Assembly: GCA_040954595.2 (NCBI GenBank)
Contig: CM082596.2
Coordinates: 1,889,854-1,953,853 of the forward strand
Length of the DNA stretch: 64,000 nt
Source: Balanoglossus misakiensis
Lineage: Eukaryota; Animalia; Hemichordata
Direction of reading: 5' to 3'
The position numbers and the translations under genes were made by a program. Shown here piece by piece: positions 1-64,000 of the stretch (position 1 is its first letter; each line of letters starts with the position of its first letter). Below the pieces are notes generated by a model. The model had not been told where the DNA came from, ran no database searches, and worked only from the letters and a program-made list of their open reading frames with translations.

Positions 1-1322
1 GATGATGATGATAACGATGATGATGATGACAATGATGATATTCGAGTTTCAAGCTCTTTCAGAATCTTCTCTTTCTCTGTATGTGGTATTCGGCCCATCT
101 TAACTTCTAAAAATAGACAAAGTTGCTAAAATTAGAATATGAAATAGCTTACTGGTCAAAGGTATTCAGCTTAACCCATTCACCACCATGGTTTGATCCA
201 ATTACACAATAATGGTGGACCATAACAATAGGATATGAGGCTGAAAGGTTTGATACAACCATAATGTATTGTCCTCCAAATTAACAATGAAAGAAGCTCC
301 ATTGTTCTTAACATCTTACAACATTGAAGTAGAGAATGAGAATCCAACCATTTTGACTGTACCTTTGCTTGACATGCCAACTTCAATGCATTTCTGATAG
401 CGACAAAACTGGCACTTGTTTCTGTTATTGATGTCAATCTTGCATGGTGTTGTACTCCGATAAGGACATGGCTCGTACAAAAGATTCATTCTTAATGTGC
501 GTCGAAAGAAACCCTGGTGATGTGAAAGTAAAAAGTACAGGTTTTAGAGAAAAAGTTTTAGGTAATATACCACATAATTGATTACTGATTACTTACAGTC
601 AAAGTACAAACCATTCTTTTGGACTCACCTTACAACCTTCACATGAATGTACTCCATAGTGAAGACCAGTCGAAGTATCTCCACACACACAACACTTCAA
701 CTTGTCAGCTGAAAGATAAAATTGTCTCAAAACCATTGCAAAACACTGAATCATATAGTCGACTGATTTAAATAACCCACAATGCTAAAGGCTTTATTGT
801 CAACAGAGCCTGGGGTATGGATACCGGGCTAATAGAATACCGTTACAAAACCTAATGTACTGAATTTTAGAGACAGTTTACTTGGCACTGATTTTTGTAC
901 ATTTGAAATTTGGAGAGTATTGTCTGTGTTCTGCATGTTACGTCATTGATACTCTCAGAGTACACATACAATAGCACTCGGGGTCAAAGACCTTTTCACA
1001 TAACAGACCTGGGTCGATGTCCGGGACATTCCTGCCAACTTCAAAACGCTTCCATGATGTTATTATTCGTGATAATCATTCCTGATCTCATTCATGGCTT
1101 TTTGGAGAATCATTATGGTCAATATGGCTGTATTATTACACAGACAAATGGAATGTCTTAAGGGGTATAGTTTATGACCACCCAGAAATTCCAGAAGTCG
1201 CGACGACATTTCAACCAGCTGAATATGCAGAAAATTCTACCACACAAACACTCACCTACAGTATTTCTTCTTCGCTTGCGTTGACATTTGCCTGAACCTT
1301 TGACTTTGTTGTCGGAATTCAT
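1..1322 (-). CDS. Nuclear hormone receptor, PPAR (NR1C)-like; 5' part only, runs off the left edge
   Basis: Exons 1322-1256 ([22 protein letters not shown]), 708-629 ([27 protein letters not shown]), 513-363 ([50 protein letters not shown]) and 106-<1 ([29 protein letters not shown]). All introns are GT-AG with compatible phases. Two C4 zinc fingers with a CEGCKG P-box. FFRRTxR and GRxPxxEKEKxL resemble PPAR. The start codon is uncertain (an in-frame ATG lies further upstream, near 1430). Confidence 0.88.
171..252. mobile_element. Degenerate copy of the ~90-bp piggyBac-type MITE family
   Basis: Begins ttaacccattcaccaccatggtttg, the reverse complement of the family end caaaccatggtggtgaaagggttaa. 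The other end is decayed (ctgaaaggtttga). Confidence 0.5.
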
Positions 1323-1593
1323 TCTCGGGGGGAAATATTCACTTCTTTTACACTGCAGGTCTAAGATGGTGCAAGTGTGCCACCGTACAGATTGCCCGTC
1401 TAAAAAAAGGTCATGACCTAGTGACGTCATTGCTACAGGTGTGGTCCTTAAGTAATCAATTTGTTTGTACCTGGCGCACAGTGTTACCCATGTCGTGAGC
1501 GAAAAGTAAACAAATGAAGTCACAGAAAATGATTGTATTCTCTTCTGTCAGCCCACCTGGAAAATGTCTATGAAAGTAAACTCACATATGGCC

Positions 1594-1682
1594 CCAATCT
1601 GATTAAAATCAGATGTAGGGAACGGCGACGTGGTTTTTTTTATGGTGTCACCGTTCCCTACATCTGATTTTAATCAGATTGG
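1594..1682. repeat. 89-bp palindrome/hairpin (32-bp perfect arms), probably a MITE remnant
   Basis: ccaatctgattaaaatcagatgtagggaacgg ... ccgttccctacatctgattttaatcagattgg, flanked by near-direct repeats tatggccc / tatagccc. Confidence 0.75.
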
Positions 1683-2463
1683 TATAGCCCTATAATATGG
1701 CCAGCACTTCAATATTCATTCAATAAGTTATATAACTTCTATGCCATTGTTACCACCAACCTTAGATTAGTTAGCAAGTCATCCACGAAAGACCAGAACT
1801 AAGAACAATTAAACAACAACAAAGTCGTCTATTTCACAAGAAATACCAACCAATTTTGATGCCTTATTCTTGCAAGAACAATTGACAACTGACTCATTCA
1901 TGCATCACAATTCGGGGGTGTTTATCATTTTATTGATGACAATTCATAACATTGGATTTAGAATGGATACAACACACACTTAAAATGTTATCACTGTTCC
2001 AATAACACATTCTTTGTCTGTGCTTGTAAAGTTTTCCAAGCAACTAACAGACAAATCCCTCAGTCTGCCATTTTGTATTACACATATTAAGCTAATACCT
2101 CGGAATGGACCCCTCCCCCATTAATTATATTTGCAATGTGAATATTTACACCACAACAATTTATATAAAATGTAAGTGATTGTGAGCGGAATGATGATAG
2201 TATACAAAGTGTATATATATATAAAAAACTATAATTACTGGCAGTTATAATCAATAAAAATATAAAATCCAAAAAGCTAAGTTCATCAAATTCTTATACG
2301 TGTGTTTGAATTATTTTCATTTAGACCTGAATTTTTGTTGTAAAAATTAATTTAATGCATACACAAAAGTTGTATAGATGAAATAATAATGCCTTCTGAT
2401 AATAAACATGCCAGATACTTGTAAATGATGTCTAACTCTTTCAGGTTGTGTGAATTAAATCAC

Positions 2464-2563
2464 AACTCCTTCCCTGAGTTCCCTCTGTAGAGATCAAACT
2501 TTACTCTGCTCTAAGAAACAATGGATTTGAACCAAACCATGGTGGTGAAACTGATAGGGTTAA
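2464..2563. mobile_element. piggyBac-type MITE copy in the 3' UTR region of the channel gene
   Basis: agttccctctgtagagatcaaacttta...aaccaaaccatggtggtgaaactgatagggttaa aligns by eye with the copies at 13462 and 51007. Confidence 0.55.
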
Positions 2564-2749
2564 ATGGTCAGGCATCTGATGAATCCTGGTAAAATTGTAA
2601 GCTATGTTGAACCAATGTGATAAAAAAGGCTTAATATACAATCAAATTGGCACACTGCGGAGATATGATGCTGGGAGTGTAGAATTAGCATGGCTACATA
2701 TATCCATGCGTCCCTCTTTGAGATTTGCGAACATGGGCGTCGGTGACGA

Positions 2750-5700
2750 TCAGCGTTTCCTTGAAGCAATACTGGCACAGCACATTGTGAAGAGATCAAT
2801 TACAAACTCCAAGAATTCAGCGACGGTGATCAGGGAGAGACCGATATAAAGACCAAGCGAGCCACCAATATCACCAATTAGATTCTCAAACTGAAGAACA
2901 ATAATCAGGTAGAGTTGTTTATAATTAGAATAGGTTAATATTCGTAATTGTAGGAATAATGTTCACATGACCATCAACCAGTCTGAGGGCTAGACTATGC
3001 GCGGTTCTAGTATCCCAGTATGGATGATTGGGCCCCAGTTCTTCAGGAGTTAATTTTTATTTTACAAAGGGTAGGTACTTACAATGTAGGCCGGTTTCTC
3101 TTCTACTTGTTCGTAGTTCAGTTCTTCGAAATAAATTTCCAATCGAGCTAAGTTCCTCCTGCCAATGAAAGTTGTGGTACACATTGAATAATTAAGTGAC
3201 AGTAATTAATGAGGAATTACCACGAGCAGACAGATGTATTTGATGGACTAAAATAATGCTCAAGAATATTCAGTTGATATAAAAGTGAGTTAACCCAATC
3301 TAATGGCCACTTTGCTGGTAGATTAATTTTGCCAAGTCCAGCTATTCTAGACAGACTGCATGTAAACCAATGTATTGCTGAGACTACTTTTTGCTAACAG
3401 ACTGTTTCTGTTCATTCATTTTTTTGTTTAAGGGCTGAGTACCATAAAATTGTGCTCTAACACTCCGTCCCCAAAATTAATAGAGTGCATTCTCTGCTTT
3501 TGTTTCTCAAACATTTTTAAACTCACCTGGCAAGCTCACTGTTGGTGATTCCATTCGTTTCGTTGTTCAGAGAATGAAGAACTCTAAGTAATGAATTCTG
3601 CAAAATAGTCAATGTGTGATGTGGATTTAACCTTGTTTTCATTTAGAAGCATTAAAAAATAACAACTCTAATCAAAACATCTCCCACTCCCCTCTCTCTC
3701 TCTAATAATTTCAAATGAGACATTTAATACATCAGCATCAGACAATACACATACACTTACCAGGTAACTCATTGATGGCCAATAAGATTGGGATATGGTC
3801 TTGCCGTACCAAGTTTCCCTGTAAGGACAATTACATTATCAAAGGACAGAATACTTGTGAAGTGAAAAGGAGAAAGTCTATGTGAACAATTACATCAAAT
3901 TCATTTGTGGAATGCTAACAGGTGATGAACTATTTCACACAACTCTTGTTCTGTAGGGATTCTTGGTGGCTGTAAGAAGTACAAACTGCTCTATAAAAAG
4001 GCCATGCTGTTGACTTTACTGCCCTAGAATGTTTCAACTTCTATCCAAAAGGATGGTGTTATACTTACCGACATGGAGTCCTGCATTCACAAGGTAATTT
4101 GTTCCTGTGATGGAGGAAGTACATCAGTTGGCGACACAGTTCTGGAAATGAATTACAAAAAGGAAATTTAATATTCACAGATGCTGGGGAGGTCACAAAA
4201 TTCTTTCTTGGGACACCTGCCTGGCATTAACTGAACAGAAGCATGATTTGTCTTTTTTTTTTCCAAACTACAACTAATTTGCAGTACTTTCAGCAGTGAC
4301 AATTATTCATACTGAGATATTAATTTAAAATTGATAAAAGAAGACTATACCTTGCTCTTTGTCCTGAATCATACATCTTGGCCCATCATCATTATACATG
4401 TCAGCACATTTGCATACTTCTAGCAAGTATCTACGAATGCAGCCATGTTGACACGACTGGGAAAGAAACAGTTCCATATGATTATTGTATTGGTGATGAG
4501 ATTGCACATATTTCAGTTCACCCTCGTCTCCCGGTCTCTATAGTGGTCCAACTTTGACATATATAGAGAACAGTGAATTTGTGGTGGAAGAGGTAATCAA
4601 CTAGTATTAATTACCAAACATGCATAAATAATGACTCCAGATCACTCCTAATCAGTATATCATAATATGACTAATGATATCAAAGGAATACGATATTCCA
4701 GATATGGTGGTCATGGTCATCCAATTACCAAAAAGATTCGAAAATACATGTTACATGAATATTTGTATAAAATATCTCACCTGTTGAGTATATGACCAGC
4801 CTTCATTGGAACTGAAATTGAAGTCACGAGAATGACCCTCTGAACACTCTCCGTATGGCTGTGTAAGTCTTTGGATCAAACCCTGAAAAAGTCAAATAAC
4901 AGAGATGTGCGTAACTTGTTTTGACAGATAGCACTTTCCAATTTTAAGAATGGATATCAAAGGAGATATACCAGTATATATGTAAAGACTATTGATCTTT
5001 CAATGAAGGGCTTAGATCAGCCATTGTAGATACAAGTCAAAGGTAAATTGTCTAATATGGAAAGAAATAGCAAGATGATGATGATGTTGATGGTAGTGAT
5101 GATGAAAATGACTCGTGCAAACTTACCTCCTTTATCGCAACTGAAGTCACAGTACCGGGTTGGATGGTAATGCCATCATCCTCTGGAAATGGTTCGTTGT
5201 CATGTTGATGGATAGAGACCCTCACACCAGACGACTGACCAAAGATACTTATATATTCGTCTTGTTGAGTGAACAGAGTCAACTTTAACCCTGTTGGAGG
5301 TACAAGTATGACAAAATATGACACACAGCTCTTGTTCATATTCCACATGTGAAATATGCATCACGGTTGCCAGACGGCATTTTAAACCTCTCCTAAAAGT
5401 TAGGTTTCGAAGATGCCCTAGCAAAATTATAGTTTATTGGTTTACTCCCTACTATATGCCATAGTTATAATGCCTGTTATTTGGGTTGTGATCACTGCCA
5501 TTATGCTTATTGTTGGCTAATGACTTCCAAAAGGGTCTTTCAGTTCCATTATGGTTGGATACATCCAAGCTCAAAGAAGTACTCTAAATATTATAGCTGA
5601 TAGAGGTTTGAAATACAGTGATCGTGATATCGATAGACTCTTACCGTTATTTGCCCCAGCTCTTGTAGATTCGCGAACTTCTGTTCCATTCAAACCATGG

Positions 5701-6176
5701 TTAAAAGTAAAGCAGTTTCCGTATTCGTAATTAGCAAATACATGAAAATCCCTGAAAGTGAACAAACAGCTGTAAACTTTATATCCTACGTGTATTGTAA
5801 CCGAATTATTCCCATAACAGGGCATCAATTTTGCAATAATCATGATTGTTGCTGCAGACTCACCTGTAACTACATGATTTCTGGTCGAATGTACACTGCA
5901 ATATGAAATCCTCCTTTTGATGACCCAGCTGCAGTATCTCAGGGCGGGACAGCTTCAACACACCTTGTAGGTCACTGAAATCCGGGGTGGAACTATACGT
6001 CATGAAGCCATACCAATCAGGTGGCACTTCGCTTTTGACACGTTCAAAACCAGGGTCCCTGTAATACCCTGATTCGAATTCCTCCTGCAACTTTTCGTCT
6101 AGCAGGTCAGCATACTTTTTCATCCAATCATCAGGCAGTTTGCTCTTCTTGATGCTATTGTTATCACTCATGGTTA
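2750..6176 (-). CDS. C-terminal half of the DEG/ENaC channel (palm, beta-ball, thumb, knuckle, TM2), 10 exons
   Basis: [87 protein letters not shown]2 [34 protein letters not shown]. Stop TGA at 2752-2750. Confidence 0.93.
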
Positions 6177-9100
6177 CTGCAAATTAATAGACAGAGCAAG
6201 GAGTGTATGATCACATTATGTGTATGTGTGTTTCTTGCAGTCCACTTAGAACAACATCTCAAGAGCAGGTGACTGAAAATTTTAAAGAAAGAGATTCTAA
6301 ACAGAAAAGAGAAGTATTGTTTTTTAGATGTATGTTTCTTGCATGATGATACTATAATTTGTTGATTTGCTGATTCAGAAATCATCAGCGATCTTTTCCA
6401 TACAGATAATTATGTGTATAAGGTCGACTCTGGCGGGATTTGCGGAATCTTTGTGAAGAATCACGAAATTGCCTAATTTGCATACATGTATATGTACAGA
6501 ATTACACACTGAGTAAAAACTAAAATACACCATTAACCTACCACCACTGCAGTGTGGAACGTCGCAAAATTCCCACCCAACATTGTCTGCAGAATCATCT
6601 CTATGGTAGCACCAAGGCTTAGTCATAGATGATTCATCGCTGGGATTACGACAGTGGTTCCCTTCTAACCCTGGAAAATCATCAAAATTAGATTTATAAA
6701 AACATGGGGTGAGTGAGCGAGTTTTATGTTACTGTACATGTCAAGCTTTAGAGGCATCCAGACATGCTCGTATGAAGCTGACAGCGAAGTCTTGAAATAC
6801 AGTAGTTCTCATTCATGCAGTTGTTTGGGTGTAATCCAAATTCAGTGTCCCATCCAAAGAATGAAAATGCCAAAGTTCAAAGTGTCCAAAATAACAGTAC
6901 TGTGGAAGACTGGCTGTTTTGGCTTATTCAAATTAAAGGCAGGATAACCACTTACCTGCTTCAGGTCTTTTACTAGGAATATACTTGTGTTTTGAGTCGG
7001 CCCAATTAATGCAGGGCTTTCCACTTTCTGTAACATTGATAAGTCCACGATACTGGTCTCCACGACCCCTGTAACATCCTGAGCCAACCTCTGCAGTTTG
7101 AAAACATTTTATGAAAAAGACCAAGCATTTGAAGTGAGTTGGTATTACATGTTGAGTTGAGTAGTTCAGTATTGCTATCTTGGAACAGTGGAAATTAATT
7201 CAAAGATATGATTACAAAGATGTAAGTTCCAGGATACAATGAGAGAAGAAAATCACAATCACTTGATAAATGTTTGTGCTTCGTTTCAAACTTCATCATC
7301 ATGATTAATCCTGGGTCTTGCAGCCTAAATTTCTCAAACAAGCAAATACTGAGATAAAAAGATAAATCTCTCAATATTCAGACAAGCAAATTGAGCTTCT
7401 CACCTGGTGAAATACAGTCGACTTCATCAGAGCCATCAGGGCAGTCTTTGCGGACATTACAGTGAAAGTAGAGGTTAATACACGTACCATCATTACAAGT
7501 GAAAGTTGACGGTGGGCAATTACCTGCAGAAGGAAGTATAAAGAAATTATTCAGTGACATAAAACAGGTCAAGCAAGTATTACACTACTTTACATGTGAC
7601 ATAAAAAAGCAAAACAAGACCAACTTCATGCAGACAATTAAAACTTCAAAGAAGCAACTAAAAGTACAAGCATAAGCAAGCACATCACAGTCAATTCCAA
7701 TGTAACGCTTTTCTTATACGGTACATCTGTTCCGACCATTTACTTTACATTTGAGGATTTTTACCATTTTCGTCGATGTAAAACGCACAGTTTTCTTCAT
7801 CACTACCATCAAAGCAATCTGTCTTATAATCACATCGAAGTCTTCGTGAAATGCACTGTCCAGTGGAACAGGTGAATTCATCATTGGCACATTTGATATC
7901 TGTGAAGATGTAAATTACACATTTGGGCTGGCTAAAATTTGTTTCCTATTTGCTAATACTTGGCTATACCCTTATCATCCCTGCTAAGTTTGAAGAGTTG
8001 ATTGCTACATTGAAGTGGCCCTGTAGAACTGCTATACACCGAGGCTATCATGAAGAATCTAATTCTTAAAATAATTTTCATTTTACTTAAGTAACAATAA
8101 CATCACAGGGAACACATGCCACATTATTACCAGCTGCTCATGAAGCCAAAGTTAATGCATATAACAAAAATCGGCAAATAAATGAACTTAAATATCACAT
8201 GCTAAATATTGTAATAAATGCACCCGAAGTAATACATGCATATTTCCAGCAGACACCCAAATGCATTCAAGAGAAGAGAGCCTTTGCATTCACTGTAGAA
8301 ATTACATTACATCATATGCTTTCCAATACAAAGCATGTAAAAAGAAGTTTACAATGTAAGGAAAAAAGATATCCATTTTAGCCCTCATGTTTAACAACAG
8401 GACTAATAAATGACAGCTGATTTCTTAAATTACTATACTGACCAGATTGAACTGAAACCTGGTATACATCAGTTTAGGCAACTAATTAAGTGCCTGTGAA
8501 TCAACAAATTAGTATTTTGGGGGCACAATCACTGGTTTGAGGCAGAAGAGTTGATATTTTTGTTGTGGCTGTTTTGATTTGGATGAATATATATCAACAC
8601 AATTGACAGACAGCACTATATTTAAACATGAAATATTGCATTTAGTAAGTTTACTTTACTTTTTGCTTTTTGTCATGAGGTGTGTGTTTTAATTTGGAAT
8701 TCTACCAATGAAGACAGCATCAGTTGGTGGACAGGATGTCTATAGTAATTACTTTGTACATGTACAATTTATGACCTCTGAGCATCCAACAAGTTTAGAT
8801 CAAATGTGATTATAATTAGTCTTGAACGTCATTCTTGATTATGTCCACTTGATACCAACTCACCACTTTCAGTGCATAAATCGGCATGTTGGGGAAGTGT
8901 ACAACGTTCCCATATGACATCTGGGTCTGTAGTGTAACACCATGGAGTTGTCTGACCGAATGCTTGACCAGGGTTTCTGCAATAGTTGTGATCACCCAGA
9001 CCTTGCCCGGTGACTAGCTCTGGCAAGTAGTTGTGTGGATGAGGAGTCTGTACAGACCACTTCTGACACTCAATGCCACTGGATGTGTAGTTCACTGTTC

Positions 9101-12100
9101 CCCGGTAGTCGATTCCCTCGTGAAACATATAGCATTCTCCCCCTGAAAGACAAAAAAAACCCAAGATATCTCACTCGCTGTTTGATAAAAAAATCATCTG
9201 AATAAGTACACTAGTTGACATGAAACAAAACCAGGAAAAACATTTGCCACTTTGCAGGTAACTCTCTATCAGGACTGAACACATGTACTTACTGTAGGGA
9301 CAGTCCCACTCATCACTCCAGTCATTGCAGTGGTTTCTTCCATCGCATACTAATTCTTTGGAAATACAGAACAGATTGCGACAGAGAAATTCTGTCTCTT
9401 CATCGCAACTTCTGCCACCTGGAATAACAAATGTTGTTAAGCAATCCATTCTGGATTAACAATGCAGCATTCTATTATTAGTGATTGCAAAACCTTGTGT
9501 GATTTTCATCCATGAATGGTGTTCTCTTTTAAACGACTTTCATTACATGTGAATTCTCTCCCTTTTGACATTTTTTAAATTGTTTCCCCTGTGTGCTTAT
9601 AATTATCCAAACGCGTAACGTTGTACATAGTTTTTGGTAAACATTGTAAATTACACCATTGAGAGTTTATACATATGCAAGGCGGTATGAGTACAAGATG
9701 GGTGCATGATTAAGGTGATTGTGCTGACTACATCTGCACTGATGTTCTACGATTAGTAGATAGCCAAAATCAAACATACTGCCATCACAGCGTTGCTGTC
9801 GAACACCGGCATCGCAGAATTCCCATCGCACATCAGGGTCAGTTGTGTAACACCAGATGTTACCCTCTTGGTCGGGATTTCGACAATAATTATGATCACC
9901 AATGCCACTATTAGGATAGTTCTCAGGTGTTCTGGTGTGGTCGTGGGGACTCATATCCACCCATTGCTGACACACTCTTCCAGAAACCGTTACGTTCATG
10001 TGACCACGGTAGTCATATGCGTTGGCCAACGTGTAACATTCACCACCTTTGTGTACGAAATGCAAGGCTTAAGTCAATATTTGCATTATACGTATATAAG
10101 ATCTGTCCTGTCTGAAAATGCTTGAAAGCCTATTTTACACACCAAGCACAGAATACACGTTGACACTATATAGCTATACAATCGTGAATCCTGTTCAACT
10201 ATACCTATCCTTTCATGTTCTTCCAATCAGTATATGCCTATTTCCACTTACAATGCATGACTTATTCACTCATTCAAACTGGTTCAACCCTTTTGGAAGA
10301 TATATAAATATTGTGACTAGGTCATCTAGAAAACTTACGGTAATCACAGTCCCATTCGTCTGACCAATCCAGGCAATCATTCTCCGTATCGCACAATTTA
10401 CTTAAAGGAATGCACATCTTGTTTATGCATGTGTGTTCTCTTTCACTGTCACAAACAGCTGAAAAGACAACCATACGTGCTTACAATGTTGAACTTATAT
10501 TAACTCCTATATATTACATGTACTAGTAAATAAGTGCACAGGTGCATAAAAATGAAAGTTTAACAAACAAGAAAGACACTTACGATACAGGCAAGAACTT
10601 TCATCTGTGCTGTCCATGCAGTCAGTCACATGATCACATACCCTTGACTCTTGAATGCAAAGTGTCCTGTCACACAAGAAACCTCGACATGTTCCTGTAT
10701 GTATAGGAAGAGTTATACTGGTTTGTATTAAAGATATTGAGTGAATATAAATTGTTTGAATATATTAAAACCAAAGTTCAGCCACTTTTCTAACTGGCTC
10801 ACACACAGATTATGCATCTTATATATTATTTCACTTATGACATTATACTTACGGCACTGTGCCAGTGTTTCATCAGAGCCATCATAACAATCTCGATAGC
10901 CGTCACATACTTTGTCCTTTGCAATACAGGTTATTCCATTGTAGCCTCCCTTCTCACATAAAAATCCTTCATCGCTGCAACCTTGACAATGACATACATA
11001 GAGAGAAATAATATTCAAAATTATCAGAATCCTACTGACCATCTGGCAGTCACATTGGAAAATATGATGTATTTTGACTATTTTTAAATAAGTACATACA
11101 TTGTACTGTAAACTATCCACAGCTACGTTTCTAAGTGAGCATCCTTCTGCCATGTTCAATGCATGTATGTCAAAGATGGTAACAACTTCATTGCCAGGTA
11201 GCGTGTCATATTGGCAAATTGAATTATCAAAAAAGAAAAACTAATTTAGTTCTATATCATTACCTTCACAGTATTTTTCATCACTGCCATCAGTACAATG
11301 GCGTATGCCATCACATACCAGTACCTGTTTAAGGCATTCCCATCCATGGTCACACGCAAAGTCATCATCCAAACAAACAGCTGAATAATTAAATAAAGAA
11401 GATTCATGAATATGGAGTAAATGACATATTTTCTTCCATAAAATATCGGATAGATGTGCATGGATGACTTACCTGTTTTACTTAGGTAGTGATTTGTCTT
11501 TGTATACAAGCCTAGTCCTGTCCCTGTTGTTATGTAAGTTTCTGTACTCATATAACAGCTGGCAGAAATTGTATAATCAACAGAATGGCATACAAATTCT
11601 GTTCCCTCCAGACAAAACCGCAAACACTGGTCCAAGCTGACACGTCTCAGGATGTGATCGTTATATGATGAAAGAGCACTGCTGGCGAACTTCGTAAAGA
11701 AATTTCTAGGGAATGCTGATGTTGTAAAATGAATGTTAATTAATTATTGAGGTATTATCTGCATATACATGTATGAATACTTTTAAACAGTGCATTAATA
11801 TGTGAAGTATTCTGAATTTCCCCCTCAACATTTTCTTGTTCATGTATTTTAGCAAATATTTTACTGTCTCAATTCCTGTATAATTGTACAAGTAACAAAT
11901 AAATGCACAAGAGTTGTTATAGATTCATCATAAGACTTTCCATTGCTCAATTACATTATTACTCAAGTAAATCCTCTGTAACACTTACTATCTATGACCT
12001 CGTAGTGGGAAAATGTTGCATCCGCAAGCAAAGAAATATTTGGTGACATCATTGATTCCTCTTGCAACAAGCACAGACCGCTTGTTGACCAATCAACAGC

Positions 12101-15100
12101 CACGCAGTAGAATATGGTTTCATTCATACAAGCATACAAACACTCCACAAGTGATTTCGAGCTATGTTCCCTCTTCCCGTATGTCAGAGATGATGTCACT
12201 CCAGGGTATTCCTTATATTGGTTGTATGGATAAGTTTCTGTTGGTGCAATTAATAGCAAGAATGCAGATGGATTGATCTTTCATTAGCTTGAGAGATTGG
12301 TATCACAAGGCAGTCTTAGCAGTAATGATTGCAATAGTCAGCCTGATTGACAAAGACAACAATTATTTCAACATTTTAATGTAATTCTTGTCCTTGAGAT
12401 GCAAGATCAAATCATGATTGTGTAACTTTGATTAGTAATTAGGTTTTCATGTATCCTAATGTCAAATGTTGATAGTCTGCATCTGGTGTATAAATAAGAT
12501 TATGAAAAGAATTTTTTTTTTTTATCGTGATATATAAACGTGTTGATCAATCATTACAACTTCCATAATTCTGCCAGAAACTTACCTTCACGAAGTTCAT
12601 AATGATGGAAGCGATCATCTGTTATGAGAGCCACACGGGCACTCCAAGCATTCTCCGCATTGATGTAGCATATACTGCGACCTTTCCAGTAATCGACCGA
12701 GTGACAACGGAAACTGTGTGAATTCAAACATGCAAGAATACACTCCTCTTCATCCACGTCCATTAGAGTCAATTCGATGAATCCTCGTAGAGCGGAGTCA
12801 GTATATCGGGTGAATTTATTGAACGGATAATTTGCTGTGGACAGATCACATATCTCACTCAATTAGCCAGAAATTACATTAAAAAATTAACAGTTAACAT
12901 GCATGCTCAGCTTAATTACGTTTCTTTTTTTACAAAAGGTGTTAATTTTGGGGTAATTAATATTTCATGAATAATGATCTCTTTTAAAAGACATGAAAAT
13001 TTAATGATATAACATGGGCGATTTGGACACAATTAATCTGGACGGCATGTGTTGTTCTAAACTCCTTCCATATAAACGCATACAACTTACCTTTCCTATA
13101 TTCATAATACATACTTTCATTGCTCGTCCACAACATGGCCTCAACCAGCAAAGTGTTACTCTCCTCCAGTAATTCACATACATCACCCTCTAGTGAGTTT
13201 ACCGATCGGCAGATGAACTCACTTTCTTCCAAACACGCGATCAGACAGCCATGTCTTGTAATGTTTGTGAGTACCTTTCTGGGTACTGACATGAGTACCT
13301 GCCCAACAGTCTTCTGAAACTCACTCTCCGGGTAGGAAAATGGAATGGGTCCTAATAATAACAGAGTATGCAACAAATATATATCACTGCCTGGGACTTC
13401 ACACTGTCATTGCCCAGTTGGACTTCAGTGAGAAATAAATATATCTTCACTGGTGCCTTGCTTAATCCTTTCACCCCCAGTTCCCTCTTTAGAGGTCCAA
13501 CTTTACCATAGACAACAATGGTTTTGGACCAAACCATGGTTGTGAAAGGGTTAACCGGCACATCAATGGATCAATATCACATAGAGTTGGCCAACTTCTG
13601 TGCTGTTTTCTCACAGACTGTACTTTGTATCGTTTATATGACATCTATTTGCGTTAATGTTTTCCTTCTGAACTTGTGAGTCTTGACAAGTTACAATTAT
13701 AACTTTTGTAAAAAAACATTAACTTCCATCAATTTTCCTAACAGGACTGGTGAATGATAATGTAAGGAGTGCCTTACCTATGCTGTCTTCACAACCAATT
13801 CTGTCGTCCACACAACTACCATCCTCACATCGAACATGGCGACCAGGACAGGGAGCTACCGTGATTGAAATACAGACATGCAGTGCTTGATGATGGATTA
13901 GGACATCTTTTATGTGTTGTGTCGTGTTGTGTTGTAAGAACAAAAACATTTACAGAGGACAGCCTTCCTTTACTTGAACTATGGGACTGTGATGAAAAGT
14001 ATAAACTCTGGTACTCACTACTCAGATTACAGACACTGGACAAAACATCGTCGCCGCATCCCATGTACATGTCACACTGATCTAAACGACTTGCACACTT
14101 GCCGTTTGGACATCGAATTTTGTTGGCTTCACATGGAACTGTAAAAGGGGAAAGACAGAAATTATGGTAAACAACAGATGATGTTTGATGGCGATACAAG
14201 TACCAATTACCAACTTGAATCCTTGACCTGTTTATCAACTGGTGCCTGCAACTTTGAACATCAAAACAACTTGCGATCAAAATAAGTTCATTTTTTTGTT
14301 TGCCTGTGTATTGGACAGAAATCAATTAGCTTATAATTTGTCACATGACAAGGGTATAAGTTTGAGGAACAGATTTGAATAAACGAAATTTGACAATTAA
14401 GCTCTGACAAAATTCTTCAGCATTGCACATTAAATATTTAAGCTTGAAAATATTTTCCCATATTCTTGGATATGATATGAACCTTACAATTACTGTTAGA
14501 GATCCTATTTTGTGCTGCTTGAATAGCAAACATGTAACACCCTGGTTACACACAATGGCAATTACAGGTACGAATGCTACTGTTCTGCTGCTGATTGACA
14601 AATATCTGTGAATGAAGAGCGGAACAATGAAACTTCTGAGGAAAACATTGGCTGTCATATTCTTTGACATATTTCATACTCAAAATATGATTTAATTGAG
14701 AGAGCATACCATATATGCAGTTTTCTTCATCGCTCCAATCTCCACAGTTGTCAGTGAAGTCACACACTTCATCCATCAGGATGCATTTCTTATTGGTACA
14801 TGTAAACAGGCCTGGCATGCAACTCTCTGAGGAATTAAAGTGATTAATACTCGATGGGTCATTGTATTTAGAAACAAAATGAAATAATGTTAGAATCTTT
14901 CAAAAATCGTAAAAATAAAATATTGTTTTATAGTAAAACTACCGGTAAACTGATTATGTTTCTTGGTCAGCCATATATTTCTTACTGAGTGTGTACATTA
15001 TGTACGATTAATGTATATACAATATCTACATGTAAGCCTTGACATAACAATATAATGACACATTCTTACAATAAGTAAGACACTTACCATAAGAAATGCA

Positions 15101-18100
15101 TTCCATTTCATCACTAATATCCATACAATCTGGAATGTTGTCACAAATCCAGCTGTAAGGAATACGTTTGTCACCATCACAGACAAATCCATTCTCGTTT
15201 TCTGTGGAACGATCAAGTGTAAATTAAACACCGTCCAGTAAAAGTAGACACTTGACTAGGTTGTCTTCCTGGAATGAGCTCGTAAGTTTGCGCAATCATG
15301 GAGAGGGTGCCTGGTTCGCTCTGTTTCATCACTAGAAACTAGTTTCACCACCAGAAGCATTTGAAGCAAAGAAATGTACACGAGAAATGTATACCTATCA
15401 CGGTCAAAGGAAAGACTCCTGAAAAGGCAGGAAACAAACAGATGAAAAAAGTGTGCTTACTGCAGTTCTCAAGTGTCTCATCCTCACCACCATTGCAATG
15501 TTCGAAACCATCGCATTGTTTCTCCTCTGGTAGACAGCGTCCATATTTTCCACCAGATTTGCATTCAAACTCAATCCGGTTGCAGACTACGATGAAACAA
15601 AAACGATAAACAATGTAAAAGTTGTGAACGTGAATCAGACATCTCCAGAAAGACAGTCTGTACTGTCACTATTTTTTTTACAGACAAGAAATTAAATTGC
15701 GAATTTTCAAAATTTCTTCATTTTTTGAAAAAATCATGGGTTATAGCTCATGAAAATCTTCAAAAACGACGATTTTTCGACTTTGCGAATTTTCAAAATT
15801 TCTTCATTTTTTGAAAAAATCATGGGTTATAGCTCACGAAAATCTCAAAAAGCGACGATTTTTCGACTTTGCGAATTTTCAATATTTCTTCATTTTTTGA
15901 AAAAAATCATGGGTTATAGCTCATGAAAATCTTCAAAAAACGACGATTTTTCGACTTTGCTAATTTTCAAAATTTCTTCATTTTTTGAAAAAATCATGGG
16001 TTATAGCTCATGAAAATCTTCAAAAAACGACCATTTTTCGACTTTTCAAAATTTCTTCATTTTTTGAACATGAACATCTTCAAAAAACGATGATTTTTTT
16101 ACTTTGCGAATTTCCAAAATCGAAATTAGGCTCGGTCTCATTATAGTTAGTTTTAATAATACTGACTATAATGAGACCGAGCCATACTTATTTTTTTTAA
16201 AAATTTTATAAGTTTGATCATCATATAATACTTTTGGATTTCTATAATTCGTCAATCACCCCGGGTCAGTGGTTAAGGGTTTGGACTAATGATTGGAGGA
16301 CTGGGGTTCTAAACCCGCCACTGTCTTTCACAATACGTTTTGATCTTTTTGTTGTCGCTTTTTCGTGAAATGTACAAGTTCCAAGTTAGCAATTCTCGAC
16401 AAACATTTGGTGCTTTTGTCTTTTTTGGATATTTTTCATGGGTTACAGCTCATGAAAATTGTCAAAAAATGACAAATTCACGACATTCTGAATTTCGAAA
16501 ATTCGCAAAGTCGAAAAATCCTCGATTTTCGACGATTTTCCTGAGCTATAACCCATGGTTTTTTCAAAAAATGACCAAATTTCGAAAATTCCCAAAGTCG
16601 AAAAATCCTCGATTTTCGACGATTTTCCTGAGCTATAACCCATGGTTTTTTCAAAAAATGACCAAATTTCGAAAATTCCCAAAGTCGAAAAATCCTCGAT
16701 TTTCGACGATTTTCCTGAGCTATAACCCATGGTTTTTTCAAAAAATCACCAAATTTCGAAAATTCCCAAAGTCGAAAAATCCTCGATTTTCGACGATTTT
16801 CCTGAGCTATAACCCATGGTTTTTTCAAAAAATCACCAAATTTCGAAAATTCCCAAAGTCGAAAAATCCTCGATTTTCGACGATTTTCCTGAGCTATAAC
16901 CCATGGTTTTTTCAAAAAATCACCAAATTTCGAAAATTCCCAAAGTCGAAAAATCCTCGATTTTCGACGATTTTCCTGAGCTATAACCCATGGTTTTTTC
17001 AAAAATCACCAAATTTCGAAAATTCCCAAAGTCGAAAAATCCTCGATTTTCGACGATTTTCCTGAGCTATAACCCATGGTTTTTTCAAAAAATCACCAAA
17101 TTTCGAAAATTCCCAAAGTCGAAAAATCCTCGATTTTCGACGATTTTCCTGAGCTATAACCCATGGTTTTTTCAAAAAATCACCAAATTTCGAAAATTCC
17201 CAAAGTCGAAAAATCCTCGATTTTCGACGATTTTCCTGAGCTATAACCCATGGTTTTTTCAAAAAATCACCAAATTTCGAAAATTCCCAAAGTCGAAAAA
17301 TCCTCGATTTTCGACGATTTTCCTGAGCTATAACCCATGATTTTTATGCAAAAATCACCAAATTTCGAAAATTCCCAAAGTCGAAAAATCCTCGATTTTC
17401 GACGATTTTCCTGAGCTATAACCCATGATTTTTATGCAAAAATCACCAAATTTCGAAAATCCGCGAAGTCGAAAAATCCTCGATTTTCGACGATTTTCCT
17501 GAGCTATAACCCATGATTTTTATGCAAAAATCACCAAATTTCGAAAATCCGCGAAGTCGAAAAATCCTCGATTTTCGACGATTTTCCTGAGCTATAACCC
17601 ATGATTTTTATGCAAAAATCACCAAATTTCGAAAATCCGCGAAGTCGAAAAATCCTCGATTTTTGACGATTTTCCTGAGCTATAACCCATGATTTTTATG
17701 CAAAAATCACCAAATTTCGAAAATCCGCGAAGTCGAAAAATCCTCGATTTTTGACGATTTTCCTGAGCTATAACCCATGATTTTTATGCAAAAATCACCA
17801 AATTTCGAAAATCCGCGAAGTCGAAAAATCCTCGATTTTTGACGATTTTCCTGAGCTATAACCCATGATTTTTATGCAAAAATCACCAAATTTCGAAAAT
17901 CCGCGAAGTCGAAAAATCCTCGATTTTTGACGATTTTCCTGAGCTATAACCCATGATTTTTATGCAAAAATCACCAAATTTCGAAAATCCGCGAAGTCGA
18001 AAAATCCTCGATTTTTGACGATTTTCCTGAGCTATAACCCATGATTTTTATGCAAAAATCACCAAATTTCGAAAATCCGCGAAGTCGAAAAATCCTCGAT

Positions 18101-21100
18101 TTTTGACGATTTTCCTGAGCTATAACCTATGATTTTTATGCAAAAATCACCAAATTTCGAAAATCCGCGAAGTCGAAAAATCCTCGATTTTTGACGATTT
18201 TCCTGAGCTATAACCCATGATTTTTATGCAAAAATCACCAAATTTCGAAAATCCGCGAAGTCGAAAAATCCTCGATTTTTGACGATTTTCCTGAGCTATA
18301 ACCCATGATTTTTATGCAAAAATCACCAAATTTCGAAAATCCGCGAAGTCGAAAAATCCTCGATTTTTGACGATTTTCCTGAGCTATAACCCATGATTTT
18401 TATGCAAAAATCACCAAATTTCGAAAATCCGCGAAGTCGAAAAATCCTCGATTTTTGACGATTTTCCTGAGCTATAACCTATGATTTTTATGCAAAAATC
18501 ACCAAATTTCGAAAATCCGCGAAGTCGAAAAATCCTCGATTTTTGACGATTTTCCTGAGCTATAACCCATGATTTTTATGCAAAAATCACCAAATTTCGA
18601 AAATCCGCGAAGTCGAAAAATCCTCGATTTTTGACGATTTTCCTGAGCTATAACCCATGATTTTTATGCAAAAATCACCAAATTTCGAAAATCCGCGAAG
18701 TCGAAAAATCCTCGATTTTTGACGATTTTCCTGAGCTATAACCCATGATTTTTATGCAAAAATCACCAAATTTCGAAAATCCGCGAAGTCGAAAAATCCT
18801 CGATTTTTGACGATTTTCCTGAGCTATAACCCATGATTTTTATGCAAAAATCACCAAATTTCGAAAATCCGCGAAGTCGAAAAATCCTCGATTTTTGACG
18901 ATTTTCCTGAGCTATAACCCATGATTTTTATGCAAAAATCACCAAATTTCGAAAATCCGCGAAGTCGAAAAATCCTCGATTTTTGACGATTTTCCTGAGC
19001 TATAACCCATGATTTTTATGCAAAAATCACCAAATTTCGAAAATCCGCGAAGTCGAAAAATCCTCGATTTTTGACGATTTTCCTGAGCTATAACCCATGA
19101 TTTTTATGCAAAAATCACCAAATTTCGAAAATCCGCGAAGTCGAAAAATCCTCGATTTTTGACGATTTTCCTGAGCTATAACCCATGATTTTTATGCAAA
19201 AATCACCAAATTTCGAAAATCCGCGAAGTCGAAAAATCCTCGATTTTTGACGATTTTCCTGAGCTATAACCCATGATTTTTATGCAAAAATCACCAAATT
19301 TCGAAAATCCGCGAAGTCGAAAAATCCTCGATTTTTGACGATTTTCCTGAGCTATAACCCATGATTTTTATGCAAAAATCACCAAATTTCGAAAATCCGC
19401 GAAGTCGAAAAATCCTCGATTTTTGACGATTTTCCTGAGCTATAACCCATGATTTTTATGCAAAAATCACCAAATTTCGAAAATCCGCGAAGTCGAAAAA
19501 TCCTCGATTTTTGACGATTTTCCTGAGCTATAACCCATGATTTTTATGCAAAAATCACCAAATTTCGAAAATCCGCGAAGTCGAAAAATCCTCGATTTTT
19601 GACGATTTTCCTGAGCTATAACCCATGATTTTTATGCAAAAATCACCAAATTTCGAAAATCCGCGAAGTCGAAAAATCCTCGATTTTTGACGATTTTCCT
19701 GAGCTATAACCCATGATTTTTATGCAAAAATCACCAAATTTCGAAAATCCGCGAAGTCGAAAAATCCTCGATTTTTGACGATTTTCCTGAGCTATAACCC
19801 ATGATTTTTATGCAAAAATCACCAAATTTCGAAAATCCGCGAAGTCGAAAAATCCTCGATTTTTGACGATTTTCCTGAGCTATAACCCATGATTTTTATG
19901 CAAAAATCACCAAATTTCGAAAATCCGCGAAGTCGAAAAATCCTCGATTTTTGACGATTTTCCTGAGCTATAACCCATGATTTTTATGCAAAAATCACCA
20001 AATTTCGAAAATCCGCGAAGTCGAAAAATCCTCGATTTTTGACGATTTTCCTGAGCTATAACCCATGATTTTTATGCAAAAATCACCAAATTTCGAAAAT
20101 CCGCGAAGTCGAAAAATCCTCGATTTTTGACGATTTTCCTGAGCTATAACCCATGATTTTTATGCAAAAATCACCAAATTTCGAAAATCCGCGAAGTCGA
20201 AAAATCCTCGATTTTTGACGATTTTCCTGAGCTATAACCCATGATTTTTATGCAAAAATCACCAAATTTCGAAAATCCGCGAAGTCGAAAAATCCTCGAT
20301 TTTTGACGATTTTCCTGAGCTATAACCCATGATTTTTATGCAAAAATCACCAAATTTCGAAAATCCGCGAAGTCGAAAAATCCTCGATTTTTGACGATTT
20401 TCCTGAGCTATAACCCATGATTTTTATGCAAAAATCACCAAATTTCGAAAATCCCCAAAGTCGAAAAATCCTCGATTTTTGACGATTTTCCTGAGCTATA
20501 ACCCATGGTTTTTTCAAAAATCATCACCAAATTTCGAAAATTCCCAAAGTCGAAAAATCCTCGATTTTCGACGATTTTCCTGAGCTATAACCCATGGTTT
20601 TTTCAAAAAATGACCAAATTTCGAAAATTCCCAAAGTCGAAAAATCCTCGATTTTCGACGATTTTCCTGAGCTATAACCCATGGTTTTTTCAAAAAATGA
20701 CCAAATTTCGAAAATTCCCAAAGTCGAAAAATCCTCGATTTTCGACGATTTTCCTGAGCTATAACCCATGGTTTTTTCAAAAAATGACCAAATTTCGAAA
20801 ATCCCCAAAGTCGAAAAATCCTCGATTTTCGACGATTTTCCTGAGCTATAACCCATGGTTTTTTCAAAAAATGACCAAATTTCGAAAATCCCCAAAGTCG
20901 AAAAATCCTCGATTTTCGACGATTTTCCTGAGCTATAACCCATGGTTTTTTCAAAAAATGACCAAATTTCGAAAATCCCCAAAGTCGAAAAATCCTCGAT
21001 TTTCGACGATTTTCCTGAGCTATAACCCATGGTTTTTTCAAAAAATGACCAAATTTCGAAAATCCCCAAAGTCGAAAAATCCTCGATTTTCGACGATTTT

Positions 21101-24100
21101 CCTGAGCTATAACCCATGGTTTTTTCAAAAAATGACCAAATTTCGAAAATCCCCAAAGTCGAAAAATCCTCGATTTTCGACGATTTTCCTGAGCTATAAC
21201 CCATGGTTTTTTCAAAAAATGACCAAATTTCGAAAATCCCCAAAGTCGAAAAATCCTCGATTTTCGACGATTTTCCTGAGCTATAACCCATGGTTTTTTC
21301 AAAAAATGACCAAATTTCGAAAATCCCCAAAGTCGAAAAATCCTCGATTTTCGACGATTTTCCTGAGCTATAACCCATGGTTTTTTCAAAAAATGACCAA
21401 ATTTCGAAAATCCCCAAAGTCGAAAAATCCTCGATTTTTGACGATTTTCCTGAGCTATAACCCATGGTTTTTTCAAAAAATGACCAAATTTCGAAAATCC
21501 CCAAAGTCGAAAAATCCTCGATTTTTGACGATTTTCCTGAGCTATAACCCATGGTTTTTTCAAAAAATGACCAAATTTCGAAAATCCCCAAAGTCGAAAA
21601 ATCCTCGATTTTTGACGATTTTCCTGAGCTATAACCCATGGTTTTTTCAAAAAATGACCAAATTTCGAAAATCCCCAAAGTCGAAAAATCCTCGATTTTT
21701 GACGATTTTCCTGAGCTATAACCCATGGTTTTTTCAAAAAATGACCAAATTTCGAAAATCCCCAAAGTCGAAAAATCCTCGATTTTTGACGATTTTCCTG
21801 AGCTATAACCCATGGTTTTTTCAAAAAATGACCAAATTTCGAAAATCCCCAAAGTCGAAAAATCCTCGATTTTTGACGATTTTCCTGAGCTATAACCCAT
21901 GGTTTTTTCAAAAAATGACCAAATTTCGAAAATCCCCAAAGTCGAAAAATCCTCGATTTTTGACGATTTTCCTGAGCTATAACCCATGGTTTTTTCAAAA
22001 AATGACCAAATTTCGAAAATCCCCAAAGTCGAAAAATCCTCGATTTTTGACGATTTTCCTGAGCTATAACCCATGGTTTTTTCAAAAAATGACCAAATTT
22101 CGAAAATCCCCAAAGTCGAAAAATCCTCGATTTTTGACGATTTTCCTGAGCTATAACCCATGGTTTTTTCAAAAAATGACCAAATTTCGAAAATCCCCAA
22201 AGTCGAAAAATCCTCGATTTTTGACGATTTTCCTGAGCTATAACCCATGGTTTTTTCAAAAAATGACCAAATTTCGAAAATCCCCAAAGTCGAAAAATCC
22301 TCGATTTTTGACGATTTTCCTGAGCTATAACCCATGGTTTTTTCAAAAAATGACCAAATTTCGAAAATCCCCAAAGTCGAAAAATCCTCGATTTTTGACG
22401 ATTTTCCTGAGTTATAACCCATGGTTTTTTCAAAAAATGACCAAATTTCGAAAATCCCCAAAGTCGAAAAATCCTCGATTTTTGACGATTTTCCTGAGTT
22501 ATAACCCATGGTTTTTTCAAAAAATGACCAAATTTCGAAAATCCCCAAAGTCGAAAAATCCTCGATTTTTGACGATTTTCCTGAGCTATAACCCATGGTT
22601 TTTTCAAAAAATGACCAAATTTCGAAAATCCCCAAAGTTGAAAAATCCTCGATTTTTGACGATTTTCCTGAGCTATAACCCATGGTTTTTTCAAAAAATG
22701 ACCAAATTTCGAAAATCCCCAAAGTCGAAAAATCCTCGATTTTTGACGATTTTCCTGAGCTATAACCCATGGTTTTTTCAAAAAATGACCAAATTTCGAA
22801 AATCCCCAAAGTCGAAAAATCCTCGATTTTTGACGATTTTCCTGAGCTATAACCCATGGTTTTTTCAAAAAATGACCAAATTTCGAAAATCCCCAAAGTC
22901 GAAAAATCCTCGATTTTTGACGATTTTCCTGAGCTATAACCCATGGTTTTTTCAAAAAATGACCAAATTTCGAAAATCCCCAAAGTCGAAAAATCCTCGA
23001 TTTTTGACGATTTTCCTGAGCTATAACCCATGGTTTTTTCAAAAAATGACCAAATTTCGAAAATCCCCAAAGTCGAAAAATCCTCGATTTTTGACGATTT
23101 TCCTGAGCTATAACCCATGGTTTTTTCAAAAAATGACCAAATTTCGAAAATCCCCAAAGTCGAAAAATCCTCGATTTTTGACGATTTTCCTGAGTTATAA
23201 CCCATGGTTTTTTCAAAAAATGACCAAATTTCGAAAATCCCCAAAGTCGAAAAATCCTCGATTTTTGACGATTTTCCTGAGTTATAACCCATGGTTTTTT
23301 CAAAAAATGACCAAATTTCGAAAATCCCCAAAGTCGAAAAATCCTCGATTTTTGACGATTTTCCTGAGCTATAACCCATGGTTTTTTCAAAAAATGACCA
23401 AATTTCGAAAATCCCCAAAGTTGAAAAATCCTCGATTTTTGACGATTTTCCTGAGCTATAACCCATGGTTTTTTCAAAAAATGACCAAATTTCGAAAATC
23501 CCCAAAGTCGAAAAATCCTCGATTTTTGACGATTTTCCTGAGCTATAACCCATGGTTTTTTCAAAAAATGACCAAATTTCGAAAATCCCCAAAGTCGAAA
23601 AATCCTCGATTTTCGACGATTTTCCTGAGCTATAACCCATGGTTTTTTCAAAAAATGACCAAATTTCGAAAATCCCCAAAGTCGAAAAATCCTCGATTTT
23701 TGACGATTTTCCTGAGCTATAACCCATGGTTTTTTCAAAAAATGACCAAATTTCGAAAATCCCCAAAGTCGAAAAATCCTCGATTTTTGACGATTTTCCT
23801 GAGCTATAACCCATGGTTTTTTCAAAAAATGACCAAATTTCGAAAATCCCCAAAGTCGAAAAATCCTCGATTTTTGACGATTTTCCTGAGCTATAACCCA
23901 TGGTTTTTTCAAAAAATGACCAAATTTCGAAAATCCCCAAAGTCGAAAAATCCTCGATTTTCGACGATTTTCCTGAGCGTTTTTTCAAAAAATGACCAAA
24001 TTTCGAAAATCCCCAAAGTCGAAAAATCCTCGATTTTCGACGATTTTCCTGAGCTATAACCCATGGTTTTTTCAAAAAATGACCAAATTTCGAAAATCCG

Positions 24101-27100
24101 CAAAGTCGAAAAATCCTCGATTTTTGACGATTTTCCTGAGCTATAACCCATGGTTTTTTCAAAAAATGACCAAATTTCGAAAATCCGCAAAGTCGAAAAA
24201 TCCTCGATTTTTGACGATTTTCCTGAGCTATAACCCATGGTTTTTTCAAAAAATGACCAAATTTCGAAAATCCGCAAAGTCGAAAAATCCTCGATTTTTG
24301 ACGATTTTCCTGAGCTATAACCCATGGTTTTTTCAAAAAATGACCAAATTTCGAAAATCCGCAAAGTCGAAAAATCCTCGATTTTTGACGATTTTCCTGA
24401 GCTATAACCCATGGTTTTTTCAAAAAATGACCAAATTTCGAAAATCCGCAAAGTCGAAAAATCCTCGATTTTTGACGATAACCCATGGTTTTTTCAAAAA
24501 ATGACCAAATTTCGAAAATTCCCAAAGTCGAAAAATCCTCGATTTTTGACGATTTTCCTGAGCTATAACCCATGGTTTTTTCAAAAAATGACCAAATTTC
24601 GAAAATTCCCAAAGTCGAAAAATCCTCGATTTTTGACGATTTTCCTGAGCTATAACCCATGGTTTTTTCAAAAAATGACCAAATTTCGAAAATCCGCAAA
24701 GTCGAAAAATCCTCGATTTCTGACGATTTTCCTGAGCTATAACCCATGGTTTTTTCAAAAAATGACCAAATTTCGAAAATCCGCAAAGTCGAAAAATCCT
24801 CGATTTTTGACGATTTTCCTGAGCTATAACCCATGGTTTTTTCAAAAAATGACCAAATTTCGAAAATCCGCAAAGTCGAAAAATCCTCGATTTTTGACGA
24901 TTTTCCTGAGCTATAACCCATGGTTTTTTCAAAAAATGACCAAATTTCGAAAATCCGCAAAGTCGAAAAATCCACGATTTTTGACGATTTTCCTGAGCTA
25001 TAACCCATGGTTTTTTCAAAAAATGACCAAATTTCGAAAATCCGCAAAGTCGAAAAATCCTCGATTTTTGACGATTTTCCTGAGCTATAACCCATGGTTT
25101 TTTCAAAAAATGACCAAATTTCGAAAATCCGCAAAGTCGAAAAATCCTCGATTTTTGACGATTTTCCTGAGCTATAACCCATGGTTTTTTCAAAAAAATG
25201 ACCAAATTTCGAAAATCCGCAAAGTCGAAAAATCCTCGATTTTTGACGATTTTCCTGAGCTATAACCCATGGTTTTTTCAAAAAATGACCAAATTTCGAA
25301 AATCCGCAAAGTCGAAAAATCCTCGATTTTTGACGATTTTCCTGAGCTATAACCCATGGTTTTTTTCAAAAAATGACCAAATTTCGAAAATCCGCAAAGT
25401 CGAAAAATCCTCGATTTTTGACGATTTTCCTGAGCTATAACCCATGGTTTTTTCAAAAAATGACCAACTTTCGAAAATTCCCAAAGTCGAAAAATCCTCG
25501 ATTTTTGACGATTTTCCTGAGCTATAACCCATGGTTTTTTCAAAAAATGACCAAATTTCGAAAATCCGCAAAGTCGAAAAATCCTCGATTTTTGACGATT
25601 TTCCTGAGCTATAACCCATGGTTTTTTCAAAAAATGACCAAATTTCGAAAATCCGCAAAGTCGAAAAATCCTCGATTTTTGACGATTTTCCTGAGCTATA
25701 ACCCATGGTTTTTTCAAAAAATGACCAAATTTCGAAAATCCACAAAGTCGAAAAATCCTCGATTTTTGACGATTTTCCTGAGCTATAACCCATGGTTTTT
25801 TCAAAAAATGACCACATTTCGAAAATTCCCAAAGTCGAAAAATCCTCGATTTTTGACGATTTTCCTGAGCTATAACCCATGGTTTTTTCAAAAAATGACC
25901 AAAGTTCGAAAATCCGCAAAGTCGAAAAATCCTCGATTTTTGACGATTTTCCTGAGCTATAACCCATGGTTTTTTCAAAAAATGACCAAATTTCGAAAAT
26001 CCGCAAAGTCGAAAAATCCTCGATTTTTGACGATTTTCCTGAGCTATAACCCATGGTTTTTTCAAAAAATGACCAAATTTCGAAAATCCGCAAAGTCGAA
26101 AAATCCTCGATTTTTGACGATTTTCCTGAGCTATAACCCATGGTTTTTTCAAAAAATGACCAAATTTCGAAAATTCCCAAAGTCGAAAAATCCTCGATTT
26201 TTGACGATTTTCCTGAGCTATAACCCATGGTTTTTTTCAAAAAATGACCAAATTTCGAAAATCCGCAAAGTCGAAAAATCCTCGATTTTTGACGATTTTC
26301 CTGAGCTATAACCCATGGTTTTTTCAAAAAATGACCAAATTTCGAAAATCCGCAAAGTCGAAAAATCCTCGATTTTTGACGATTTTCCTGAGCTATAACC
26401 CATGGTTTTTTCAAAAAATGACCAACTTTCGAAAATCCGCAAAGTCGAAAAATCCTCGATTTTTGACGATTTTCCTGAGCTATAACCCATGGTTTTTTCA
26501 AAAAATGACCAACTTTCGAAAATCCGCAAAGTCGAAAAATCCTCGATTTTTGACGATTTTCCTGAGCTATAACCCATGGTTTTTTCAAAAAATGACCAAA
26601 TTTCGAAAATCAGCAAAGTCGAAAAATCCTCGATTTTTGACGATTTTCCTGAGCTATAACCCATGGTTTTTTCAAAAAATGACCAAATTTCGAAAATCCG
26701 CAAAGTCGAAAAATCCTCGATTTTTGACGATTTTCCTGAGCTATAACCCATGGTTTTTTCAAAAAATGACCAAATTTCGAAAATCCGCAAAGTCGAAAAA
26801 TCCTCGATTTTTGACGATTTTCCTGAGCTATAACCCATGGTTTTTTCAAAAAATGACCAAATTTCGAAAATCCGCAAAGTCGAAAAATCCTCGATTTTTG
26901 ACGATTTTCCTGAGCTATAACCCATGGTTTTTTCAAAAAATGACCAACTTTCGAAAATCCGCAAAGTCGAAAAATCCTCGATTTTTGACGATTTTCCTGA
27001 GCTATAACCCATGGTTTTTTCAAAAAATGACCAAATTTCGAAAATTCCCAAAGTCGAAAAATCCTCGATTTTTGACGATTTTCCTGAGCTATAACCCATG

Positions 27101-30100
27101 GTTTTTTTCAAAAAATGACCAAATTTCGAAAATTCCCAAAGTCGAAAAATCCTCGATTTTCGACGATTTTCCTGAGCTATAACCCATGGTTTTTTCAAAA
27201 AATGACCAAATTTCGAAAATTCGTAAAGTCGAAAAATCCTCGATTTTTGACGATTTTCCTGAGCTATAACCCATGGTTTTTTCAAAAAATGACCAAATTT
27301 CGAAAATTCCCAAAGTCGAAAAATCCTCGATTTTTGACGATTTTCCTGAGCTATAACCCATGGTTTTTTTCAAAAAATGACCAAATTTCGAAAATTCCCA
27401 AAGTCGAAAAATCCTCGATTTTTGACGATTTTCCTGAGCTATAACCCATGGTTTTTTCAAAAAATGACCAAATTTCGAAAATTCCCAAAGTCGAAAAATC
27501 CTCGATTTTTGACGATTTTCCTGAGCTATAACCCATGGTTTTTTCAAAAAATGACCAAATTTCGAAAATTCCCAAAGTCGAAAAATCCTCGATTTTTGAC
27601 GATTTTCCTGAGCTATAACCCATGGTTTTTTTCAAAAAATGACCAAATTTCGAAAATTCCCAAAGTCGAAAAATCCTCGATTTTTGACGATTTTCCTGAG
27701 CTATAACCCATGGTTTTTTCAAAAAATGACCAAATTTCGAAAATTCCCAAAGTCGAAAAATCCTCGATTTTTGACGATTTTCCTGAGCTATAACCCATGG
27801 TTTTTTCAAAAAATGACCAAATTTCGAAAATTCCCAAAGTCGAAAAATCCTCGATTTTCGACGATTTTCCTGAGCTATAACCCATGGTTTTTTCAAAAAA
27901 TGACCAAATTTCGAAAATTCCCAAAGTCGAAAAATCCTCGATTTTCGACGATTTTCCTGAGCTATAACCCATGGTTTTTTCAAAAAATGACCAAATTTCG
28001 AAAATTCGCAAAGTCAAAAAATCCTCGATTTTTGACGATTTTCCTGAGCTATAACCCATGGTTTTTTCAAAAAATGACCAAATTTCGAAAATTCGCAAAG
28101 TCGAAAAATCCTCGATTTTTGACGATTTTCCTGAGCTATAACCCATGGTTTTTTCAAAAAATGACCAAATTTCGAAAATTCGTAAAGTCGAAAAATCCTC
28201 GATTTTTGACGATTTTCCTGAGCTATAACCCATGGCTTTTTCAAAAAATGACCAATTTTCGAAAATTCGCAAAGTCGAAAAATCCTCGATTTTTGAAGAT
28301 TTTCCTGAGCTATAACCCATGAAAATTTTTCATGAGCTCTAACATATGAAAAATATCCAAAAATGACAAAATCACTTAAGTTCGTTGAGAACTGCTAACT
28401 TGGAACTTGTATATAAACATTACACCCTATGTGAAACAACAACAACAAAAAGATCAAAACTCAATGAGAAAGACAGTGGCGGGTTTAGAACCCCAGTCTT
28501 CCAATCATTAGTCCAAACCCTTATCCACTGACCCACAGTGATTTGACGAAGTGTAACAACCCAAAAGTATTATATGATGATCAAACTCATAAAATTTTTA
28601 AAAAAATAAGTATGGCTCGGTCTCATTATAGTCAGTATTATTAAAACTAACTATAATGAGACCGAGCCAAATTTCGATCCATAGTTTCCACCGCATTTTT
28701 TTTTAATGAAGAAATTTTGGAAATTCGCAAAGTCGATAAATGGTCGTTTTTTGAAGATTTTCATGAGCTATAACCCATGATTTTTTCAAAAAATGAAGAA
28801 ATTTTGAAAATTAGCAAAGTCGATAAATGGTCGTTTTTTGAAGATTTACATGAGCTCTATAACCCATGATTTTTTTCATAAAAGGAAGAAATTTTGAAAA
28901 TTCGCAAAGTCGAAAAATGGTCGTTTTTTGAAGATTTTCGTGAGCTTTAACCCATGATTTTTTCAAAAAATGACCAAATTTCCAAAATTCGCAAAGTCAA
29001 AAAATCCTCGATTTTTGAAGATTTTCATGAGCTATAACCCATGATTTTTTTTCAAAAATGAAGAAATTTTGAAAATTTGCGAAGTCGAAAAATCATCGTT
29101 TTTGAAGATTTTCATGAGCTATAACCCATGAAAATTTTTCATGAGCTGTAACATATGAAAAATATCCAAAAATGACAAAATCACTTAAGTTTGTTGAGAA
29201 CTGCTAACTTGGAACTTGCATATAAACATTACACCCTATGTGAAACAACAACAACAAAAAGATCAAAACACAATGAGAAAGACAGTGGCGGGTTTAGAAC
29301 CCCAGTCCTCCAATCATTAGTCCAAACCCTTATCCACTGACCCACAGTGATTGACAAAGTGTAAGAACCCAAAAGTATTATATGATGATCAAACTCATAA
29401 AATTTAAAAAAAAAATAAGTATGGCTCGGTCTCATTATAGTCAGTACTGTTAAAACTAACTATAATGAGACCGAGCCAAATTTCGATCCATAGTTTCCAC
29501 CGCATTTGTTTTAAATGAAGAAATATTGAAAATTCGCAAAGTCGATAAATGGTCGTTTTTTGAAGATTTTCATGAGCTATAACCCATGATTTTTTCAAAA
29601 AATGACCAAATTTCGAAAATTCGCAAAGTCGAAAAATGATCGTTTTTTGAAGATTTTCATGAGTGTCAAATGCACCTCTCCAATTAAAAAAAAAAAAAAA
29701 AACACTTGGAATTTAATCTTGCATTCTCATGAAAATTCTAACTTCTGTAAAACTAAATCGGTGGAAGGGATGATGATTTTGACGCAGTCATTGTTGCAAA
29801 TGTCGATGAGTCTGTCACAAACATTATTAACCTACCACAACCATTTTCATCTGCACCATCATAACAGTCATCTTTTCCATCGCATTGTTTGCTCTCGTCA
29901 AGGCACAGACCGAACGGACTTCCGTACACACACTTAAACTGGTTACTAGCGCACTCACCTTAAAACGATAAAATATATTTTTATTGAAATCGGTTTTACA
30001 TAAAATGTCAAACAACGCTTGTCATTTAGTTCAGGGTTTAAAAAATGTCATCAACAGTGTTTGGCGGTAACCTTCCAAGATGAATATAGAAGAAAGCTTA

Positions 30101-33085
30101 GCTATATGCAGATATCAGAAATACCAACTTGTAAAGCTGCTCAATATCTGTGAAAGTATACTGTACACAGTATTTCATGCATAAAAGCGCCAAGTTTGTA
30201 AAATGCAAAATGACCAGTTTGCATTCTATAATGCAATATGTTAAGCATACCATAAATGCAGTCCTCTTCATCACTTCCATCTACACACTGAGCAGCGCCA
30301 TCACATACCAGATACGATTTTAAACACGTGATCCCGTCACTGCAGATGAAATCACCTTCCATACACGGTGCTGCGACAAATAAACAGAATGATTACACAT
30401 AACACAAGTAGGTATTTCACAGACTGCTTTTGGTTAGCTTTTGTGATTGAAAAAAAATATGTTCGTGTTTTTGATGACGCTATAAAAAGCCCATGATAGA
30501 TAGTGGAATCTGTAATGCTGGTACAAGAATACAATTTGTGAAATTAGGTTAAACACATTAAATCGGTGGCAAGGTTTCAGTTACAGTTAAATCAGTTAAG
30601 TAGGGATATTTTCGAAATTGAAAATGAAGGCAAAATTTTAATGTGCACCAATTTACATCAATACATGTATATAGTTGCTTGTTTTTGATACTGACATATC
30701 ATTGTAATTTAATCTTTTTATTACGATGCAGGACAGGGTCGTATAATTGGGGATAAATACACCTGTTAAAGTTCGGGTGATGAAAGCAATCGTGATCATT
30801 CGTCCCTGCAATTATTGCCAATGACTAATGTTTCCTTTCATAACTGCCATCTTTAATCTACCCGTGTCAATTATTTATGACGTTCGTGAAATTGGAAAAT
30901 ACAGTGAGATTCAGAATTGACGTGGCTGATTAGCACTTGGCAATAGATTTATCACCTTTATTTCTTTGGGGAAGGATGACAACATCAAAGGATGGTTTTC
31001 GGGACGTCAGGGGTGTTAAATCATATCGTCCGGATGGGATGAAATAAAGACAAGACCATAAGTGAATCCAATTGTTAAACAACTATAGACAAGCATTTGT
31101 AATATCAGTACATGTCTTTGTTTGAAGTACCAATGATGTTTGAGAAGCCGGAGAAATAAACACGTTTCTCAATGCATAAGAAACTAACATCGATGTGTTT
31201 TACTATACATTTTAGGGTAAGATTTGTGTTGGTTATAACTTAAAATATCACAGGAGTGGTGGGGGGGATTGACTGTTGGTTTAGGACATGACCATACAGA
31301 GTAAGACATGTATTACCGAGCTGAATGTTGAGTACTATCTACACGAATTTGTAAATTAACTCTGACGAAAACATGACATGTCATAAAAATAATGATTACA
31401 CCTCAATCCTCGATATTCCAATCAATCAAAGCCGACTTATGGCTCATGATTGTGACGGGATTATACCGGTATGGTTATCTCGGAGCAGGCATTTTTTGAC
31501 CATCTTGATTCTGGAATTGGCAGCTCGGAGGTGGATTAGTGACAGACATTAACTACTTTGTATGGCCGTGACGAGTATTGGACGACAACTATTGTTGTTG
31601 GAAACACGGAGTAGATACAATTCAGAGATAGGTGGGCAGTTTTGACACATCTTGGTGAATGGCAAATCCTAGGTTACAACGACCTGGTTATGTTTATAAG
31701 TTCAAACGACCCGCTTGTGATATTAGATTGTAAATTTATGAGTCAGTTATATGCCATGTATATTAATCTAATTTTGCCAATCTAAATTCACTCAATTTGC
31801 TAACATTTAGTCAGATATCGACATCTGTTTGAGAAAAGAAACCACCCCTGGGTGTCCTTTGTCAAGACAAGTAAATACGTCATGGGAATGGGACGATATG
31901 GAGAATTTATGAACACAAATAATATCACTGTCACTGTATTACACTAAGCTAAGCTGTAAATAGGATAGTTCATTATACAAACTCTACAGTTTCCATAAAT
32001 TCTGACATGTCTGTCATTTGGAAAATATGGAGCGTGTTTGCCATTGCGAAGATTTGTCAATCAAATCATTTATCACTTGCCAAATAGTTATTAAATATGA
32101 AAGTCTATTAACTTCAGTACATATTAGTAAGTCAATTAAAACCATTTCATATTTTCACCATGTCGTATATAACTGCAGGTTTTACAAGTCATCGCGGTGC
32201 CCATTCAAAATCAGTTGACAGGACATAGGCAGATTTATAAAATGCATAACCGATAAATTCTGGTTTCAGCGACAGATTGTTGCCAGTAGAGTATACTCAC
32301 CATAATACGGTAGAATTTCTCCGCCTTCCACAGCCTTGGTGAGTTCTTTGTGTTCGCTATCTTGTACAGCTGACTTTCTGAGCATATTCGTGTTGCACAC
32401 TGTAACGGCGGGAAACTTCAGCGAGTTTTCTGAAACAACCTTGATGTGGACGGTTACCGGGCGCTCACGGTACAATTGAACCAAAATGATGAACTGTCGT
32501 ATGAACGCACCGGCAGCCACCAGAAAAAGGAGGGACCATATTATACGTCCAAATGTCGATTTTGCGCCGGCAATTCGTGGGATGCCGTGCGCTGTAGTCT
32601 CCAATCCAAATTTTGTGATGATAGCGCAGTACGATCTGCTTCTTCGATTTCGTTTATCTGTGACTTCATCTTCGCGAGTTGCTCCATCCCCAATTTTAGG
32701 GCCATTTCTGTACATCCAATACTTCTCGTCATGAGACAGATCTATAGTATTTTCTGTCCTGTAAACGTATTACATGTACATTGTGTATTTACAAAAATGT
32801 TGTTTAACTAAAAAAATATAAAAGCATGTTCAGAAAATACTCAAGGAGCTTGGTGTACCATGCCTCAGCATACACATATACGCAGAAACAAAATGTATCC
32901 AGATCTGATGTTCTGATTTCTCAGATCTCTGGGATATCGACTGTATTGTCGCCATGGCCATTACAGTAAAGTTCACAGTAGAATTGATTATCTAAGTGAA
33001 ACAAATTGATGACTTACTTGTCAACATCTTTGGTTATTTCTAGCGTGCTCATCTTAATCCAAGGATCTATGTTGTTCCCATTCAT
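2750..33085 (-). CDS. DEG/ENaC (amiloride-sensitive sodium channel family) subunit with a giant extracellular LDLa/PAN/kringle insert, ~1734 aa, 34 coding exons
   Basis: Exons (minus): 33085-33018, 32758-32301, 30370-30251, 29958-29836, 15586-15461, 15201-15088, 14826-14710, 14138-14019, 13855-13778, 13351-13091, 12834-12586, 12237-11989, 11715-11473, 11380-11264, 10981-10853, 10694-10584, 10458-10339, 10046-9780, 9418-9293, 9142-8864, 7899-7765, 7523-7404, 7090-6956, 6670-6542, 6176-5864, 5751-5645, 5290-5127, 4882-4781, 4456-4351, 4141-4069, 3818-3761, 3597-3527, 3158-3083, 2890-2750. All are GT-AG and give one open frame of 5205 nt. Family motifs: TTAHG, TM1, [37 protein letters not shown], a Cys-rich thumb and [24 protein letters not shown]. 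Confidence 0.85.
6542..11380 (-). CDS. Channel insert, 3' block: LDLa x4, kringle, LDLa, kringle, LDLa x2, kringle (split over two exons)
   Basis: LDLa DCxDxSDE-type motifs in exons starting at 11264, 10853, 10584, 10339, 9293, 7765 and 7404. Kringle motifs YRG..SG..CQxW..NYCRNP..WCYT at 9780-10046 and 8864-9142, and a more divergent one at 6956-7090 plus 6542-6670. All exons are phase 1-1. Confidence 0.9.
11473..13351 (-). CDS. Channel insert, middle block: four tandem PAN/Apple domain exons
   Basis: Exons 13091-13351, 12586-12834, 11989-12237 and 11473-11715 (81-87 codons each) share a CxxxC..F.C.(S/A)V(D/N)..C..Y pattern typical of 4-Cys PAN domains. All are phase 1-1. Confidence 0.88.
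13462..13554. mobile_element. ~90-bp MITE, piggyBac-type (TTAA target site, CCCTT-like termini)
   Basis: ttaa-tcctttcacc ... tgtgaaaggg-ttaa, with terminal inverted repeats and TTAA on both sides. Confidence 0.7.
13778..15586 (-). CDS. Channel insert: five LDLa-type exons (two canonical, one 4-Cys, two degenerate or truncated)
   Basis: 15461-15586 [41 protein letters not shown]. 15088-15201 [30 protein letters not shown]. 14710-14826 [35 protein letters not shown]. 14019-14138 and 13778-13855 lack the acidic SDE motif. Confidence 0.85.
16119..16460. repeat. Left inverted-repeat module (~340 bp) with a 55-bp hairpin at 16129-16183
   Basis: Reverse complement of 28324-28678. Hairpin ggctcggtctcattatagt-N17-actataatgagaccgagcc. 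Confidence 0.9.
16490..28322. repeat. Tandem satellite, 87-bp unit (88-bp variant block at ~17336-20500), ~135 copies
   Basis: Unit ccatggttttttcaaaaaatgaccaaatttcgaaaatccccaaagtcgaaaaatcctcgatttttgacgattttcctgagctataac. Line starts recur at 20701/22441 (20x87) and at 17641/18961 (15x88). Confidence 0.98.
28324..28678. repeat. Right inverted-repeat module with a hairpin at 28614-28668
   Basis: Inverted relative to 16119-16460 and direct relative to 29133-29487. Confidence 0.9.
29133..29487. repeat. Second direct copy of the right module, with a hairpin at 29423-29477
   Basis: Near-identical to 28324-28678 and separated from it by about 5 diverged satellite units. Confidence 0.9.
29836..30370 (-). 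CDS. Channel insert: first two LDLa exons
   Basis: 30251-30370 [37 protein letters not shown]. 29836-29958 [40 protein letters not shown]. Both are phase 1-1. Confidence 0.88.
32301..33085 (-). CDS. N-terminal part of the DEG/ENaC channel (cytoplasmic N-terminus, HG motif, TM1, first palm strands)
   Basis: Exon 32301-32758 encodes [38 protein letters not shown] and [17 protein letters not shown]. The upstream exon 33018-33085 joins in frame (phase 2). The start codon is tentative. Confidence 0.9.
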
Positions 33086-36000
33086 GATAAAAAGTGAACA
33101 TGGAAAATCTTTGAAGATCCTAGAAAATGAAAATGTAATTGCATATGTAAATTGATTTTCGAGCATTCTGTCGTCATGGCGCTCAGTTGTCGTTTCATTA
33201 AAGTTGGAAAAGTCATTAGACATTTGCATTAAAAAGCCTGGCTTGGCCTATGACAATCTCTTGGCCAGACATTTCTTCAGTGGGCAGACAGTGTACGGTA
33301 TGCCGTCGTGTGGTACATAATTTTCGTGTTCACCACAGCCGCTTGATTTCTGTTAAATGTGCTTCAGTTACAGTCCGGGTCCACGTCTGGCCAACAAATT
33401 TCCCACAAGGACAGACTGACCATTCAGAACACCTTGCAGCTAGTTAGTGCTGCCGTGGATGTACTATTATCTAACTGTACACCTATTGTAATGCATACTA
33501 ATCCTTCCTTGAAGTCTAAAGTCATAAATTATAAGCAATGGCAGACCTAGGGAACATTGTGGCGTTCTAACTTACATACGCGTGACATGCAAATGACACA
33601 CCGTTTTTTTTCTCTGGTGTGGGACTAACTTTACACCTTACACATAGCGATACAAGTGCAAGATCCGGCCCTGGATTTTTACCAATCCAATCTAGGGAAC
33701 AAGTACATCACTTTGAAGCCACAGATTTAAATCCCCGACGGACAGTCTGATAAACTTTAATCCCCAACACCAAGATGGACACAAAGTGACCACCTACCGT
33801 TATCGGTCCTTCTCTTCACTAGTATATCTCAACGAGAAAGTCTCTTAAAATCCTTAGATATAACAATTTCTTGAAAGTCAACACTTTCAAAAGACGCGCG
33901 CACCAGTAGTACAAACTTCTATTTCTTAAGTAAACAACCACAGTCACTCCACACAGACAGATAAACGCAGTGGAACAGACAATCCTGGGAATCTACAACA
34001 TTTGCATAGTCTCAAGGTGATGTAACACACACTTCTAAACAAAAATGCATTGTTAACGTTCAGGAAATTAACCCTATTGAGAAATTAACCTAAAAACCTA
34101 GGGCATACAAAGTCAAATGTACAAGCGAAAGCTTTTCAGCTGCAGGATAGAATATTACTCCTCTCAAGAAAGTCTTTTTCGCTGTACTCATCATTTTGAA
34201 ATATTCAGTGAGTCTGATCCCTCGGAAAATTAAGTAAATAAGTAAATGTGCATAATGTGTTGGTTTTCATTATTTGATTCATTTACATAACATGTCCTTT
34301 ATATCATGATATTTAAATGATCTCTTGTTTAATTAGTCGAACATGAAGACACTTATTTTTCACGTTGCGCAATACGGGATGCTGGTTCTTTGTGAAAACT
34401 GTGCAGGACTCTTGAACACTTAGTGGATGCTTTATACCAAATGAGAATAATCTGTGCATGTAAGAAAGGCCATTTAACTAGAACCTTCCTGAATACAGTC
34501 AGGGTTCGTCTCCATCCAGAGCTCGCAAACACAGCCAACATCAAAATATGAAAGTTTTGTCTATGGCAAGACACGATCCGATACTGTCTTAGTCGTGCCT
34601 CTAACGCGACTGACAGTTTCGTCCAACATCAGACCATCTCGCTGTTTGTGCGCGTATCGTGAGCTGAATGTCGACCGGTCTAACATTTGAGAAGACTGTC
34701 ACACATTCCCCCAAATTCAGCGATGGAAATGATAAAACGAAATCACAATAATCTTTCCGATAGTGCCAGCACATATTAACTAATGTGGATATCTTACATC
34801 GAATGACAACTAAACGTCGTAAATTATTTAATTTCCCCCACGGTGTGGGAGCACCACAGAATGTCTTACGAGACGCACGACACTTTTGTCACAGCTACAA
34901 TCGTATCCTAGCATATTCGCTTTAAATAGACGACCTTCCTGTTATTAATGTTAATTTGTTTTTCAGTTCGTGTTTATCTAATCAGATCATTCAACTTACG
35001 AAAATTCGCTGTGAGTTTTAATTACTTGCATTGAGAAGTTGATCATATCATTTCGGTAATCTGTCTGAGTAAATGAAAGAGACAGAAAATATACTGGTAC
35101 TATTGTGACGATTCTGGCTGCTCGACACAAAAAGATGAATTCTTCACAAAAGAGAATTCTTAAACTCTCTGCATGACAGGGTTGTCGTTTAATTGCAATC
35201 CAGAATGCCACAGCTCAATAGGGGACAGGTACAACTTTGTGATGGTACGTTTCAGCATTTTGTTTTTTAACATCGTCAGATTTTCCTAGGTATATAGCGG
35301 CACAATCGTTGTTTGGGTACATCGATAGGCAACTTCCTAACTATATACAAATCTGACGCTTGGTAAATTTATCCAATTCACCGCATCAAATTATTTTAGT
35401 CACTCAAGAACATTTTGCGACAACCTTGCATTCACATATTTAATCACCGCACTCACTTTTTTTCGTTACATATAGACTGAGACAAATATACCTTACAAGG
35501 TACACTAACTCCCAGATATAGACTACTATATCACAAACTTTTTTTTTTCAAAAGCGTGCAAAATTACGTCCAAAAGTACACTTCTACTAAGCGAGCACAT
35601 GTCTAAATATTTACTATTATAAACAGCTGCTATTATGTGCACTTACCTGAAATTCACAATGTATTACACCCTGGTATTACACACAGCTGTAGCGTCACGT
35701 TGCGTTGCAGTACGCAACCACACCCGTACTGTATCTTGTGCCACCTAGGTTATTGATAAAAGCACTTTTATTACAATATTATAGTACAGTGTGGAGAATA
35801 GCGTCAAGTGGGTCTGACAGATGATTGGATAAACATTATTAACAATTTAGGGAAGTGTCGACAACTTGAACAGTACATGGCAATACAACTGGGTCTTGCC
35901 ATTGTCTGACTAAAAATACATCCCTGTGCGGGTCGTTCTGGCAGTTTGACTCATTTTTACCCCCATAGTTTCGTCTTTTTGTAAAGAATAATTATTTTTT

Positions 36001-36530
36001 CCTGGTCGAACCGAAGGATTGATTACGGTAGAATAAATTTGCATATATAGTTAACTTGACTGCAATGAGCATCATCTACATGGAAAATCAACAAATTAAA
36101 CAGTAAGATTGCTCAAAACCAATTTGTTACGTCACCAGTAAAACTGATAGTTGCTGATATAGTTCAGTACATTAATTATGGATGAACTTGGTAGATGTAA
36201 AATAATAACATCAGTTGTGTATCTGGTGGGAACTGAAAACAATCCTGGAGGGATTATCAAATACAATGAAAACTGGAAGAATGTGGAATTTTTACTACTG
36301 TCTTATACATTTTTGTTTATTTATTGGTGTTGACACACTTCGGAGTTATGGATATAAATATTACTACAATGCAGATAAATGAGGCTCTCGTATCTTTTTG
36401 CTGGTTGCTATGGGCCTTTATAGGGCAGTGCACTCAATTTTGAATAAAACTGCTATGAACGTCTGACCAGAAACCTGTTGCTGCTTTAAGAAGTTAGAAT
36501 CAAATGCACCTAAGGTTGGCTATACCTCTG

Positions 36531-38801
36531 TCAAATAGGACCATCTTCTGTCATCCAGTCACATTCAAGCAACATTTCTTCAAACCAGTCATCATCATCA
36601 TTATTTTCTGTCTGGGTCTGTTCAGTGAAAGATAGAATTGCTATGATTAAAGGTATATGAGCACTCATTTATGGGGTGTATCTTAGAAGCATTATTGAGA
36701 TCATATGGTAGTGCACTTTTTCACATGGCTACCAAGTAAAAATCTAATTGGCTAGATCTTTATTATCTGTGGCTACTTAAGTATACATGTACTTACATTA
36801 GCGATAATACTGTTTGTTTGGGCATGCTCAGATACTTGAGTCAGATCTTCTACGGGCAAGCTTGTTTTCTCTGTTGAAACTTCACAAACTTTTTGTTGGA
36901 ATGGCAGTTGTTCCTCAACTTCTTGTGCAAGACCAGTGTTTGGCTGTAGTAATGATGTCATCTCCTTCATTTCCTCTTCGGTGAAAATATTGAAATCTTT
37001 GTCCAGATCAAGAAATTCCACATCTGCATCCTTTATCAAGAAATTAAAAAATCATGAACCATGAGTTGTCATATTATAAAACGTAAATAAACAAAACCTT
37101 TTTAATACATTGAAAGACATTTGACATTTTCCAGTCATTCTCTCACTTAATACCAGTGTGTGTTTACTCTAATTGGAGTTATTCAGAGTTTTCATTTACA
37201 AACTTTTGATATATTGCTTACATCAAGTGCCTGATTTGTTTTCAATTCTGTATCAGCACTACTACATGTATGTATGTCTGGTTCTGCCTGCTGCTTTTCT
37301 TCAGATTGTCCTGGCGGTAAATTTCTTTTCCATTTCTGAAATTTGTGACACAAAGTTGACAGATTTTATTACATTTACAAACATTCAGGGACAGTGCTCC
37401 CCCATACCATAACTGCAAGGTACATTCAAGAGTGTCATATTTTGATTTGCATGACAAACAATGAACTTAACGAATGCCACCAAACAAATGACACTGAAAT
37501 CTGTATGTCAGCTGGCAACTAAATCCTATAAGCTACTGTTGTGCGCACCATATGGGTGGGAGCTAATGAATAATTCCCAAGCATTTTTAATGTACCATAC
37601 ATTGTATTTAACCATGAATGTGCCAATAGACACTTCAAACAATCAAAGCTATAAATACCCACAACTTTTATCCCCCCCCCCCACATCCCTCATCCAATCA
37701 TCACACACCAATGAGAACAATAGAGTTGGACCAAACACTATGCTATAGGGGTCAGGTTAACAGAGGAGCACTAATGAACTGCTTCTTCCGCGCAACAATA
37801 GGAACCATACTTCATCTATTGATTTAATTCACCTTGTCGCTATGCATGTCTTGCTGTGGTGTGTATCCCATCCTCTGCGCAGCAATCATCTCTAGTCTGT
37901 GTGTGATGCTGCTTGACAATTCATGTACATCGCAAACCTGTAGCACACAAATCATTCACTGTTTTAGATTCTTGGTTCCTCATTAATAATGTTATACAGA
38001 CTAATTGATAGATTATATGTATATCAGCACAGACAGATAAAATTAAACTCAAGGTCTCATCCCTTTACATCCTGACCTCCTTGCCTCACTAAAAAATAAA
38101 GCCTCATCTGACATATTTTCAACCTAAATTTATAACTATACACAATCAGAAACCTTATCATTACCTTGGATGTATTCTAAGAAAACAAACAACAAGCAAG
38201 AACATGTACAAACCTGTAGTTTCTGGAAACAGGCAAGTCTGAAATCATCATGAGTACTTCGGCTTACAATAGTGTATATTGCATTTGTTGTTCTCCCTAT
38301 TGCACTGTCAATCAAAGCCTGTTTCTGAAACGTCAAAAAAGAAATTTGTACAAAATCACTGAAGATCCAAAAGTTTGTCATTGAGTTTTACTCTTTATTG
38401 ATCAAATTGAGAGCAACATCTTGCACGGGAAGGATTTATCCCCATCCCTACCTCGAGCAGTTTGGGTCTCGGCGCGTCAAGGCACACAGGCGATTGACAC
38501 AAGTAGAGAAACGATCGTAAATGTTCACCAAAAAGGCATAATTTGTGCGATTATGTACAAAAGTTGCCTTTATATCAGTGCGCAAAAATGCTCAACATAA
38601 GTCTCTCCAAGCAAATGCTATTGTACGCGTTCACAATGTTATTTTATGGGCCTTCAAAAAACTTGCCCGAAAAAAGCGGTATACCCCTCCCGTCCAAAAA
38701 TCTTTCCTCAGTCCTTAAAAACATAAAAGTCTCACCTGTTCACACGTCTTACTAGTGTGCCCGTGGGCTAGAATTTGCGAATGATCTGGGTTCAATGCCA
38801 T
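36531..38801 (-). CDS. Uncharacterised ~238-aa protein with an acidic C-terminus, 6 coding exons
   Basis: Exons 38801-38736, 38324-38214, 37937-37833, 37335-37222, 37030-36797 and 36617-36531. All are GT-AG and phase 0, giving an open frame MALNPDHSQIL...DADVEFLDLDKDFNIFTEEEMKEM...NNDDDDWFEEMLLECDWMTEDGPI*. I recognise no family. Confidence 0.7.
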
Positions 38802-39062
38802 AATAACTAACGAGTTTGAGACCTGCCAGGAGACACACACGGAGAACTCGAGATTTCCCTTTTTTCGTCTGCTACACTTGTGTCGTCTTCAAACTCATTC
38901 ACACGGCGTTTACTTCATTCCCACGTTGTTTTAAGCTGTCGCCTTGTCACTCTTATTCGAAGCGTATCGGGAGGTATATATTTCATGCACTAGACCACTG
39001 AAACCGTAGATATTTTCACTGTTTGCAGCCGCATAAATTTCGCACGCGCTACAAATTTCTGC

Positions 39063-39073
39063 CCGCCATTTTG
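39063..39073 (-). promoter_or_regulatory. YY1-type motif near the likely transcription start of the uncharacterised gene
   Basis: CAAAATGGCGG on the minus (sense) strand, within a CpG-containing stretch ~260 bp upstream of the ATG. Confidence 0.4.
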
Positions 39074-42000
39074 TCTTCTGCTTCTGGCCTCCTCGTCCAC
39101 AAACGGAAAATAGCTCCTCAACGCATATTCAGATATTCTTGGGTATTCGGATGATTCCACTTTCCATTTATTGTATCAGCCAACAAAAAGCAATAATGAT
39201 GTTAAGTCACACTTTTTCTGGCGAATTTGGATTAATTAACCGATTCACAGCAGAATCCTCGCAAATGTGGATGCGAACTATAGGTGGCGCTACTCAGACC
39301 ATCCAGAAGGACCGAGTTATTTGCATATGCATAATGAGAAGACCGGGGGGGGGGGGGCATATATTATGCAAATAAGTTTTCCAAGAAAAGCGCACGATGG
39401 TACAAAGATAGCCTAGAGTCTGTGGCATGCCCTCAACAGTTATGACTATAGAACATTAGCCTGTGTCACCGTTTGCTGTATGAGAAAACTTTTCAAAAAT
39501 ATCACAGAACGTGTTTGTGTGGTTTCCAGGACAGTTATTTAAAACTCACTCTGTGTCTCAAATAAAGTTACTAGCATCTTGGCAGGAAGTACACCTTACA
39601 TAGACGGCTGAAAATAGTTTTATCCTTGGCAATGTTCTGATTCATAGTTGTAACTTCTGCAGTCATGTGTATGCAACGGTTCAAAATCTTTCCTTTTCAA
39701 TGCTCTATTCATGCAGGCAACAGTTTGTGTAGGGCATCATGCAGATATGACACACACATTCTACTCATCCGAAGTACTTGCTACTGGATGTGTTTATTAA
39801 AGTCAAAGGCTGAACAGGAAAATTGAATCAATAGTTTAATTTCTCAAGTTTGCTTTACAGGGAAAAAAAATCAAAATGAAAATGGTAGGATGACTAAAAC
39901 AAAACAAGTCACAGGTTTCCAAGCAAGAGAAAGCGAGCACTGAGAATGTTGTACAGTACATCATGTTCATCATTCACCTTACGGCTGTATTTTATTAGTA
40001 CAGCATATGTGGTAATTCTTCAGATGTCGTACTCTCTGGCAGTGCTGCGCTTTATTCTTGCAGTAAATCCAAGTTATCTTAGAACACTCAAGACTTCGGG
40101 AAAAAATCTAGCACAAGCCAATGGGTGTGGTGGGAAAAAACGGGGACCTGACTCTTAACTAGAGTCAGAATCTATCCGAACTACCTAACAAACATTATAA
40201 TAGAGTTTAAGTTGATATGTAATATGATGCAAAATGACACTTTTTACAAGTTCTGCAACCAAAACACGTCTGAAGTCAATGCCATTTTGCCACTTCATTT
40301 ACTATGGGAAATTTCAGATGATTTTTGGCTTTTAAGCTTCCAATCGTCTGCAAATTTTTTGCTCATTACAATTTGGTGACAGTGCTCAGGAAATTTCCCT
40401 AAATGGGTCAATATTTGATGTAAATGGTGGGTTTAATGTGCGCCTTAAAGTGGCATCAGGCCGGGCCATCTTTATAAGCTTACACATTCATGTTTGTTGC
40501 CATGTAAATGGGCACTTATCAAAGCAGTGAAACTGTGAGTGGAGACTCAATGTATTTGATAACAATTGAACTGAAAACGTGTCACTTGTCTCTTCACAAA
40601 AAACATCAATCGTTTACATAAAGTGCCTCAAGATCTCATCTGAAACTTTAATTGGCATACATTGCCGATATTTCTAATATTTCAGTGCGAAAGTGAACTG
40701 GGAGACGCAACCCAGCACTATTAAAGACAACACAAGCCTTTTGGTGAATTTCAAGACTTCAGACACTGCACATTTCAGACTGTGGGGGCATGACACACCC
40801 AAATTGTACGCCAACTTGCAAGATATATCAAGGTTCAACCCTACAATTATCAATTTCAAATAGAATTTCACTGAGATTGCATAATGAAACTGCGTTGTAA
40901 CTGTTACCAAGAATATTTTTCCTTGGCATTTAGTCCTACTACATGAGAGTTGGACTTAAACTTTTGCACATTAAGTGTATTTTTAAATATTCTGCGAACT
41001 CCAAAGCAGGATATTTTTACTGAGTTGTTTCTTGATCCTGTCAGTCCCCACTGCTTGACGTGTGTTATCATTTTACTAAATTTTGACATTCAAAAACTGG
41101 CGACAACACCTCCATTTTGTCTCACCTTCAACAGCACATCACTAGGCCAAACATTTCACACTTTTGAATTCATGTAAACAGGATTTACAGCGGAAAATGT
41201 TGAAACGAAAAGCAGCCATGGGGGAACAAACACAGAGACACCTGAGGATAATCAGATGAGATTTTGTGCTTCATAGTGTACAATGAACTCTTGAGTGTTC
41301 TAAGATTCCTTGAAAACTTATCAGATGACCACAGTTATATTTTTGACATTCTAAAGCTGTAGACAGAAATCCCTGCCATAGTGCGACACTTTTGTCCTGT
41401 GCCGACACTCTCTTTAAACACTTGAAACTTGCATCGATTAAACTAAGACACCGGCCAAACCAGTGGTCTATTGAATCAAAGTGCAAATTATGGATTTGAT
41501 GTCTACTGCCAAAATAAAATATGGTACCAATTTCTGTGGTCACCTGAAATTAGTTACCAAGTTTTTTTTCTTCTCAATTGAATGCTCTTTTAAAACAAAT
41601 ATGTGTCATGTGACTTTTCCTTTAAAAGGAGACAAATCTGATGTCAAGTGAGCTATGATATAAAGTCCTACACCACAATCTGGCAAATTTTTCAACATCA
41701 AAATGACAAAACATATATACGCACCAACCATTCTAAGGCAGTCAACTGACATATCTATGTTACAAGTACAATTAATCATTGTCACTTTCAAAAAGTCCAC
41801 CAGTCAACAATACAATAAGGATTTCATGTGGTGATACATCATAATTTCTTAACATATGTCAAGCAAAAATAGTATTAAACAGTGGGTTCCTTGGAAACAA
41901 AGTCTCTTTAATGCAGACAAGTGAAACTTTGTTGCAAAGCTGAATATATGCATTTTTTTGCTATACATTATTACAGATTGTAAGTCTTTTCAAAAAAATT

Positions 42001-44243
42001 ATTTACCACTGTGCAAGTTTCAATTATCACTCTGGCATGCTGTCATTATTGCAAATGTTATTTTGTTGCACCGACAGCAAATATTTGGAGGTGCAAATCT
42101 TTCTGTTTATGTGGAAAGTAATGTTACATCCCTGCTTCTCACAAGCTCAAGCAGACCAAATTATCAGTAAATCACCATTGTCCAGATGGACTAAAATAAG
42201 ACAGAAACGCTGGCCAACTTTCAGATTCTTGGCATTTTACATTTATGTTGACAGAATTCTTTAAATATGATCAACCAAATTAGATTGCTCATAAAATGGT
42301 TCACATTTTCTTTAGTGACCACTCTTCCATGTTCAAAAAATATCTTAAATTTGCTGTTCGCAATCGACAGATTTAAATAAATTGTGTAACATCTACACTA
42401 TAATCAAATAAAAGTTTTCACAGAATGCCAGAGTAATAATTTTTTTTTCTTTATACAACTACCATATTATCTCTATTTTTCTCTCTATCACACAAATTCA
42501 TATTTTTATCACGGCAAAAAGAGAAAATTAAAAGATAAGTTCTCAAAAACCCAAAATCTACTAACATCACACTATTTGGTGTTAGTGCTATTTTAGTCCC
42601 ATTTTTGTACACAAGGAAAACACACACATTTCTTGTTTAGACAACGACATGGGGATAAAGTTCAAACAAGTAATCTTGACATGCTTCAATTTCAAAATTG
42701 AAAATACAAAACCAGCAATTATTAATTTTAATAGTCAGTCTGATTAACATTATGTAACATTTGCAGATCAAATTCTTTTTAACTCTACTTGAAACACAGT
42801 AGTACCTTTAAAGTCTTATGCTCTAACTTTTTTTTTTTAATTTTCTATATTTTGATCTATACTGACTGCTATTTCTCTGCCAAGCTACAGTTTTGGCATT
42901 AATTGTTTGAAACTTGTAAGATGTCACTGTGAAATGAAAAAATACGAGTCTGCAAAAATTCTCACAAAAATATTAACACCTTTCACTTGTATTTTACCCC
43001 AAAATTTTCCCCCGATGAAAGTTACAGATAAATGTGCATGTGTTGTCTCTAACTACATACAAGTGTTGAACATTTACCAGTCCTGGTATAATTTCATACA
43101 CAAGTTCTACTCTAGTATACTGCATTTATAATGGTCAAGTTAGCAACATACTGAATTGTAACAAAAACATATTGAATTGATAAAATATATAATTTTTTTG
43201 GTCGTAGATACATACATTGATAATTACAAGGTCAAGGCTTATGATATCCCTCTATGACTGCTAATAGATACATGAGTAAGGAAATAGGAAATACAGGTTT
43301 CTTTGCTGCAATGCTACCGATAATGACTATCATTTCATTCAATAGTCGTAATACTAGTCATAATTTGCATTAAAAATAAATTCATAGACTTTTTATGTTG
43401 TTGGAAACAGTCATTATTTGAAAGGACTTGGATATAAGTAGGCACATTGCAATGACTGATGGATTACCATGACCACAGAAACTAGATACATGCACCATTC
43501 CCTGAAAAACCCCTTCATGCTGATAAAAAAAACAACAACAACCAAACACATAGTTATGAAACAGAATGATTATGCAAAGGGAAGAAAACAGCATCAAGTG
43601 AAAGACAATTACAAACACCCTGAAAAGCTTTCTGTCAATATTGAGCCAACATCTGCAGTTGTGTGTGCCAAGTTAACCAAGCAGTCTGGTCTGCGTTGTT
43701 CAGAAAGTTCTATTTATCAATGCAGTACAATCCTCCCCAATGCACAGATGCTTCAAGGCCCGACAACTGAATGTCACCAACATTGACAGAGGGAAAAGAA
43801 TGGACAGTCCCAAACAGAGAGAAAAAAAAGTATAACATTTAATTATACATATGCACTTTTTATAGCCTTTTTTTTAGGTTTACCTTTTTGGAACACATTA
43901 TACACTGAATTTACAACTTGAAGGGTGCAACCTAGCAATCAAATCTTCATAAGTTATTAGAATGTAATCCTTCTGATTCTGAGAAAGCATGACTTGAATT
44001 GCAATTATTCCCACTCCCCAATGTTCTTCATTTTAACAACTTGAGTTGACCAATCACAAAAGACTACAAAAACACTACCTATTGCACTATAATGCAACAC
44101 TTCTGGAGAAAATATTGACCCTTTGCGCCCTGACCGTCTATGATGTCATTCAGAAGCTTTCTTCTGAGTTGGTTCAATGGGTTTAAACTGATGAAGATGT
44201 ATCGTATGCTTCGGCATTATCAAGTACCACTCTGCCATTCCAT

Positions 44244-44334
44244 TCAACCCCTTCACCACCATTGTTTGGATCCACCCTATTGTTTCACACAGAGTGGTTT
44301 GATCCATACTTGGACAAGAGGGTGGAGGGGTTAA
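44244..44334. mobile_element. piggyBac-type MITE copy in the probable LARP4 3' UTR
   Basis: tcaa-ccccttcaccacc ... gggtggagggg-ttaa. Same length and terminal structure as the 13462 and 51007 copies, in opposite orientation. Confidence 0.55.
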
Positions 44335-45557
44335 ATTGTTTGTCTCTCAGTGCACATGAGAAAAAAATCACAAGCTAGTATACTTAGTGTGAAGATGGGG
44401 AAAACAGAAACTGACCTAAAACCTTTTTTAAGAAATTATCATAGACATTTTAGTTTTTCAGAAATTAATCTTCTCATGCAAGGTTTGCACCAAATTTTAA
44501 AATCCTGCTCATTGCAAACAAGTCCAACCTGGTACATGCAAATATACCTCACCCTAACTAAAGTCAATATATCCATTGGTTATTTGGCACTCTTTTTCAC
44601 ACACACCCATTTCCCCCAACGCAAAACACAGCATTCAAAAATTTAAGTATGTCACGTGTTGTTCTTTCTTCACCCTCAACATGCATGATAAGTGAATTTC
44701 TTACAGGAATTCTACCTAGTTGTTGAGGAGTACTGCTACATTTTTACATATACATGTCATGGTAAAATATGGCTAAGCATGGTTGGTGTAGACAATCTAC
44801 AGCAAACTTCCCTTGGTCAACTGTGGGTACTGGTACATTTTTACCAGTGGACAAACACATGGCAATTCCTGTCATGAGACCTTTGGTGAGTGCATGATCT
44901 GTCTTATGCATCAAACCATTTACAATTTATCTGGACTTGTATGAAATATAGTGCCAAAACTTTGGTACTGAATTGAAATGTGATGTAACGAAGGTGAAAA
45001 AATACAACGGTGACACAGCCAGCCCCGTGCAAAACCCTTCATGGTTATTTGATGCCTCCCAACCCAAAACCAAACCCACACGTGTTCTTACACCCCCCTC
45101 ACCCCAATGAAGTAAATTATTTTTGTGCTCACACTCAGGACGATGCAGAGATATTGAATCCAGAGTAACACTTAGTATCTTACAAGCACATACATCAAGA
45201 TTTTCTCATTTATACAGTTTCCTAATAAGTTCACGTTTAAGTGTCATATATGTGTCTACCTCTAAAATGTACAATGTATCCTTTCTCAGTGATCTCTCTG
45301 TACAGTATTCCGTGGTTTAGTTCACTGCTTCCATCACAGCCCGACACTCCCCTTACAATGAAATCAAAATCTCAGAACTAGGTTGTGGAAGATACCAAAT
45401 TCCATTGGCAGGGGTGGTCAGGTGTTGTCTTCCTGGGTAGAAGCATACCCTAGAACCAATAGCACCATGTCTGTTGAGTCAGCGGTGTTTCAATTCCACT
45501 GAATAAATCTTGAAGCACAATTTTTTGTCTTGATTTCAGTTGTTTCTCCTCTCCTTG

Positions 45558-48500
45558 CTATTTCACAGGTGACTTGCGTCCGTTTGTTGACTGGTCTTTC
45601 GAATTCTCTCCATTCTGCTGTTTTGACTGCTCGTTCGAAGAACTGTCAGATTTTGGAGACTGCTGGGGTGCAGCATGTTTTTGTGATAACTGTCTCTGAG
45701 GTTGTGGCTGTGACTGTTTTGCACCAGCTTTTTGCTGCGACTGATTTTGTTGTGCTTGTTGTTGTTGTACTGGAGATGGTGGAGGAGCTTTTTTAGTGGG
45801 CTTCAGTGCCAACATCTGGGCATAACTCGGCTTAGTTCCGCCGATATTCTGCCCTTCCTCCTGTAAATGGTGAAAAGAATTTCATATTAACTAACATGCA
45901 ACATTCCATTCAGTGTACACCTAATACACCAGGACCAAAGTCAGACAAGATTACTGCCCAGATTCAATATTATCTGTTCGTCTGATGTTCGACTAAACCA
46001 TGGCCGTGAAAGGGTTAATTCAGCCACATGACTGGTCACATACCTGTTTTTGAGCTGTAGAGTTGGCAGTGCTACTTTGTTGGTTTGTTTTTCCAACAGC
46101 TGCAGTAGTAGTAGTTGTAGTTGTAGTAGTGGTGGCGATGGCAGAGGTGGTATCTTTACTTGTCCCATCATCTGGAGTAGTTTGATTGACTTTCGGAGCA
46201 GTAGGCGAAGCAGGGGGAGATCCACTATGCCTCTGTGTCGCCTCAGTACCAGTAGATGGCGACTGACTCGCTTGTACAGTCTGGTTGTTATCCAAAGGTC
46301 TGACAGTACGCTGAGGGTTAAATTTAGAAAAATATATTAATTTATCATTCACACATGTATTTCTCATTCCTTTTCAATCATTGTTTTGCAGATAAAGAAA
46401 AACTAGTCTGATGAAGGTACAGGCCTCGACTTTGTACACTTCAATATCTACTTGCTGCGAATGTTTTCGGTGTTCTATATATATACCTGTTTTCCACCTA
46501 TATAAAATAAGCAAAGAACAAGACTAACCTTAGGGTCTTTAACACCTTTCAGTATATCTGCCAACATAGTCTTCTTGGTTTCTGTCTCCTCAGTTTTCAC
46601 CACATTCTCTCGGCCAGGCAGCGGTGGAAACGAAGATGGAGCAAAATCCAGTTTGGGTGAGGGTGGTTTGGGCTGGTCCTCGCGTCTATCACTTGAGTTC
46701 CTTCTCCTGGGACCCTCGTCTTCTCTCCTCCTCCCCCGTCGACTAAACCCACCCCGCCTGTCAATTCAGGAAAATGAATTTTAGTCAAGCTTGTATTTAG
46801 TTACCTTGTGCATCACACACTGCTTTGGGGAAACTTTGGGTGGGTGGGGGGGTGGGGGAATCTCATGCAAAATATATAGAACTTGTTATTATAGGTCAGG
46901 GCCCTTTTGACAAGACCCTGACCTGTGGTTCAACTGCACATAATGTCTATAATCGTCATTTAACTGTTATTGATACTTCACTGTAATACTGTAAGCAGTA
47001 AAATAATATCACGCCATTTATATTGCTAACACATGGACTATCTGTATGTCCTGGGGCAATACTTTGAAGAGAGAATGTTTATAGCATTACTTTGCATAGG
47101 AAAAAGATGACTGGGTCAACAAGGGGGAATAGCCTATTGAGCATACATGTACATGTCAGTAAAGTGTTTCATTTTCTGCCAAATTACTCTGGGTGTGGAC
47201 AAGTCAAAATGAAATACAAATGGAAAGCTACAGAAGTCTACAGACATGACACATAATCAAATGGTATTTACCTTGGTGGATTTGCTGCCGCGTAATTCAT
47301 TGAGTCTTGTTGGCCTAGTTTGGGAGATGTATTATCTCGCCGTCCTCTGTAAGTTCCGTTCTCCCTGTCCATGTCTCGTCTATCACCATTGTCTCGCGAT
47401 GTCCGGGGACTGACATTATGCGTACCATTGGCAGTACTATTCCTATCGTGAGGTGACCGTGGAATCTCATGGTTGTTATTGCGCTCCAGAGATCTCTCGT
47501 CTTGTATACTTGATGTCCTTTGGTGAGTCTTGGTTTGGTTTCTGCTTCCATGAAAATAAGACAAACATATTTTGAACGTCAGTGCAGGAAGTGGGTTCTA
47601 ATCTTACAAGTCAATGACATTTTCCCTTGACCGTCACTGTTTAGAGATAACATTTAATATACATATCATCCAGTACACAATATGGAAATATAACATATTT
47701 GCTATCGATTTTTTTTAATATTGTTTCCCTAACAGGTGTTATCAGCTAACTTTGAACAATGGATACATACCTGTTCCTGTTTCCTTGATAGCCATATCTT
47801 CCTACAGCTATGGGATGCTGATGGAATTTATTTTGTGGTGCCATTCCATTGCCAGGAAAGGGTGCCTGGTGTGGAAAAATCAGATACATTTCCAGATTAG
47901 AAAGTTCACCTGGAAACCTGTATTGGCTAGAGGAGTGTCATTCACCAAACTGTTTAGAAAATAAACCACAGATCTGGAAGCTGTTTGCAATAACTTGAAA
48001 TCGTCAAATTCACACCATGCAGGAATACTCACCATGGGGGTTTCGTAAAATGGAGGGGGACTGGTGGGCCACTGCTGTGGTATCACATTGGGATTAGGGT
48101 AGAAGGCAAACGGTTGTTGAGCACCATTAATGATTGGTGAAACAGGACTATATTGGAACTGTTGCTGAGGGTATATGCTGGTAGGCGTTGTGGCTGTTGT
48201 CTGGGGTGTCGCTGGCGTTGTCGGTGTTCGTAATCCATTCATCTTTGCCGAGTAACTTTGGAGTGGTTTAGCTTTTATCCTGGCCTGAAAATGAAAGTCA
48301 CAGATCATAGAATTTACCAGCATACTCTGCAATTACTGTCAGGCAAAATTGCATGCTGTCACTGGTATGACTGAAATCATTTGCCAAAATGACGGGACAG
48401 TCCCAGTGCAAAATAAATTATCTCTAGATGCCTTACTTCATTTAAAATTGATTGACTTCAAATGACCGAGTGTTTATAGAGCAGAGCAGTAGATAGTAGG

Positions 48501-51500
48501 CATGTGTCATTTTATGTCCAAAAATCATCAGAGGGGAAATGTGGTAATATTTACCATAATTGGTCTTCCTCTGAAGGTCTGGACTTCTTCCCGTAGGTAC
48601 TTGTAGGCATTCTGAGCATCAGCCTCTGAATCAAACGTGACATACCAGTTGCAATTGTGAGCGAACTCACAACGTGCAAACCTGGGACAGTTTTCACCTG
48701 AGAATAATGCTTTCACTTCCTAAAAAGTAAACGAAAGAAATGAGAACGTTAAAGCACTTGAACCAAATATGTCAACAGTGATAAAAAAGAAAATAGAGGT
48801 GAAAGGGTTAAGGATGACACAGGCAAAACCCTATCATTTTCAATATATAAATTGATTACACCATTATCTCCTCACAGCATTCATATCAAGTGTCAGTAAA
48901 ACTCCAGGACTCTTCAGTTAAGTTTGTTAAGGAGTATTTCAAGGTCGCATCTGCCGTTGTACGCTATAATCTTTGTTATATTCCACAACAATCTGATGAC
49001 AACTGACATTTGATAACAGCAAGGGTAATCGTTCATCATTTACTCCCTTGAAACTTCAGTGCTCACCTCAAGAGGAGTTGCGTCAGGAATTTCTCGTAAC
49101 ATCACTATACATCTTTTCGTAATTGGCCGAACTCTCTCCCCTTGATCATCTACTTGTAAATAAGGAGACTCTGAAGACATAAAAACAAAACGCAAATTAG
49201 TGTTGAACATTTTCTTACGCAGATTCTTGTTTTCATCCAAATAAAATTCATGAAACACTGAATATATCTTTGGTCTGCCTGCTCAATACTTTTAATAGCA
49301 TATTGTACTAAGCTATAAAAGATGATTAAATGGCAACACTGCAGCTGTTACCTTAATATTACCAAAGCAGATATACATACAAAACTCGATATGTTCTGGA
49401 CAATCGAAGCTTTCACATTTGTTTAATTTTATGACAATTTCTGTGTGTTACATATATCTGTACAACTGAGATGTAGTTTTCGTGAATAACCTATAAAAAG
49501 CACAGGTGATAAATATCACAGGATTGGATAACTGCTGGCAGAGGTACAGCCTATCATTTGGATTAAAACGCAACCAATCAGCTGTCAATTTACTGGTTGA
49601 AAATACTATTTTGGTCTTCTGCTTTTTGATGAATTCTTAGCTATAAGAATTGACAGCTTGAGCAGATACCAGTTTTTAAAACAACATGAATACGCACCTC
49701 TGAGAACGTCAATTATCAGGTTAATGTCACTTGTTAGTCTCTTGACAGCATTGAAATTGGCTATGGTCCATATTGGTACATACTGGTCTGAGTCCATTTG
49801 TGACCGGAGATATGTATCACTGGCTAAGTTTTCTCTGCAAGAAGAAAACATTCAAAACACATTAAACTTTACCAACTTGCAATACAATACAACAAGCCAC
49901 ACTGAAATAATTTCAGCAATTCCAAAATCATTCAGCATGAAAATGTGTTTGACTCACCTTGAAAAATAGTACTCTAATTGATATCTGAGCATCTCTCGAA
50001 GGCTATCCTCTTTAGTGCGAGAATTGTCCGGAGCCAGCTCATCCCCTGAGACTAATTGTCCCTCTGTACTTGGGGTATACGTCATCTCGGTTGTGGTATA
50101 ACCATTGACTGTCAGATGAGCAATGGGTATTGGTGACTCAGCTGGGGATGGGAATACAGCTGCCCCTGTGGTATATTTGCTGCTCACATCCCCGTTGATT
50201 TGGTATGGACCTGAGAAATTGAAAACACAAACGTGTCATGAATACAGATGTGATTATCAATGGTGTACGTTAATAAAACACTGTCATTACATAAGTTGAA
50301 TGTCTAGTACAGAAATCTGCTCGAAAAATCACTTTTGGCTGAAAATCACACACATTCAATGAACACTTCTGAACAATAATACAAAATCACCATATACTAT
50401 TTCTACACAAATATTTTTAAATGGACTGACAGATGTCTACATGCTTGCTGAGTTGGTGAGCAATAATATTTTGAAGAGTTAACCCCAGAGGCCATGTCTG
50501 GTTGCCTTGATTGCATTTGTGTCGCATGACTCATTTCAATCACTGATGTTTAAGTTAAACTGTTCAGAGGTTTTCAAAACAGGTTACTTTATTTTATGTC
50601 AGCATTAGAGAGGGACAAAAGGAACAAATAATGCTACACTTGGAAAGTTTCCACTGGTGATACGAGTAGGGATTCTGCTGGAGTTTGGTTGAAAAAAAAA
50701 ACAGAATTTCATTCTGGGAACTACAGTAATATTGACGTTTCCTTGAACTGACTGCACTGATAGACTGAGGGGTATTCCCAGTAATATAACTACAGAACCC
50801 TCATAAATTGTACTTGCATCAGGGGTCAAGTAGTAACAGTTCATGAACAGGCAAAACATTGCTATGTTATTCTGAAAAATTCAAAGCATCCATAACACAG
50901 TGAACTAGTTACTATATAAGGAAATAAACTTTAAAACAGGAGGAAAGATTATCAAAGGTAGAAAAAGCCTAAAAATAATAAGTATTGTCTCTTTCCCAAA
51001 GCATTTATAACCCTTTCACCCTCAGTTCCTCTTTAGAGGTCTAACCTTACCATATGTTTGGACTGAACCATGGTGGTGAAAGGGTTAAAGGTCCATGATT
51101 TGACGATATAATCAATAGACCTTTTGTCTGTAAACTTAATTGTTCAGTGGGAAACAAAAGCTAAGCTGCATACACATCTCCCAGTTAATTCTCACTGTTT
51201 GTTTTTTATCAACACAACTGTGTAGCCAGTATTGTTGAATAGACATTATCATGCTTACTTTTCTGGCATGATGTTCTTTGATGGGAGTTAACTGTGAGAA
51301 GATTACTTTTCATAAACTTGTGAATCTATAAAATCCATCATTCCACTTACCCTGTATTGCTGCTACCTGCGAGGGTGAGGAGGAGTTACTATTGCCTTGC
51401 TCCTGCCAGGAGGCATCACCATTATCAAGCGTCTGTGTTGTTGTTGTTGTTGTTGAAGCAGTTGGTGAAGTTGGAAGCGTTGTCTTAGGACCCTGGAATA

Positions 51501-54500
51501 CCTTGGCATTCGGATTGAGAGTTGGTGTCTTTGGAGTGACCTGCAAAGTAATAAAAGATAATGCAGTTGTCATTTCTTTGTCAACATTTTATTAGCTATA
51601 GCCAAGCAATGAGGGATCTCCCAACACTTTGTCTGCTCAGCTAAGCCTTTCATGAACGTAAATAACAACGACATCAACTACAATATTTTCTCGTTTCTGG
51701 CAGTGTAACAAACCACAAACCATTTATTGAATGTGAACCAACATGCTTTTGTGGTTGATTTCCCGCCAGAGTTAAGGCCATGTTATCAACCGGGACTACT
51801 TTCCAAAGTGACCTCTGTATTCCTCCACCACACTTAGTGGTCATTAAAAGGGGTGGTCAGGACACAAGATCTGATGTCATTGTATTTCATTGTAAGTCAT
51901 GTGCATAACAATAAGAAAGTAGCAGACAATAGTTACCTAGGACAACAATGGCAGGTGTGCAGAAAAGCCAGTGTACTATGACGTTCACTGGTGGGTTGTT
52001 TACTACAGTAAATCCACGGGTATGAACCACACACTCAATACACACACCCACCAGCATTACATGTAACATAATTATCAGCATAATGAGATACCATCAAGTC
52101 TAACACAGAAATCTAAAAACAAAATTTTACAAAATGTTCACACAATGATATTACATGGCATGTTCATTCATTGTTGTGCCATCTTGTAAACATTTTCCTG
52201 AATAGATATACTTGCAACAGAAAATGTTTATATTTCAATGCATCTAACTTCCGAAATACAAATTAGATTTAGAGCTTAAATGACCTTTGACATCTTCTAC
52301 CACCAAGTAAGTAAACGTGAAAATATTACAACAGAAAACAAGGCAGAATGTCTGCTCTACTTATGGACACAGCCAAAGGCCAGCACCTACACCCAGTCTG
52401 AATTATGTCAATAGAAACCAATCAAATTACTTCCCTGATTCCATTGAATTATTCTAAATATTTGAACTGCACGTGTACATACTAAAATTCACTATCTAAT
52501 GCCATCCACTTCACCATAACCAAAGATTGTAATCAAACATTTACTGTTGTAAACATGTGGAGTACAAATGTACTATAAATCTATTTGAAAGTAACAAAAG
52601 CGTCAAATTATATTTGTCTCATACATGTACTATCCTGTACAACATACAATTTATATCTGAAGCTCTGCAATACCTGCTTTTGTTTACACTCACTTCAACT
52701 TAACAGGCCATGTCATTTGCATGACAGTCCAGTTGTTATGATAATGAGTTTATCAGCTGATTCTCATTAATTAAGTTATTGTTCTGGGAAGAACACTGGA
52801 CTACATACAGATTTCTCCACTGGTACAACTGTTTTTCTTGCAGTCATTAAATGATGTAATGTAGGAATGCGTCACTGGGCATCACCTTGGACGAAACAAC
52901 TATTCAAGAACCTCTTGCAGTGAACTTGCACGTGCATATTTTAATCGTTTAAATGTATTGTTATTTACACAGTAAATCACTGGGAGTACAGAGTTCACGA
53001 ATGGGGACAACCCTAAAATGCTATAGTAAACATATTTTGGTTGGGCCAGGTCTGGTCAAATGCCATGGCAGACACCTGTTGAGATTTTCAGGTCAACCAA
53101 ACAGCATGTTGGCAGGTGTACTTTGAGCTTATCAAATGTCAATACCTGTTGCACAAATTCTCATTTAGTACAACACAGAAAAATTACTGACCTACAGACA
53201 ACCTTGTGACACCTGTAAACCCAGCCAAAAGCCTAGAGCAGGGAAATAACTGTAGTATCAGTTGACTGGTCTGTACTTGTAAGATAAAGATCACTAGTGG
53301 TACAGGTACGAGTTAAGTACAATACTGTATACTGGTCAATTTAATGAAATAGTATTTTGATTGATTAGACAACATGATGCATCTGGAACTATGACATGTT
53401 TGTGGCAATCAAACCATTTACTCAACATAAAAATGCCAGTTTCAATCGCTTCACATGATGACTACCTCTGACAATAATTTTACAATAAAACTTCAGTATT
53501 CCTTCTATGAATGCTGACTGACAGGCAAATTAAATGCACGCACATCATGGTGAGGGGTATCTTAATAATATTGGGACACGGTACATGCAGTTCGTTTCAC
53601 ACGTATGCAACCGACAACAGGTAATAACATGAAACAATTGTTGATTGAGACTACTTAGGATGCTGAAAAACAGCACAGACTAACATTTACCATCAGAGGG
53701 CCTCTTCTTATTGCCATAAAAGGAAATGAACGTCTGCATGTGTTAGTTGACCCTTGACACGACAGAACGTCATGTGAACTCACTGGCAACATGTTAGCAG
53801 CACATTTTTTCCATATGGCTGGCAAATCAGGGACATTTTTAAAATGTTAGAAACATCACAGCAAAATTTCTTGTGTAACAGACACAAAATGTAATTCATT
53901 TTCTATATTTTACCAAATTCAGGCTCCTGGGCTCTAAGGAGAAATGTGATGCAGTAATTATTGCAGGGGGAGGGGGACGTGAAAATAATATAGTTTCTTT
54001 ATGTGACGTCTAGTAGACACGTGGGTAATTGCACAAAGAAAGATCTGGGGTGGGGTGTCCTAGAACAAGTATTTGTGGTACAGGTACATGTAATTATTGA
54101 CAAACAGGTAAAACGAAATATATTCTTGAACTTTCACCCTTCTGTTTGCCAAGCAGTCTGAGCATTAGGTAAAAGGTAGATTACTCTTTCAAAGGTATTG
54201 CCCACATACACAGCAAACAAAGCTAGGTTACAAATGAGCGTTGTTCTCAACAAGATATTTGATAACGATGTAAATGTCCCTTCCAAGTTTAAAGCTCCTA
54301 ATTTTATGTGTTTTTATTTGTCGATCCTTTCAGAAATGTAGCTCATTTAGACAATCCCTTCTACAAAGAAATTGATCTCTTCTACAGCTTGGCCTGTAAA
54401 AGCTTTACGGTGCTTACTTGTGAATGAATGGTTTGTAAATGAACCATGAATATGAAAAGGAGTATCAACAAACTCAACAAGAGTTGGTACCTGACACAGA

Positions 54501-57500
54501 GTAACCTGGACAACTAGAGCATGTGATGTGACCCTGGCTCATGTCCATCGAGGCCATCACATGTCATCAAGAACACACTACACAAAGGTTGCATGGATCT
54601 AACAAGTCTCGGTGAACAGACACACCCCCAACTGGGATATCTCGCTGTCTAGCCTCTTTTGTAAATGTGGGAGAGACATTTTTTTTTGTTATCTGCAAGG
54701 TTATCAGGACCAGCAGAAAATCAAAGAGGATGCCTTTTTTCTTTGCATAGGATAGATTAATCTTTCCATGTACAAACTATGTCTCATTTAGAGACCCAGG
54801 TAGGTACAAGTTCTAAAACAGAAGTGGTTCAGGTTATAGACTTACACGAACTATCAAGTTCTGACAGAAAGTGATTAGTGACATACAATACAATATTGAC
54901 AAAGAATTAAATAGATATTTAAATGTCAATTTCTTATAATTATTCCTGGGTATCAGTGTTATATCAGTAAAGCCACGTGTAACAAATCGGTAGCAGTTCA
55001 TAATCCCTAACCCTAACATCTACAACATGCCAGCATGCTTTCTCCATATTCAATAGATTCGTTTGGTAAAGTGAGACAAGCATATAGGAAGCAGAAAAAT
55101 GGGACAAGTGTATGTATGTAGGTTAAGTTTACTCCTGGTCAAATTCAAATTGAATTTCTAGTGATCGCCATGAAAGTTTTGTCAGCTCCAGGTAATACCT
55201 AAGGTTAAAGGTCACTTGGTCACACCTTGTAAAATGTACACAAATGAAATTTTGCCTGATGGCAATAAGATATGTACTATGCAAGTCTACTTACACAATT
55301 TAATTTTACCATAAACTCAGACAACTATCAGCAAGTAACACCGTCCAACAATTCCATGAACATGCTAAATTTCACAGCCATGTGTTTCAAATACCTGTCA
55401 GAGAAATTAATTTAATTTGGCCAACCTTTTCATCAGACTTATCTCACATGTTTTAAAGCTAAAGTAAAGGACTGACAACAGGATACAATCTATGTGTCGC
55501 TAGATTGTAATAAAAGACAATGGATTACAACGAACTTGGATTTAAGCCATAAAACATGTTTATCAGACTTTTCAAAAGGCTTCAGCAAGTTGAGTCGTTA
55601 CAAACATATTAAAATACGTGTACCCCTTAAAATCAAAGGCATCGCAAAAACGCGTGGTTAAAGACTAGCAAGAAGAACAGTGCAGTTTCATCCTACACGA
55701 GTTACAGAACCACATGGGGCCACATGTCAGGGTAATGCATAATTTATGCATACTTATCACATTGGTTGAAATGGGACACATTGAACCTCAGTATGAAGAG
55801 ATAACCTTTGTTTCTACTAAAAAGCTATTTAGAAATGAAAGGTACAAAATTAATAGAAAGGCCTTTCTGCATTCAATGTGCGCTACGTGTATATGGCCAT
55901 ACACCATACCTTGTGATTGAATTTCTAATGTAACTGAAATAAATGATAATGATCATGTCCCAAATTACTTATGAATGAACTAGTTTCTTGTCTGAACTAT
56001 CAGAAATTTCAGACACTTTTCAAGTTATCTTGATTGCACGCCAACCTAAAAACTGCTCTGTAATGCTGCATTAGCAAAGATCACTCTTCTAACATGCCAC
56101 ACCCCCTCAGAACACCCTTTCTGTGCCCCTTCCCTCAACGATCAGCTGTGACATCCATATGTCTGATCTGTTCTAACTTCTAAGAGTGGCCCAAGCTCCC
56201 AATTTGAAACACCTACAAAGTTCAAGTACTCTGGTACAATCAATCAGAAAGCAGCTTCAATGAATCCACCTCCAATCTATTTTACTACTAAGTATTTGAG
56301 GCCCTTCAATATCAAAAGGTCACCAAGCCAAAGGTCGGTCTGGTGATGACCCTGTTTATCTTGTAAATACCACAGGTAACATGCATACTCACAAGTTGCT
56401 CAGAAGAGCCACCTGCAAGAAATCAGCTGCACATTTTTGATTGGTAAACAGCCATTTCATTTTAAAACTTTCATATAATGCTAAATTATCGTAAAATTAT
56501 TAGCTTGACGGTCAGGACAGTATCTTTATCGATAATGTTTAGCATATCACAGCTGTTTAAAATACAAATTTTACCATTATCATTATTTTTTTATCACGGT
56601 TATCTCAACTCAAACCAGTTGAGTTGCAATCTCCCTTATTTGGTATGATCAAGGTGTGCTTGCAATTGCTGAATTAAGTTAAATTTAATGCCTTGGTATC
56701 AGAAACATTACCAACTGTGATCTCAAGGGGAAGTCCAGTGTGAGGCAATCCAATTCAACAGAAATATGTACACAATTCTGATGACTGATGATTCAATGTG
56801 TTTCATCAGCCAAAATATTACAAATTAATTTTAAATCCTCATAACCGACAATTAACCAGTGTCTAGTATTGAAAGATGACGACGTTGTCCCTTTAAATCT
56901 ATAATGGCCGCTATTAAATGGCAAAACGCTTGAATATCTGATATATTTACCACCATATGGTTATGCAGTAAAATTAGAAATAATTTTGCTGCATGTTTTA
57001 ACTTCAGGCAGAAGTACATTTATGCCAACTACATATTAATGAACAATTAATAAATGCCACCTATGTTGTGATTTATGACTAACGGGTTACACAGATTATG
57101 CCGAGTTGCTTTTCAGAGGGGGAACTGTGAGAGCAAAGGCATCTTGTATTATCCCGTACATGTACCTATCCCCTTGTTTCTATTTACAGAGACAACCACA
57201 CTATTTATACAATAAAAATGTTCCTGTGGCTAATGATTTTGTAGGGCTTCATCTGCTATATGTGGGTCAAGTTCAAACTAACTAATGTCGCTAGTGCCAG
57301 ACAGCTAAAATTAGATAAAGTAAGTTCTCCTAGCCCTAACGGCGGGCTGTGCAGGGGAAACCATAATATCATGAACGTCATCGATTTCGTATGTCAGTTT
57401 CGACTACAGCCATTATCAACCATGCTGCTTCCGGGGTATACGTGTCCCCGCCCCATCTTGGCACGAAGCACTTGTATGCACCGCACCAAAATGTCTTTTT

Positions 57501-57612
57501 AAGCTGGCCAATACTATGCGAGGGTAAACGCTCCTAATGATAACATATTTCATAATCTTACCGGTTGGTTGAGATGCAGCTCAGCCCCGCCGTTACCCCG
57601 GTCGGAAGTCAT
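45558..57612 (-). CDS. LARP4: La-related protein 4 (LARP4/4B family), ~771 aa, 12 coding exons
   Basis: Exons 57612-57562 (MTSD.., like the LARP4B start), 51540-51351 (PAM2 LNPNAKVF), 50210-49958 (QLEYYFSR), 49834-49698 ([27 protein letters not shown], La motif), 49170-49067, 48719-48555 ([25 protein letters not shown]), 48284-48033, 47865-47771, 47541-47272, 46757-46529 (FPPLPG, LADILKG), 46310-46044 and 45860-45558 (KPSYAQM). Phases are consistent; total 2316 nt. Confidence 0.93.
51007..51088. mobile_element. piggyBac-type MITE copy in a LARP4 intron
   Basis: ataa-ccctttcacc ... ggtgaaaggg-ttaa, with perfect 10-bp TIRs. The interior matches the 13462 copy. Confidence 0.7.
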
Positions 57613-60260
57613 GGGCGGCAAGCTAGCTGGGTCCACACAGTACTGCCCGACACTACAACTACCAGGTAAACAAGGATCCGATATGGTGCCAGACGTACCT
57701 ACAATCGTCAAATACAAGCATCTATAATTATACAATCACAAAACACCGTTCAAGTCGAAATCGCGGCGACAACAAACTAAGAAGCACATGGTCTGGGTGG
57801 AGGCGGAAAATGTATGTGATCGACCACAGCACATAAAATGTCTCGCCACAGTTACCGAGAATGTTATATGGCAACACACACACCCAACACCACCCAAACT
57901 TCGAACTCTAATACACAATCCATCAGAATAATTGGCTTACAATTAAACTATATAAGGTATAATTCACGATTGTATTAAAAAATACTGTTATATTGAGAAT
58001 TCTGCAACGTAATTCTGACGCCGTATGTTATATCTAGAATGGAGAATGTATACGTATACGCGAGTCAAATACATTAGCGAAAACATAGTGAAACCGTGGG
58101 AGACTTTCAATATGGACGCCTTGTTTCGACGAAATACGGAGGAAACCTGGTCAGATCTGTGGTGACTGATAATGGAGACAGGAAATTCTGGCAGAATATT
58201 GATAAATTCTTAAAATTATGGCCACTAACCACCCCTTATTTTGCTGACTTGGATCCAGCCAGCACGTGACATAATGGCGGATTTTTCCCAAAACATGCAG
58301 AGCACATCGTGCAATATTACTTACTTGGCTGGTTGATTTGAGAGTGTACGATCAACGGAAAGTCTCGAAATCTCACGGACGAACACTCCAATATCTAATA
58401 TACTACCTGTGGTAGTCCTAGACTGGGAAAACTCGTTCAGGGGTAAAAAAATTCACAACCGAAATGTGACAGATCCCTTCCTGGTTACCCCAGTCGGTGT
58501 GTATGTTGGAAAGGTGACATGGTAATTAGCATGCAATCCGCCCAACGTAGCCCTCCGCTAGACACAGAAACATAGTTCTTAAATATTACACTGTTTTATT
58601 GGTCTGAAAGATGATTTATTCTAGTAATTTTAGATGTATCGCATTTTTATAAGAAAGATGATAATATACACCGATTTTTCCTGTCGTTCACTCGAATTTG
58701 GCGACACTGTGGTGTGTCTATGGAGTGAGAGGCCAGGCTTGTCGCATTGCGGCATCGACACCGTGCGTAACAGACAGAGAAACCCCGTGGACCAACCGGC
58801 TTATTAGCATATGCAGAAAAATCCCGTCCTCGTCTGTGCGATGTGCCCTTGGCTTCACGTTTTATTTACACGATCACCGACCATTTGATCAAGGCGATTA
58901 AAACTTTCCTGTGTAATCAATAACTTTTCTCTCGTACACGCGTGTGCGCACTAATCTGTTTGTCCGCGCTGATTTCGCAAACATTTTCCTCTCATCAAAC
59001 ATAGCTGTTTCCTATAAGTTTTCGGTGACTTTTGAAAGTTTTTGCGCAAAAAAAAAAACATTTTAACTCGAAAAAGTTTCCAATTTACAATTGTTACTGA
59101 TAGTTTCCATATTTTTCCTGGTTATATTTCCCAGCTTTGACTTATACATTTTGTACAAAATATTATTCCCTGAAGGCCAAATCTCTTACTACGTAGGTAT
59201 GTCACGTGAAAAAAAAAAAATGGTAAACTTAGAAAACTGTACTGGTAGACTTTTGCATTGCTAGATGCACAGTCACACACAGTCCGAAGGGATAAAATTA
59301 AATGCCTTTAAGTTTGTGCTATTTTCTTTTTATTGTGCACCATGTGTACGAAACCTTCTGTTCAAGGTACCAAATTTAATGGTGTACAAATAGTATCTTT
59401 GGAGTAACATGCCCAAGAAAGCTACTTTCACCTATAGTTTTCACCGTGAGTTTTCGCATTACATGTATTCTATACCCAGTGCAAACATAGAGGGAGATGT
59501 TTATGAACATGTGGGGGGACCAGTCAAAATTACTCCCCCCCCCATCAACACACCCACCCACCAATTTTCTGGAGTTAGTGTGAATGAAGCTTGAAGTGGG
59601 ACCCGTTTTCAGAACTGTTGAGTAAAATGTTGTCTGAAGATTTGCATTACATCAGCATCTCAAAGTTGAGTGATTTATAACATATCTATTGGTACCCATA
59701 TTATGGTAATAAATAGACTGTACTTACACAGGTCAAGTAGGTACCTTACAAAGGTGTAAATTTTACCTGTATAGCAAAAGGTCTGGCGACAAGACACACT
59801 GTCCGATTACAATCTCCATTGTCTTTTCATCAACAGGTCAGATATTGGTTAAAGGCATCCATTTTGGAGAGCTACATGATCTCATGTGCACTCCCAAGTT
59901 TTCAGTAGTCAAATCTTCAAATTGTACACCTCTATAATTACTTGCACGTGTGTGGAGGATATTTGTGAGAAATGTAGGGATGGTTACATGCATGCTGTAA
60001 AATATCAATGGATGCAAAAATGGTAAACAATTTACATGGCCCCTGTATGACCTTTACATCCTGGCACTTTGTTGGTATAAAGTCAACCATACAACAGAAC
60101 TTGGCATGTCAGTCGCTGTGCCTGTCAATAAGGAATGGAACTTTATAGACCAGGAAGTCTGAATTTCACCCCATCACAGGTCCCAACATCTTACATGTAA
60201 CCATGCCAACTGTTCAACAAACAAACCTGACAAGCTGTTTTATAGGAACACAAGGGAAAC

Positions 60261-60266
60261 TTTATT
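60261..60266 (-). other. Probable polyadenylation signal of eIF1
   Basis: AATAAA on the minus strand ~830 nt after the stop, following a U-rich tract. Confidence 0.4.
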
Positions 60267-61099
60267 GCAATTAAACAACTATGAAAACTACAGATAGGAA
60301 AAACTAAAAGGAAAAGAAATGTTTTACAAGAAATAATAGTACTACAATCTGAATCACAAAGAACTAGACAAAGAAAACTAGGACAGCAGTTGTACATATT
60401 ATAAAACACGTCTGGACCTTTGCATTTGAAGTGTTGACATCTTTTTCAGTCTAGTCACTCTTCAGATAGTTCTTTAAAAAAAGATAACCAAGTTTGTCAA
60501 AGGTATACATGTACAAACTATTAGAAGATGCTTTGCATATATCCGAGTTGTCAAGAGTCAGACTGTTTATGAATTCTGCAGCCGACATGCACTTTTCAAG
60601 TGTTTATAGCATCACAGAAATTACAGAAAGTTCTCCTCTCAAAAAAGGTAGTACCTGTCTATTGAAATAGAATTGTCATTGGTTTAGTTGTTACATACAA
60701 AATATTTGGCTCAAAATAATTTATTCATCTTTGCGAGTTTGTGATCACCTTGCAATGTGCACTCGTCTGAAAGGTCTAGTCTGCCTCCTGAAAACAGATT
60801 TGAAATAATGGACATCAGCAGAAACATTCCAATGCCTTGGTCTTTCTAGTACTGTGTCCATCTTAAAAAACCATCTACATGTACACAGAAACTTTACAAC
60901 TTCACAAATACAAAGGATTGGTGGGTTAAAAAAACTGGCAACAGAAATTTGTTTTGCAAGTACAATCTGGGTTTCGGATCTATGTTGACAAAAATCTTCC
61001 CTAGCCTAGTCTTATAGAACTACTTTCAAAATACTCATTGAGTGTTATACTTCTGATGGATTCAGACTCTCATTGGGCCTGACTGTGGTTTCTAGGGGT

Positions 61100-62807
61100 T
61101 TAGAAACCGTGAAGCTTCAGCTGTTCAGCCTTGGCAATTCCGATCTCCAGCAAGAAACTTTTGATTCTTTGCCTCTGGTCACCTTGCAGCTGTATGACCT
61201 CACCGTACTCAGGGTGTTCAACTACTGTACCATTGCAGGCAAATTCCTGGAAGAAAGCAGAGATTATCATAAGTTTAGGGTTATTATTTATTTTTTTTGC
61301 TGGCAACACTTACATTCACACACCAGCATCGGTACTGTGGTTGATCAGTTCTAATTGATTCTCAGGAGGATTGAACTTTTTTAATTTTCAAATAAAATGA
61401 GTTGCCACAAAACAGCCACCACAAGGTCAGATTCATGACCCAGTTGTAACCTTGTGTATCAATCAAAGTATTTTCAAGTATTATTGTAACAACTGTATGT
61501 CTCCTGACCCCAAGATCAAACATCGATGCAAAATACCAAAATATGAAAATGCCCAAAAAATGTAAGTAATATTTATGCTTACCCGTTTGCATGCACGCAC
61601 CAGTTTTCTCTTATCGTAGTCGCCTGATATTCCCTGTACTGTAGTAAGGGTTTTTCTTCCGTTACGTTGCTGAATTCTGGAGGAGAAAGCATAAACAATC
61701 CAATGAAAAATTTGGCATACATGTATCCATAACAAGACTAAAATCACTTTTAACCACCACGAGCTCCTCCTGTATACCACACACCTGTAGGTCAGACATT
61801 TCCATCAATGAAAGTGTGAAAAAAACTTGCCTTATGTGGATGAACCCTTCTTGTAAGCCCGCGTCGTCTCCTTTGGATGCATCAGCAAAGGCATCTGTAG
61901 AGGGGAGAAGAAACGAGCGTTAGGATACTAGAAGAAATGGTCACAGGCCAAAAAAATTTCAACTGACAATTTCAGTTTAATACTCATCAGTTTTGTCATT
62001 GTTGAAAACTTTATTGTGCTAAGACAACAGCGAAATCATGGGTGGGCAACACGCAGAGAGCTTCCGGTTTCAAATAACCTGTTTGACCTTGGCGTTTGCA
62101 GTGTACAATGCAGTGCGCAATTTTCACGCTGACCATTGATTATCACCACAAAAAATAACTAATAATCAAATATTTTCTTCTTTTATTGCAATATTTCGAA
62201 AACGGAACCTTCTCAAGGGAAAAGTTCGCAGAAAAGTAACCTATTTCCGCTTCCGTCAATTTCGAAATACAACAAAACAACTTGCGTCACAAAAACTGTG
62301 TCACTGGTGTTTATGAAACGGTCGTATCCAATTGCACAGAAATATGTCAACTTCTCTGACGTCAAATAAATTGTTTATCGTTTATGAAAAGTTCGAAAGC
62401 AAAGAAGACGACTCGCATGTAATTTTCACAAGAAATTGAACTCTAATTTCGAGAAATAATCCCTAACAACAACTGAAATTACCGTGGCTGTTCGAGAAAC
62501 AGTGAAATATTCGCCACTACTGCTTTTGTTTATGTCTATTATCAAACACAATTTTTCATTCAAGTTCTTGATCAACAACGTAAATAACAAAAATCTACTA
62601 GCTTTGAACGATGGGCAAAAGACCTCAAAATCGATCGCAACATTCCTTGACCTTCTTGGTTTTAAACATATCCAAGGGCGTATATATCATTGTAATCTAG
62701 AAGTACGCAATGGCCGCCATTTTGCATCCGCCTTTTGAAAAACAACGTAAAATGTACACAGAAATACTGGCAAACTTACCAAACGTTTGGAGATTTTGGA
62801 TCGACAT
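61100..62807 (-). CDS. EIF1: Eukaryotic translation initiation factor 1 (SUI1), 110 aa, 4 exons
   Basis: Exons 62807-62780 (MSIQNLQTF), 61894-61831 (DAFADASKGDDAGLQEGFIHI), 61676-61583 (RIQQRNGRKTLTTVQG..) and 61246-61100 (EFACNGTVVEHPEYGEVIQLQGDQR..LKLHGF*). Intron 2 has a GC donor. Confidence 0.97.
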
Positions 62808-63317
62808 GCGATTGGAGGTGACTTCTGGCTTCCTTGACGAACAAAAACTAAAGTGTCGGATCAGGTACGCGTTGAGGATTACAATAGATTGCGGTGGGCT
62901 ATGCGACTAACACAAGCTGCTCAAAATAGCAAACTGAATGACCGAACGGGGCAGTTGCGCAATTTAATACCACACTATTGACCGCTGGTGGCGCTGTGGA
63001 TGACGTTACAAAATGCTCAGGGTCGTGACCTCTAACGTCATCAAAGCCTTGGGTGAGTCCGATCCCCACAAGCAACTGAGTCACGGTCAAAGTAGGCGTA
63101 ACTTTGAAGATATACTTGGAAAGTGATTAACACTTACGCAGGACAAACTCGGGTGACAATCAGTTATATCGTGAAGGAGAGAGTTACCATTTCCTATCGA
63201 ATCCACAGTCAAAGTGTCTCTAGAGTGATACCCCCGTGTGGAGGTCAAAGGGCACACTGTCCTAACCCTCACCGTCATCGGTTTAAAGGTACGGTATGGT
63301 ATGCGGAAACCTATTCG
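62808..63317. promoter_or_regulatory. Probable bidirectional promoter between eIF1 and SIRT5
   Basis: Head-to-head start codons ~510 bp apart. The interval is CpG-rich relative to the rest of the window, with CRE-like tgacgt and AP-1 tgagtca motifs. A YY1-type motif lies at 62713-62724, just inside eIF1 intron 1. Confidence 0.6.
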
Positions 63318-64000
63318 ATGTTTGCGATCAGAGCTGCAATCACTGTTGGTCGACAGTTAAAGTCGTTGACAGCCATGGCGAGACGACCAAGTTCCGACAT
63401 GGCCGCATTCCGTGAAGACTTTGCAAAGGCGAAACACATCGTAGTCTTGACGGGTGCGGGCGTTAGTGCAGAGAGCGGCATCCCTACTTTCCGTGGGGCA
63501 GGGGGTTATTGGAGACGATGGCAAGCACAGGACTTAGCCACGCCGGAAGCATTTGAAGCCAACCCTTCGCTTGTGTGGGAATTTTATAGCTACAGGCGAG
63601 AAGTTGTTCTGACTAAGAAACCAAATCCCGCCCACGAAGCCATAGCGGCCGCCCAGAAACGATTGGCAAAACAAGGTCGCAAGGTGGTGGTTATCACACA
63701 GAACATCGACCGTTTGCATCAAGCGGCTGGAGCGGATGATGTTATAGAGTTGCACGGAACACTCTTTAAAGTTCGCTGTACCAAGTGCGGAACAGTTCGA
63801 GAAGATACAAACAGTCCCATTGTGCCAGCGCTCGCTGGTAAGGGGGCACCAGACCCGGATGCCGAAGATGCGAGAATACCGACGAAGGATCTACCGAGCT
63901 GTAAAGATCCGGGATGCGGCGCGATAGTAAGACCCCACGTCGTGTGGTTTGGAGAGAGTCTTGACGATCCCATTCTATCAAGAGCCCACGACGAACTTGA
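63318..64000 (+). CDS. SIRT5: NAD-dependent protein deacylase sirtuin-5 (class III sirtuin), runs off the right edge
   Basis: Uninterrupted frame [108 protein letters not shown]. The YxxR acyl-carboxylate pocket of SIRT5 is retained. A second in-frame ATG lies at 63375. Confidence 0.95.

Follow-up and report, generated by a model that had tools for sequence, protein, structure and literature searches.

Does a hemichordate sodium channel carry a chain of receptor-like modules within a single polypeptide, or do separate genes lie interleaved at this locus? The question is raised by a 64,000-nucleotide stretch of the Balanoglossus misakiensis genome (contig CM082596.2; here called the window), in which the two halves of a DEG/ENaC subunit are separated on the minus strand by a long block of LDLa, PAN, and kringle exons. 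We asked whether channel and modules form one protein, where in the channel the modules sit, how widely the arrangement occurs, and what it may do.

RESULTS

One open frame joins channel and modules

Thirty-four exons joined by coordinate on the minus strand, from 33085 to 2750, gave a 5,205-nt frame that encodes 1,734 aa and has a single terminal stop. All 33 introns have GT-AG borders. The N-half of the channel closes in phase 1 at 32301 and the C-half picks up in the same phase at 6176; all 22 module exons between them (3,468 nt or 1,156 aa, aa 176-1331) are in phase 1 at both ends. With all phases checked, exon joining bears out a preliminary description of this DNA, which had reported 22 symmetric phase-1 module exons between phase-1 channel halves. 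The features of the gene are as follows.

33018..33085, minus strand: exon 1, ATG and cytoplasmic N-terminus, aa 1-22; 45% identical to the N-terminus of Ptychodera flava isoform X1
32301..32758, minus strand: exon 2, N-half with HG motif, TM1, beta1-beta2, FPAVTVCN, and finger alpha1, aa 23-175
30251..30370, minus strand: LDLa-1 (Pfam), 75-87% identity in 11 of 11 homologue rows
29836..29958, minus strand: LDLa-2 (Pfam), position-specific in paralogues
15587..29835, no strand: L2-L3 intron of 14,249 nt with an 87-bp tandem array inside
15586-15461, 15201-15088, 14826-14710, 14138-14019, and 13855-13778, minus strand: LDLa-3 to LDLa-7, the last two degenerate
13351-13091, 12834-12586, 12237-11989, and 11715-11473, minus strand: four PAN/apple exons (Pfam)
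11380-11264, 10981-10853, 10694-10584, and 10458-10339, minus strand: LDLa-8 to LDLa-11 (Pfam)
9780..10046, minus strand: kringle 1 (Pfam; alignment to homologues)
9418-9293, minus strand: LDLa-12 (Pfam)
9142-8864, minus strand: kringle 2 (Pfam)
7899-7765, minus strand: LDLa-13 (Pfam)
7523-7404, minus strand: LDLa-14 (Pfam)
7090-6956 and 6670-6542, minus strand: kringle 3 in two exons (Pfam)
5864..6176, minus strand: first C-half exon, finger alpha2-alpha3 with a clade-typical motif, then beta3, aa 1332-1435
5751-5645, 5290-5127, 4882-4781, 4456-4351, and 4141-4069, minus strand: C-half exons 2-6
3818-3761, 3597-3527, 3158-3083, and 2890-2750, minus strand: C-half exons 7-10

Pfam scans of 31 of the 34 exon translations placed ASC on both channel halves. 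The exon 2 match (E = 1.5e-20) covers profile positions 3-90, and the PDB matches of this exon were FaNaC, ASIC, and ENaC. The C-half exons after the first (2750..5751) supply the palm, beta-ball, thumb cysteines, knuckle, TM2 with a G-L-S filter, and the stop. LDLa was found on 14 exons (12 above the cut-off, L6 and L7 below), PAN_1 on four (three above the cut-off, P1 just under), and Kringle on four, the last two of which are halves of one domain. The insert therefore holds 21 modules on 22 exons (14 LDLa, 4 PAN, and 3 kringles); the module order given in the preliminary description stands, with the correction that kringle 3 is split over two exons. Hydropathy revealed two hydrophobic helices only (~aa 91-116 and ~aa 1696-1729). 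The earlier observation that the module block contains neither a signal-peptide exon nor a stop was confirmed, as no such hydrophobic stretch and no stop were found in the frame. The 1,734-aa protein has 12 N-glycosylation motifs. In tblastn searches with five orthologue or paralogue proteins of the same architecture, 34 of 34 exons were matched, and the window had no matches outside the 34-exon model.

The intron between L2 and L3 contains, at 16491-28321, ~136 copies of the 87-bp repeat with 98% matches; orthologues run from L2 to L3 unbroken in protein alignments. The array is flanked by ~780-bp inverted copies (15699-16464 versus 28320-29080, 86% identity), and array and flanks together (15697-29663) resemble a foldback-type element. 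An AATAAA on the minus strand at 1934, ~815 nt beyond the stop codon, is a possible polyadenylation signal.

Hemichordate homologues share the architecture

A splice that skips from 32301 to 6176 would also be in frame and open, giving a 578-aa channel, and for this reason the window sequence alone cannot choose between one protein and a nested gene. A homologue search with the first C-half exon as the query gave 11 proteins from 43 candidates (182-2000 aa). Seven of these, of 1,613-1,720 aa, carry ASC, LDLa, and kringle together and come from P. flava, Glandiceps talaboti, and Saccoglossus kowalevskii. The same-architecture models, which are automated predictions, span three families and show 52-73% overall identity. 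Among them, XP_070570506.1, XP_070570703.1, XP_077997546.1, and XP_077868738.1 share the module order at 58-73% identity and are orthologues or close paralogues; all four are automated RefSeq models labelled "LRP2-like" or "uncharacterized." P. flava XP_070570506.1 matches every exon, is 73% identical overall and 50-96% identical per exon from exon 2 on, and groups with the gene at 100/99 on channel columns (IQ-TREE). The N2/L1, L2/L3, and K3/C1 junctions were colinear in 11 of 11 rows, with the exception that P0004 lacks L4 after L3. Several isoforms are annotated in P. flava, and isoform X3 lacks exactly the kringle-1 exon; we assume that annotated isoforms imply RNA support for the homologue models. 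More than 370 Myr separate the lineages of Saccoglossus and Ptychodera, according to the available part of PMC4729200.

These comparisons bear on the possibility that the chimera is an annotation artefact, with exon 2 spliced straight to 6176 and the module exons either part of a nested gene or unused. The open skip splice would allow this, and the 14-kb repeat-filled intron does break up the module block. However, independent models in three other species join the halves via the same modules, some with several isoforms, the three inspected junctions are all colinear, and the module frame runs without a stop or a signal-peptide-like stretch. The matches from the exon search included no channel-only form of the orthologue, which is a weak argument in the same direction. 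Because three hemichordate families share the architecture and the P. flava orthologue matches every exon, we regard a nested-gene artefact as highly improbable. Conservation of the architecture in three hemichordate families is shown by the aligned protein models, and the earlier reading of one ~1734-aa protein is supported both by the open 34-exon frame and by these models.

The channel core is that of a DEG/ENaC subunit

The protein has the features shared across the DEG/ENaC superfamily (Pfam ASC, PF00858), namely two TM helices, HG, FPxVTxCN, thumb cysteines, and a G-x-S filter. The HG motif precedes TM1 and an FPxxTxCN motif follows it; the two TM helices enclose a large ectodomain and leave short cytoplasmic ends. 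Thumb cysteines are invariant in 47 aligned rows, the filter in TM2 reads G-L-S, and pore and palm residues are strongly conserved among homologues. The palm, beta-ball, finger, and thumb fold was found on the relative P0022 (41% identical to the orthologue P0001) and not on the gene's own protein; the nearest solved folds are human gamma-ENaC (6wth_C), Aplysia FaNaC (7yvb), and ASIC1a. The degenerin position is Gly, as in ASIC.

Two other assignments were considered and rejected. LDLR/LRP family proteins combine EGF and YWTD propeller repeats with a signal peptide and a single TM helix. The LRP2 label borne by homologues is wrong: LDLa modules are present, but no EGF or YWTD matches were obtained with Pfam in 31 exons and 10 homologues, and the protein has two TM helices and no N-terminal signal stretch. 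ASIC-type proton gating was discarded, as the position equivalent to His73 is Val by ungapped count from FPxVT, per the ASIC2 alignment. ASIC proton gating needs this beta1 His73 (PMC9949801, available text).

The modules sit in the finger, after alpha1

In sequence alignments, the insert falls between residues 105 and 158 of ASIC2 and between residues 152 and 275 of alpha-ENaC. ASIC2 has ~50 residues and alpha-ENaC ~120 between the matched stretches, whereas the present protein has 1,156 aa of modules after alpha1. The AlphaFold model of P0022 (831 aa; pLDDT 78.6, pTM 0.68) has confident channel halves and a CUB part with a pLDDT under 50. It aligned with gamma-ENaC at Z 32.6 (rmsd 3.1, 349 residues aligned), with FaNaC at Z 31.4, and with ASIC1a at Z 30.8, within an overall range of Z 25-33 for ENaC, FaNaC, and ASIC chains. 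Its modules are modelled after helix 188-195 and before helices 436-503 and beta3. A second relative with only two LDLa modules, P0075 (601 aa), was modelled at a pLDDT of 87.5 (L1 83-90, L2 60-78). In these two smaller relatives, the channel halves are predicted to adopt the normal fold of a DEG/ENaC subunit, with the insert enclosed between them.

By alignment and model, the insert follows finger helix alpha1, at the position of the ENaC GRIP domain, and the placement in the finger region proposed in the preliminary description is supported by the ASIC2 and ENaC alignments together with the P0022 fold. The GRIP domain is the alpha1-alpha2 stretch of ENaC (PMC6197857, available text). As described in the accessible part of PMC11026163, finger helices alpha1-alpha3 form the FaNaC1 peptide pocket, and the alpha1-alpha3 corner is important for gating family-wide and is a proposed matrix-tether site. 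The present insert contains no canonical furin motif (R-x-K/R-R), four minimal R-x-x-R motifs being the only matches of this kind, and furin gating of the vertebrate ENaC type was accordingly set aside.

Some modules retain putative ligand-binding residues

LDLa modules bind basic residues with calcium. The LDLa acidic motif is matched by 11 of the 14 modules; the earlier count of 14 LDLa modules holds, with the qualification that the acidic calcium motif is missing from L6 and L7 and that L4 and L7 have four cysteines. A lysine-binding kringle site consists of an anionic D-x-D/E pair, two Trp, and an Arg. Kringle 1, which aligned to K4 of plasminogen at 88 bits, has the D-x-E, W, and R-W letters found in plasminogen kringles. 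Ten homologue rows include this kringle, and nine of them share the letters, which may form a lysine-binding site of the plasminogen type. Kringles 2 and 3 lack them.

A family with variable cassettes at one site

The C-half of a sea-star relative, used as a query, retrieved 58 proteins out of 1,339 candidates, a profile search contributed the best 150 of 21,335 matches, and Pfam scans covered sets of 10, 17, and 52 proteins. In the Pfam-scanned relatives, LDLa-cassette channels were found in hemichordates, asteroids, an ophiuroid, and a crinoid, and the partners of LDLa were PAN and kringle, SRCR, HYR, CUB and TSP1, F5/8C, or ShK. Related amphioxus channels have modules at the same site (F5/8C, Xlink, and kringle) but differ in lacking LDLa. 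These comparisons place the gene in a family whose members carry interchangeable cassettes at a single site, which is beyond what the preliminary description could see.

A FastTree analysis of channel-only columns included 174 of 196 rows, after removal of 11 rows that were named isoforms, duplicates, or tandem models and of another 11 whose C-half match was short. It recovered the ambulacrarian LDLa-cassette group as a 73-row clade at 99. Cassettes headed by LDLa were carried by 48 of the 49 clade rows with both halves, the other 24 rows being partial; paralogues and near-copies are included, and rows are not independent. Support for the group was weaker with IQ-TREE on 58 hand-picked rows: its 30 rows there grouped at 90/56 (unstarred) and stayed on one side of the tree in 92% of 200 bootstrap replicates. 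Past the CN motif, the first cysteine of the insert follows at a median distance of 32 residues (range 31-56; 48 of 49 rows measured). L1 of the gene best matches the first LDLa, and L2 the second, in 38 of 41 paralogues each, and L1 is about as conserved as the core (non-Cys top-residue fraction 0.55 versus 0.61 in 47 members). Common descent, and not a role in docking, may account for this position specificity. L3, L8, L9, and L12 also lean toward the first or second LDLa positions of paralogues, a pattern that suggests internal duplication. When proteins of 946-3010 aa were searched for a possible donor of the four-PAN block, the only matches among 1,293 candidates were 5 members of this same family.

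In sister channels that lack modules, the inserts are poor in cysteine, and 18 of 26 contain a furin motif. Motif density is 0.05 per 100 aa in modular inserts versus 0.59 in the non-modular sister inserts, and 16 of 49 modular members have a furin motif. P0044, P0046, P0049, P0050, and relatives have 170-400 aa inserts at the same site that are cysteine-free, acidic or Ser/Thr-rich, and mostly furin-bearing; these proteins are candidate protease-gated channels of invertebrates.

The acoel Symsagittifera (P0101, P0187, and P0189) and the gastropods Biomphalaria and Plakobranchus (P0132 and P0158) also have LDLa or LDLa-CUB inserts in this position. The ostracod P0060 likewise has an LDLa or LDLa-CUB finger insert outside the ambulacrarian group. 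A single origin of all LDLa-bearing channels (36 of 58 rows, a group named after the tree) was rejected at p-AU 1e-29; because one clade for these rows is rejected, the finger site was either used more than once or lost often. P0179, on a separate branch, is a DEG/ENaC protein whose channel halves enclose a C-type lectin domain. P0028, P0043, P0056, and P0080 have 340-560 aa ahead of the channel N-half, with fn3 matches in two; these leaders are either long extensions or fused gene models.

Neighboring genes

Three other coding features were observed in the window. Nuclear-receptor-type C4 zinc finger exons lie just downstream on the minus strand at 319-700 (Pfam zf-C4, E = 7e-14 on 319-543). 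A La-domain gene, which we take to be LARP4-like, occupies ~45500-51600 on the minus strand (Pfam La, E = 1.7e-17 on 49609-49851). On the plus strand, an unbroken Sir2-family frame at 63108-63998 (E = 5e-41) runs out of the window edge and is possibly an intronless gene or a retrocopy.

DISCUSSION

The alignments and gene models above identify the locus as a real, conserved DEG/ENaC member with an undescribed, variable receptor-like insert in its finger, for which database names are wrong or empty. We found no description of the architecture in the literature searched, which lay largely outside subscription journals and whose supplements may list more. The caution in the preliminary description that such insertions might already be annotated proved partly correct: RefSeq and UniRef already contain the architecture, yet without a description. 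Fragments of the LDLa-cassette clade are in the supplementary sequence files of PMC10507113 (11 of 15 files searched), the main text of which contains neither "LDL" nor "kringle" and the alignments of which are trimmed; its available text mentions uncharacterised ambulacrarian channels in Clade B. The accessible portions of PMC9822975, PMC9949801, and PMC9234716 make no mention of the LDLa-cassette architecture. The same caution also applies to lancelets, in which the domain pairs ASC;F5_F8_type_C, Kringle;ASC, and ASC;Kringle appear in the consulted part of the Huang 2014 supplement (PMC4284660) as table rows only.

What might the insert do? We tentatively favor, at somewhat less than an even chance, a built-in receptor in which the module chain binds an extracellular protein and opens or tunes the sodium pore through the finger. 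Gating or tethering by a ligand, as the preliminary description had proposed, would suit the insertion site. Three subunits would assemble and put up to 63 modules on show. The pore would be shut at rest, because Gly occupies the degenerin position, as it does in ASIC. LDLa modules loaded with calcium would then, together with kringle 1, capture a protein that exposes lysine or arginine, LDLa-1 and LDLa-2 would serve as a fixed coupler on the finger, and finger and thumb would move as in FaNaC and ENaC to open the pore. Among paralogues, the ligand could change via swaps of the outer cassette by phase-1 exon shuffling. C. elegans EGAS-1 to -4, which are the named precedent for an ASC channel with additional domains, gave no oocyte current (PMC10424705, available text). 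This silence counts against all readings in which the cassette gates the channel.

Three other roles would fit the same architecture. The cassette could be a built-in tether to matrix or mucus, so that force on the loop moves the finger of a mechanosensitive channel with a built-in counterpart of the nematode MEC matrix proteins. We consider this unlikely, though it accords with several features: the finger corner is the site at which a matrix tether has been proposed (PMC11026163, accessible part), MEC-4 and UNC-105 need matrix proteins (PMC10148893, accessible part), the loop is long and multivalent in a protein with multiple N-glycosylation motifs, and a module order kept across three families suits a fixed endogenous partner. 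On the other hand, paralogues differ in at least nine module types, a diversity beyond the needs of a plain tether, and Pfam found no EGF or Kunitz modules in 31 exons and 10 homologues. Less probable still is a role only in placing, clustering, or recycling the channel, or as a non-gating partner in a heterotrimer, with gating left to ions, pH, or peptides. Separate CUB/LDLa proteins are clustering or auxiliary subunits of other channels, and the many hemichordate paralogues could co-assemble; yet the insertion is in the gating finger at a fixed spacing rather than terminal, and pore and palm residues are strongly conserved. The conserved modules would suit a tether or a localisation role equally well.

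Protease control, which we rate just as low as a purely localising role, would make the cassette a GRIP-like inhibitory or protease-docking region from which a recruited serine protease releases the finger by cleavage. It would accord with the shared interval with the ENaC GRIP domain and with the furin motifs in most inserts of the module-free sister channels, and the SRCR, kringle, LDLa, and PAN combination is also found in mosaic proteases of amphioxus (PMC6337849, available text). Yet the present insert has no canonical furin motif, only a minority of modular members has one, and the minimal R-x-x-R in the K1-L12 linker is lost in Glandiceps and Saccoglossus.

The receptor reading can be extended to the whole family, a broader proposal that we hold to be rather doubtful. 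It would define an undescribed class of ionotropic macromolecule receptors, each built from the channel core, an LDLa-LDLa coupler, and an exchangeable exon-shuffled cassette (kringle/PAN, SRCR, CUB/TSP1, F5/8C, HYR, or ShK), in which proteins, glycans, or microbial surfaces would open a sodium channel directly, at a finger site used more than once in bilaterians. To our knowledge, the characterised stimuli of DEG/ENaC channels are protons, small peptides, proteases, or force; if the proposal is true, large extracellular ligands join this list. The family would be a natural test of finger-pore coupling, and of the tether model with the tether inside the channel, as well as a template for channels with chosen binding domains. 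Database labels can be corrected, and a large family is pointed out that phylogenies based on trimmed alignments would miss.

Comparison with known systems places the insert between familiar arrangements. Vertebrate ENaC shares the place, since its GRIP domain is likewise additional sequence between alpha1 and alpha2 of the finger; GRIP is a short wedge that carries furin sites and is released by proteases, whereas the present insert is ~ten times longer and composed of shuffled modules. C. elegans EGAS-1 to -4 have extracellular repeat modules fused to ASC, as in the present protein, with EGF instead of LDLa, PAN, and kringle, and their EGF block is presumably N-terminal of the ASC part, not inside the finger. 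Mosaic serine proteases, such as plasminogen/HGF and the amphioxus SRCR-kringle-LDLRA-PAN-trypsin protein, use the same module vocabulary as the cassette; the present protein differs in that it has no protease domain and holds its modules in a loop closed by the channel on both sides.
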